Shown here piece after piece: positions 1 to 64,000 of a stretch of 64,000 bases of DNA; within the stretch, counting starts at the first letter, position 1; each line of letters begins with the position of its first letter. The notes under the pieces were generated by a model, which was given only the letters and a program-made list of their open reading frames with translations, had not been told where the DNA came from and searched no databases. The translations under genes were made by a program, and so were the position numbers. This DNA comes from Dimargaris cristalligena (Eukaryota), in contig ML002219.1 in assembly GCA_003614675.1 (NCBI GenBank), positions 1 through 64,000 on the forward strand. Reading direction: 5' to 3'.

Positions 1-895
1 TTTCTAACGAACCCGATTTTTATTTGCAATCACTTTGCATCCATTTTGCGACACAATTGGTATTCGGATTTTTTGCTGGCATATTTAGAATTTTTAGGTC
101 ATCGTAACTACTTGTACTCTAAGACCCTACACGGTGTTTACCACGAGCTCTAGCGCCTCCGAATCCAGCCAGTCTAAGTTTTCTAGCATTGTCATTCCTT
201 TTAACCGACGGCCCCCCACTGTGGTGTCTAACTAGCCTGAGAAGGAAGTCAAGACTGTTTTGCCGATTCCTAAGCCTGGTAGGTCAAAGGAGCGATTGTC
301 CAGCACTACACAAGTTCAAGTAAGAATCCAGAATACCCTACGGTAAAATTCGTTAGAAATACTAAAGATGAATTAAGAAAATTCCGTGGAAAGGGAGAAA
401 GCATGCAGATGTCGGTAGATACCTCTAGGCGGTTAGACTTATTGAATGCTATAATGGATTGGATGGATTTTAAGCGATTAAAGTCAACGGATATAGTGTA
501 ACTTAGTATACTAACATAGTTAGGCAGAAATAGGCGAAAATATGATCCACAACGAGGCATATTCTCAGCAATATCTTCAACCATTGTTTGCGTGTGGGTT
601 TTTATATACTTGCTTATCATCTTTTAAGGCCTACCGTAAATAAATCCTTTCCAATCCTGATTTTCGGTTAACCAATCTAGATCTTTCTAACCATATTTGT
701 TATAAGTATCACTGCTCGGGTATTTAAAATCAAACAGTGTAAACGATAATACATGGCATATATCCTAAGTTTATTGACGAAGTTGCACTATAGTGTATAG
801 ATAGTATGCTTTAGGTTGTGGGCAACTCATCACTGAATAGATAAAGGAAATATGTATGGCCCGGCATGTTGGGTTGCTATAATCTCGATGAGTTT

Positions 896-1039
896 ATATG
901 GGAGAAGTTCATATAGGCTGTATAATGAAAAATCCATTGGGTGAGGCCAATATTACTGGTTAAAAGCTTTTCTCACATATATTCGCCCATTCACGTATTA
1001 TGTAAAACCTTATACAGCTGGTTTGAATTTCATCCATAT
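896..1039 (+). mobile_element. MITE copy 1 (~136 bp, imperfect ~26-bp TIRs, ATAT target duplication)
   Basis: ATAT|GGGAGAAGTTCATATAGGCTGTATAA...TTATACAGCTGGTTTGAATTTCATCC|ATAT; near-identical reverse-complement copy at 46568-46710. Confidence 0.85.
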
Positions 1040-1104
1040 CTTAACAATGGACAGTCTCATTCTATTACAGAATATCAACTCCTGGCATTTACATATCCTG
1101 ATGG

Positions 1105-3356
1105 CTAAGGGGCGGTCACGGAGACGCCTTGGTTGTGGTCGACGTAGAGAAGAAGGTTAGGCACTGAAGTATACAGATAATCACGATACAGACCATCGAT
1201 CTTCATTGTCACAAAACATTTGTAGTCGACTGTGGGGGATTCCAGCCAAAGTCTATATAATTCAGACTGGCGAGGAATGATCTTCCGCATGTGTCGGCGA
1301 ACGATGGCCCAGCCCATACCGTTGTAATGAAGACCAAGGGCCCGGATGAGGCGATGCAGGTTCATTTGGACAATCGAATGATAGGCCAGGTTGTACACCT
1401 CCTTGAGAGATTCGGCTTCGGCACAGCCGTCAGGTATGGCCTCCATTCGCATGCCTGTAGTTTGGAACAGGGTATCCTGGTGTGCCTTGATACCGCCGAA
1501 GTCTCGCACCATAAAGCCCTTGATATCGCCCGTGGTGGGATCGTACCTCATCAGCGTATTTTGCTGATGGGCCTCAAAGGCAAACCCATGCTCAATAATA
1601 GGGGGCATGATCGCGCGCAGATACAGTTCCACGTATCTCTCTAAGAATGCAAGCCGGCGGTCCAACGAATTGAGTTTCCAAGCACGGTTCACATGGAATT
1701 CGCCGTTAGCATCCCGTTCAGTAAGAGCAGCGCAGACAACCACGCTTTCGCCCCGAGCCCGGGCGAGCTGGGTTGGGCTTTCGCGGATGAGACAACTGAG
1801 ATGCTTGGCTTCGTCCACGTCAGGGTCGCGGACGACAATACTGGAGGTTTCGTGGACGACAATGCAGGCCTCGGGGTCCTTCATAATCCGCTCCAGAATT
1901 GGGCGCAGACCGGGTCCCAAGTACGTGGTCCAGGGTGTGATGGTCCGCAGGGCGGAGGTTACTTTAATACCCAGGGGTAGTTTAAGCTGGATATTCGGGC
2001 TGTGATCGGGTACCACTGTCCGTAGTGAGGCCTGGGCCTCCGCCATATCGTAACCGTCCAGTAGGCGTACGAACGGGAAGCGCGACACAATATTCGGGAG
2101 CTGTCGAGAATGTACGGGAACTATAACTTCATCAGAACTGGCACCTTGCAAACCTATCGCTTGAACCAGGGGGGCTAGTTCATCTTCGAAATTGCCTCGG
2201 ATCTGGAGCTGGGAGCGGGGAACTGCCACAAATACCACTTTAACGTGGCGGAGGCTTTCGCCTACTTGAATGGGGGCCAGAGGAGGCAGGGCAAAGCGGG
2301 CCTTGTGCATGGGGTGAGTGGCGTGGCCTTCCAGGATACTGTTTTCCCAGGCCAACTCCGAGGACTCGAGAGTCGGTGGCGACGGAGGGTGCACATACAT
2401 GTGCTCTTGGTGGGCCATTGAGCTTTCCATTTCACGGATTATAGCAGAAATGATGTCCTTGTCGTAGTTGTTTGCTCGAGCGACTTGGTTGAGGAGCACG
2501 TCTGGATTTAGAATCGTGGAGATCGCCTACATGGGTAATTGTGTAAAGGGCAATTTGAGTGTATAGAATGCATGGGTAGTGAATACAACATGTACAGGGA
2601 TATTAGCCATGATAGTCTAGCCCAGATTTACCGACCATGTACCGTATCATAGTGGCCTATAGGGCTGGCGCAGCTAACTCTGGCCGAATAATAAGTCATA
2701 CGAGCCAAACCGCCAGTCTGGGTAGTCGGGACTTTACGTGTACCGATTTTCGACCTCGTGACGAATCTGAAAGTTTCCTACCAATTTGCTTAATCGGCAA
2801 CTTAGAGAAGTGTTTCTTGATATAGATGAAAACTTACCTCACTCTTTGGGTCGATGGCGAACAGTGGAAACGTGAACTCGTCGGGATCCAGGAAGGTAAT
2901 AGGGGTCATTGTGACGGAGAGATCAGATGTGGCATCTACACAATCCACCGGACCGGGGCCTAGCATGGGTGTATTTAGTGCTTGGAAGAAGAAGACGAGT
3001 TCGGTTGCCGAGGTCTCTTCGGACGAGGAGTCTGAGGCGAGGTTCGGGAGAGTCGTAATCACAATGACAGTGCGAAGGGGCTGGCCCGACCCACTGGACT
3101 GATAATGGAGTAGGTCGGCCTTTACCATTTTCTCATTAGCTAGACACGTCACTAGGCGCGACAGGGTCGCATGGGCGGCTCGGTGGCGGGGGTCGGGAAT
3201 GACAGGTGCGGCGAGCGGCTGGTAATGGGCCAGGTGGGAAGCGATAGCGCCGACGGCAACCATGGTTGAAGAACAAGTAGGAGCAGCGAGAACGTTTAAG
3301 ACGAGAAAGGAAACAGTGAGGAAAATACAGATAACCAAAGGCCAAGCGACCGCCAT
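1105..3356 (-). CDS. rfs: NRPS-independent siderophore (NIS, IucA/IucC) synthetase, rhizoferrin synthetase-like; exons 3356-2838 and 2526-1105 (~646 aa; alternative ATG at 3263)
   Basis: NIS motifs EGHATHPMHKAR, AQASLRTV, LKLPLGIKVTSALRT, FEAHQQN, RDFGG; N-terminal HATLSRLVTCL resembles Mucorales Rfs; phase-0 GTAAGT...TAG intron joins the two ORFs in frame. Confidence 0.88.
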
Positions 3357-3627
3357 GGTCGCGGATTTAAATACGGCTGGGGGCCGAGGATTTGGGCAGG
3401 CGGGGTGTATGCGGGTACTGGTCGTGATACTAGCGAGTGGCTATATATGCGTCGCAGGCTGATCGTTTTTTTTCCACAAATAGAAATCGGTTGGAAAGGC
3501 TATTGGATGGACAAGTGAATGAAACAACGGAAATGGCATATACCCCCTTGCTTGGCGACAGTCAGTAGGGCCAATGGTGCATTTGGGCCAAGCCCCTTTA
3601 TATATGCACACGTCACCTACTCCGAAG

Positions 3628-3636
3628 ATCAGATAA
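3628..3636 (+). promoter_or_regulatory. ATCWGATAA iron-responsive GATA (SreA/Sre1/Urbs1-type) site, proximal
   Basis: GATCAGATAA about 270 bp upstream of the NIS synthetase ATG. Confidence 0.6.
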
Positions 3637-3944
3637 GTCTAGCCATCGGAATGATGGAGGCAAGGGCACCACTGCAGGTGGTCCGGTGGGGAACCAGTCC
3701 TCCAAACCATCGCTAATTGGTGGGTTTTTCAACACTGGCCCGGGCGCTGGGGTTTTCCCCCAGTCTCGGTAACTCAATGGCTGCCCACAAGTCTTCCATA
3801 AATTAAACACAGCCCGTACTGGCGCCTCCCGCTAAAGCAACCTAGCCGGCGACCGTACTGTGGTTACCCAAACCCAACCGTGGTAGTTATTGTGGCCAGC
3901 GGCCTTTCGAAGCGATGTCGGCCGTTGAAGGGCGTTTTGGGGGG

Positions 3945-3953
3945 ATCAGATAA
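3945..3953 (+). promoter_or_regulatory. ATCWGATAA iron-responsive GATA site, distal
   Basis: Second identical GATCAGATAA about 590 bp upstream of the NIS synthetase ATG. Confidence 0.55.
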
Positions 3954-4444
3954 CTACGGCCACCATTGCCTGGTCCCCGTGTAACACAGCGATGGTCATT
4001 TCAAGGCGGCATTAGTCAGGAGTCGTGTGTGCTACTGAACCAGGGTGGGGGGAGTGACGGGGGTGGTGTAAAGAAATCGGTATTTTAGCAGGCCAGTCAA
4101 CACTAGCCACAGCAACATGCCATTGCCGATGGCTGGCCATTGGTTGGGGTAGCCAAATAAATGCCACCCCAGTCTCCCTACTCTTCTCTCCTTAATACTT
4201 CATACCAATATGGATATATTCATAACCGGCCTTACCGCGAACTATACTTTATTAATGAATCGTCCCTGTGGGATCCAAACAGCCCCAATCAGTGGGTGGG
4301 TCGTATTCCGAAGCAAGGCCCATATCCACAAAAGGGGGAAGGCGTCCAGCTGATTCCAAAACAGGCACTCGAATCGAGCATGTGTGCGTAAGAGGGGCGC
4401 TATTTGGCCCGCCGTGAAATACAGTGGGTGGCGATTCACCTATC

Positions 4445-7400
4445 TTAAACCCCACTAATTTGAAGTTCTTCCAAAGATAACCCCAGTTCCGTAAGTGTGT
4501 CTTCCAGCCGAAGCATATGGCGTTCGTAGAAATAGCGGCCCGTCTCTTGGTGGCCCGGCTGCGGTATACGGATATTCGGTACACATGGCAGATCATACAT
4601 ACGGAAGTGGCCGGAAGGGAGGGCGGTTAGTAACTCTTCTCCAGTAGATCACCAGAGTGTCACCAGTGTCACCGATACGCAAAGAAGCCCTGGCCCGCCC
4701 TTTATACTAAATGGGCCGCTGTGGCTTATTTCGCACACTCGATAGCATGTGAGTCCCTACTCGTCTATACTGTTTCCAGCAACTTGTTAAAGCCACTGGT
4801 GCAGGTAACAATAAAAACATGACTTACTTGGCCGGCGTCTAATTTGGGCATGGCCGTGTTGAGGGCAACGATACAGCTCGCAATGGCCTTCTTGGTTAGT
4901 TCCGTATATTTATCCATGTCGACACTACCCAACAGTTTCCCCAAAAGGTCACATGTGTACATCACAGGTGGATATAGTTCATCCTCGACCAATTCCTCAT
5001 CGGCCGGACCTTGGCTTTCCGATTCTAGAAACGGGTGTTATCAATCATTACGAGTTAAGTTTTGTTAGTCGACCCCATATTAACCATGGCGGGCTAATAA
5101 GCATATACCCATATCGGTTATAACAGATAGTCTAGCCGGGGGTTGCGAGAGAGCAATAAACGGCACCGTATCATTTTATAAAAAAAACCCGGGTGTAATA
5201 TCCGTTACCCACCTCGAATGCGACGCAGCTCGTCCTCGGACGGCTGGTAGCGACGTATATGCTGGTTGATAAAGCTCTCGGCACGTAGGCCGGTGCGGTA
5301 CTTAACCTCTTCGAGTATCTTATCCGCCACGCTAAATATCGGCCTTAAGTACACTGGGTGGCCATCGACTGATTCGACACCTAAAGTCAGGTAGATGGGT
5401 GGTCATCCGTGAGTGCACCGAATAGCAGTACCGGTTAGAGTGAGGGTGGTGTAATGGTTAATGGCCGTCGAATTATAATTGTGCCTATAGTGTAGTATAC
5501 CGCGAGTGGTAAGTGTTGGGGGCATCATATTTATGACAATAGGCATGTGCAGAAGTACAACCACAAATACTCACCATTATAATCCACGGGGGTTGAATAG
5601 GCTTGGAGGGAATGGCTAGCATCGCAAAGGTTGATGAAATCGGTTTCCCGAATAATAGTGGGGCGGAATTGGGAATATAAATGGCCGCATAATGACTCCA
5701 AAAAAATGCTACAGACCAGCCAAATAATAAACCGGAGGGGGGGGGGGTATTATTGCAAATAAATATTATTTTAATTCATTGCCTAACACTACTGCCCATT
5801 CAAATCCTGGAATTAAGTGGTGTCTGCAATTGTACCAATATTTATACACGCTGACAAACTTACCCAAACGAATGCGATTCCTTTTCAAAATATTTATGGT
5901 AAAGCTGGTATTCTTGTTGGCAGATATCCATCATAAAGGTAAATGTGTGCCGGATCTGCCCCATAAATACACGCCGGGATCCATTGAAATTATATAATAC
6001 CCAAGTAAAAACATTAGCCCAAGAATCATTGCACCATGCGTAAGAAGTGCGCTCGCTGTTTTTTAACCTCTGACTACTATACAAGATTCGGCCATACCGT
6101 CACCTCCACCCTGTCAGACAGACTAGCTAGTCAAATAGTACTTACCGCATCAGCCAGACTGCCACCTTTCTGGTTGGCTAGGTGGGATAAATCGGCCTGG
6201 CATTTAACGCTGAGAAGTTGGGAGCGCGTTGCTGTGTAGACCGACGCACAGTCACTTAATAGGGCCTGGTAGCTATGATCGTCCCAAAAGCAAAATATAT
6301 TTCAAGTTATTTTGAAATGTAAACCAATATATATCGTGTTAAATTAATTGATTGAAAAAAATGACTACTATGGAATCCCCTTTTCATGCTCCATGTCCGC
6401 TAAACTATTTAAATAACTACACTTACTCGGAGTGTTTCTCACTGGATATCTCCAGTTCGTGTATTAAAGGCTGGAGTTTGGTGGCGGTCTTACGGAAATT
6501 TACGTAGATATAGGCGCTGAAATGCGAAAGGGAGCGAGGTGCCGTGGAGTCCTGGGGCTAAGCAAATGTGGATTGATTCGGGCATAAGATATAATAATAC
6601 AACGAATACTAGTTAGATTGCACAGAGTACTTTATTCAAAAATATGGAAATTACACCTGCAATTATTAGTCTACGGCTGGTCAAATAAACATATGAACAA
6701 CCCATCAGACTCCGACTTACCGTATCAACCATCTTTTTGGCCATGTCGGCACCAAGGGTACGAATGGTACTCACACAGTACATTTTGATCAACGTCATAC
6801 CGCGGGTCAGGCACTGCTGGAATCGCATTAGGTAAAGTTCGGCGTCCTTGTAATGCGGCTGATTAAGTCCAGTTAAATGGTAGAAACCGGTTAAGAACCA
6901 TGGCGAGAAAACAAATATCGGTGAATAAGAGTTAGTACGCAGGCATATCGACCAACTTCTTACCAACGCCACTGAGTCAATAATTTTAGGGAAATGAAGC
7001 GTATGCATAGTCGAAAAGGGCCTCCAAATATACGTTACATTCTGCTCGACGTGCTCGATGCATTCCTCGAGGCGGTGGATGTATGGTATGAAATTATCGT
7101 GTAAGCAGATGGCCTCCCCAGGAGCGTGCATTAATTTGGTTATCGTCTCTAGGTCATTAAAGTAGCCCAACCGTTGGCCTAATTGATCCGCTAGTTTATC
7201 TAAAGCCGCCTGCAGAAATCGTGATACACAAGCACTTACATGGTGGAGGTTTACTACAAAAAATGGGCAACAAAAATAGTAGGCTGGTTTTCTCTCAACC
7301 ATTACTTCAATAATCCGTATGGCGGGAGGGCACTATACGAGTAGAGATCCGAATAACCAGCCGCTTGCATTTGTTGGAAGAAAGGCACCTCCCCAGCCGT

Positions 7401-7914
7401 AAATGAACTTACCTGTTCCTCAATAATTCGCGCACTAAAGGTCTGCAAATTCTGAGTTCGGGCCTCGACGGTTCGATGTTGTAATTTCATATCCTCGATG
7501 GTGTCACCAATTGAATCCACATATTCGAGTATGCTGGTGACATCCCGCTGCCGCTGTCGTAAAAGCTCTACGCATTGGCTATAAGACAGGAAAAATTGGA
7601 GGTTTACCTATGTAGGTACTGCCATTAGTATTTTTATACATATGAGATACCCAACACCATCCCAAGTGGTAGCTCGGGTGTGAATTGGCCACCATGCCGA
7701 CTCTAGGGGTTCTTCATTATCCAGTCGTGTAATAATAAGTTATAGCGGCATGTTACCTGTATTTGGACTCTTGGTCCTCCGCCTGGGCAATTTCAACTTT
7801 GGTCAGCCAGTCCAGGAACTGTTCGGTTGTGTCGATGGGTCGGTCAACCGCAAGCGCCGAGGGTGAAACAGGTGCACGCGCATGGTCGGGGTCGGGCTCA
7901 ATGGAGGCGGCCAT
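4445..7914 (-). CDS. COG3: Conserved oligomeric Golgi complex subunit 3 (Sec34), multi-exon, apparently short at the C terminus
   Basis: Exonic peptides PIDTTEQFLDW, LGYFNDLETITKLMHAPG, PHYKDAELYLMRFQQCLTRGMTLIK, DICQQEYQLY, FLESLCGHLYSQFRPTIIRE, LYPPV; GT-AG introns; last exon ends ...ELQISGV* at 4445. Confidence 0.85.
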
Positions 7915-8358
7915 GGTTATTTATTCACGCTCTCGACTGGCTGGTTGGCAAAAGAAACTATCGGGGTATGCCGTTTGTAATGGTCTAGTAATGAAATACG
8001 AGGACAATGGTAGTAAAGATGCCAAGATGGGTGAAGCAGGCTCAAGACTGTAGACGTTTAAGTGTTGGCTGAATGAGAGATGTCGCAGGCAATTGGAAAC
8101 TTGAGTGCACTGTTACGCGAAATATACCCACAAAGGCTGAGATTCCTATCGTATAACTTCAGCGGCTAATAGCCTGCCCACGTCTTTTCTAGAACTCGGT
8201 AGTAGCGAATTACAAGGGGAAGCCCCGCGACTAACTTTTACTTTGCCAAGCTGATTCCTTTTATACTCATTACTTTGGGCACTAGTGACTATTTACCAAA
8301 AACCCAGCCCCCGCGAATTACTGGCCCGAGACACGCACAACCCTCGATTCCCGAAACT

Positions 8359-9107
8359 ATGATTCGTTTAGTAAACCTCCAAAGCTATGTGCGTATTATA
8401 CCCATGTTCCACCGATTGCAATTGGAGAAGATCGTGGAGTTGGCTGGTTATCCAGACTGGGACGTAGGTGTGTTATTAGCTGGTAACCGCAGAATTAAAG
8501 AACTTAACCACCTATACCGGCACCAAAATAAGCCTACTGATATTCTCTCCTTTCCCTTTCATACGGTACGTCATCCAACTTTCCGGACAGTCTATTTAAC
8601 CACCCATTACATTTGGGTATGGAAATGTGTATTTTATATAAAAAAATACCCCCAATCGCCTTCATTATGTGTGGAATAGTGTTCCCCGACCGTAACATTA
8701 CTTTGAAAACCAATGGGTTAAAGCAATCGACTCTTACATTACCCAATATCGGACTACTCCTAATGCTATGTGTTAATTTGGTTTATTGGTATTTGATACA
8801 ATATTTGGCAACGCAGCCGGCGGTACCAGGCCAACTTCCTTTGCCCGCGAGCGCCGATGATAAACAGCTAGGGGATATTGTAATTTCGACCGCCTACGTC
8901 GCGGAATACTGTAAAACGCACCAACTAGACCTGGCCCGTCATTTCCAAACACTCTACATTCACGGAATTTGTCATTTACTCGGCTATGATCATGAAGTAG
9001 ACTCCGATTTCAAACTTATGTCGGCCCGTGAAAATGAAATACTAAAAGGACTTGAGGCCTGGCAGATTAACCAGTTAATTTTAAAGCCGATGGTATATCA
9101 CAAGTGA
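8359..9107 (+). CDS. ybeY: Endoribonuclease YbeY (UPF0054); exons 8359-8565 and 8817-9107 (~165 aa)
   Basis: LNHLYRHQNKPTDILSFP, LGDIVIS and HGICHLLGYDH zinc motif; in-frame GTACGT...CAG intron. Confidence 0.92.
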
Positions 9108-9304
9108 CATCTCGTTTTTTTTCATATATATAATTCATTTGGTTTATGAACAGCTAAGCCCAGGTTGATTTTTTGGGTGTAAATATAAACCATACTTTCG
9201 ACTTTTGGATTCATGCTGGAATATATTTTTATTCGGGGTGGAATCAGTGACATCGCCAAACCCTGTGCTTATCGAATGAAAAGGAGAGTCGGGAACGGCT
9301 GGCT

Positions 9305-9835
9305 CTATTTCGTCAAAGCGCGCCAGGCCGCTACACTGAAACAGCCTACGCAAAATACCCCCCCAGTAGAGTTAGCAAGCCCAATAATGCAATTTATAGG
9401 GTTTCGTGATTAATTTTGTTCGTAGTGGGAGATGAATGATGGAAGTGGCATATGGTTGGTCAATAGTTTCATCGATAAACTGGTGGGCGGAGCTACTTTT
9501 CATTAGTCATCAAGCTTACGTTGCCGCACCGACCGGTGCCCCATACTGGATTGGTGAACTATATCGCACTGGGTGGGGTGAGCCGGACGACGGGGGGTTG
9601 CATATTACCCTGACTTACCTAAACCCATGGTGAAGAGGCCCAGCCGCCGGTAAACCAGCGAAGGGGCCAATTTAGTGCCTTCATGCACTGCAAAGCAGCC
9701 GAGTCCAAAGAAAGCGGTAACACCCACCAAACGACAGGTGAAGCAATCGCCCGGTCGCGGGACGGGGCGAGCCAAGTCAGTTGATGTATTGGTACTGGTC
9801 GACACGGGACCATTCGAGTCGGACGGTGGGCTCAT
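9305..9835 (-). CDS. Small two-TM DUF4536/DMAC1-like protein; exons 9835-9619 and 9345-9305 (~85 aa)
   Basis: DCFTCRLVG motif followed by a TM helix; second exon GCFSVAAWRALTK*; phase-1 intron consistent. Confidence 0.75.
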
Positions 9836-10205
9836 TGTAATAGGGGGCTTTTGTAAAAGAGAGTGAGGGACTAGCCAGCGAATGGGAATGCGGAAGAAGA
9901 GGGTGGGTGAGGAAAACCACGCAACGTCGAATGGGGGGAGGGGATCGATACAAAGAGGCCCTGGGCGATACGTGGCCAGATTCTGGAATGTAATAAGGCA
10001 CCAAGTTAATATTAAAATAGAAGCTACCTTGCAACTAGGGAACTCTAGTAGATATTGCCCAGCCTAGCAGTTGTGATACTAATCGCCCTTTTAAACAGCC
10101 TACGCTCGTACAGTACTTAACATGTCTTTATTTTATTGGATAGCCTCTTGGGAGGACAGTGCATTCACCCTCGACAATCGCCGATAGCCTTAGCACAGCG
10201 TTCGC

Positions 10206-11721
10206 CTACAGTCGGGCAATTTCGGGCAGCTCCGACTCCTCCATAAACCGAAGCGGAGTAGCCGTCTCTCCGATCCGTTCCTCAACCTCCGACACATGAA
10301 CTCGCAGCGCCAGGGTAGGAGGCCCATCCGGTTTAGGTAAAATCAACAACATCCAGGGGTTGTAGAGAGTCAGGCTGCAAACTATATCAAACGGGACACC
10401 GGTACGGTCCACGGGTTCCGGTTCCTGGAAGCCCAGTCCGCGCAATGCGATAGTCAAGTTATACTGCGCGAGACAGGTCGATGTATTCAGTAAAGCCTCT
10501 GCCGACATTCTAGAACGCAATACCTCAATCAAGCCATACTCGGACCGATACAGTCCGAATTCCAACAGCGCCACCACCCCCACCTGGAGGATTAGAAGGG
10601 CTTCGTCCGAACCACCCGCCAAAGAGTGGAGAAATTCGGCCAATATACCATCCTCGCCCGCGGCGGCCAGCGTGCATACGGTAATATAGATTAATGTCTG
10701 GATGGCGTCTTTGGCGACCGAGGTAATATCAGGAGAGTTCCCCAGAATTCCGGCGAGTTCTTCGAATGACTTTCGAGTCGCCACTGGCACCATACTGGCA
10801 AATGGTTCAAGGCTGTCTTCGTCCAACAAACGGCCCAGCAAGCCAATCCACAGAACAATTAGCGAATCAGTTTCGCCGGTTTGGATCAAACGTAGGAAGG
10901 GAAAGAGTTCCTGCTGGTGACCCTCGGAAAGGGACGGCAGACTCAGGAATCGCCAATCGGCCAAAAGTTCGTTGCGGTGGTTCTGGTAGATGGAGTTGAG
11001 GAGGGGGCTTTCGGGTAGGCTGGAAAGAGGTATAGATGGGGAGGGACTATCGTCAATTTCATACGCCGATGGGGTCGATGGGAGTCGGGCAACTTCTATG
11101 GTTCGGTAGAGACTTTCCGTATAAGCCGAATGGAGCTCCACGGCCGAGAGCTGCAGGAATATCTGGATCCATACGCCATCGGATTCCGGCTGGGCCAATT
11201 GCCGGTTCATCAAGGATTCGATTTTCCATTTGGGCTAGTGGGTTAGGCACCCGTCAGAATAGAATGCCACCAAATGGAGGTAGAACATTAGATGGTTGGC
11301 CATTTATCCGTACGATTATATCCATATTATAATTTTTGGAAAACAACCAACAGTTATTCGAACCCGGATTATCCAAAGCTACCTTCCCCCTTCCCAATCA
11401 CCGAAACGAGGAGGTAAGTTTCATTGTTTTTTTAAAGTAACTAATTTTTAAACTTACATCATTTGGTCGCCCTTCCAAAACGTATTCGGAAACCCCGTTC
11501 AAACCTCGCGATACGCCCGATAGACGCCGTACTTCATCATACGGGAGGTGTGAAAATACCATGGCGTGAAGTTCTAGAGGCAGCTTCATATACTTAGAGT
11601 TAGAACGCCGGGTAAGCCCGCGCTTACGTAGGGAATATGTTGGGCGAGCGAGCGCCATATCTCTAATGAGGCTCGCCCATATCAGAAATAAAGGCAGGTA
11701 CGAAATCATTCGACCAAGCAT
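10206..11721 (-). CDS. Secreted F-box-like protein; exons 11721-11458 and 11234-10206 (~430 aa)
   Basis: Hydrophobic N terminus (SYLPLFLIWASLI...ALA|RP), KR/RR dibasic sites, F-box-like LPLELHAMVFSHLPYDEVRRLSGVSR; phase-0 intron with GTAAGT donor, CTAAC branch and CTAG acceptor. Confidence 0.75.
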
Positions 11722-13590
11722 AGTATACGGATATCCAAATACGAGAGAGTGTATGTGAATGAGGTTGAATGAGAAGTAGGCAAAGGCGAGAGACGAAATG
11801 GCTAATTACGAATACGGCTATTTTCCGATACTAATGTGGAGGTGGGCTATGTAAAGAAGCAGGGCATGCACTACTATAAGTATTATTTTTATATAAATAA
11901 ATGGCAAGTGCAGCTCAATGTCTTATAGTCTCGTAAATAGAGAACCACGTTTGAATAGACTATCAACAAGAGTGAGAAGAGGACTGCCAGCGAGCATAGT
12001 CGCGGCCACTACATATTGTACCCAATGGCCGAAAATTCCAAAACAGGACAGGCCATTTTTCAATAGAAAATGAAAAAGATGTGTCGGAGTGAGGAACCAA
12101 CCAGGGCCATCTGTTTCAGCAACCCCCTTCACCTGCCAGGAACCCTTGGCGGTAACACCACGAGGTCGGTCCAACATCAATCCACGCGGATTTCAAACTG
12201 AAGGGTGCCGGATCGGCACATCCCTTTAAATCCCCCTTTTTCACAGCTGTCCCAAAAGCGAGCTAGTGTGGGACAATAGGGGACACACGGACACATGCAG
12301 TCGAATTAGAAAGCGCTGCGATCGATAAGTTTTACAATGTTCTTTTTTTTTATATGGCCGAATTCTCTGCCACCTCGGGCTTTTCCATAAGGCTTCCAAT
12401 GACCTGAAACATGCCATCCCTGTATTGTTACAACGTACTGAAAGGGAAGAGGCCCCATTATACTACTGGCCCATCACTGGTATTTCCCCTGGCGAATAAG
12501 CTATTATTAAGCAAGATGCTTACACATTTATTTCATTGCTGGCCGTTGTTGTTACAGGCCCAGCCAAAAGGGGGGGGGGCAACCGTTGACTGGGGTTATG
12601 GCGTCATGGTCAAAGTAATCGACAAGGAGGTATCCTTGGGTGTGACGAGACGAATGGCTTCCCTGTTCCCCCTAGTTGGCTGTATTTCCGGGGGATTTAA
12701 ATCCACGGATTTTGGCCATCTCAGGAAGGGTGATGTTCTCGGTCTAGTTTATACTACCGAAAAACCCCTACTCATAATTCGGCAATTATCGCCTCTAATG
12801 AACACCCATCCACGGATGATACCGATTCTATTTTTCATACCCTAAAAATGGGATAGTGCATCTAAGTTATAATGTTCAACTAGTAATATCTATTATTTGG
12901 GTTTTCTACTAGAATCCCAGCTGCCCTTCCAATCCCCAACGACCCGGCATCTGAGTCAACCACCCCGTTGAAACCTGCGCCAACCCAGCACAGTAGTATA
13001 TTTTTATCTCCGCATCAGATATACCGGCATCGACCATATAGAGTAGCTACTGCCCGAAGCACCCCTTGCTTGGAATATTATAATCAGCTAGAGTACGTTG
13101 GAGCTCAAATACTCCCGATTAATCAAAGCCAAACTTGGCATTTGGCTATGCCGCATGGGCTGCCAGCTCTCAATGAAATACATGTCCAAAGCAGGACGGG
13201 TATTAATTTGGTCCAAGGTAGTGTAACAATGCATTTTCCAACGGGTCCAGCAATTACACCATGGTCAGACTAATAAATCCATACCACTGGTCTAGAGAGA
13301 AGATAGGAATGTGTACTTTTGGGTGGGGAAGTTCAAAATGAAATCAGCCAAAGGGAAGATTTGTCATGGCCTAGTTAGAGTAATTGGTTTTATCACCTGT
13401 GATATGAAAACCATTAGTTGCTATTCCAATTCATATAAGAAACCTCAATAAATGCCTAAGCCAACCTCTTTTTCACTAGCCCTATTTTAACAGTATCTTA
13501 TTACTATAATATATCTATCAATCTTTGATGGCATGTTTAAACAGAAAAATAAATATAATAATAAGTTCCAGTGGACCAGTAAGTTTAATA

Positions 13591-14180
13591 GTGTATTACC
13601 TGGGTTAACTACTCTTAGTCTGGCAAGAGTCCCAAGGATAGGTTTTTAATGGTAGGTGGGGCTTAAACTTAGCCAAGCAGGCTACTAGTATCAGGTATGG
13701 GGCACCATACTAACTAATAAAGGCTAAGTAGTAGGTATATATAAGGGACATGTAGTCAGTATACTTACTAGTTAATATGGGGGAGTGAGAATATATAGAG
13801 TTTATTGGGGTAAACTACATGGTAGGAAATAAGCTAAGGAGACTAACCGGTCCCAATGGGGCTAAGTTATATATATATATGGGGGTATCTCCAGAGGGAG
13901 GTCCCAAGGGAAGAATACTACTAAGATAAAGGTATAGGTAAATAGACTAACCAGATGGCTGCTAGTATCTAGAAGACTCTGATGGTAACTGGAGGAGTCT
14001 TTGGATCAGCACTTAAGTAATTAGTGTGAAGGGGCAGAGTCCAGAAGGGGGAGGGTTATATAATAAGTGATAATCCCATAGTACTAGGGGTGGCTATGGG
14101 AAGGCCAATATGGTACTATATAGCCTAATAGGGTTGGATATCTATGCTGAATGGATCAAAGTGGATTAGATAGTCTGACA
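13591..14180 (-). mobile_element. Decayed ~600-bp LTR-like repeat, copy A
   Basis: Begins TGTCAGAC on the minus strand, internal TATATATAA; aligns with 15643-16459 (opposite orientation) and 61961-62544; only one CpG seen. Confidence 0.7.
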
Positions 14181-14676
14181 ACATCCCTAATGGTATAGTT
14201 TTAGGATAGTGTATTATAGATAGCTTGAGACTAGTACATAGGTATAGCTTATCAGATGGAGTGTGGCCTTATGTTGGTAAATTGAAAGCTGCTGCAGCAG
14301 GGTTAGCCTTAGTTAGTATCCTTGTATTGTTGTCCAGTGGCCCACTAGCCATGGGTTAGGTATACACCTGTAGTAGATTAGCTGGGGCTCTAGGTTTATA
14401 GGGTATCTAATTAGTACTAGACACCTCTAGTGATATAGTATTAATAGTGTTATAGCTTATTCTCACCCCCTTATACTAGTTAGTAGGTGCACATCCCTGC
14501 ATATTCCCTGAATATGTACTGCCTGGGGTATCTGGCCTATTGCTGTTAGCCTTCAGAATCTGTAAGGAGGTAGTGGCTTCCTTATCAGCATAGCCTAAAG
14601 TCACTGTAGATGGCTCCCTAGTAGCAGAAGATGGGAGGCTCATAGAGTTGGATGAGACAGAGGTGGAATTGGACAT
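14181..14676 (-). pseudogene. Decayed ORF (MSNSTSVSS...) with several stops, unknown origin
   Basis: ATG downstream of a TATTTAAATA box and pyrimidine-rich leader; frame broken by TAG/TAA; CpG-free; ends at LTR-like copy A. Confidence 0.3.
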
Positions 14677-15642
14677 AGTTATGGTGGAAAGATGTGGGAA
14701 GGCAGGGCAGTATTTAAATAAAGGGGGGATGGAGAGTATAAAATAAGGAGTATTAATAATTTATTAGAAAGATGATGGAGGTAATGAGTGTGAAAAAGAA
14801 TAGACCAAAGGAAATAGGTTGTAATAGGATTAAAAGAATATAATAAATCAGATGAGTAGGTAATGATAATGAATTTCAAAAAGAGTGACAATTTGCTGGT
14901 TACTTATGTAACCTTTAGGGGGGGCCTTGGAGGCTACTGGATTATAAAGAGGATGCAGAAAATAACCAACAAATAGAATTATATGAAATAAAAAAGAACC
15001 ACTAAGAAATAAGTTAGACTTTTAATGTACATTAGAAAAAAGGCAGACCTTTCAATCTAGACTGTAAGTATAAGAATAGTAAAAGTATTTTGGTATTAGT
15101 ATATGGTTATAGTATAGGTGGAAAAATCAATAGGTAAACAGTGGGAATGATATCACCATTGTATATCCTGGTATTTTCTACCCCTCACTGGCATGGACCA
15201 GCCATTCATAGACTGGGGGTAAGTGCTGACCACCAGATGGTACTACATATTCATTTACCATATTCTGCCCAAATATCTCATGTTTTTGACCATGGTACCT
15301 CCTGATCTTTGATACCTAGATACCATACTTCCTTTGCATCCCTTAGTTGCCATCAATAGCTGCATTCTATTGATGAGTCACACAGATGAGAATATATACA
15401 TTAAAAATGTTGTAATAAGCTATACCCTCTGTAGGTATTTTTAGCTAGTTGGGCTATGGATTAATTTGGATTCATTTCATGTAATGGATATGGCTGCACA
15501 TTTTTTCATTAAATTGGGTACTGATAAAACAAGGGAGTTAGCCCAGCTATTCATTAGGCCATAAAAAAATAGAGGGCCAGATAAAAAGAAGTTAGGTTAA
15601 GAATAGTAAGAAAGGTAGTGTGAAGGGTTCAGAGAAATTCCC

Positions 15643-16459
15643 TGTCAGACCATCTAATCCACCCGAATCCAGACACCTTAGTATCCATTACTATAAGGCC
15701 TTATAGCACCATATTAACCTTCCCATAGTCACCCCCAGTACTATGGGGTCATCCTATATCATATAACCTTTGTTAGAATACTAAGGATATAAAGAAAATA
15801 AAACTGGAAGTAAGGGAAGAAAGTAGCTAGAGGATAGTAGGTACCTTTAGGTGGTTAGTTTTATTGAACTGTAATTTTAATGGGGTGAAATATAAGTGGC
15901 TAATATAAATGATCTTATGATAGCAGAATAAACTAACATAATTAGGTAAAACAGGATAGGATAAAGAACATATAGGAACATATTCTTCAATAATATTTCC
16001 CCTTCTAGACTCCACTGCTTTGCACTACTCACTTGAGGGCTGATCCAACAACTCTTCCAGTTACCATCAGAGTCTTCCAGGCCCTAACAGCCATCCAGTT
16101 GGCCTATTTTACCCTATCTTAGTCTTAGTAGTATTTTTCCCTTAGGGCCTCCCTCTGGAATTACCCCCACATATATATAACTTGGCCCCATTAGGACTGG
16201 TTAGATTCCTTAGCCAATTCTTACCCCTTAGTTTACCCCTAATAAACTTTATAAATACTCATCCCCCTCATATTAACTAGTAAATATACACCACTACATA
16301 CCCCTTATATATATATTTCTACTAGCCTTTATTAGTTAGTATTATGCCCTTATACTTGACACTAGAGACCACTTAACTGAGCCTAAGCCCACCTACTATT
16401 AGAAATCTATTCTCAGGACTTTTTATGGACTAAGGGTGATTAACCTGGGTGATACTATA
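15643..16459 (+). mobile_element. Decayed LTR-like repeat, copy B, interrupted by a ~225-bp insertion
   Basis: TGTCAGACCATCTAATCCAC start; colinear with copies A and C except 15771-15995; differences mostly transitions. Confidence 0.7.
15771..15995. mobile_element. Nested insertion in LTR-like copy B, possibly a short solo LTR (TGTTA...TAATA, decayed TAACA)
   Basis: Segment absent from copies A and C; TG start and decayed CA end; target duplication not clearly resolved. Confidence 0.45.
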
Positions 16460-16980
16460 CTTTGTAAGTTTTTTTTTTGAGACTAACAACAGGACCCTGG
16501 CTCCTAGAATAGCTATAGAATAGTAAAGCTGGAAATGTCATCAAGTAGCTTTTCCTTTTTTTTTTTTGACAATAACTCCATGTAGCATCAACCCATTACT
16601 AGACATATCACTAATCACTTATTTAAATGTTTTTAGTAACATTTGCACTTAACCAAACTCCATTTCCACTTATACCTGCCACAATTGTGACACTCATTCA
16701 TAACATGGGTACTGGGTATTTTATATTTTGGGACTAAGCCCGAATTATTAGTAACTAAATAATAATACCTGTACACAAAGGTTTTAACCCAATTACTAGC
16801 ATACGTAAATGTGCCTATTTCAAGGATTTCATATATAATACTATCCGCCAAGGTCTTATTTAATGGCCGGCATGCGGGGTCTCCTCGATTCAAAAAAGTT
16901 GGAATCGGGACCCAATTAGTGGGTATCAGTGAATCCGCTATACTTACCCCCTTACCCCCTCTCCTCATCATTCAGTGCAA

Positions 16981-19314
16981 TCAAGGCAAGGCGGCCGGTA
17001 CAGTGCGAGCGGGGGCGGGAATGTAGTCACGCACCAACTCAATGACGAGTTCGCAGTGCTTGGTGTCCGGGAACAAATCGACGGGTACGGCTTGAACGGG
17101 GCGGAAAGGGTGAGCGGCGAACTTGTTGGTAGTGGGTCGGCACAAATCGACCACATTTTGCAGCGAAGCGGCGAAATCGCAGGCCACGAAAACCACCCGG
17201 TTGATCGAGCGACAGGCCCGCACCGCTTGGATGGCCGAGCGATCCAAACCGGCCCGCGGGGGGTCCAGAACCGCCACGACCGAGGTCGGTTGGCCGCGCT
17301 CCAAAGCCTCTTGGTTCAACCGCTCGAGTTGTTTAGGGAGAGTGTCCTCGACGCGACCCACGAAAAATTCGGCGTTCTCCACCTTGTTGACGGCGGCGTT
17401 GATCTGGGCGTCCTCAATGGCGGCGGGAATGGTTTCGATCCCCACGACCTTTCGGAAGGCCGAGGCCATACTGAGCCCAATGGTACCTGTACCACAGCAA
17501 AGATCCAGGAGCACCGCATCCGACGGTGCACTGACTGAGGTGGTATCCTTCGCACCCTCCTGGGGCAACGGCTCGGCTTGGCCCATCGCCCAACGCCGGA
17601 TGATGGTGTAGAGTTTCTCGGCGGCGGGGGTATTGGCCTGGAAAAAGGAACTGGGCGAAATACGGAACTGGAGGTTGAGCAGATTCTCGTGGATATGGGG
17701 GACACCGTAGATCAGCTGGAACGGGATGGTGGGGTTAAGGTCCACCGATTTGCTATCCGATTGTTGGATATACAGTGAATGCACGGTGGGGGTACCCTTA
17801 CTAAACCGCTCCACCAGGTCGGCATGCACTTTTTCAATAGTTGCCTCGTCCAGACCAGTTGGGTTGTATTGGACAATCACCATATTCTGACCGGATTCTA
17901 GGGTGCGGGTCACAAAGAGGCGCCAGACTCCCGTCTTATCGATACGACTGTAGACGGGCAGATCGGTGCGCTCCCGGGTGTAGTCCTGCATCACTTGCAC
18001 GAGGGCCTTGGCCGTAGAGCTGATGTGGCGGCATTCATCCAAAGGACCCACCTGAACGGTTCCCTGTGCGAATCCACCCACCATGAACCCAAGCACGGCC
18101 TGACCCTCCGCGTCCGAGCCGAAGGAAAACTCGCACTTGTTACGGTACCCTTCCACCAGGGGGGATGGGACGCAATCGAGTACCGGGCAGGGCAGAAGAT
18201 CGTTCCAGGGCTCGGGATGCGATTTGTGGATGTCGATGATTTTCTCCAGTGTCGCTTCGTCCCATCGCTCCGGCTCCTCCCGATATTCGGCTAAACTAGG
18301 TAAGCCCAATTCCTTCACTGTGTCGAGCCGCGCCTGCTTGGCTTTGGCTAGCATCTCGGTATGTTTTAGGCGTTTTTCTAGGGCCAGGTCACGAAGCCAC
18401 TGGGTTTGGGCGTTGTTTTCTTCTTTGGGCACGGTGATGAAGGTTACTTTCTCGGTGAACTTATTAAGTGACTTAACGCATTGGTCGCGCTTGTAGGTTA
18501 GTTGTTTGATATAGGGCTTGCGACGCAGCGGGATAGTTTTGTCGGCGGCCAATTTGGCTGCATCGATGGGCTCGCCGCTGGCCTGGTCATCGCGCTGTTT
18601 GGCAAACTCCTTCTCGACAAAATCCCGCTTGGTGAGTACGAAGGCCTTGACTTTTCTTTTACCAAATTCGGTGGTCGTTGTGAGTAAATCAACCACTTGT
18701 TGGGCGGCTTCGAGGGTCTATAGAACACGGATCAGTCCGTTCCACATTTAACAATGAGACGAGTTCGGGAGAATAAGTATTATATATATATATATGGAAA
18801 CAAGGGCAATAAATCAGTACAATTGGCATACAGTGTCGGTAAGGTAGTTCAAGCTTTGGACCCAAGTTGTTTGGCTCACCAATTCTAATGGATTGCTTCA
18901 TTGATCCCTTCACACTTCTCATTGAGTCTAACATACCTCGCATGAAATAGTAGCAGTGGCAATGGAATTGGGGTTATGGACGTTAAGCACCGGGATATTA
19001 TTGTTCTTCAGTAGCGCCTCGAGAGTTTGGGCGGTAGCCTTCTTGGGCAATTGCCTCACAAGCACCTTGAAGGGCTGCTCGGCGGTAACGGCGGGTTCAG
19101 TCGGGGAGGTGGGTTCGGCCGCGGGGCTGTCCATTTTGGCAGACTTGATCACCGGAGTAGCCTCGATGGTATCTTGCTCGACTTCGCGTTTCATGGTGGC
19201 AAATCGGACGACGCGGGAATAAGCTGCGGGCTGGATCCGGAAAGAACGGGGAAAGGAAAAGGTCGAAGAGGAGCGAATGCTACGGAAGGTGGAATGAACA
19301 ATGCAATGGAACAT
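16981..19314 (-). CDS. TRM2: tRNA (uracil-5-)-methyltransferase TRM2/TRMT2A-like; exons 19314-18937 and 18717-16981
   Basis: GYRNKCEFSFG, FRISPSSFFQAN, LLDLCCGTGTIG, VLDPPRAG, VDLFPDTKHCE motifs; RRM-like N-terminal region; in-frame GTATGT...TAG intron. Confidence 0.93.
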
Positions 19315-19381
19315 GAACAACACGGTCAGTTAGCAAGGTTGGGTGGGGTAGCCTAAAGAAGAGCGCTCAAAAACTGAGGGG

Positions 19382-19400
19382 GAGAGAGAGAGAGAGAGAG
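19382..19400. repeat. (GA)n microsatellite
   Basis: GAGAGAGAGAGAGAGAGAG upstream of TRM2. Confidence 0.9.
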
Positions 19401-19706
19401 GAGTAGTCGCACAATACTTGAAACATGGCAGCGAAAAGCGTAGAAGGGGGTAAAAGGGTCTTTACCTACACTAATCAAAATGGGCTGTGTTGTCCGCCGT
19501 GTAACACGGCCTTTTTTTATTTTTGCTCTCTCAGGGAAAGTGTGAGTGCCATTATTGGACGAACAAGCGAGGTTTAGCTAGTCGGTCGGTTTTGCTCTTG
19601 GTTGGCACTCGACCGCATCAATCCTAATTTAAGCAGTGTGGAAGTCGCCCTTCAGGGACAGTCACGGGGTTTCCGAATTCACCGTTGGTGCTTCATCATT
19701 GAAGTA

Positions 19707-19730
19707 AGTAGTAGTAGTAGTAGTAGTAGT
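19707..19730. repeat. (AGT)8 microsatellite
   Basis: Direct reading. Confidence 0.9.
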
Positions 19731-20568
19731 ATCTCACTGGAAAATGGGCAGGTACTTTATAAAAGCCCCTGTAAAAGAACATAAAATAGACCATAACCCT
19801 ACTACTCGTTTCAATACAGGATAGTGGTTAATTCATCAGTCGAAGGCCAGCATCCTCGCGGATTTAAGCGCGACCTCTACCCTAGTCCGAGGAATTCTGG
19901 AACGGCTGGAGAGGGAAGTCGAAAGACTAAGCCGAGCTGTCCGGCGGAAAAAAGGGGAACAGCATTATTATTATTCCTTAATTTGATCATTACAGATCAT
20001 GGCCACACCTGATGCCAGCGTAGGTATATCTCCGTGAATGGCCTGGCGAATATAGAGCCGTTAAAAGATGATACATTCTTGCTACTTCTTTGCCATGCCA
20101 ACTGATTCGCTTGGCCCAAGGACTGGGTTCATTCAGTTACTTCGCATTAGCAAGGGAGAGATGGTAAAAAATATACACATTTATTGGTGCTGGTAAATAT
20201 CGGACATTTACACGTATGAGCGGAACATGGGAAATGTGCGCACGGAATATCAGTGAAAGCCTGGGGCATATAACTACCACGAAAAAACTAATGTCATGAC
20301 ATACACATTCAGATTAATCTACAATAATCAGGTTGGCGTTTAAGGAGTTATGTAGGGACGGCTTCATAAAAAAACGGGCGTAAACATATCTATAGATCGA
20401 ATAACAATGATTCATCACATTTAATGGCAGGTTTGGCTAGGCGATAAATTAAACTAAGGATATTTAAAATGGTAAACGGTACTAGCTTTGAAAGACAAGG
20501 TACCTCTTTATGAACATAGAAAACTAATAGAGTGTTCCTATATATAAATATGTATAAAAATAGCCAGG

Positions 20569-23500
20569 TTATGTACATGGGTCAGCGCCGCTACGGCAGG
20601 GTAAAAAGTGTTTGTAAAATTCTAGATTATTTTGAGTCGAGCAGAACGCATACCATAGGGAAAGGGGTTAGTGATCTGATTTAAGATAATCGGTAGTTAG
20701 GCAAGTGCACCCAAACGGTCACTGATGGGTACAGTGTGCCTTACCGGGCCATACCTAAAGTAATCATTAGAGCCATAAACGGGCGACTTACTCTGACATG
20801 GAATTGGATTCGATGCGATGAAGACTGCCGATATTTTGAATGGCGATTCGTCGGGCCACGGCACTGTATTAAGGCAAGTAGCCATACAAACGAAAACCAA
20901 TAAATATATAGCAAACTGGTGAGCGAAATGACATTCATGTACACACCGAGCAATTTGGTGCGTTACCCGACGGTGAAACTTTAGGCCCGGATAACCCTCT
21001 AAATTAGTCTAATATGACCCCTCCTTCGTCTTTCTTGCCCGATTAGCACATATCCAATCCGCTGCCCTAGCTGAATGAGTAGTTAACTTACGAATGCCGA
21101 TAGCCGTCCCGCATGATACGCCCGACCTGTTCGATACTAATGAGTGCCCACCGCAACCAGCGTCCGAGTACATCATGGGGGATTATCATCCCTTCGGTCA
21201 AAAAACAGAACTGGCGTTCCAAATCACGCACACACCGCTGCATCTGGGGGTTCGTTTGGTCGGGATTAACAATCACGGCGGTCATGCGCACCAGTTGGCC
21301 GTTGGTACGCGGGATGGGGTTCACAATGAGGTAGAACATCATGGGTAGCCAGGGCATAAAGGGAGCCGCCGCAAAGGAACCGGAACCCCGGCTATTGGAT
21401 TGGCGGGTGTGGCGGTGGTGCGAGGGGTGGGCGATCCCCTGCAGCATGGCCGAATCCCACGGGAAAAGGCCCGGCTCGCTGGACGTGGGGGTAGTCACCG
21501 GATTGGCACTACCTGAACCAGCCGAGGCCCAGTAGCTTTTCATTTCCAGATAATAGCCGTGGTGCTGATTGAGCAGGCGGGTAACCAAGTCCCGGGGGGA
21601 GTGCACCAGCGGTTCATCGACCCACAGTATGGATACCACATCCCGGCGCACCGCCTGGTCGAACAGAGCGTAAAAGTTGGACGCACTTTCCAGGGAGCTC
21701 GCACCCGATTCTTCCAAGGGGCTGGCGGCCGGTTGGCCCGACGGGGCTGAGGGTGGTGGTGGTGGTGGTGGGGGCGGTTGAGGGAGTGGACAGTGTGGCC
21801 CCACCACCGATTCACTGGCCTCCAGGGAACACCACACGGTGAGTTGGGGAATATAATACATAATTTCGGTCTGCGTATCGCTATACACCATGGCCTGCTG
21901 TAGGTTCGACGATGCCAGCGTCCCCTTGAACCCCCGGTAGGTGGGCAATTCCACGCACCAACCCAAAGTTTCCCAGAACCGCACGAACTCGGGACTCACG
22001 GGCGAGCGCGGGGAGATACTGTCGAGCCACGCCAGATCCTCGGTCCGGGTGTACAGTACCGACGCACTGACCAAGACCCGTTCGGTGATGGTATCCAGCG
22101 CTTCAATGTCGCTGAGGAGGGATTGCGTCAGGCGGAGCGGGGTTAGGGAGGGTTCCGGTTGGAAACTCAGGTAGCCCATTTCCGACAGCGCAATACGGAC
22201 AAAGTCGGGGTCAATTTGCCGGTGGCTCGGTTTAATTTCCGGGACTTGGTAAATGTGGGTGGCGTAGTGCTGCGGATCCGGCGGATTGGCCTCGAGAATA
22301 GTCCGGATCGAGGCTAGTAAGTCCTGCTGGGTCGAGGTCACCCCGACCCGCAGGGGCGCCGAAGGTCGCATGGCGGTGCATCGGCGGATGCCTAATAGGG
22401 CTGCTACAGGTTCTTTGGTTTGATCAAAAGAGTAGTCCATTGAGGTGTAGGAGGAGGCCCTGGGAGTCGCACGCGTAGACATCCCGGCGGGAGGCTTACC
22501 CGGCGAAGCCCCATCCGACACGGTGGAGGGTGAAGGGGGATTGGATTCGTCCGTTTCCCCTGAACCTTCTTCCGGTCGCAGGGGAATGTCCCCGGCATTA
22601 ATCAGCCGCCAGGATAATTTTCCGGACGGGAAGCGGACAGCGATGATCACCGAGGGACCAAACGACTTACGGGGGTGATTGATGCCCTTGATGGCTTGGT
22701 TGGGCCGTTCCTCGGGATTAAAAATGTTCTGCATGATACAGATGACATTGTGGTCAATATAGAAGAATTGCACGTGCGGTTGGTTCATGGCGTGGGGGTT
22801 ATCCTGGGGGACGGGGTCCACCGGATTGGCGTCCGTCTCCATCAGTGGGGTGGTTTCCGGGGACCCGGTTGGTGACAACAATTCCGGGTCCACCGACCCG
22901 GGGGAAGGTGGCTCGGACCGGTGGTCGGTGCTGGCCATGACCACCGGAATACCGCTAGGGAGTAGGGAAGGCCGTGGGGCCGGCGGGGGCGGGGCTCCCC
23001 CAATGGCCGATGAGTGGTCCAGCACTTTGGGGGTCCACAGGCTACTACTGCCGTCCCCGAACGTAGCGGCCAAATTCTCGCGAATCAGACCCACATCATC
23101 CCACTCCAGTTCAATGACATTGGGTTCGATTTCAATGACCGACCGGGTGATGTGATTGACCAGTTTGGTCAGGGTGTCGGCAGCGATAATGCGCAGGTAA
23201 TCCAAGGGCTGCAGCCGGACGCTCTGCACTTCCGTGAGTGGCGAACCGGCCTCCCCCTTTTTAGACCCTAGGCCCGGGCCCGGATCCGGGCTTGGGACCA
23301 TGGGGTTAGGGATGGATATAGGCCTGTGGTCCTGCCGCTCCGCCCGGAAGGACGGCACGAAGCCCATCGCAGGTGAATCCGGTGCTAAATAGCTTTGTCC
23401 GCTTTCGTTTGGGTCGCCCGCCAACGTAAAGGGGGTGTTCGGTCGGGGCGTGGTACTATGGGTAGGTCGCCACCGGTTGATTTTCTGCAAAAGGTTGCAA

Positions 23501-26500
23501 ACCCGGTCTATACAACGGGCTTTTGGAATTATCCAATTACTGGTAAGGGACCAGGCCTGGATGGCTTCTACCGTCCGAACCACCAATTGGAGACTGTTCC
23601 AGCTAATTTCGGAGGCGTCCGTCATACGCTCCAGGATATCACACAGGGACAGGAGGGTGGAGGATACCCAGTCGCCGCTAGTGTCAGTGAAGGGGATGAG
23701 GTCGGCTAATTTGACCAGGAAGTTCAAGGAATTTAAAAGAACCTCGGGTGGGACATGGGCTTCCAAGATCTACCAGGATGGGTGATTTTTGGAAAGAATT
23801 TGGTACAGTTACAATATACAGAAGAATGGTTTGAATGAAAACAGGGTAAATGGTTAAAAAATGGCGGAAAATAGTAAGATTTGCCGGCAATACTAAGGGT
23901 AGCTCAGCCCCAGATACCTAATAAATTCCTCCCATATCGGAACTGATACGAGCGATGCCAATCCGCCCGGTCGCCCCATGGTCGAGTCACTTACCGACAT
24001 TCGAACGAGGTTACTGGCCACCTCTAAAATTTCGGGATACTGTTTCAAATCCACCAGGATAAACAACAGCAGGAACCGGAGCATGTACTCATAGTTGTGG
24101 GCCGTTGATTCATACACAATGGTGGTCATCATAATTTCACCGATTTTCAATTTGAGGGCCGAGAAGGTGGTGCCCCGATTTTCAAGGGGACTGGCGTACA
24201 CTTCGCGAACCCAGCGGACGGTCAATTCACACTGCTCTTCACGGGAGAGCTGGCCCAGGGACCTACCCCCCGCCAGGGCACAATTGATGAATTGGGCCGC
24301 CGAGTCTCTCCCGCCCGAGGGTCCGGGCTGCGCACCTCTGTGGTGGACATTTGTCGTTTTAAAATGGTCGTAGGACGGGCGAGTAAAGCTGGAACCCGGG
24401 TCCGCCGGGCATTGGGTCGTACCTCCACTACGCGCGCTTCCGGGAAGAAACAGCCGGCCCAGACCGTTGGGTAATAAATTGCCGGGGCATCCGGCGGCCG
24501 GACCGGCGGATCCGGATTTCGGAGAGGGTGGCTCGGGTTCAGTAGTCGGACACAGGGGCAAGGAACCCAGATAATCGGGCATGGAGAGGAGGTCACCCAC
24601 CATCCGGAAAGCGGCCAAACGTAACTCGGATTCCGCCACGTGGACCTGCAGCTTGAAATCGGGGGCCAAATGGGGCAGCACCCGCTTCACGGCGGCCAGG
24701 AACTCGGGGATTAGCATCCGGATCCCTTCCAAATCGGAGAGAAACAGCGTTTGTCCGTGGAGTATAATGGCCTGGAGACATTCGTCCGCCCCCAAGCCGT
24801 CCCGGATCAATCGGTAGAAGGCCAGGAGATCCCGTTCCGCCGGTCGCCCTTTATCCACCTGCGGGGTTGTGAAGATTTTGAGCAGAGTTTCGTAAGCCTT
24901 GGCCCGGGCCCCGGCGTACATGCTGGCGGAAGCGGACGGGGAATGGTGGGGCGGTATCAGACCCGCTCGGGCCGCCGCGAATAGCCAGGGGCTCACCATG
25001 TCCATGATAACCGCCATGGGTGGGGGATAGTAAAGCTCGTGGGATTCGCTGCCGGGCGATAGGGCTGGCCTCGGTAAGTTACCCACGGAGAGGATCAGAG
25101 TGACCATCCGGCCCACCCCGACCATCAATTGATTTAAACTGGTCGGGGGGAGTCGCTCCGGCTGCCGGACGTGATACAGCACCTTGAGCCAGGCATAGTG
25201 GGTGAATTCCGACGGTAAATCGAGTTTCACTTGGTAGCCCTTAAAGGCAATGTTCACTCGACTGGATCCGATATAGGGACAGTCGGAATACATGATACGC
25301 AGCATGCGGTTGGTTAGTCCCAGGGATACGGCGTTCCATTCTAATATGATGCCTAGATGGTGCGACCAGCGCTGGAAGGCATTTTCGATGATATCCCAGG
25401 ACTCTTCGTCCATAATTTCTGAGCGGAGCCATAATTCATACAAGTTCTGATGGGTCGATGATGGTGTGGATAATCGTTGGCGGGATAGAGGTGAAGGGAT
25501 AACGGAAACAGGATAAGGGGTGAGTATTCGTAAATAACTAGCCCAATACCGATGTGGAATGAGCTAAAAATACCATGGTCGGTGAGGAAGGAGGGGCGAT
25601 AGACGTCGCTTTGGAGAGATTCAAGGCCTGGGTTAGCATTCGCAGGAAAGTCCTAATAGGTTTCCTTTTAAAGAGAAACTTACCCGTATTAGCGACTCGC
25701 ACAGTTCCTCGCCGACCCGCGACAGACGAACCGAGTCAATCTTCTTGGAAACTCGTTCATTGGGGGCCATGTCGGGACTATGCTCGGAGTTCCCATTTTT
25801 ACCGAACATATGGGTGGACTCGGCTTGATTCGGAGGATAGCGACTTAAAAGATAGTCCGAAACGCCCAGTAGGATCCGTATTAGCGTGGTCCAGGTTTCC
25901 TTGGACCAACCCGACGCCACCGTCCGCCCGGCAGTACTGAAGATCTGTAATATATGCTTGCATAGCTCAATATAGTCGGTATATTGGTTGGATTCGCGAA
26001 TACGGCCGGGGACAAGGGTGATATTAGATGCTCGGAGCGGACTCCGTCGTTTTGAGGTATGTGCATTCGAAAATGAAGGCGCTAGCGCCGGGGGTAGCTT
26101 GGCGGAATAGCTGGATTGGTCGGAGGGAGGTGGGTTGGGGCCCACCCCGGGTGGATCAAATATTAGGGACATGTGTAGAAATATTTTCTGGGTAGAGGAA
26201 GGCAAGGGGGCAGTGGTAATGCCAAATATAAGTGAATGACAAGCACAATTAGCCTCGATAATAGGTCCGATGGCGATAAAGTGCCTGAGAAGCCTCTCAT
26301 TTTTAACACCTAACCAAGTACGGGATTTAAACGAGGTAGTAGGTTGGGGCAGGTAGGTAAATAGGGGGCGCTTACTTGAAATAAGAGCTGCTCAGCACCC
26401 GCCTGTGACTGGGACCGAAAAGCCAGGGGCCGTTGATTTGGCTCTAATAACCACTGGCGATACAGATTCACAACAGCTTCGGTAAGAGCGAGGTCTTCCA

Positions 26501-27243
26501 GGGGTAGCTGGAAGGCCTGGCCCAGAATCTCCATCACCCACCAAACATGATTCACTGTCGGTAGGAGCGACCGGCTGGCGGTGGGGTTGGTGAGAACCGG
26601 CAGGATTTCGGATACGAGGGCGCGTCGGGTATGTAACGGAAAAAAGGCCAGCAAATCTTGATCTATTCCAGGGAGTGATGGGTAGATACACAACAATTCA
26701 TGCGAGACCCACAAAGTCACCCCCGTGGTAAGTTGGCATCATTAAGATATATTTGATCAGATAAGGTTTGTGATTTGGGAATTGAGATACTAGGTCAACT
26801 GGTAATGCATTCTGGAGTTGCGTATGGCCCAAAAATCGGGCGACCGGAAGGGGCAGTACATTCTGACCAGTTGGTTTGCCTGAGAACCCCGGTACTCGCA
26901 CGCTTGGCTACCAGTTCCAACTGAACGAACAAGCGAGCGAAGGACCCGAAAATGGACCTACATGTAGGTTTGGCATTCACCATGGCCAGCCCAATGAAAT
27001 GCATTCCCGCCATTTCTCTAGAATGGCCCATACCTGCACTACCCGGTGCTGCATACGGTGCCATGCACTGGCATCCCGTGCGGACGGCACCGGAGTTGTA
27101 GACCAAAGTGTGTTCCGAAATCGTCCCAAAAGGTACTAACCCACTATCGGTTCCCCTTATACTTCCTGGGGATAGTTGCCGAGGCCATACGTACCTTCAG
27201 GAACGGCGAGAATGCCCGAGTGCCGGATCCATTCGAGAAACAT
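20569..27243 (-). CDS. RALGAPB: Ral GTPase-activating protein subunit beta-like (C-terminal Rap/Ran-GAP-like domain), multi-exon
   Basis: Start MFLEW; HVWWVMEILGQAFQLPL; LYRQWLL; LLGVSDYLL; YELWLRS; WSHHLGIILEWNAVSLGLT; FWETLGWCVELPTYRGFKG; terminal ARRIAIQNI and SEFYKHF; end coordinate inferred from splice sites. Confidence 0.75.
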
Positions 27244-30200
27244 GGCGACGGCGGCGAGAAGTCAGAATGGAAAAGCTGGAGATGACAAGCGACCTGAAAT
27301 GAGACAAGTAGTACTGAGGGGCCCAATTCAAGTAACAAAAGGGCCGCACTTGGCGAATGCAGAGGCTCAAGGGAGAATGGACCCACAAGAAGGAGTATTA
27401 TTTTAATATATACCCTCTTATGTAGATATGTTTAATATATATATCTTAAAGGAAGAAATTATTAATAAATTAGTTAGCACCTAACAAATGATCATAAAAA
27501 GGGCGAAGTTCGCGATAGAGTAGTAGAACCAACCCCCCAAATACCCGACTCTACTTCCCCACTGGTGCCTTTCCTCCTGGTCTGGTAGCCTGCATTCCCC
27601 AGAATCCCGATATTCCTGGCTGTGTGTGTGTGTGTGTATGTGTACACGGCTCCTCTTAGCTCCAAGCAGGTATGGTGGTACGCCCTGCGTCCTAGTTGAT
27701 GGTCCTTACTGGGCCCTTGCAACCACAACTTTCCCACTGTGTATTTGGGAAAGCGTGAGAGCGACCTCTTTCTTGGTTTGGTGGCATGAAACCGTTTCAC
27801 TCCCCCTTATTGAGAAGTCCCAATATTACTAAACCATTATCCCCTTGTACACTACCTGACTGATTTGGCCTACCCGCTCATATGAGGCTCCTCCATCTCC
27901 AATTGTGAAACCAGCCAAGTCATATCACCCGCTGGAAGACCCATCCACCAACGACTTAGTTTAGTGTCTCAAATAATATACATTCACTTACTGGCATTTG
28001 CCCCGCAATTCCAAAGCATTACTATTGACTAAATGGCCATTATGTCTTTGATTTTTCCCATACCATTGGACAATCCATCCGAAAGTAATTTATTGCAAGC
28101 GTGACTAATGTGATCGGTCAATACCCCAGAAATCTACTTTTAGACTCCCAAAGTACTTGCCATGAACTGAAGTGTTCGAGTGTTTAAACACTGGCACAGG
28201 TGTGAACCCGTAGTATATCTTGCAAGCAATTTTGCGGCATGGATAATATACGAACCGGCGCTATTTGGGGATGTACACTCCAATTTCTAACTAATTTACT
28301 TCCGAGACGACTTGAATAAATGGCCGGATTACCGTACTGTATGCCAGTGGCATAGCTATGCAGTTCGACGAAGAGAACAGGGTTCGGGTACAATCTATTC
28401 TTTAATTATGGTTTACTGTACTTCCAGCCCCAAAGCGTTAGTGACTCTAATGCCTAGCTCATCTAAGGGACCCTGATACTCGCAGCAAATTTGTGGTACA
28501 TTCGTCCATAGCCCCTCTCTCATTCCCCAACCTTAAGCCGGTATGTAGTCTTTCAGATGAGGTGGAGGGCCATTAGACCAATTTATCCAACAGGATTTGC
28601 CCAATCGGTAACACCTTCCCTCTGGGACTATATGGTGGCAGATTAGTAGCCGCTAAATTACCTTGGGACTTTTAAGTATTTGACAAAGACGGAAAAGGGG
28701 CCTGCCTCACTATTAACTAAACTAAGCTAAATTAGATTGGACCAAATAAATATTCGCATTTCCCTCGAGATTCCATCAAGGGGAAAAGGGGGTCAGTCTG
28801 GGGTAGAATGAAGACAAGCATTTACGATTATCGTAATGGCAGTTCTCGAATAAACATATGACAGGTCTTTAACACTGCTTGCCATGAATAGTCAGGATAT
28901 CGCCGTGCACAGCGGGGTACAATGGCAGCCGCACACCATGGTCATTGCGGGTTGGGGAGGCTGGCGGTAATGAAGAGTTACTTACCATTAGCAAATCGGA
29001 ATATTGAGAACTAGAGCCCAGCTAGCGAACAACGACCCTGGTAAAGCGCCAGCGAGCGATGTTTCGGCCAAAGATCCACGATATAGCAAAGTGATGGGAA
29101 CTGGGGATTAAGTGACCATTTACCGGCGGACATGGGCCCATCTTACAGCCCAGATATTCGCCATCGCCATCGTGCAAGCAGCAAAGGCGGGCGAATAGCC
29201 GGCGATGACAGGCGGAATCGTCGACCGATGGACAATGTCCATAGATATAGATGGGGGCGGCGGACTAGGGGAGATGTGGCTGCTGGACCAACCAGCGGAG
29301 CCGATTAGACACCTATTATTATGTGGGTATGGTTTGGTAGTATGGGCCAAGTCGGTAGGGGAAGTAACAGAGTTGAAGAACCAGCTAGAGTACAGTGGTG
29401 GGGACCCGTAAACAATTGCGGGCCATCTCGAGGAACGACCAGTCAGAGGAAAGACCAAGCTGGGTGATCAACCTCATCGACTGCCAATTATAACCGGCTG
29501 AACGAATTGGGTAGGCAGGGCCAATCGATACCCACAGTCTCGGGAACATCGTTTCCCAAAGGAGGAGCGTTCATTCGGCCCCTTTGGGGGAGGATCAGGC
29601 TGGTCCAAGTGGCAATCGCTCCGAATATATTTCATCCCCCCCCCGTTCCACACTATCCATTTAAGCACTGTTCGTTTAGGTAAGGGAAATGGGCCTGACT
29701 AGGGATGTGGCCATGTAAAACGGATCCACAAGAGGATTGCAGAATAGGGTATGTGTGGCATTGCATTAGAAGCTAAGGGTGGGGTAAGAAACGGCAGGAG
29801 GGTCAAATCACCCTGTAGCCACTCAGTACCTTCCCCACTAGGCCAGAGTGTGTGGGTAAGGGGCCGTGTTATTATTCCCCAGACTGGCCAGTGCCAGTGA
29901 CACCCCAATGAATGACCCTGCTGTCATCAATGTTAAAAGAGAACTGGGCCATACAAAGGCTTATCCCAAATAAGCGTCCTGCCAAAGAGGTTCGTCGTTG
30001 GGGTCATAGCCAAGTGCGCGCGAATCCTGTTCCCTGGTTCCTCCGTGTATTGGCTGTGTGGCCCTCTGTTGGTATATCCCCAACTTATATAATTAAGCCC
30101 AGGCTCCCCCCCCCCGCGCGCGATCCGTGCTTCTTTTAGCTATGCTTTATTTTGTTCGATTTGTGGTGCACGCTGAATCTACCGATCCGCGCCTTCGTTT

Positions 30201-30792
30201 ATTATATCTAATTAATGCACCTCTGTCCTGTATGTATTTATGAATTGGATTGTATCTCTGACCGTATATATCTCGTCTCGTCTCGTTCCGTCTCTGTTAC
30301 CCCCACTTATATCTTCTGTTACTTAGTATATCTCCGTTTGACTCTTATTAACCGCCGGTTACTATACCGTCTTCTGCTACTACTGTCAGCGGCTATTTAA
30401 TTGTTTCCTGCATTGTACATATTATCCCTTACGAGGTCTGCCCTATAGTGTGTTCTAGCAACTTTTCTTGACAGTCCACCCCCTGTCGCTGTGTATCCTC
30501 TAACTCCGCTTTTAAGGTCCGGCAAGCTACTTTATTAATTACTCTACATACACCGCCCCTCGACCCCCCCACCACTGCTTTCTACATTGGTGGATCTCCT
30601 TCGTTAGCCGCTGTTTACTCTACAGTCTGAGCTACACTGGCACCTACCTGCATTCCACTGCTGCCATTATATATATATATCTAGATATATCACTCCAGTA
30701 TATCTTCACAGATACGCCAGCTCTTATTATTCGGGCACACGACTGGCCATGCTAACTAGACGAGGCACCTGCGACTGACCTCCTACAGCGTC

Positions 30793-33700
30793 ATGAACCT
30801 CTTTGCCTCGTCTCTTGCCGCCACCTACGATACTTTTCTGCAGACCCTTTTCCTCATCCACCTTCTCGCTCTCCTATGGTCCATCGCTCGCATCCGGGTG
30901 GCGGGGGAAAGGGTCCGCCTGGACCCTTTGGTGATGGTGCAAACCCGCGACATGCGGACCGCCATCACCTACGCGGTCCTCATCAGTCAGATTCTCCTCT
31001 TCAGCGCCGCCTGCATTGCCTTTGCTTTCACTTACCTCATTCCCTATCCGAGCGACACTCCCTTTAGTTCCCGGCTGGCCGCGTCGGACATGCTGCTCCA
31101 GTCCGTATATACCGCCGACTTTAGCAGTGTGGGTATGTGGGTGAGCCTGCTGTTATACAATGTCGGCATGATTATTTTCCTATTGGCCATGTTTGTGTTT
31201 AGCAGCCAGTGGGTGTACATTATTAATTTTACCCTGGGCGAGGAGTTCCTGGTGCCCCATCGGGCGGGCTTCGTGCAGTACCTCGTAGGTCTCGTCTTCT
31301 GTTTCTTAAGTATCGTGTTAACCGCGTGGCTCTCGGTGCACCAGTCGTGGGCCATTGCGCGCTCGGTGACCCGCCTGATATTCGCTATCCAGTGCCTTAT
31401 TCTAACCTGCTATGGTATGTGGGCCATTCGGCACCTTCGACGCACCCTGCGCATACGGCGGATCCAAATCAACTCCTTAACCTCGGTGTCCGCTATTATC
31501 CGCATGCAGCAGCTCGAGTTTATGGTTGAATACGCCGTTTACTTTGTGGTGTTCCTGGGCATGTACGGCATCTGCTACCTCATGGTCGATATTGATACTC
31601 TATCCCGCGCATACAATATTGGCTCGTCGCAGTTCGCAGGGGCTGGACTGACGTTCCTGGGCTGGTTTTCCTCCGCCGCCATGTTCCCGGTCCTGATTCT
31701 GGTCCTGTTCCCCCGTCCCTACGTGACCCTGCTTATCATGCTGACGCTTCTGACCGACGATTCCGTCGGCATGGATCCTGCTGTCCACCTCCTCAACAAC
31801 CCAGAGGTATCCGTGTCCCACCTCAGCACTGTACTCGAAACGATTATCACGAACCGCGCCCGGAATCACCGGGAATCCATCGGGTTTTCCACGTTTATGC
31901 GCAACAGTACCATTATGCCCCTGGACGAAATGACTCGCAAACAAATGCTGAACGAGAGTCTGTCGCGTATCATCGATGGTGTGATCCCCATTGAAACCAT
32001 TCGTTCGATGCCTTCCGCCCCGAGCCGTTCCAACTCTTCCTTCTTTTTGGGCCAGCGCCTCCGGTTAAGTATCCGCTCGGGGGTTAGTCGGATATCGAAT
32101 GCGTCTGACTGGGGTCTGCGCAGCGTCGGTCAACTAAGTCCCCTGTACCCCACAAGCACCAGTACCCGGGTGTCCACCTCCACTAACCCGGGGGCTTCGT
32201 ATCCCCAAATACCACCCGTACCACCACTGCCCCTGATCCAACGGGCCCCCGGCTCCCTGAATAAAGGCGAGCCCGCCTCTCCATACGTCGTAACACTCTC
32301 CCGGTCCTTTGGCTCGCAGCTCCACCGACAGGCCGACCCCTTGGGGGGAACAGTGGGCTTCTCAAACCCTCTGCAAACCAGCACCCTGCCACCGATTGCC
32401 AATAGCTCACCCATCCTCATGAACCCCGATGAAATCGAAAAGGTCATCTCCGACTCGGCCACCGAGGCCATGCGGGACTTGTCCAAGCCCACCACTCGGC
32501 TGCGGTCCCTGTCCAATTTTATGTCTCCTTTAGCTCTTTCCCTGACCGAACTCAACGCCGAAATGAAACGGACTAACACCCAAAAGTCCAATGGCATCAA
32601 ACCGAACGGTGCCGCCCCGACGCCCAAAAAATCCCTCCGGGGCAAGACTCCACCCGTATCGGCCCCCCGGTCCCCCAGTTCGGCCAACACCAGTCAAATG
32701 GGCCCCTGGCCGTCCCGGTCCGCCTCGTCATCCTCGAACCTTTCCGTCTACTCCCGGGCCGGTCCGTCCGCCCAGATTTCGGCTAACGTACCCGCGCTTC
32801 CCCCGAACCCAGCCGTGGTGATGCCAGCTCCTGAACCCCTTTCGCACGGCGGCCGTCGTAAGAAAAACCCTAATATGGCTGTTTTCACCCACGGTCGAGC
32901 TGGGGATACGCCGGGTCCGCGGACCGCCGAGGGCCTCCTCCTCACCCCGACGACCCGGTCTTCTCCACTGGCCACCTCCCCGCCCATCAACGCATCTATG
33001 TTGAACCAGTCCAACTCGGTATCGATTGTGGTGCAGTCACCCCAACCTCCGCCCAAACCATCCATGGCTTCCATGATTACTGCCACTACTCCATCGTCCC
33101 TAGTTGTCAGTGTGGCTTCCCGGCCTAGTCTCGATCGCCTTCCCACTTCGACCGGCACCTCCCAGCGGTCCTCTATACTGCCTTCCCCAGCCTATGGGTC
33201 CACGGTGGCCTTTGATCGGATGGAGCTGCCTCCCCTCCCTTCCCCTGTCATGGTTACCTCGATTGTGCTTCCATCCCCCGTCGACCCAGTGGGGCCCGCG
33301 ACTCCCTGCGCAGAACAAATGGATCCTCCCCGCTCGCCTGCTCACCCCAGCCTGCCTCGTCTTTGCCTTAGCTCTGTCGGCTGTCCAGAAAATGGTGAAA
33401 CTTCCCCCCTAGTGTCCCCCTCCCCCGATGATATTGACGAGGCTCTCCACCCTCTCCTATCTCCTTTGGGAACGTTCTACCCCTTCCCTCTGGACCAGCT
33501 CAAACCGCCCTGCCCCACCTACTCCAGGGGCCGGACTCCCATTTTCAGCCAAACACTGTTACCCGAAATTCAGGACCACTTCACCAGTCCCAATCTACTA
33601 AGCGAGGACCGGGTGGTCAGGGCCGAATGCGACCGGGAAACCGAGTCCGACCTCGGCCTTTCCCCGCATGACGTTGTCTCAGCGGCGTTACCCCCGCAGG

Positions 33701-35862
33701 TGATTGACAGTATTATCCGCCCCGAAGTCACCCGACGACGGGGAACCTACTCGGGGCGCTCCCCCGTGTGGTCCCGGGAAACTTTGGTCACGTCCCCTTC
33801 GAAACCCCGGGCCTCCCGGGAGGAGGGGGAGGACTCCGATTTCGACCTGCAGGAGGAAACCGCGGCCGCCTTGTCTGCCTTTCCCCACCCCCCGGGCACC
33901 CGCGTCAACGCCCGGGCGCTCGAAAATCTGGGTCTGCGGATACCCGCCCCCTTGGTCACGACCCCCACTTTCCCTTTTAATGACTCGAGTAGCACCATCC
34001 ACGGGTCCCGGGACATGGGTCTTCGACTGAGTTCGTTGGAGTGTCTCCGTATTAGCTCAGTGGCGAATTTGCCCTACTATAGCCGGCCCCGGCCCAAATC
34101 GCAGTCCCTCAGCGAAGTGGTGGTGACCACTGGGCTTAATGGCGACCCGGTCGGTGGAGCTGATCTGGGTGCGGGTGTCCATATGGGTGGTATATTGCCC
34201 GTTCGCTCGTCCGTCCAGTCCCAGCTCCACTGGACTAACCCAATTAACCAGTCCCGCGGTTCCTATAGCCTCCGACCTATATCCATGTCCCGTTCCACTA
34301 CCGCGGTTAGTGACGTCAGCATGGGCACAAGTAGCCACGGTAGCACCAATAATGATGGCAGTGACAATGGGCACTCCCGCTACCTTTATCCCCGGTCCCT
34401 TCCTCCGCTGGATTCGACCTGGCTGAATCAGCTAGGCATTGCCCAGGCGATCTCCGGGGAGGCCTTCGATCCCGAACCACCTCGCCCAGTCCTGCGTACT
34501 TCAGTGTATGTCCGCGAGTCCCGGAAGCCCAGCTTTGCCCTGGATTCCCTTTCCAATATCCACTCGTTTTCCTCCTCGGACTACTCGTCGCCTTTCGGAG
34601 AACTCAATGGCGGAGGAGGAGGAGAGCGGGAGGCCGAAGGAGTGACCGGCGGTCTGCGGTCATCCGTGTCCTCCCTCGACCGGCAGCCGTCCCGCAAACG
34701 GCGGCTTAAATTCAAGGGGAATTTGGAACACAAGGTTTTACGCACGGTGGAACTGGCAGAGAATTTCGATTATCGCCTCAAATTCTCCACGGACCCGGCC
34801 CGCAAGCGACAGATTCAGGTCCTGCCACCGGCGGAACTTAACCCGGCCAATCCCATCCGTGCCCGGGCCTTTTCGACGGCCTATGTCTCACCCCCCTTAC
34901 CGATTCCAATGTCCACGACTTCGTCAGGGGGGAGTCAGATCGGCTCCCCCCGCAGTCACGAACGCCCCCAGTCCTTGGTGTCCCCGCCGCCCCGGTCCAT
35001 GGGCTTCAGTATCAGTCGGCGACAGGGTTCCCGGCTTAATGTGGCCCTCTCGCTCGAAGAGCTGTTCAATACCAAAGCCGCCCGGCAACACCATCGCGAC
35101 GGCCAATCCCACCCCCTGCATTCACCGAACGAACTGAGCGACGACCCCGGGGCGGACCTGAACGTTTCCGGGCGGATTCATAGGGATCTGTTCGCATCGG
35201 ACTCTCTCGTGACCACCTCGTCGCAGTCCCTGTCGACATCGTTCACCCACTCCGACTCCCAAATCTCCCCCATACCGTCTATACGCTCCTCCCTGTCCAG
35301 CTGCTCGCTCCTGGGCCGCCACACGTCCTTTGGTAAAATCATTCGCACCATTAACCCCGGTCCCGGTGCCAGTGCTGATGATGCCGATGTGGAAGCGGAT
35401 ATTGCAGCGCCGCACCACCCATGTACATTGAACTACCTCCAGGACGTTGGCTACAGTTTCGCCGAGTCCCACAAATCGATCCAATCGGTCCTTAATGTAT
35501 CACGCCACTCGTCATCGGCGGCCTCCCGCGAACGGTCATCATCGTCCCTGTTCTTTCACCCCCTCCTGCCGTTTATTCCCCAACGGCTGTCCCAGCCCGA
35601 TCCGGCGTTTCCGCCCCGCTTCCACGGGCGGTCTCCCTCGGCGAACGCCCTGTTGGCCATGACCATGGCCATGCCCCCACCCGGTAGTCATACAAACGTT
35701 GAAGGAGGCGGACCGGCGGACTTGAAATACGGTCGGCCCAAGACTATGTTCAACCCTTCGACCCGTCGGAGCCGTCTCGCCCAGTCCACCCGTATGTCCC
35801 AACCTTATTCACCCGACTCCCATTCGACCCAACCCCAATACAGCCGTAAATCCCAACATTAG
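30793..35862 (+). CDS. Intronless 1689-aa protein: N-terminal 7-TM (GPCR-like) domain plus very long Ser/Pro-rich tail
   Basis: Seven hydrophobic segments in aa ~14-310 ending FPVLILVLFPRP; remainder low-complexity S/P/R-rich; 5-kb uninterrupted ORF. Confidence 0.85.
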   Translation: MNLFASSLAATYDTFLQTLFLIHLLALLWSIARIRVAGERVRLDPLVMVQTRDMRTAITYAVLISQILLFSAACIAFAFTYLIPYPSDTPFSSRLAASDMLLQSVYTADFSSVGMWVSLLLYNVGMIIFLLAMFVFSSQWVYIINFTLGEEFLVPHRAGFVQYLVGLVFCFLSIVLTAWLSVHQSWAIARSVTRLIFAIQCLILTCYGMWAIRHLRRTLRIRRIQINSLTSVSAIIRMQQLEFMVEYAVYFVVFLGMYGICYLMVDIDTLSRAYNIGSSQFAGAGLTFLGWFSSAAMFPVLILVLFPRPYVTLLIMLTLLTDDSVGMDPAVHLLNNPEVSVSHLSTVLETIITNRARNHRESIGFSTFMRNSTIMPLDEMTRKQMLNESLSRIIDGVIPIETIRSMPSAPSRSNSSFFLGQRLRLSIRSGVSRISNASDWGLRSVGQLSPLYPTSTSTRVSTSTNPGASYPQIPPVPPLPLIQRAPGSLNKGEPASPYVVTLSRSFGSQLHRQADPLGGTVGFSNPLQTSTLPPIANSSPILMNPDEIEKVISDSATEAMRDLSKPTTRLRSLSNFMSPLALSLTELNAEMKRTNTQKSNGIKPNGAAPTPKKSLRGKTPPVSAPRSPSSANTSQMGPWPSRSASSSSNLSVYSRAGPSAQISANVPALPPNPAVVMPAPEPLSHGGRRKKNPNMAVFTHGRAGDTPGPRTAEGLLLTPTTRSSPLATSPPINASMLNQSNSVSIVVQSPQPPPKPSMASMITATTPSSLVVSVASRPSLDRLPTSTGTSQRSSILPSPAYGSTVAFDRMELPPLPSPVMVTSIVLPSPVDPVGPATPCAEQMDPPRSPAHPSLPRLCLSSVGCPENGETSPLVSPSPDDIDEALHPLLSPLGTFYPFPLDQLKPPCPTYSRGRTPIFSQTLLPEIQDHFTSPNLLSEDRVVRAECDRETESDLGLSPHDVVSAALPPQVIDSIIRPEVTRRRGTYSGRSPVWSRETLVTSPSKPRASREEGEDSDFDLQEETAAALSAFPHPPGTRVNARALENLGLRIPAPLVTTPTFPFNDSSSTIHGSRDMGLRLSSLECLRISSVANLPYYSRPRPKSQSLSEVVVTTGLNGDPVGGADLGAGVHMGGILPVRSSVQSQLHWTNPINQSRGSYSLRPISMSRSTTAVSDVSMGTSSHGSTNNDGSDNGHSRYLYPRSLPPLDSTWLNQLGIAQAISGEAFDPEPPRPVLRTSVYVRESRKPSFALDSLSNIHSFSSSDYSSPFGELNGGGGGEREAEGVTGGLRSSVSSLDRQPSRKRRLKFKGNLEHKVLRTVELAENFDYRLKFSTDPARKRQIQVLPPAELNPANPIRARAFSTAYVSPPLPIPMSTTSSGGSQIGSPRSHERPQSLVSPPPRSMGFSISRRQGSRLNVALSLEELFNTKAARQHHRDGQSHPLHSPNELSDDPGADLNVSGRIHRDLFASDSLVTTSSQSLSTSFTHSDSQISPIPSIRSSLSSCSLLGRHTSFGKIIRTINPGPGASADDADVEADIAAPHHPCTLNYLQDVGYSFAESHKSIQSVLNVSRHSSSAASRERSSSSLFFHPLLPFIPQRLSQPDPAFPPRFHGRSPSANALLAMTMAMPPPGSHTNVEGGGPADLKYGRPKTMFNPSTRRSRLAQSTRMSQPYSPDSHSTQPQYSRKSQH

Positions 35863-37416
35863 GTCGATTGGTACAGTCCATTGCCCTCTCTACCCCTCCC
35901 CTTATAACTCATTTATTAGCGGTGACGCTCATGAACACCAATTTACATTCGTTGTGGCCCACCATCTCCCCTGTATATATATACACACTTATATATATTA
36001 TTTTTCGGTAATATATACGATTATCTATGCGAGTTAATATCCTTAGCGGTTAATGTTATTTCTTTATTACATCATTACTTCCTGCATTTTAATAAATCTT
36101 ACCTTATAAAGCACAGCATCTAAATTGTATGTTGTTAAACAGGACCTCCTTTACTTTCAATGGTCTAGCACCATCCGGACCCCATATTGGTGCATCCTTC
36201 CCCCAATTTCAATTAATATACAATGAAATCAGATAGTATTTACCATTCTCGATGTTTAACCCTGGCTTTGAACCTCTGGCATTTACCATCAATTGCAGAG
36301 TATCTATTTTGACTTGATTGATCCCCGCTAACCAAAAGTAACTCTTTTAATACTAGTTTCTGATGATCTTGGTTCCCAATATTATTACATAGGAGAATCC
36401 GAGCGCTTATCACCTTTTGCCCTACAGTAGGGGATGGGACACTGTCTAATAAATATTGATTATCGCTTCGTTTATAAAAATCAATTAGGCACCAATGTGG
36501 AATTTCCGTAGTGGAAAGCTACTCCAGTTGGAAAGTCGGCTACTATCTCTATACCCTTGATGCGGACTTCGCTACCGGGCCCAGCGAGGGAAAATATAAT
36601 CTCCTTTGAAAACGAAGAGCGGGAAGTTAGCTGTCTAAACGGAAACATACTTAAAGGTAGCGATAACTGATGACAAAGGGCCTTCGCGAGTGACCGCGTG
36701 TATATTTCCCCAGTCATTCAAAATCCGGCTAGCGGCTCGATATATTTAAGCGCGTGGTTTTTAGTTGAAATCACAATCTGGAGTTCAAGTACGTAACTCG
36801 TATGTATTGATAGTGGCTAGTTAATTAGCCCTATATATTTTATATCTTTTAAAATAGCCCATCATTGGCATTTTTCAGAGAAAGTCAACAATAGCCAATG
36901 TTAAATTGGCCCGGATTTCTCCAGCTTACAGTTATCTTTGATTCAGTGTTTACGGATATAATTGAATTATACTTATATTAATACATCGTATTAGCTTATT
37001 TTTTATGGCCAGGTTATTATGTTTCGTTCGTCTTATTACCGTTCCGGCTCTTCATTGGCGATAACTTCATCGTAATCTCGCTAGTCACCATATCCCGTGG
37101 ACAGGTAATTTTATTTTAATCCACCCGGCCTACCGAGCCTTGTCACTACCCGAGTAGCATTTATTAGTATCCCTGGCCTTTTAGATTCATATTGTCCCAG
37201 TACTAGCATTACGGGGGGCAGTGTTGTATACAAAGTACACTTTTATAAAATTATAAAAAAATCAGGGATAAATCAGAGGCTACGGTGAAATATCCTTAAA
37301 CTAATCAAGAGTAAAACATGCCTGGTTTGGGGAGCAAAATCAAAGCACTGAATAGGGACAGTGGGACAGTACTATCTCCTTACCAAAGGAATTTACCCAC
37401 CCGTTGCACTCTAATA

Positions 37417-38881
37417 TCACAGTCCATTATTCTCGGTCAGGGTATTTTGATCAAGCACTAAAGCATCTTCACCTTCGGGGATGAGCTCCAGGAAGGCCGC
37501 TTTGCGTACACGAAGTGCAATAAATTTTTGACCATTGCTGGTCTTTTTCACCATGACATTCTGCTTAAATCCATATTCATCATTGCAGCTATAAGTAGTC
37601 TGAGTAGGTCGCAAATCCATGCCAGGGAACATATCCTTGATTGAATTAACCGCCGTGCTATAGCCGAAAAAAGTGGCACAGTTCAGAGTCTGACGGGTGT
37701 CTCTGATAAGGCGCGCTGCTACATCAAGGAGCGTTTTCTTGTTGTCATTATGAAGGTCGGAGGGCATAAGCTCTAGCATCAGAAGGGCCAAGCCACTCTT
37801 GATTTCTTGGCCGAGTACATTGTTCTTAGTAAAGGTCTCGAAACGGGTGACGTATTCATTGGCAAGACCGGTATTTCCATCCATGACCAAGTGCGCGATT
37901 AAGGCAGGAATAAGTTGATAACCGAATACATAATTGGAAACTACAAGACCTCCCGGATTTTTATCTTCATAGAACGCCTGTTCGATTATTCGACGAGAGG
38001 TTTTTGAAAATCCGTGGAATACATAATTATACAAAGGGATTAATTTTCTATTTAACTTCGTGATATCTTGAACCCTGTCCGATGTAAGGAGATGGTGCAG
38101 AAGGGGGAAGGCCTTTGATTTTTGGGCATCATCCAGGCGACTGGTGTTGACCGTTGCCCACGAGCCAGAAATAGCCGATTGGAACCACTGGGTGGTATCG
38201 ATTAAATCCCTGTGCGAGACTTGCTCTTTGTCATCCTCTTGTCTGTCGTCGTCCTCCAAGCGTATTTCTTCGAGCATTATGCCAAATCTCCCATTGGCTA
38301 GAATGAACATCGCTGTATCGTATTCTAAAGGCACAAGGGCCTTGGACAGGCGGGCCTTTTGATTTTTAAATTCAAGTATACTAAGCCCTAGGATTTTCGC
38401 AACCTTGAATCACCAGCGTTTAAATCAGAAACATGCCGGTTATAGATATATTGCTGTTAGCTGTCAATTCGCTTGATACTTGGATATAATGAGTTAAAAA
38501 AACTACAATACCAAAGCCAAGTAAACACCTAATAGGATATTCCCGACTGGTGCTACCAAACTTCGGAAAGCGGGGTCAGGGTTAAATAAAAGAGTCGTGT
38601 GGGGAGCGCAATCAAGGGCTCTAAATACAGCAAAAGGTGGTTCAAAAACTTACTGTCGAGACAGTAGGATTGGAGTTGTGGGGGGTATAGGGGTTGACCT
38701 CAGGTTCCGACACACTCGGAAAATCTTTAAAAGCATCGTAAAATACGTCATTTTCAGGTCCTTCAACGTCGTCGCCATGTACTATATTATTGGCGTTTGA
38801 TAAGGTCGGATAGGGCTTCCCCTTCACATACACGGCTACAATGAGGCCCACGAGGGATATCGTGGAAGCGGAGAGTCTCAT
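37417..38881 (-). CDS. Secreted protein, paralogue of the secreted F-box-like family; exon 1 38881-38654, last exon ~38403-37417, middle structure uncertain
   Basis: Signal peptide MRLSASTISLVGLIVAVYVKG|KP; GTAAGT donor; C-terminal domain GNTGLANE...LLMLEL...CATFFGYSTA...C resembles 60395-61336. Confidence 0.6.
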
Positions 38882-40152
38882 TTTCGGAAATGAGCGGCGG
38901 GAGAGGAAGGAGGTAAAGGAGACAGTGAGTAGATTAGGAGAGAGTGGGGTGAAGTGCCAAAAGAGTAGGAAGTGGCTAATGTACTCGGGGCAAAGTGACG
39001 AAAGAAGAGTTGTAGTGGCCATGAAGGAGACAAGTCTATGGATTTATATAGCCACTGACCAGCAGCAACAGTCGGTAGGGATATTTTAACTAGCGAGACC
39101 GTGAACACAGTGGCTCGAATTCATGTTGTCCCTCTCCGCTGGCCATGGACCAATGGCCCGAGTCCCTCTCCTCCGTCTACCTCTCCGACTAACATGTTGG
39201 CGAATAGAGGGAAACATAATGGCTGATATCTCTATCAGTCCCGTCCTCAATAGAACCGTAAATGCTATTGTAATGTACATGTAAAACCGCGAGGCAATTA
39301 TTATCCCCTCACTCCCTTCCCTTCCCTAATTAAACGGCTGACTTGCGCCACGGTCGCCTTCCAAAGAGAAGGAAGCCTACAGAAAGGGAGAGCCCGGTCC
39401 GTAGTGTCGGCTTAAACAAGAGGCGTCCGATTGTTTCACCGCAGACATCTCGACCAATGTGGCCTCACTGGCCCTTGGTTCGAAAATAATCCATGAACAC
39501 GGTGTAACCTTGGCCACCCAAAGAAGGCCTCGTGAAAATTTTAATTGGCTTTTGTTTTAGTGCAGATTTATCAGAAATGAAACGAAAGAATTCCGGGGGA
39601 GTTGGGCGACTTGGTGTATCGGAGACGGTGGCCCCAGTAGCGTGGCTGGCTAGGCACCATTGTTGAGTTCGAATTATCTAGGGACATCCCCATTGGTTGA
39701 CGTTGTCGTCCCAAAATCTAGTGCGACCTGCAGGGCCAATGGGTTTTACCATACGTCCGGAAGGAAAGGCAAGCTCGTTGATTTTTGGAGTACACCCCGT
39801 GCACAGGCTCGTCTACAAGCCACTCGGGATTGGACACCCGCCAACTTCCCGATGCTATTCCTGCCGCTCGTCTTGGAACCTTGCAGTGAATTGGGAATTC
39901 ATCGTTGTAACTTAAGAGTGAAAATAGTTGAAGGGTATTGAACAGCTGAGGCGTCTTATATACAAGTTTCAAGATAATTATCCACCAGTTGGATCGTTTC
40001 GCCTTCCCGTCCTATTTCCTTATTCAACGGTTTAGCATCGCTTTTTTTTTCTTCTCTCTGACCATTTTGCGAGACCCAAGTGGTAAAAGTGGGTCAGGTG
40101 GATTTTGGAGAGTTTGGGGGTCAAGAGGAAATTATAGCCGGCTTACCGGAGC

Positions 40153-40424
40153 ATATGGGAGTAGTTCAACCAGGCTGTATAACGAAAAATCCATTTGGGA
40201 GAGGTTCAACCGGGCTGTATAACGAAAAATCCGTTGGATGAAGCAAATATGACTGGTTAAAAATAAATCTCCCATATATTATCATTTAAAACCTTATACA
40301 GCTGGGCCGAACTTCACCCATTTGATGAGGCAAATACTACTTGGTTGAAAATAAACATCCCACCGATTTTCCCATACGCATATCAGTTAAACCCTTATAC
40401 AGCCAAGCTGAACTTCACCCATCT
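40153..40424 (+). mobile_element. MITE copy 2 (outer, 40157-40420) containing nested MITE copy 3 (40197-40319)
   Basis: Inner element flanked by ATTT/ATTT; removing it restores the outer CCATTTGATGAGG consensus; outer flanks ATAT/ATCT. Confidence 0.85.
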
Positions 40425-41717
40425 CGAAATGATCATAATATTTTTCATGCGGAATATCCGTCAATATATAATTGACTCCGACTATTGTTCAATTAGTCCA
40501 AAATTCAATGTTATTTTCTATGCCTCTTACGCCTTATTTGGGCCTGATATTAGTTAGCGGCTACAATAACCGGCCTTGATGTTTATGACTTTCTTTCATT
40601 ATAATATTGTATACAGATGTGAATCTTATTGTATCCCTAAAATATGTTAGATGAATGTTCACAATTAATACCATTACGAACTTTTAATAGCTGAAATGCG
40701 AATTACGTGACATAGCGACCCTCTAATTTCAACAATAGAACAGTGGTGTACTTAATGTTGCATGTGCATAAATCCAGCCCAAAAAGCAATTAGTAATAGT
40801 AGGGAAAATATGAAAGCAGTGCATTATCTAGTTTTATCCGAGAAACGGGTTTTGTAGCTGATGTAACCGGCTTTGACTGGCTTCTATTTACTATTTTTTC
40901 AACCTTACCCAGACACCTTTTAAGGCACTCTTTACCCCACATGAAAAATACGCTACAGAGCAAACTTCTGTTTTATATAGAATCGTCTAGTCAGTACATA
41001 AAAACTATATCTATTGCGCTTAAACTACAGGACCTATTACCACAATTATTAGCTACCTAAATTCTGCATATAAGACTACTGGATAAAAAGCTTTAAAAAA
41101 ACTTGTAATTATGCCATGGCGGGACCACCTTTAGCTAATTGAATGTGTGAAATTGAGTACTGCCATACTGTTCGCGATTTGGTTACAATGCCCAACTACA
41201 AATTTAGCTATTGACAGGGGCAAAGAGGTGATTAAACAAGGTCTTTATATGTCAGTGTTGAGTTATGATGAAAACAATGAATAGTTGAATCCAAAAATGA
41301 AAAAAAAAACCCCTCCAGTATACGATGTTATGTTTCCCCACTTCCTTTTGTAGGGAAAGCCTCTCTTGAAGATGTATGCTTGGGCCGTAATCCAACTAGG
41401 TATATTCAAGTTCACTTTCAACTGCTACTATAGTCACAGCCAGACTTATCTCTTCCAACTTGGCCAGACTTACTACCTCAACAAACGTACAACTGACTCT
41501 GCCGATGCCAAGATGTTTGGAAATGGTGCCGATAAACTCCTCCCGATTCACTGAATCTAGGACAAGTATGACTTAGCCTTGTGGCAATAAAAAAAACCAC
41601 TGTACAATCGAGTCAACCCCCAAAGTTAGGTCGTGAATAGGCCTTATACCATTTTATAATCGCCTAAATAATATAGTCATAAATGTAGCATTGAACCTAA
41701 ATATAGTGATGTGTATG

Positions 41718-41861
41718 ATATGGGTGAACTTCAACCCAGTTGTATAGGGTCTTACCTGATATATCTAGGGGATAACAAGTGGGAAATTCATTTTCAACCA
41801 GTGATGTTTGCCTCACCAAACGCATTATTTGTTATATAGCCTGGTTGAACTTCTCCCATAT
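41718..41861 (-). mobile_element. MITE copy 4
   Basis: ATAT|GGGTGAACTTCAACCCAGTTGTATA...TATATAGCCTGGTTGAACTTCTCCC|ATAT. Confidence 0.8.
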
Positions 41862-41901
41862 GCTTGCGGAAGCGCGCCTTGCCGAGCACAAGGGAAAATC
41901 A

Positions 41902-43300
41902 TTAGTTTAACAGTATGCTAGTGTCAGTCAATTGAATAGCGGGGTACTCATTTTCGAGTTGACATCTAAGTTCATAAGACTCGAGGTTGACCTCTACCTC
42001 CCTGAGATTGGGCAACCAAGATATGATAGTTGCAAGTGAGCCCCCGTCGAACTGCATTTTACCAGGTTCGAGACGTAAAAGGGTAGAACAGGTAAAATCC
42101 AACTCGGCCAGCTCACCTATAAATTCGGGGCCTTCGCCTATGATGGCCAGGGACCTGAGACATGCACTCCTGGATAGAATGTAGGCCGAGATGGCCGCAA
42201 GGTCTAAAAGGTCCACCAGTGACACATTACGAAGCTTAGGAAAATTATCCACCATAAGTGGGCCTATATCCGGGCACTCGACGCCGCCAGTAATGACTAA
42301 CGAGGTGACTTGTGGCCAGGGCTGGTCGAAAAACTGCTGAAGAGGGAGTAACTCTTCGGCCGATGGACGTAGGCCTAAATTAAAATGAATTGTCAATTCC
42401 GTCAATTGTGGGCATTTGGCCGCAGTTAGGTTGCCAAGTCCCTGTAATTGGGCTATACCCTGTCCAATCACCAGCCGGAGGCTCACCAATCGCCGCCAGG
42501 TGGGGCGATGGGTACTTAGGAGGAGGGGTAAATGCCAATTACTGTAAGTCAAGGACAGGTGAGTCAAGTGGGGGGGCAACGGCTCAACACGGCTTGGTGA
42601 AACCATTCACACGATGTGTCCATGCAGAGGGATAGGCGGCGAAGGTGGGGGGCAAAGGGGGCGATGAGCTGAATAATCGCCTCCGCGTCCGCGACGGTCC
42701 CCATCAGAAAACGGAACAAAGCCATCGAATCCGGCCCAGCCGAAGACGTAGCGTATCCGAGAAGTAGTTCCGTTCCACCAGGGAGGCGTAGGTCTGATTA
42801 GCCCGGAACGCGAACATTCGACACGGTATAATCAGCCTGCGGGGCGGGTGCATAAGGCTTGCCAGACAGCCAGCGACCAGCGGCCAATCCGCCAGATTGT
42901 GTAACTTCACTTCCACCGTATACGTGCGCGGGATTTCACTAAACAGGGAACGCACCCGTTCCATACGGCCCGGAGCGACACCCTTGTGGAAGTTGATGGA
43001 GCTACACCGACCATACGGGCGGTACCGGCGGACGGTTTCGGTGATACGGTCGTCAGTGGCTGCATCCTTTCCGACGGGTATACAAAGCTGGTAGGCCGAG
43101 GTTACCGGAGTTCGAAGTTCGCGGTTGGCTTGGGCCAGTTGGAATTGGTCCCTTTGGGAAAGGTGCCGGACGATGCGTTGCCCGAGTAGGTGCTGGGCGG
43201 GGTGGAATCGAAAGTGTAGCAAGTCGAGGCCCGGGCTACTACGGAAATGGAGCTGACCGGTTAACCCCATGGGAAAAGTGGGGAATTTGCCGGAGGACAT
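41902..43300 (-). pseudogene. F-box-like/LRR (RNI-like) gene with two frameshifts (pseudogene or homopolymer assembly error)
   Basis: IVRHLSQRDQFQLAQANRELR F-box-like segment; LRR-like repeats APHLRRLSL, PHLTHLSL, CPQLTELTI, FPKLRNVSL, LPNLREVEV; frame changes near 42740 and at the G7 run 42570-42576. Confidence 0.6.
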
Positions 43301-44412
43301 GGTGTAAATGTAAATAGGCCAAAGCAAATATTTAGGGGAAATAAGAAAAAGTCGAGGCCAAGGGGATGGGGTGGCTATAGCTTAATTCTAAGCTGTGTTT
43401 GAGAGCAGAAATTGAGGTAAAGTCGCAGTTTTTGGCAGGTGGATACTGAACATGCTGCACAGGATTCGCTCCTAAAACGGCTCCGAGCACTGTATAGTCA
43501 GTTTACCTTATTGCTAAAACAAGCGCTAGTGTGCTTTTATATATATAGTTCATACAGGGATAAGCATTACCTTGTGTTTACATTGCATCTCATGTTTCGA
43601 CCTGCTCTCCACACTATACACATAGTATGTCGGCCTATAGGTCAACGAGTGACAGGAGGCGGGCATGGATGGCGGGGCTATTGACACTTGAAAATGACCA
43701 GGGAAATGCGGTATACTATATATACGAAACCAAGGCGTTGGGGTGGCTAGAAAACCCCGTTGTTTTCAATGACGTAAAATACTGGCCAATCCAGATGAGG
43801 GCCAAAGCAAAGGTGGATCTATAATAAAATACGCCTTTAAACCCAAATTCCGACAAATAAAATGGATTTATTCCGGTGGTTTGGTATTTTTGGACGAACA
43901 CGCTGTGATCCACTCCTTTGGTAGTTACTTCTATTTTAAACCTTCGTAATTTGCATTTGACCAATTCATCAACATATAGTTACAGTGACATACCACGGGA
44001 CTTGACGCGGTCTACCATAAGAATTAAATGTAAATATTTAAGAAGACCAGCAACTAGTCAGATGGAACAATACGACAGCAGTTAAGTTGACCAGCTTAAA
44101 GAAACCGGGGTTATTCCTGGCAAGTATTAGAGAGGCCTTTAAAAACGGCAGTCACATAAGAAGGTTGGTAGAACAGTAATAAATTAATATATTAGGCTAA
44201 TGAATAATAAGGGACACAAACAAATTATACGTAGAAGGGAGGAAAGGGGAGGGGTGGAAGACAGTACAAAAGCGGAACATGTCCTAAAAAAAATAGTGGT
44301 TCAACGGCTGGGGTGAAGGAAAGTGGTGACATATCAAGTAGAATAACCTCATAAACTAGCAAGGCAAAAAAAAATATATATCAAGGGAGATTAGAGAAGG
44401 GGGCCACACAGT

Positions 44413-45640
44413 CTAAGCCCAAATCTTTAACAGGCTGTCCCAACTACCAGTGCAAAGCGCCATCCCGTCACTCGATACGCCTAAGCAACTCACCCGGTTA
44501 TCGTGCCCCGAAAGGACGCCGACCCGGTCGCCCTTGAGCACATCCCAAACATTGCAATTGAAATCGTCGTAGCCAGCAAAGAGAAGACGCCCCGAAATGG
44601 AAAAGCCCACGGAGGTGATGCCGCAAAGGATGTTATCGTGGGTGTACTGATTCAGCTCCCGATCCGCGCGAATATCAAAGAGACGACACGAGGCATCATC
44701 GGACCCTGTTCCAAAGGCATTACCGTTGGGGAAGAACTGGACAGCATTGATATCGGACTCGTGGCCCGTAAAGGTTTGGACACACTTGCCGGACCGAATA
44801 TCCCACACCTTGGCGGTGGCATCGCAGGCACCCGACACAAAGACGCTGGGGTTGGGGGCCAGGGACAGACTCATCACGTCCCCGACGTGGTCATTAAATT
44901 CCATGGTCTTCACCCCGGCGTCGATATCCCATAGCATACAGGACATGTCCCCCGAAGCAGTTAGGATCTGGCGGTCGTTGAGGAACCGGCAGCAGGACAG
45001 GTAACCGGTGTGGGCACTCAGTTCCCGGGCCACCTTCACGGAACCCTCGCGGGTCCGGAGGTTGTAGATGGAGCACAGGTTATCCAGACCACCGCAGGCC
45101 ACAAAATTGCCCGACGGGGCGTAGGCGCAGGTCATGACCCACGACGAGCGTAGGGGAATGGCGTGCAGTTTGTTGGTGGTGTAGGCGTCCCAGACGATGA
45201 GTTTGCCGTCCTGGGAGGCCGAAACGAGGTGGCGCTGGTCGGCGGCCCAATGCATGGCGTAGATTTTAGCCAAATGGCCCTTGAGCGTGCGCCGTACCTT
45301 CATAACAATTCGTGGTAGGGGTTCGACATCGGCGGCAACGCTTTTCACTGATTTCACCAATTCGGGCAGCAGCGTAGGTGATGGATAGGGTGATGATGTA
45401 AGAAGAACGAGAGGGGGCGTAAGAGTCAGAAAACTATGAAGTGACTGGTTGGGATAAAGATAGGGTTGTATGAAGGGCCATGCCTGCTCTGGAAACCTAA
45501 AACAACAGAAGTGGATAAATGCATACGGTTTAGTGCTTACAGGTGGTGTCGGCCAGGGCATCCTTCTTGGCCTTGATTTTTTCCTTTAGCGTTTCAGCCT
45601 CTTTCCGAGCCGCGGCAATTCGCTCTTGAATGTCACTCAT
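44413..45640 (-). CDS. GPB1: Heterotrimeric G-protein beta subunit; exons 45640-45541 and 45347-44413 (344 aa)
   Basis: [19 protein letters not shown] coiled coil; [16 protein letters not shown]...[14 protein letters not shown]40 repeats. Confidence 0.97.
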
Positions 45641-46567
45641 GGTGTTTGATATGCAATAGAAACCAAGTAGAGTGCCTAGTAACGCACTGGGAATTGACTC
45701 TAAGGGAAGGACCGCAGTAGAATACAGGAGAAGAAAAAAAAAGTTGATGGGATGAGGAAAGGGTGAGGAGGGGATACGCGAAAGCAAGGAATGAGTAAGT
45801 AAGCAGGACTGTTTCAAGTACCCCCAGGCGACGAAGGGCGATGTATTGATGGGGGCCGCGTCGACTCGTCTCCTTAAGTGTGAATAGAATTATGCGCCAC
45901 TGGTCTCCTCCATCTAAAACCCCGGCTGAGTGCGCATAAATGGAATGCTATTCCTCTCTCCCCTCCAGTCTGGCCAAACCAGAGTAAACCCATAATGGCA
46001 GTCCCCATGTAGACACCGAGTATAGGACGATAGGCAGGTTATTCGGGCCTTGGAAGGAATGCGAGGCCATTAGACCCCCTGCTGAGACCCATCCGGTGTC
46101 AGCGTATGCGGTTGCAGCCGAGAGGATTGGCGTTTCCGCTGGAGATGAAGGGAAGGAAGGTGACGGATGACTGGCACATGGGGAAACTTACCTTTACTAA
46201 AAGAAGAATAAGAGGCAAGTGCGAAAGAACCGTATGGTAGCGGGGGCACAACTCTCACAAATAGTGGCAAGGGAAAAGTACAGAGCAACAACTAGAAAGG
46301 ACCGAGGGAATGCTAACTGTAGGTAAAGAAGACCAAGAGATTCACAGGGCACCAAACAGAGGAAATAAGGGTAGATGACGACGAAAAGAGATTCTCAAGG
46401 AATTCGGGAGACAACAAAGGTCTCTAACCAGTGGCGCTCTAATGGGTAATATAAAGTATGTGTGTGCATGGCCGATTAAGAGGCCCTTGCCTTACCCAGT
46501 GGTACTAGTGAATATAATAGTCGGTTACTGCCCAAGACCTGTATGTGTGTGTGTGTGTATATATTAT

Positions 46568-46710
46568 ATATGGGTAAAATTCAAACCAGCTGTATAAGGT
46601 TTTACATAATAGTGTATGGGCGAATATATGTGAGAATAGCTTTTAACCAGTAATATTGGCCTCATCCAATGGATTTTTCATTATACAGCCTGAATGAACT
46701 TCTCCCATAT
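46568..46710 (-). mobile_element. MITE copy 5
   Basis: Near-identical reverse complement of 896-1039; ATAT flanks. Confidence 0.85.
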
Positions 46711-49663
46711 GTATGTGGCAAATGAGCCAATTGCCTGTTATATCAGCGGACTCGGTGCTTCAATAATGGATTTATAGGGCCTGCAATCTAAGTGATACTC
46801 CCCGCTCGCACACACCAAGGAGCCACGCAAGTAATAGGTAGCAAACAGCAACCATATCCCCGAAACGAATGGCGACCACTGGAATAGACTACCAGGCCTT
46901 TAAAACTACAAAGTCGGGCTGTTTCTGACCCGCGGTACCCATCATATAATGTCGGACTGGCAAAGCAGCGTGAAAGACAAAACCCTCTTAAACAACCAAT
47001 TTTCTATAGAAATAATGATATAGCCCAACCAATCCCCCTGTACTAATACAAACCAACGGTGCGTAGACCCTGTCAACCCCACCTAGGTGCATAGCCTCCT
47101 CTTCGCCACCACTACCCTCGTTTCCGCATGGTCCTGCTGTGCATGGTTGTACTGATCAACCTCATCATTTGCCAATTGTTTATTAAGCGACATTGCTCAG
47201 GTCCATCCTCCTCCTGCTGCAACGGAAGGGGTGCATGGGTACCATTCCCAATCATTTAGGCAGAAATGGAAGTCGTCGGCCGGCGAATTGAACCCCATTA
47301 ACATATCTATTGATCGCATTACACCCCCGGAAGGCAACTGGAGAAAAGACCAGTAGCGGAATTAAAATCGACCCGAGATATCACCAGCCTAAGTCTACCC
47401 CCCCACTTGCCTATTAATATTTTCTTCTGATGCCACCAACACCTGTGTACATGTATAGTGTGCCCCCTGCCACTGAAATGAGGCTAGGAAACGGTTAAAA
47501 CAACATGGTAACGCCAATGCACCTGTTTATATTAGGCAGATTTAGGAATCGCAGGTAGTCGAGAAGTACTCAACTAGATAACAAAGAGTTTTCGACCAAA
47601 TCCCGTTGTACCCAGTTTAATTATTATCTGAAGGGGGCATGGGCTTATATAACTAAAAAAGAGTAGTTAAATAGTAATTGAGACCAACCAAAATAAAATA
47701 ATAATAAAAGAAAGTGCGCAAATAAAAATACAATTACTTCGTCTTCCCCGGCACAGTCAATTTGGCTTGGGTTGATGCAGCGTGATAAAGAGATCCCTCT
47801 GCCTTAGATCCAACAGTGGCCGATTAGGGATTTAAGGTCAATGGAATCACCAACTGTATAGGATAAGAAGCAGACAATACACCCTGCCAAACTTCTACCG
47901 CGAGTGTCCACCCAGAACCGGCAGCCGGTATGAATTGGTATGGGCGGGTTACCATCAATGTTCAGTATAACAAAGCAACATAGCATAGTTATTCTAAAGG
48001 CGTAGCGGATACTACTGGATCCCGTATTTTAAAGTGGGACTTGGCGGTAGTAGATATTGGCTTGGGCCACCGAGCTCCGGGATTTGCCACCTCCCATAGA
48101 CCCGAATTGAAGCCGATGATGGCGCCGGGGGAATTGGGATAATGCTCTTAAGATACCCTGTCCCTAAACCCCCTGTTGGACCGGCGGGACGATCGTTAAG
48201 TTTGATCCTGTGGTGAGAGCGACTCAGGCTTTAGCCAAGAAGACCTTTCGGTACTGCCGGATGGTGTAGCTTGGGGGAAGGGGTGGTTGTTCAGAAGGAC
48301 ACACTCATTCACCAAGAAAAACAGAAAAAATCGCAAATTCACCCCCCATTATACCGTAGGTATTCACAGTGGTGGTGGCAGTATAGCTGGCGTACCAGCC
48401 GAAGGCTATATGCCCTAAGTATCCGGTTATAAGATACCGTAGTAGTGTTGGGCAGTGGGCCGTTTGAAGCGGGGGCCATTGGTGGTGGGGGAGGAGGCGG
48501 AATATTCCCGAGTGCTCTCTACCTACCCCGAAAGGTATAAAGGGACAGCACTCCCTAATGAAACCGCCTCGCACCCGGTGCACCTCCCCCAAGAGCAGGT
48601 CGGCGGGATTGCTGTTGCTATTATTACCAACACCAAAGCAACGGCAATCCCATCCCGCGGCATACCCAGATCTACCCATCCAAGGACTGGATATCGACTG
48701 GAAATCCACTGACAATAGTCCTCAACAACATCGCCCGTCTGCACCTTGTCTTCATGGGTATGATGCAGAGCATCGGGATCACGCCGGAAGTGCTGCTTAG
48801 GTAACAGATGGTGTAGTTCATTACGTGTTGAAAAAACGAGCTGGCCTTGCCACTTCGTAATTTTGAAATATAGCACCGGTATCCTTGATGATGCCTCTGT
48901 AATGAACCCCATGTCCGTTACGGATGTCTGGGGGGATAGTACTGGGTGGGGGTCCCTTTTAACTGACAAAGCTATTGCCCACTAAATCCCAGCTGCCCCC
49001 AATCCGTTAACAGAAAGGAGGGGGCCCAATGTTGGACCGCTTCCAGTTACTAGAATAAATCCCACGCTCGCTCCACTTACCTGGGGGATTGGTTGGAGTG
49101 GCAAACCAATGTAATCAAGGAGGGTTCCTTGGCCTAGATATAGCCAAATCAACCCTACCCCACGCGTCCAGGGTTAAATGAGAAATCAGATAGTGATATT
49201 TATATATACTGCGATCACAAGTCGGTGATTCATGAAAGGTATTCATTAGAAGTGCCCGTTAGATGTCAATCAATATCAACATGGGTAAATACTAAAAAAC
49301 AGGTACGCGACTTAACGTATAGTATTTAGGGCTTAGAGGAGGGAAGGCCCCCAAGTTAGTGGGGGGGAGTATCTATTGAGGGTATATATAGAAGCTACTC
49401 CTACAATGGTATAAACTACCCCTCTATTCATCGAAAGTGGGAAATACCTCCCCCCTTCAGGATAATATAAAAATAAGTTTAAGAACAAAATAATGATAAT
49501 AATAATCTATAGGGGACTCTGGTGGGTGAGAATCAACTGGGTATAGGTGAGTCCGGGCACTTCGACGCTTGTACCACTGTGGCCGTACATGGGTAATATT
49601 CTTTTATGCGAACAAGTAGAATAATAGTAATACTAATAATCGGCTTCATCACTATCGGCATCA

Positions 49664-52600
49664 TCAGGGCGTCGTTTTCCAGTCTTTAGCGTTAACCAAA
49701 TCCAACTGCGGGGGAATTTCGTGGTACCAGTGAACGGGAATGCCTTCCACCCCTTCCTTAATATAATCGTCCAGTTCCTCCCAATCCGCCGCATTGGCCG
49801 CCGGGAAGAAAATCCGGTTCACGCCACTGCGTTTAGCCGCGATGGTTTTTTCTTTCAAACCGCCGATTTTAAGTACCTTACCCGTCAGGGTAATTTCGCC
49901 CGTCATGGACACGGTGGGCGGGATGGGTTTCCCGAGGGCGAGGGAGAGTAGCGAGGTGGTCATGGTGACCCCCGCTGAAGGACCGTCTTTGGGAGTGGCG
50001 CCCTCGGGGACGTGGAGATGGATGTTGTGTTCGTTGAAGAAGGTATTCGTGGGGAAACGGGCGGTGACGAGACTGCGGACAAAGGTGTACGCAATATCGG
50101 TGGATTCCTTCATCACATCACCCAATTGACCCGTTTTCGATAGGTGGCCGCGGCCGATGCGACCTCCGCTGTTGTTGTTGTTGTTGCTGCTGCTGCTGGA
50201 TTCCGATTGATCCTTACCCTCCGGAGTGCGTGCGAGGTGGCTCTCAACGACTGATTCGATATAGAGAACGGAACCACCCATGCTAGTCCAGGCAAGACCC
50301 ATCACTACCCCGGGCGGGGTGATGTCGTACAACCGGTCGGATACGAACACCGGTGGGCCGACGTAGTCCTTCAGGTTAGTGTCGGTAATGTCCAGGTGGT
50401 AGGACTCGGGAACCAACAATGGGCTGCGGACTAACTCCGGGCTAGCCAATGTATCCTTACTGGCCTTCTCGTCAGTCGCGTCGGATTTTTCAGCCGTGGG
50501 GGTCGTGGCCGGGGTAACGGTCCCCAGTTTAGCCAAGCGCTGGCCCTGCTCGTCGAGATCATCCGACCGGTGGGCTTCAAGTTGCTCGCGGTCAGCCGCT
50601 TCGCCCACGTCTTGGACGATTTTAAGGGCGGCCTTCCGGTAAATCTTATCAATGTGTTTCTTGAGATTCCGTACGCCACTCTCGCGACAGTAGTTACGGA
50701 TTAAAGCGGCCACGGCGGGTTGCTCGAGGTTAATCTTCACGTTCTCCAATCCGTTGGCTTTTTGGGCATTGGGAGCCAGGTATTTTTCGGCAATGGCCAC
50801 CTTTTCTTCGGCCACATAGCCGGACAGTTGGATAACCTCCATCCGATCCAGCAGGGGTCCGGGAATGGTGTCAAGCACATTGGCCGTACACACGAAGAGC
50901 ACCTTGGAGAGGTCGACGGGTACGTCCATGTAGTGGTCCAAAAAGGAGTTGTTCTGCTCCGGGTCGAGTAATTCGAGCAAAGCGGAAGCGGGGTCGCCCT
51001 GATGGCCCCGGCCCAGTTTGTCAATTTCGTCAATCAGGACCAGGGGGTTCTCGGTCTGAACCTTCTTAAGGGCCTGGATGACCTTACCGGGCATAGCGCC
51101 CACGTAAGTTCGGCGGTGACCCTTGATTTCGGCCACATCGGTAAGCCCACCCACACTGAACCGGTAGAACTCGCGGGACAGCGAACGGGCGATGGACTTA
51201 CCTACGGAGGTTTTACCCACTCCCGGAGGACCCACTAGACACAGAATCTTGCCCTCGACGGTCCCCCGCAGTTTCCCCACCGCAATGAATTCCAAAATAC
51301 GGTCCTTCACATCCTTGAGGCCGTAGTGATCGGCGTCCAGAACTTGGCGGGCGTGGACCAGGTTGTAGTTCTCGGGGGAGCGTACGCCCCACGGGATTTG
51401 GGTGAGCCAGTCGAGATAATTACGCGTCACATTGAACTCTGAGGCCGCCGTTTCCAGGTGCTGCAGCTTGGCCAGTTCCTCGTCGAAGATCTTGCGCACG
51501 TCCGTCGGCATGCTCAGTTTCTCGGCCTTGGCCTTGAAGGTCTCGACCATTTTGTCTTTGCCGTCGGACTCGATACCCAACTCTTTCTTGATGCCCTTGA
51601 GTTGTTCCATGAGATAATACTCCCGCTGCCGTTTGGCGATCTTGGCTTCTACGTCCTTACTGATCTTACTCTGCAGGTGGGCATTCATGAGCTCCTTCTT
51701 CAGAACCACAAGGGCCTTTTGCAGACGCTCTTCAATGACCAGGCTCTCCAGGATTTCCTGGAGTTCTTCGGGTTCCCCGGCCGACACGGCCGCGGCGAAG
51801 TCAGCCAGTTTGGCGGGCTCTTCGAAGACGTTGCCGGCGGCCTGGGACATGGAGAAGTTGGCGATTTGGTCCCGGAACAGGGGGTTGAGGCTTGCAATGT
51901 CCTTGAACACGGACACAATCTCAGAAGTGACGGCCCGAATAATCTGGTTACGCTTACTATGGGGCTCGTCGTGAAGGTTGTCGACATGAACCACCGATAC
52001 GTCGTAGTCACGCAGGAAGTCGTTGGGGTAGTGCATGCGATCCGTAGAGGAGGCAGTTTCGTCCGACGTCGTGAGTGGCTTCGACGCCTCATCGGCGTCC
52101 ACCGGCGGCAGCACTTCCTGCTCGGCAGCTGCTTTGGATGGCTTGTGGGTGCGACCCCCGCTGGACTTAACCTTGGTGGGTTTCGGGCGTTCCATCTTAA
52201 TCATATCGGTGATGCGCACACGACGGTGGGGGTAAAGGACCGCGGTCAGGGAGCTGTCGTCCTGGTTGGAGGGGAACACACTGGTGATCTGGGCGAATAC
52301 GCCCACCTTGTGGACCTGGTCCAAATTGGCAATCATATCAATATCCTCGTTCTCGTCTTTTAACAAAAAGGCGCCCACGTAGGGTTGTCCGCGCTTCATA
52401 AGTTCCTTGATGGCCGCGATCACCTCGGGGGCTTTGATGACCACCGCCTTATAGAAGCCGGGGAAGAGGCAGCGCCGGGCGATGGGCAGGGCGAGGACCT
52501 GGGTATACTCATCGGGTACCGATGGTTTGGTCAGGCTGTTTTCCAGTACGTCCACGACGCGTCGGATCGCCTCAAACGGATGGTCGCCGTTGCGGGACCC

Positions 52601-53158
52601 GCCTTTATCGCCACTCTCGCCATTCTCGCCGCTGTCGTCGGAGGCACCGCCATTCCCTTTCGCGGACGAGTTGGCGGCTGAGTCACCATCCTCCCCCGTA
52701 GCAGTCGCCGACTCGTCTGAATCGGTGGGGCTCTTTTCGACCGGGGTCCGCTTGGAATCGCCGGAGTCTTCGTTTTCGGCGGGTTCGGAGTCCTCGGGCG
52801 GAGATTTCTTTTGGGCGTGACTGGCCGATGACGTGGAAAGAGCCCGCTTGGTCACGAAAATGATAAGGTGGGGTCGGGTCCGGTGGGCCGGCGAGGCGGC
52901 CGCTAGAGGTTGGGCAGCGGGGTTGAGAATGCCATGCCGGGTCAGGGGCGAGGGGGATCCTGGCCGATGGGGCGCTGCTAAACGGGCTTGGGTGGTGAAC
53001 AGCCGGTCGGTGCGCTGCCAATGTGGGATGGCCGATCGTTGGGGGACAGAGGTGGTGGTCGTGGGCCGGAGGAGGGAGGCCCGACCAACACCTAGTGATG
53101 GGCCCCGGTTAAGCCGCCCGGTCGTCGATAGAAGCGACGAAGCGATGCGACGTGACAT
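49664..53158 (-). CDS. PIM1: Mitochondrial Lon protease (intronless)
   Basis: Arg/Ser-rich presequence from MSRRIASS, Lon N domain, Walker A GPPGVGKT, DEIDK, catalytic PKDGPSAG and KIGGLKEK. Confidence 0.96.
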   Translation of the reverse strand: MSRRIASSLLSTTGRLNRGPSLGVGRASLLRPTTTTSVPQRSAIPHWQRTDRLFTTQARLAAPHRPGSPSPLTRHGILNPAAQPLAAASPAHRTRPHLIIFVTKRALSTSSASHAQKKSPPEDSEPAENEDSGDSKRTPVEKSPTDSDESATATGEDGDSAANSSAKGNGGASDDSGENGESGDKGGSRNGDHPFEAIRRVVDVLENSLTKPSVPDEYTQVLALPIARRCLFPGFYKAVVIKAPEVIAAIKELMKRGQPYVGAFLLKDENEDIDMIANLDQVHKVGVFAQITSVFPSNQDDSSLTAVLYPHRRVRITDMIKMERPKPTKVKSSGGRTHKPSKAAAEQEVLPPVDADEASKPLTTSDETASSTDRMHYPNDFLRDYDVSVVHVDNLHDEPHSKRNQIIRAVTSEIVSVFKDIASLNPLFRDQIANFSMSQAAGNVFEEPAKLADFAAAVSAGEPEELQEILESLVIEERLQKALVVLKKELMNAHLQSKISKDVEAKIAKRQREYYLMEQLKGIKKELGIESDGKDKMVETFKAKAEKLSMPTDVRKIFDEELAKLQHLETAASEFNVTRNYLDWLTQIPWGVRSPENYNLVHARQVLDADHYGLKDVKDRILEFIAVGKLRGTVEGKILCLVGPPGVGKTSVGKSIARSLSREFYRFSVGGLTDVAEIKGHRRTYVGAMPGKVIQALKKVQTENPLVLIDEIDKLGRGHQGDPASALLELLDPEQNNSFLDHYMDVPVDLSKVLFVCTANVLDTIPGPLLDRMEVIQLSGYVAEEKVAIAEKYLAPNAQKANGLENVKINLEQPAVAALIRNYCRESGVRNLKKHIDKIYRKAALKIVQDVGEAADREQLEAHRSDDLDEQGQRLAKLGTVTPATTPTAEKSDATDEKASKDTLASPELVRSPLLVPESYHLDITDTNLKDYVGPPVFVSDRLYDITPPGVVMGLAWTSMGGSVLYIESVVESHLARTPEGKDQSESSSSSNNNNNSGGRIGRGHLSKTGQLGDVMKESTDIAYTFVRSLVTARFPTNTFFNEHNIHLHVPEGATPKDGPSAGVTMTTSLLSLALGKPIPPTVSMTGEITLTGKVLKIGGLKEKTIAAKRSGVNRIFFPAANAADWEELDDYIKEGVEGIPVHWYHEIPPQLDLVNAKDWKTTP

Positions 53159-53967
53159 TAAAGGAGGTGGGCAAATTCGTTGCTGGGTGTGAATCAGCGC
53201 TGGGCTCACAGAAAGAACTGGTTAACTAGTGGGGAAACAAGGCAGTATAATAGTACGTTTGGAAGGGAAGGAATAGAATATAAATCCCAAGTAATGGACT
53301 GAGAAGGTACCGTATAGGACTAATAGATAGCGCGAGTGGCAAGGAGATAAAGAACGATATAAGCCTGGAACAGCCTAGAAACAGGAGACCATATAAAGAG
53401 TCCACCAATGAGGGAATACGCCTTCCTGAATCAGATCGCTCGCACGGCCAAAAGGGGTCGTGGCTTGCTTTGTAAGAGAACTCGTATCGCGGCTATATGC
53501 GGCAGAGCGACCCGCTCAGTTTCCCCCAAACCCAGCCGCCGACCCGCATTTTCGCAAGCGGGCCAGCCAGCGGTTGAAAGCCCCAGTCACCTTGCTTGGT
53601 CTCACCGATTCCTCTGAGCGTGTGTACAGTGGAGTGAAGAAAGTGGCTGCGGTCGTCGAAATGGTCCAATTATTAGGCAAATCACCTGATGACGTTGGTC
53701 TGATAACGGGCGAGAAAGGGGTTTTCGGGTGATACCCACTTCCACCTTATAGTCCCCCAGTCCCTTTATAAGATGCTTCTCAATGGCGAGTTGGCCAATG
53801 TAATCGCAGCACCCTCAGCTTTCTGAAACCGACGTATATACTAGAGTCGACACAGCTTGGGCAATATCATATAGTTTGTCCACTCCTTGGGACGAGTAAG
53901 GCGACTGGGGCTGGTGACGAACAAGGCCGGCTAAACTAATGGTTGGGCAGAATGATCTAATCCCAAA

Positions 53968-54111
53968 ATATGGGAGTAGTTCAACCAGGCTGTATAACGA
54001 AAAATCCATTAGATGGGGCCAGCATTACTGGTTAAAATGGCTACTCCCACATACTCTCCCATACACAAATCATGTAAAACTTTATACAGCTGGCTTGAAT
54101 TTCACCCATAT
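53968..54111 (+). mobile_element. MITE copy 6
   Basis: ATAT|GGGAGTAGTTCAACCAGGCTGTATAA...TTATACAGCTGGCTTGAATTTCACCC|ATAT. Confidence 0.85.
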
Positions 54112-54729
54112 ACTCATTGAAATACACCGTTTAGCTTATTAAGGCGCGTAAGTTTACGATTACCAGGCACTGGAAATCCAACACTACTACTTTCGAGATA
54201 TTAGGCACCATTCGCATAATATGACCAGATTGACGTAACCCGTTGGGGGGCCAGTGCAGTGAAGCAAAAGACCCGCAATATATATCGCGACTGCCATTCA
54301 AAAACTTATTATCGATCGCATTGTACAATACCATATCGGAGCTAAGGGATAAAGCCCCGTATAATTCGCGCCAGACGGTCGATAGAAGCTAATCTCGTGT
54401 TTTGAGATGCGTAATATACCTATTCCCTATAACTCAACATGGACCTCCCCACGCGTCCTATACTGACCCAGTTGTCTATGGATATAAGTTGTATTGCCCG
54501 ATTCCAAATGGCATCACAAGTGCTCTTCATTTTGGTAGAAGAAAATATTTCACCAATGAACACCGCGATCGGCGGAATGTTCCTCCCATTTCAGACCGAT
54601 CTCTGCTATTGCCGGTTAGTTTAAACCAAACTACCACTGGCGGTATACTGAAAGATGATCAAAATCCAGTCAGGGTTTTCCTTTCGTTTTTCATGTATTT
54701 GTCCATATTTAGACACCAATTACCTATTA

Positions 54730-54745
54730 CTCTCCCTCTCTCTCC

Positions 54746-54784
<39 letters not shown>
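54730..54784. repeat. Compound (CT)n(AT)n microsatellite
   Basis: Direct reading. Confidence 0.9.
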
Positions 54785-56524
54785 CCGCGCAATGCTACTT
54801 GACACGTACTGAAGCATACCTTACTGGTCTCCAGCGGGATCAAATAATAAGTTATGTGGCATGATCGATTAATTGTGGGCAGCTAACCCCATCATCTGAA
54901 ACACCGTTACTCTAGGGGTTCACCCATACCGATTATCCTCTTTGCCTAACCATTCTAATGGCTCTCGCCGAAACCAAAACCGGTAGTCTAAGCAAGACAG
55001 GTAAAAATCAATACATATCACTGTACCCTATACCCATTAGATACTCCCGCCCAGTTTTCTATATCCCGACCCCTCATCTCCAAACGGCTCCAGTAACGTA
55101 CTACAGCCCCCACAGGGCTTTGATTTGCCTACCACGTCCAGTTTTTGCCGCAATATTAATTATGGTGTCAGCCCAGTCCTACTAATATATCCCTCTGGAG
55201 CCATAGGCATAGGCTAGGGGTGTTCACGCGGCTCGACTACTGTGCCAATCCCTTTGCTGCCATTACAATACTAATAAACTAAGGGTAGTCGCTCAGGTGG
55301 ATCACATCTACTCAAGGGCACCCCTCCCGTGTTTCTAAACCCCGACGGGGTCAATAAAACTATTATTCCCCAAAGCCGATTCTATAGGCAGCCGCAAAGT
55401 TAATCGTGACCTGCTCACCACTCCCCTTCATAGATGGCCCGGACTTGGCACTTTTAGTTACCAATGCCTATTTTTAAAGTCCGTAGCCTCACTCATTCAA
55501 CCCATTAGGGATGCCAGTCTAATCCACCTCCGATGAGGGCGATTGAGTGCCAATCCTTTGAGTGTCCAATAATTGACCTTGGATAATTGCCACTGCCTTT
55601 CCATTAGGCTCTCCCTCACCCCTGTTCCTTTGGTAAGAGAGCAACAGGGCCTTCCGTCTCCCCTCAGCTAATGATCCACAGGGCATGTCACATTAAGCGT
55701 CCTATTAGATCATCCAATAATGGGAATGGGAGAGCGGTAGATCTCTCAACCTTAGAGAGTCCACAATCTTAGAGAAATAGGCGCCTCCATTTTATTAGCA
55801 TGCAAAAAATAGACGAGGGTCACGATGTACCGGCTCTCTCGGATTGAGATCAGCCGACCATCGTTGGTTCAAATTAGGTCCGATCGACACGTCATTAGCA
55901 ATTGGTTCGTTGGGCTAAAGTCCACTCTAACCCTAACCCTACAGCACTCCTCGACACGGAGAATATAGGCGATTGCACTGCCCCTTCCTCTAAATGGATG
56001 CTTCCGTGACCAATTGAGCGATTCCCTCCCCCCTCCACATCTCACACCGCCCCTGTCATTGCCTGTTCTCTTTTCTATTGACCGGTATACCCCAAATACT
56101 TAAAAGAGGTCAAATACGCCCGCCCCATTACGAAGTTCTGTTCGACATTCTTTCTTTTGCTTAACGCCATTCATACATGCAAATGTATATTATTTATTGT
56201 TTATCCAATCACGCACTATCCATTTATTTTTTTAATGTACATTTATCGTCCATTTTAGATACTTTACGGCCATTACTTATCTTAAACGACAACCTAGCGT
56301 GTTTAATAATAGATAACTCGCATATTCCCAGTTTCCTCGGCCTGAGTCATTCGGAATCCCCTTCTCTAATATAGACCCCCAGAACTGCACCCGACAAGCC
56401 GTATTAATCGCTTGCATTTTACTTCAGGGAAATACCGGTATTCTAGTTGCATTTCCCACATTAGCCCCCACCAGCAGCCTATTAAAAATATTGTGTGCGG
56501 CTGGGTCTGCTCTTCCATAGCACA

Positions 56525-57727
56525 ATGGCTTCTAACCCCACAATTTCCTCTTCGGCGCTGAACGTCGCCTCCGGGATTTCCATCGTATCTAGTATGGCCA
56601 CCATCGCCATGGTCTCCTCTATTCTCTATCGTTTTCCCGTGGCCCGGAGTTCGCCATCGTTTGCTCTATTAGCCTGGCTGGCCCTCGCCGAAGTGGCGCA
56701 ACGACTAGCCGAATTCTTCCAGGAACCCTCCCTATGGAGCGACACAACGCTACCTAATGTGCGGGCCATACTGTGGTTTTCCGCCTTCTGGCACTACATT
56801 TACCTTGCCGTCAACACCGTTTGGGTGTTGCATATGGACCTGACGGTGGTGCGGGGCTTGTCGCGGCGTATCCCCATTCGCCAATACTACGGTTGGTTGG
56901 CGTTGGCCATTGGATTCGTGCTCTCCTTGGCCCACTTGGCGCCCGACGACATTGCGTTTCCCAAATCCCACCTCATCACTATTCAGCTGGCAACCCAGAG
57001 TATGTATCAGTTTCTCTTCGCCTGGGACACCATTTGGCTGCACCTTAGTATGGGCTATACCCTGGTCATCTTAGGGTTTACCGTTCGCCGACTATCCCTC
57101 GGGCCACTACCTCGCAACCCGACCAACCTACTGGCCAACACCCCCCGCCTCACCTACGTGCAGTGTGTCGCCATTCGACGGTCCCTCCTGTGGCCCCTAC
57201 TCTACCTTATCACCGTTCTCCCCTACGCCATTCTGGGTTGGTGCCAAATGTTCCAGCCGGGTCCGGACACCGAAAGCTGGGTCTCAGTGGTTCGTATCAC
57301 TATGTCCATCAAGGGCTGGTTCCTTTTTATCGCGGCCGTCTACCACCCAGTGATGACTCCCGTTATCGGCGAGGTGCTGAAAAATGCGACCCACCGGTCG
57401 CGCTGGCTGTCCCTGTGCTGGCTTTTGGGCCTGGTGATCAATCCCCACCGCGCCCCGTGCCCCAACCCAACTTCCGAAAAGGTCCGGGATTCGACCTCTA
57501 GCAGCTTGGAATCACCTTACATTGACGACCTCGACATGGGTCCCCGCATTACGGGATTCTTTAGTAGTTCGCTGGAGCCGGTTAGGCCAGCAGCACACTT
57601 GGGTCGCCTTTCCGCTGTGGCTCCGAAGCGAACCAAAACGGTCATGATTAACCTTCCCTCCATCCTGGTACATCCTCACTCCAAAGACCAGGGCGACAGT
57701 GTGGTTTACGAGTATACCTTCCTTTAA
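56525..57727 (+). CDS. GPCR-like 7-TM protein (cAMP-receptor-like/Git3-like), intronless, ~400 aa
   Basis: TM1 SGISIVSSMATIAMV, SPSFALLAWLALAE, RRSLLWPLLYLIT, SIKGWFLFIAAVYHP; seven hydrophobic segments. Confidence 0.75.
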   Translation: MASNPTISSSALNVASGISIVSSMATIAMVSSILYRFPVARSSPSFALLAWLALAEVAQRLAEFFQEPSLWSDTTLPNVRAILWFSAFWHYIYLAVNTVWVLHMDLTVVRGLSRRIPIRQYYGWLALAIGFVLSLAHLAPDDIAFPKSHLITIQLATQSMYQFLFAWDTIWLHLSMGYTLVILGFTVRRLSLGPLPRNPTNLLANTPRLTYVQCVAIRRSLLWPLLYLITVLPYAILGWCQMFQPGPDTESWVSVVRITMSIKGWFLFIAAVYHPVMTPVIGEVLKNATHRSRWLSLCWLLGLVINPHRAPCPNPTSEKVRDSTSSSLESPYIDDLDMGPRITGFFSSSLEPVRPAAHLGRLSAVAPKRTKTVMINLPSILVHPHSKDQGDSVVYEYTFL

Positions 57728-59886
57728 TACCACTTCCCCACCTTGGCGCCATTTTTATTTTATTTTTATTTTTTGCCCACCCGTGAAACAGTATGTTTAT
57801 TTAACCTCAAAACGTATGGTATCAGGTGCGCTCTAAATCCCATATCTATATATACCCAGTCTCTGTAGGCTATTTTTTAAAATACACACACAATTAAATT
57901 AATATGATATGCCAAATTACAAGAAATCTCGAATAATATCAGTTTGAGTGGGCCCAATGGTCGCATATGGAGAGTACTTCCCCCACAAAGGGTGACATAT
58001 TGCCAGTCCTGACCTCAAGCCGCACCCTATACTTGAGGGTGCGACCATTTACGTGGATAATAACTCGACACCAACTAATTCTATTATTCGATTAATTATT
58101 ACCCACTATAAGCCGGGCACTAGTAAGTAGCAAGGCCCTTTTTATGCAAGAAGCCAGAGAGGTAGAATTGCAGTGAGGTTCCAGGCGACTTGGATGTACT
58201 CAGTCAAATACGCTCCCGCCTATGTATAAAAGCACCTAAATGATAGTCGAACGGCGGGAACTCAACACGACCCCATATAGTGAGACAGCGGCAACTTAGT
58301 AGTCAGAGATTGCCCAGTTGCTATACCGCCACGGCTTACGTCGCTCTTTTAGTTTTACAGCCCTTATTATCACCCTCTCTGCATGTACGTCTTATTCACT
58401 GAATATATTATCAATGGACAAAGGGTGTTCAGGGTCCAAGCTAGATATTAAGCGATTAAACGATTCTTTTGCCGGCCTCTAGGGGAATGCATTGGTGTAC
58501 CATTATCGAATTCCATGTACACCCTAACCCCCTTGATAATTAACTTACACCTTCAAATAAAACAATAGAGGTATACCTATCACTGTAATACCATAGTTTT
58601 ACGCGAAGAGCACAATAATTTCTTTTTTTTTTCAAATCAATGAATTATTGACGCAAGACTAAACTATATCGCCCTACCAACAGGCAAATGTTCCAGTATT
58701 TTTACATCAATGTATAGTCTAGGGCTGTTGGGGGTGGGACATTATAGGGGGCGACTAATAATACACCACAGTATGTGTTGGGCTATTGCTAACGTCCATG
58801 GATGAGCTTCCCACAGCAGGAAAGGGTTCGGTTGAACCAAAAGATCAAGGGTGGAAGAAAAGACGAGGAATGAGATAAAGGGATAATCAAAGCCTATTCA
58901 CAGAATTGGGTGAAAAATACAAAAGACCAATGTAGGAGCGCTAAAAAGGTCACGGCTGTTACTCGGCTAATTACAAAGCAGTATGAGCCGTACTCTATAT
59001 TCACAGAATAGGATCTGCGGCGTGATTCCAGCAAATGGAAGCCGTTTACTGGAGAATAGGGTGCGTGTAATAGCAGCCAGGCGGGGAAAGCTTTACCCGC
59101 ATGCCGGCCGGGAGTCGGAGCTTGATTCGGGCTACCAATGTTCAAAGTCATTGGACATGAGGCCTGTGCTCCAAGGGTAGTTGACCTCCAGCCGGTCTCG
59201 TATCTACGGGACCAATTTACGGAGGACTGCTATAATTGCTATTGATAATGCATGAAGCTGGAGTCCGGCAGATATTTTCACCGGCGTGGAGCTGTTACCA
59301 TCCATTTTTTTAGGAAAAGTCACCACGACAGTGTCAATTATACCTATTATAGCTAAAGGTCTATTTTATGCGGCAGTATTTTTTAATTATAAAGAGCCAC
59401 TTAAATACAAATCGGCTTACTTCTATAGAAAGCCCTCCCTCAACTCTCGTATTTGCATTGGCTTTGACCCTAGTTACCCGACCAGAGATTTACCCCCCGT
59501 TAATTAAGCGGGCCAATCGCTGTCGGGAATGGGCATTCTGTGATAAAAGACCAAGTCATCGGTAGTAAAATTGGCTTGGCCATTGCATAAACTATAATGG
59601 GCCGAAACCAGTTTTTAGTGGCGTAATCCATTTTGAATACATACCCCCGCCACTTTTACGGGGGTATGGCCAGTTTTCCCAAAAATACCATTTTAAACCA
59701 TACCGTTGAACCCCCGATATAAATATCCGACCTTTCGTCTCCAGCTAAATAATATCCAATTGCCAATTGACCTAATTCTTGCCTCGCTTTACTGCTTTCA
59801 CCCTAACCAACACTTAGCCGCCTACCCAGCACCCACCTTCGCTTTACAACATTCGTTGTTGTTATTTTTTTGTAAAAATTCTAGTG

Positions 59887-61336
59887 ATGCAGTTTTCTCT
59901 TACCTTATTTAGCCTTGCTATTGTAGCTTTGGGGTTGCCCTCGTCCTCAATGGTGGGGGGAGTACCCGTGACTACTTCCATTGGAACCCTGCCTTTCGAA
60001 GTCGTTGAGGTTGTATTAGATTCTTTGGACCGCCCGGACCTCGCCAACTTCGGCCTGACAAGCCAAAGTAACCACCGAACTGTCGACTACTACCAGCAGT
60101 TTCCGACGGAAGTAAGTAAATTAATACCCATCTGATGATATGTTGTTGTATTTCTTTTTTGCTTCACCAATTTGACGTGCAATGAATTGTCACAATGACA
60201 TTATTTTAGCGCAGTACCGAACGCTTAAATTGTAGGCGGTGGGGCGATTGTAAGGAAACCGGATTCTGTGACTGTTCCAACATGTAATGACAAATCCTCC
60301 ACTTTATAACCACCCCCACCGCCTACACAAATCCCTTGACAATCGTACAAACCACTAAATTGACTGGTTAAAAATAATATTTTATCCCATATAGGAATAC
60401 AATAAACTATTGGGCATTATTAAGCAATATGACCAGGCCAAGAAACTCAATACCGATATGAAGGCATATCTATTTGAGCTAATTCAGCCAGCAGTTCGTA
60501 CAGTCATGGTCCAAACCTGGATCACTTCTGTCCTAGTCAGAAATCAAATCGATGCCAAGGGAAATCCCACGAACCCCAACAGTGTACTTGGTCCATCCAG
60601 GGATTTCGCGAAAGTCCAGGTAATTGTCAAAAAATATACCGATTTACTAGATGAACTGGGCAACTCGACGATACTGACCACGGTTGACCCCCAATTGGCC
60701 CGCAAACAGACCGACTACATCTCCGAACTGTACGCCATGTTCCTTCGACTCAGCAGTCTTTATTCCCACAACCCAGCCGTCTTATTCCAGGCCCTTAAGT
60801 CCGTCGACTTTACCGCCTATTTAAAAGTAAAGGCCAAGTCCGTACTGAATACCAATGAACTGGCGTATATCGAGGCGACCAAGATTAGATATGTGAAAAT
60901 AGATACAACCTCCCCATTGGCCGTATTTGAGCTGGGAGCCCTATTTACGGTACTGATGTTGGCCCGCGGCAACCTGTCACAGGCTAATGAAATATCCACC
61001 AAAGTAAATTGGGAGGCCAAGGAGAAGCACACTCTGGCGGCCCTGAGCTTCCTGTATCTCGGCGAATCGGGTCGTGAGGAAGATTTGCGAAAACTGGTGG
61101 AGAATGAGGCGTACCTACCGTACGCCAAGATATCCCTAATACGCTGTTTTAGCTTGAGTGGATACGCACAAGCTAGTCGGTTTCTCGAAAAAGTTCTGCC
61201 GCCGCTTCCCACCGATCATGCGAATTGCCCTGATCTCCGGTTCCAAATATTCGAAATTCTCAAGTCTGTGGGATCCACCACTGGGGAACTGAAAAACAAG
61301 GTGGATATTTTGTACAAAGAGGTTCTTATGCACTGA
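59887..61336 (+). CDS. Secreted F-box-like protein; exons 59887-60111 and 60395-61336 (~388 aa)
   Basis: Signal peptide MQFSLTLFSLAIVALG..., F-box-like LPFEVVEVVLDSLDRPDLANFGLTSQ; phase-0 GTAAGT...ATAG intron in frame; TATAAA at ~59718. Confidence 0.75.
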
Positions 61337-61960
61337 CAATCGCTCGTGATCAATGGTAGCTATAGACTCCTATATTTAAGAACATCCACTAGTGAATCAG
61401 TCGACTTGGGCGTTTTAAATGACAGCACCAAAATGGCCATATGAATAATACCCCGCTAAATCCCAGCCTTATAGCAATGCACCTTGTATTAAAGGTCAGT
61501 CAAACTTACTAACAGATAAAGCCACGATTTGTATGCATAACATATGAGTCGGATATTAATTAGTCTACATAATATTTAATAAAAATAATATTAGGGTTTG
61601 GTTATGATAAAATAATACATAAATGGGCTGTATTTTTACAATTACCAACCTAAAGAGAATCTGGAAGCAGCTATAATTACCGAAATACCTTTGTGTAAGC
61701 TACAGGATAGTATATAAGCATCAATTGACTAATACAATGGAGTGATATGTGATCCGGGACCTACTTCCCACTAAAATAGCATACATTTCAATCATAATAT
61801 ACAATTATATTAGTTGCTGATGACCGTGTGATAGAAATTAGCAAACTATTAGTATTTAACCAGTAGCATCTTATATAGTAAATAAATTTATATTTAGTAA
61901 TACTATGATATCATTGCCAATAGCTTCAGAATATTTAAACTACTGCAGCCCCATGATACA

Positions 61961-62544
61961 TGGGTTAATCATTCTTGGTTCATCAGGAGTAATAGGGATA
62001 GGCTTCCCACAGCAGGGTTAGTTTAAGCTTAGCCAAGGGGTTACTAGTGCTAGGTATAAAGGTATAGTACTAACTCATAAAGGCTAGGGGCAATATATAT
62101 ACAAGGGATATATAGAGGGATATACTTACTGGTCAGTATAAGGGGGAGTGAGTATATATAGGGGTTTATTGGATAAATAGGGGGTAAGAAATAAGCTAGG
62201 TAATTTAACCAGTCCCAATAGGGCCCAGTTATATATATATATAGGGATGCCTCTAGAGGGAGGACCTAAGAGAGATGCTACTAAGACTAATAGATAGGTA
62301 AATAAGTTGACTAGATAGCCACTAGTATTTGGAAGACTCAGATGGTAACTAGAAGAGTCTAACAGATTAGTGTTTAAGTAATTAGTGTAAAGAGGTGGAG
62401 TCCAAGTAGGGGGGAAAGGTTATATGATACTGGATGATCCCATGGTATAGGATATAACCATGGGAAAACTAATATAGTGTTGTAAGACCTAATATAGTCA
62501 GATGTCTAAGCTAGCCAGATTAAGGTGGATTAGATGGTATGACA
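61961..62544 (-). mobile_element. Decayed LTR-like repeat, copy C
   Basis: Colinear with 13591-14180, ends ...GGTATGACA; no CpG; TpA-rich. Confidence 0.7.
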
Positions 62545-63632
62545 AAAACCAAATGAATGGTTATTAGGTATATTACCTTTTAACTTTTGAAGGTCTATAT
62601 TTCTTAAGCTATGATATTAGCTCACTATTACCCTCTATAGGTGAGGTAGGCCAGCTTCTCCACCTTATACTATAGGATATTTTTTTTAAAAAAAAATAGA
62701 CTGGATTAATTTTTTGCTAAGCTAATAGGCCAGCAGCTTCAAAGGGGGGGATTAGTCTAGGTATGCCTCCTTGGTGATACCCACATCCTACACCACAATA
62801 TAACATACATAGGAGGCCAGGCATGTGGAATAACCAACACCTTGGCTAAATGAGCTGGGCTGGGATGGACATTCCCAATCTCTGCCACCACTATTATAAA
62901 ATCTGGACTTGCTAATGGAGATATGGTTTACTTACCTGGGTTAATGGCCATAGAGATTCATGTTCAATATATCTCCCATTTCTATTTTCATTGTTAGTGT
63001 ATTGAGGCTGAATATATATATATATACTATCCCCCAAGTTACTAATTAAATATGCTGCAGCAATACCCTAAGCAACAATAGATGATGAAACAACTACAAT
63101 GTCATAAAAGAGTCCCCCGTATTAGGGTTTTAATGGTGGCTGATGGATAATTTCGACCCAATAAAAAGGTACCATTAATGCAAGTATACAACTGCAGAAA
63201 TCCAATCCACTACATTACCTGATAATTTGATCAACCTGTCCTAACTAGGTCTAATAATAAGTTATCAGTGCCCAGAACATTATACCCTGTAATCCCAAAT
63301 CTACATAATTATTTTCCACAGTAACCACCGCGACTCCTATCGGTGATTAGAACCAATCACCAATTACAAACCAGTTGGTCAATGGAGATGTATACAATGT
63401 ATTAGTCGAATACATGAACCTATTAGTAATGAACAACAAATGTAAAATCAATAAATAAAAGGGGGAGAGCAAAACCCAAAGCTGAGAGAGAGAAATAGTG
63501 TGTGTGTATAAAAAGACAGGCATCAAACAGATGGGCATTAAAAGAGAGCAAAGGTGGATGGTTGTGTTGTAAAGTGGACATAAAATGACGGTCAAGCAAC
63601 ACTCGTGTACAGATGGCGGAAAACAGGCGCTA

Positions 63633-63633
<1 letters not shown>

Positions 63634-63668
<35 letters not shown>
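63634..63668. repeat. Compound (AT)n(GT)n microsatellite
   Basis: Direct reading. Confidence 0.9.
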
Positions 63669-64000
63669 AGGATAATTAGGGGTCGGGGTGAAAGGGGCGC
63701 TGAACAACACAAGAGGAATGCATATATGTATATATGGATAGATGAAGGAATGAATGCACAGATGGGCAGCTAATGTATCAATACTTTCAATGCAATATCA
63801 AATAAGTAAAAGTAGCGGGGAAAGGGAGTTGGAAGGGAAAGCCATCGTAGGGAATACCAACATTAAATAGCAATTATTAATTTAACATTAAAAGTATTTA
63901 TAAATATTAAATAGATTTGCTAGCGCTAAATTGCTAAAGAAGATTAAAAATAAGCCCCCCAAAGAAGGGGGGATATCTAGATTAACGATACCCCATCCGC

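Follow-up and report, generated by a model that had tools for sequence, protein, structure and literature searches.

We analysed a window of 64,000 nucleotides (64 kb) from Dimargaris cristalligena (contig ML002219.1, assembly GCA_003614675.1), and found that three of its genes, here called A (11721-10206, minus strand), B (59887-61336, plus strand) and C (38881-37417, minus strand), appear to belong to a large family of predicted secreted proteins, many of which carry an F-box. The reading that we favour, and hold to be probable, is that these proteins are effectors that recruit host SCF ligases, much as the Hessian fly SSGP-71 proteins do, but with a different substrate domain. The F-box is a hook that works only in the cytoplasm of a cell, and since the proteins seem to be secreted, the cells of the host mould are their probable destination. 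The family can be traced, on sequence evidence, to one ancestral gene that would have consisted of a signal peptide, a disordered linker, an F-box, a phase-0 intron and a helical domain of 300-400 amino acids, and whose copies now occupy at least 95 scattered loci.

Exon 1 of gene A (11458..11721, 88 codons) encodes a signal-peptide-like segment, a short basic linker with KR/RR pairs, and an F-box. The predicted signal peptide (residues 1-25, 11647..11721) was assigned by our own hydrophobicity heuristic and by alignment, and a proline lies at position +2 downstream of the predicted cut. The F-box core, located by Pfam and in a genome scan, spans residues 46-75 (11497..11586). A GTAAGT donor in phase 0, 39 codons past the conserved Glu of the F-box, begins a predicted intron of 223 bp (11235..11457, GTAAGT...CTAG), which is followed by a stop-free second exon (10206..11234, 342 amino acids) encoding the family domain, which is helical and includes a small sheet of three strands (AF2 model, pLDDT 81.4, pTM 0.82). 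The NCBI protein P0001 is identical over gene A exon 2 and uses the same exon junction, and its start lies within the F-box, so that gene A as annotated has no signal peptide. Gene models that begin inside the F-box help to explain how the family escaped notice.

In gene B, the F-box directly follows the signal-peptide-like segment in exon 1 (59887..60111, 75 codons; F-box core at residues 35-67, 59989..60087), and a GTAAGT phase-0 donor 38 codons past the conserved Glu opens a predicted intron of 283 bp (60112..60394) at the family position. Exon 2 (60395..61336, 313 amino acids) is a stop-free orphan domain with a borderline match to the C-terminal half of the family domain. A 40-bp mini-exon inside the intron (60210-60249) was not adopted because it would break the frame. 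An initial annotation, made from the sequence alone, had described this layout of signal-like start, F-box, phase-0 intron and long exon in genes A and B, and Pfam, our heuristic and the donors confirm it; the Pfam check that it had proposed gave 24.1 bits for gene A and 21.7 bits for gene B on PF00646, against a cut-off of 20.5.

Gene C, for which a signal-like start and a phase-0 first intron had likewise been described, has both, the former according to our heuristic. Exon 1 (38654..38881, 76 codons) encodes a signal-peptide-like segment and an acidic linker, in which an F-box is absent (no Pfam match, and a score of 4.3 bits with the F-box profile of the family). The phase-0 intron (38356..38653) has its donor at 38653, and its acceptor, taken from the annotated form of the gene (P0006, 388 amino acids), is uncertain. 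Exon 2 (37417..38355) encodes the helical family domain that is common to gene A, and has nine other matches in the D. cristalligena genome.

No fourth family member was found within the window. Pooled searches of the D. cristalligena genome yielded 95 or more loci, spread over 89 contigs, and the expanded, dispersed and divergent family that had been proposed thus extends far beyond three genes. The layout of genes A and B is common to 32 of 62 F-box matches genome-wide. The best donor was in phase 0 in all 31 tested and lay 36-40 codons past the conserved Glu in 28 of these, and this constant phase and near-constant distance argue for one ancestral two-exon gene. The copies are strongly diverged and many of them appear broken: at 31 of the 95 loci a match contains internal stops, which suggests a birth-and-death pattern, although such stops may be extra introns instead of signs of broken copies. 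The F-box has also been lost repeatedly. Among 25 loci retrieved by the C-terminal domain alone, a signal-type exon is present in 23 and an F-box scoring above 10 bits in 12; eight of the 23 signal-bearing loci have no F-box, which part of the family can therefore do without.

Word-indexed protein searches with gene A exon 2 and with our alignment of C-terminal domains (A3) returned the identical protein only, and relatives were found by an exhaustive profile search. All 31 relatives with an organism name, among 67 relatives, are from Dimargaritales, and copies from Tieghemiomyces cluster with one D. cristalligena copy in our tree (support 100/99). The family is thus apparently specific to Dimargaritales, with its largest expansion, among the relatives named, in D. 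cristalligena. This fungus is a haustorial mycoparasite, a biotroph on other moulds, according to PMC9866270, in agreement with the biotrophic and possibly mycoparasitic owner that the initial annotation had predicted.

The F-boxes of genes A and B are real, as judged by profile comparison. A search with the F-box profile of the family recovers F-boxes of solved structure, namely those of Dia2 (4e-6), Fbxw8 (1e-5), Fbw7 (3e-5), AnkB (9e-5) and Skp2 (8e-4). In a model of the full-length paralogue P0002, a disordered linker is followed by a three-helix F-box (75-84, 87-94 and 98-106, pLDDT 80-86) that superposes on the Skp1-bound F-box of AnkB (5k35_A; Z 4.4, rmsd 3.4, 50 residues). Signal-peptide-like starts, called with our own hydrophobicity heuristic, accompany 32 of 62 F-box matches as opposed to 59 of 422 control Met starts, a control that differs somewhat in its selection, as for the F-box matches the best upstream Met was picked. 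The charge of the N-region is +1 or higher in 26 of 31, and only four of 31 have transmembrane-like hydrophobicity. A common host-entry motif is not visible in the linker in the exon-1 alignment.

Pairwise BLASTP comparisons of the C-terminal domains were not significant (E-values of 9.0 for A-B, 0.026 for C-B and 0.55 for A-C). Leave-out family profiles scored gene A at 30.3 bits and gene C at 102.4 bits, with the best decoy at 3.5, and a wider profile of the domain gave 64.2 and 88.1 bits, respectively. By these profile scores, the C-terminal domains of genes A and C are homologous. Exon 2 of gene B reaches 2.3 bits on the C-domain profile (a score equalled by four of 300 shuffles) and its C-terminal half 4.7 bits (one of 300 shuffles), and hhalign gives 4% for its match to the family domain. 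The ESM Atlas offers at most weak bacterial TPR/DUF5717-like rows for this exon, and no paralogue of it was found in the D. cristalligena genome. Thus, of the domain claimed to be shared by all three genes, the A-C relationship holds, whereas that of gene B does not reach significance; the motif pairs quoted for B and C are present in the sequences, but gene B has the low scores given above. Gene B is placed in the family by its exon-1 layout and intron position.

The C-terminal domain is indeed uncharacterised, as initially stated. An LRR match to Pfam was found neither in exon 2 of genes A, B and C nor in the 67 relatives, and solved folds gave no match: the best Foldseek E-values for the gene A domain model were 0.41 against the PDB and 0.43 against a viral set, VIA-align reached a best Z of 6.6, to generic helical repeats, searches with the full-length model gave a best E of 0.34 and a best Z of 5.7, and a sequence profile of the domain had no matches in the PDB. 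The domain may be a new substrate-binding fold, although blank fold searches do not prove one. An FBXO47-like identity, suggested by ARM_FBXO47 clusters in the ESM Atlas (0.85-0.86, below the lead threshold of 0.9), found no backing in Pfam, where PF24467 matched none of the 67 proteins at E up to 0.1.

Some members could carry a second signal that is meaningful only in the cytosol, which is newly noted here: an FFAT-like motif, which we scored with our own adaptation of Table EV4 of PMC7705450 (an EFFDAxE-like core plus an acidic tract). Scores of 1.5 or better occur in three of 55 exon-1 peptides, compared to a shuffle mean of 0.08, and the enrichment weakens at looser thresholds (seven of 55, compared to a shuffle mean of 1.89 and maximum of 7); the copies are related, so these counts are not independent. 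The acidic tract and core VFYDAFK of gene C (residues 37-52; 38726..38773, minus strand) have a marginal score of 3.0, so that gene C would be a weak case, and the core occupies the same position as the near-canonical motifs of its clade, where relatives have EFFDASD (score 0) and EFFDAPN (score 2).

If the proteins are effectors that recruit host SCF ligases, they would enter the secretory pathway of the parasite, be released at the haustorium, and then get into the cytosol of the host mould by some route. There, the F-box would dock on the Skp1 of the host, while host proteins would be selected by the variable helical domain, and the host SCF ligase would then ubiquitinate them and cause their degradation. 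Members without an F-box, e.g., gene C, might bind targets without degrading them, and the FFAT-like motif could tether some members to the host ER via VAP/Scs2. This is in essence the interpretation given in the initial annotation, which gains from the expansion of the family, its owner, the F-boxes and the uncharacterised domain, but is weakened by the missing F-box of gene C, the non-significant C-domain link of gene B and the lower constraint on the F-box. A more ambitious version, which we put forward tentatively, is that the family is a modular platform: a signal peptide and a single conserved helical fold, itself new, would be paired with cytosolic hooks that can be exchanged, the F-box for host Skp1 and the FFAT-like motif for ER-resident VAP/Scs2 of the host. 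If true, this would be the first intracellular effector family known in a fungus-parasitising fungus, Dimargaritales haustoria would, like plant biotrophs, deliver proteins into the cytoplasm of the host and reprogram its proteolysis, and fungal defence proteins that get degraded could be approached through yeast.

Alternatively, the proteins might be secreted with an F-box that is a decaying relic or structural cap from a cytosolic ancestor, while the helical domain does its work extracellularly or where haustorium and host meet. The F-box does appear to be less constrained than other parts of the protein, as its pooled dN/dS is 0.57, in comparison to 0.38 for the C-terminal domain and likewise 0.38 for the signal segment (seven paralogue pairs, two of them above 1; all values are rough and near saturation). 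Many F-boxes score under the Pfam cut-off, and repeated F-box loss, including that in the clade of gene C, would also be expected of a relic. A Cys in the helical domain that is conserved in 23 of 25 rows would also suit an extracellular protein. However, the Pro and Glu of the LPxE motif are 90-100% conserved (in 31 copies chosen for having an F-box), F-box-like segments persist in relatives from Tieghemiomyces and D. xerosporica, and the F-box of the P0002 model still folds and can be superposed on a Skp1-bound one. We consider a relic unlikely.

It is also quite unlikely that the proteins are delivered as decoys, which would bind host Skp1 and jam the host SCF without recruiting substrates, the helical domain being mainly a module for uptake or stability. 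Retention of the core of this domain despite F-box loss is what a shared carrier would predict, and the domain matches no known substrate-binding repeat, but dozens of strongly diverged C-terminal domains (mean column identity of 23% in alignment A3) exceed what decoys need, and would better fit many targets. Finally, that the family represents the parasite's own SCF adaptors, either cytosolic by virtue of a downstream start codon or membrane-anchored with the F-box facing the cytosol, is very improbable. In its favour, two Skp1-like genes are present in the genome, the NCBI model of gene A opens within the F-box, a basic stretch follows the hydrophobic segment of gene A, and an in-frame Met lies between residue 18 and the F-box in 13 of 31 exon-1 peptides, including those of A and B. 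The other 18, however, have none, the signal segment is short, under purifying selection and kept by members without an F-box, and the flank that follows it carries a net charge of zero or below in 24 of 31 peptides, which does not resemble a reverse anchor.

How haustorial mycoparasites control their living fungal host is essentially unstudied. A search of mostly openly available literature listed no published account of this family; in the text of two genome papers, which treat proteases, chitinases and NRPS, the term 'F-box' is absent, and one supplementary file of PMC9866270 gave no matches. Dozens of predicted secreted F-box proteins amount to a concrete claim that mycoparasites act inside host cells via the ubiquitin system, and because Skp1 is highly conserved across fungi, this claim is testable in budding yeast. 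If it is true, the substrates would point to the means by which one fungus resists attack by another.

An F-box followed by a helical domain is also found in ordinary cytosolic fungal F-box proteins and in FBXO47/ARM_FBXO47, none of which is known to have a signal peptide. Among bacterial effectors, the Skp1-bound F-box of Legionella AnkB (PDB 5k35) is matched by both the family profile and the P0002 model, but AnkB, which has ankyrin repeats, and the F-box effector VirF of Agrobacterium are single genes whose products rely on type IV delivery. Ralstonia RipG/GALA proteins similarly turn an F-box and a substrate domain on the host SCF, but are bacterial, type III-injected, built on an LRR domain and devoid of an ER signal peptide (PMC4617103, PMC13243912). 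NemLGF2 of Nematocida displodere, an intracellular parasite related to fungi, is a lineage-specific and hugely expanded family with an E3-type module and proposed action on host ubiquitination (PMC4928854); 152 members have a signal peptide or N-terminal membrane segment, but the module is a C-terminal RING (113 members), there is no F-box, and the host is an animal. SSGP-71 of the Hessian fly (PMC7330099, PMC4617103) resembles the Dimargaris family in several ways: both are large, both belong to a eukaryotic parasite, the F-box is N-terminal and precedes a variable domain, it is absent from some members, and a hijack of the host SCF is proposed, although no sequence homology was seen between the two. 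SSGP-71 proteins have LRRs and are injected into wheat in insect saliva, and their F-boxes have been shown to bind host Skp1, whereas the Dimargaris family, known here from its sequences, has a non-LRR helical fold, and its owner and host are both fungi.

Gene A (11721-10206, minus strand), gene B (59887-61336, plus strand) and gene C (38881-37417, minus strand), which the initial annotation had placed in a family of candidate secreted F-box effectors, do lie at these positions and each have two exons. Exon 1 of gene A (88 codons) is separated by a phase-0 intron of 223 bp from an exon 2 of 342 codons; the corresponding values for gene B are 75 codons, 283 bp (also phase 0) and 313 codons, and in gene C an exon 1 of 76 codons ends at a phase-0 donor at 38653, ahead of an exon 2 of about 312 codons. 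Our own signal-peptide heuristic finds a short hydrophobic stretch with a cut site at small residues at the start of all three. The proposed F-box holds for genes A and B, whose first exons score 24.1 and 21.7 bits on the Pfam F-box model (cut-off 20.5), and is absent from gene C in the Pfam scan. Exon 2 of gene A is identical to the NCBI-named Dimargaris cristalligena protein H4R33_006065, whose model is spliced at the same junction. The start Met of this public model of gene A, P0001, lies within the F-box encoded by exon 1 (11721-11458, minus strand), so that the signal peptide is lost; several other family models (P0010, P0011, P0015 and P0043) are similarly truncated. The gene B intron contains a 40-bp stretch (60210-60249, plus strand) bounded by AG...GTAAGG, whose inclusion would shift the frame.

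The neighbours at 6613-53221 have ordinary housekeeping roles (COG3, YbeY, TRM2-like methyltransferase, RalGAP beta, G-protein beta and Lon protease), so the family members were inserted singly, not in clusters. The window also holds a gene of the NRPS-independent siderophore synthetase type (3440-1105, minus strand; IucA/IucC and FhuF-like domains, E 3e-28 and 1e-14), and two membrane-protein frames with no Pfam match: a multi-helix frame of 413 codons (56486-57727, plus strand) and one of 1,700 codons (30760-35862, plus strand) whose N-terminal helices are hydrophobic and whose long tail is rich in Ser and Pro. A fourth F-box gene (43300-41902, minus strand) has no signal peptide. Its F-box-like segment, which scores 19 bits with the family profile, is in a different frame from a weak LRR region, so this gene is frameshifted or short-introned; similar N-termini on genome contigs C19, C569 and C133 (G000) suggest a second, cytosolic F-box/LRR-like family.

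A C-terminal pattern shared by all three genes had also been proposed. Direct pairwise comparison of their C-terminal domains is not significant (E 9.0, 0.026 and 0.55). A profile from 21 other paralogues gives 30.3 bits for A, 102.4 for C and less than 5 for B, the best of 1,008 shuffled or reversed decoys reaching 3.5, and a wider profile (63 database proteins, A and C left out) gives 64.2, 88.1 and 2.3 bits, respectively. Shuffles of B match its wider-profile score in 4 of 300 cases, or 1 of 300 for the C-terminal half alone. By these leave-out profiles, A and C share a C-terminal domain and the link of B is borderline; the B motifs quoted in the initial annotation do fall at the right place, and this link is the one part of that observation not confirmed. 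Conserved columns of the domain are W-x-Y-x-x-Y, Q-x4-F-P, L-E-F, C-A-x2-L-G-F-x2-A and A-x-R-V.

The AlphaFold2 model of the gene A domain (pLDDT 81.4, pTM 0.82) is helical apart from one strand near its start and a hairpin near its end. The model of a full-length paralogue, P0002 (pLDDT 79.0), runs from a signal helix through a disordered linker to a three-helix F-box, followed by a C-terminal domain with the same pattern of secondary structure. The domain was rightly called uncharacterised: no Pfam model reaches its cut-off in exon 2 of A, B or C, and searches of solved and viral structures returned no match, a blank that falls short of proving the fold new. In a profile search, 67 of 1.84 billion representatives matched; the 31 named ones (27 from D. 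cristalligena, three from Tieghemiomyces parasiticus and one from D. xerosporica) restrict the family, among named relatives, to Dimargaritales. Some members carry the UniRef label 'F-box domain-containing protein', and nothing more. In a tree of 43 rows, with gene B left out and deep branches long and unsure, two Tieghemiomyces proteins join a D. cristalligena copy (100/99), so the family is older than their split. Gene C belongs to a five-member clade (100/99) that contains an F-box-bearing copy and is nested in F-box-bearing clades, from which we infer that its F-box was probably lost.

Genome-wide, PF00646 matches at least 62 places with an E of 1 or less, and the sequences of all 62 were analysed. 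The signal-peptide heuristic is passed by 34 of them, or 32 after removal of L056 and L074, whose passing Met is doubtful; 59 of 422 Met-started stretches of the window pass it, an imperfectly matched control, since for F-box matches the most favourable upstream Met was taken. Across 31 aligned signal-plus-F-box exons, the best splice donor (any phase, 28-codon window) is always phase 0, and it lies 36-40 codons past the conserved Glu in 28, gene B conforming at 38; an in-frame TAG acceptor is the exact start of many second exons. Independently of the F-box, 25 loci were taken on their C-terminal domain only (20 chosen match regions and 5 others), and 23 have a family-type signal exon upstream, with an F-box above 10 bits in 12, degenerate by eye in 3 and none in 8. 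Merging C-domain matches (all from some searches, only those at E up to 0.001 from others) with the 32 F-box exons yields 95 loci on 89 contigs, an expanded and dispersed family as initially claimed; 31 loci have a stop-containing match, which may reflect breakage of the copy or an additional intron. The same layout with an F-box occurs at L011, L019, L025, L059 and L062, at L017, L020 and L069, and at L052, L056, L057, L058 and L065; their second exons, which match the main domain profile weakly or not at all, group into clusters of their own or stand alone. Strong divergence or domain swapping may explain them. The L025 clade alone comprises 12 loci.

The identity of the F-box is established by the family profile, which retrieves solved F-boxes at E 4e-6 to 8e-4, including Dia2, Fbxw8, Fbw7, Skp2 and Legionella AnkB; a modelled family F-box superposes over 50 residues on the Skp1-bound F-box of AnkB (Z 4.4, rmsd 3.4), a weak score, the domain being small. 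F-boxes work together with Skp1 in the nucleus and cytosol and not in the lumen of the secretory pathway. Dimargaritales, according to the available text of PMC9866270, parasitise other fungi via an appressorium and a biotrophic haustorium. We consider it probable that the family proteins would be secreted at the haustorium and taken up into the host cytosol, where the F-box would dock on host Skp1 and the variable helical domain would choose the substrate. Compatibility with host Skp1 is to be expected, because the F-box-binding half of Skp1 hardly varies among the other aligned fungi.

In the LPxE motif of 31 copies selected for an F-box, Glu is invariant and Pro nearly so. Against F-box function, pooled dN/dS over seven paralogue pairs, rough and near saturation, is 0.57 for the F-box versus 0.38 for both the signal segment and the C-terminal domain, two pairs exceeding 1, and the F-box has been lost repeatedly; that it is a relic on an extracellular protein is rather unlikely. 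Less likely still, the proteins would be Skp1 decoys with the helical domain as carrier. The genome has two Skp1-like genes, L077 (G000:C77) and L078 (G000:C314), the latter with a long insertion; the C77 protein, like its relatives in Dispira and D. xerosporica, departs from a segment nearly constant in the other aligned fungi (66-69% identity to best matches).

Gene C may carry a second cytosolic motif, its linker having an acidic tract followed by VFYDAFK; counterparts in its relatives are EFFDASD, EFFDAPN, IWYDARS, IFYDAPE, IFYDAAE and TFYDALE, at residues 36-46 where the start is intact. FFAT motifs such as EFFDASE of Opi1p contact the cytosolic MSP domain of ER-anchored VAP, as the available part of PMC7705450 describes. 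With our own adaptation of its Table EV4 (supplement 6), scores of 1.5 or better are reached by 3 of the 55 peptides from exon 1 (shuffles: mean 0.08, maximum 2), and 7 pass a threshold of 3 that takes in gene C (shuffles: mean 1.89, maximum 7). As a minority feature of related copies, this is a lead: like the F-box, it would be a cytosol-only motif behind a signal peptide, pointing in the same direction.

In the N-terminal segment, 26 of 31 copies have an N-region charge of +1 or more and 24 a net charge of zero or less in the flank past the hydrophobic core; just 4 attain a hydropathy of 2.0 over 19 residues, and a Pro just past the predicted cut is nearly invariant. Such a pattern favours a cleaved signal over a membrane anchor. 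Gene A is atypical in its basic LRKR...RR stretch, which we take to be a candidate Kex2 site or nuclear signal. A later in-frame Met in 13 of 31 copies could give a cytosolic form; that these proteins are the parasite's own cytosolic adaptors is the least likely of the readings.

The family is real, large and, in the literature searched, undescribed. Agrobacterium VirF is reportedly a comparable case. No description of the family was found in the literature searched, which left most subscription papers outside its scope; 'F-box' is absent from the available main text of both Dimargaris genome papers (PMC9866270, PMC6784888), whose supplements could carry domain counts, and the accessible part of PMC5954228 mentions a cytoplasmic F-box protein only. 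In Hessian fly SSGP-71 and Ralstonia RipG, as far as the accessible text goes, F-boxes bind host Skp1 and LRRs are thought to choose targets (PMC7330099, PMC4617103), and Nematocida displodere offers a parallel in an expanded signal-peptide RING family (PMC4928854, in part). The Dimargaris family lies outside these: it lacks LRR, ankyrin and RING domains, and homology to them was not seen. By analogy, it may work like SSGP-71 and RipG, apparently as F-box mimicry that one fungus directs at others, using an unrecognised domain.
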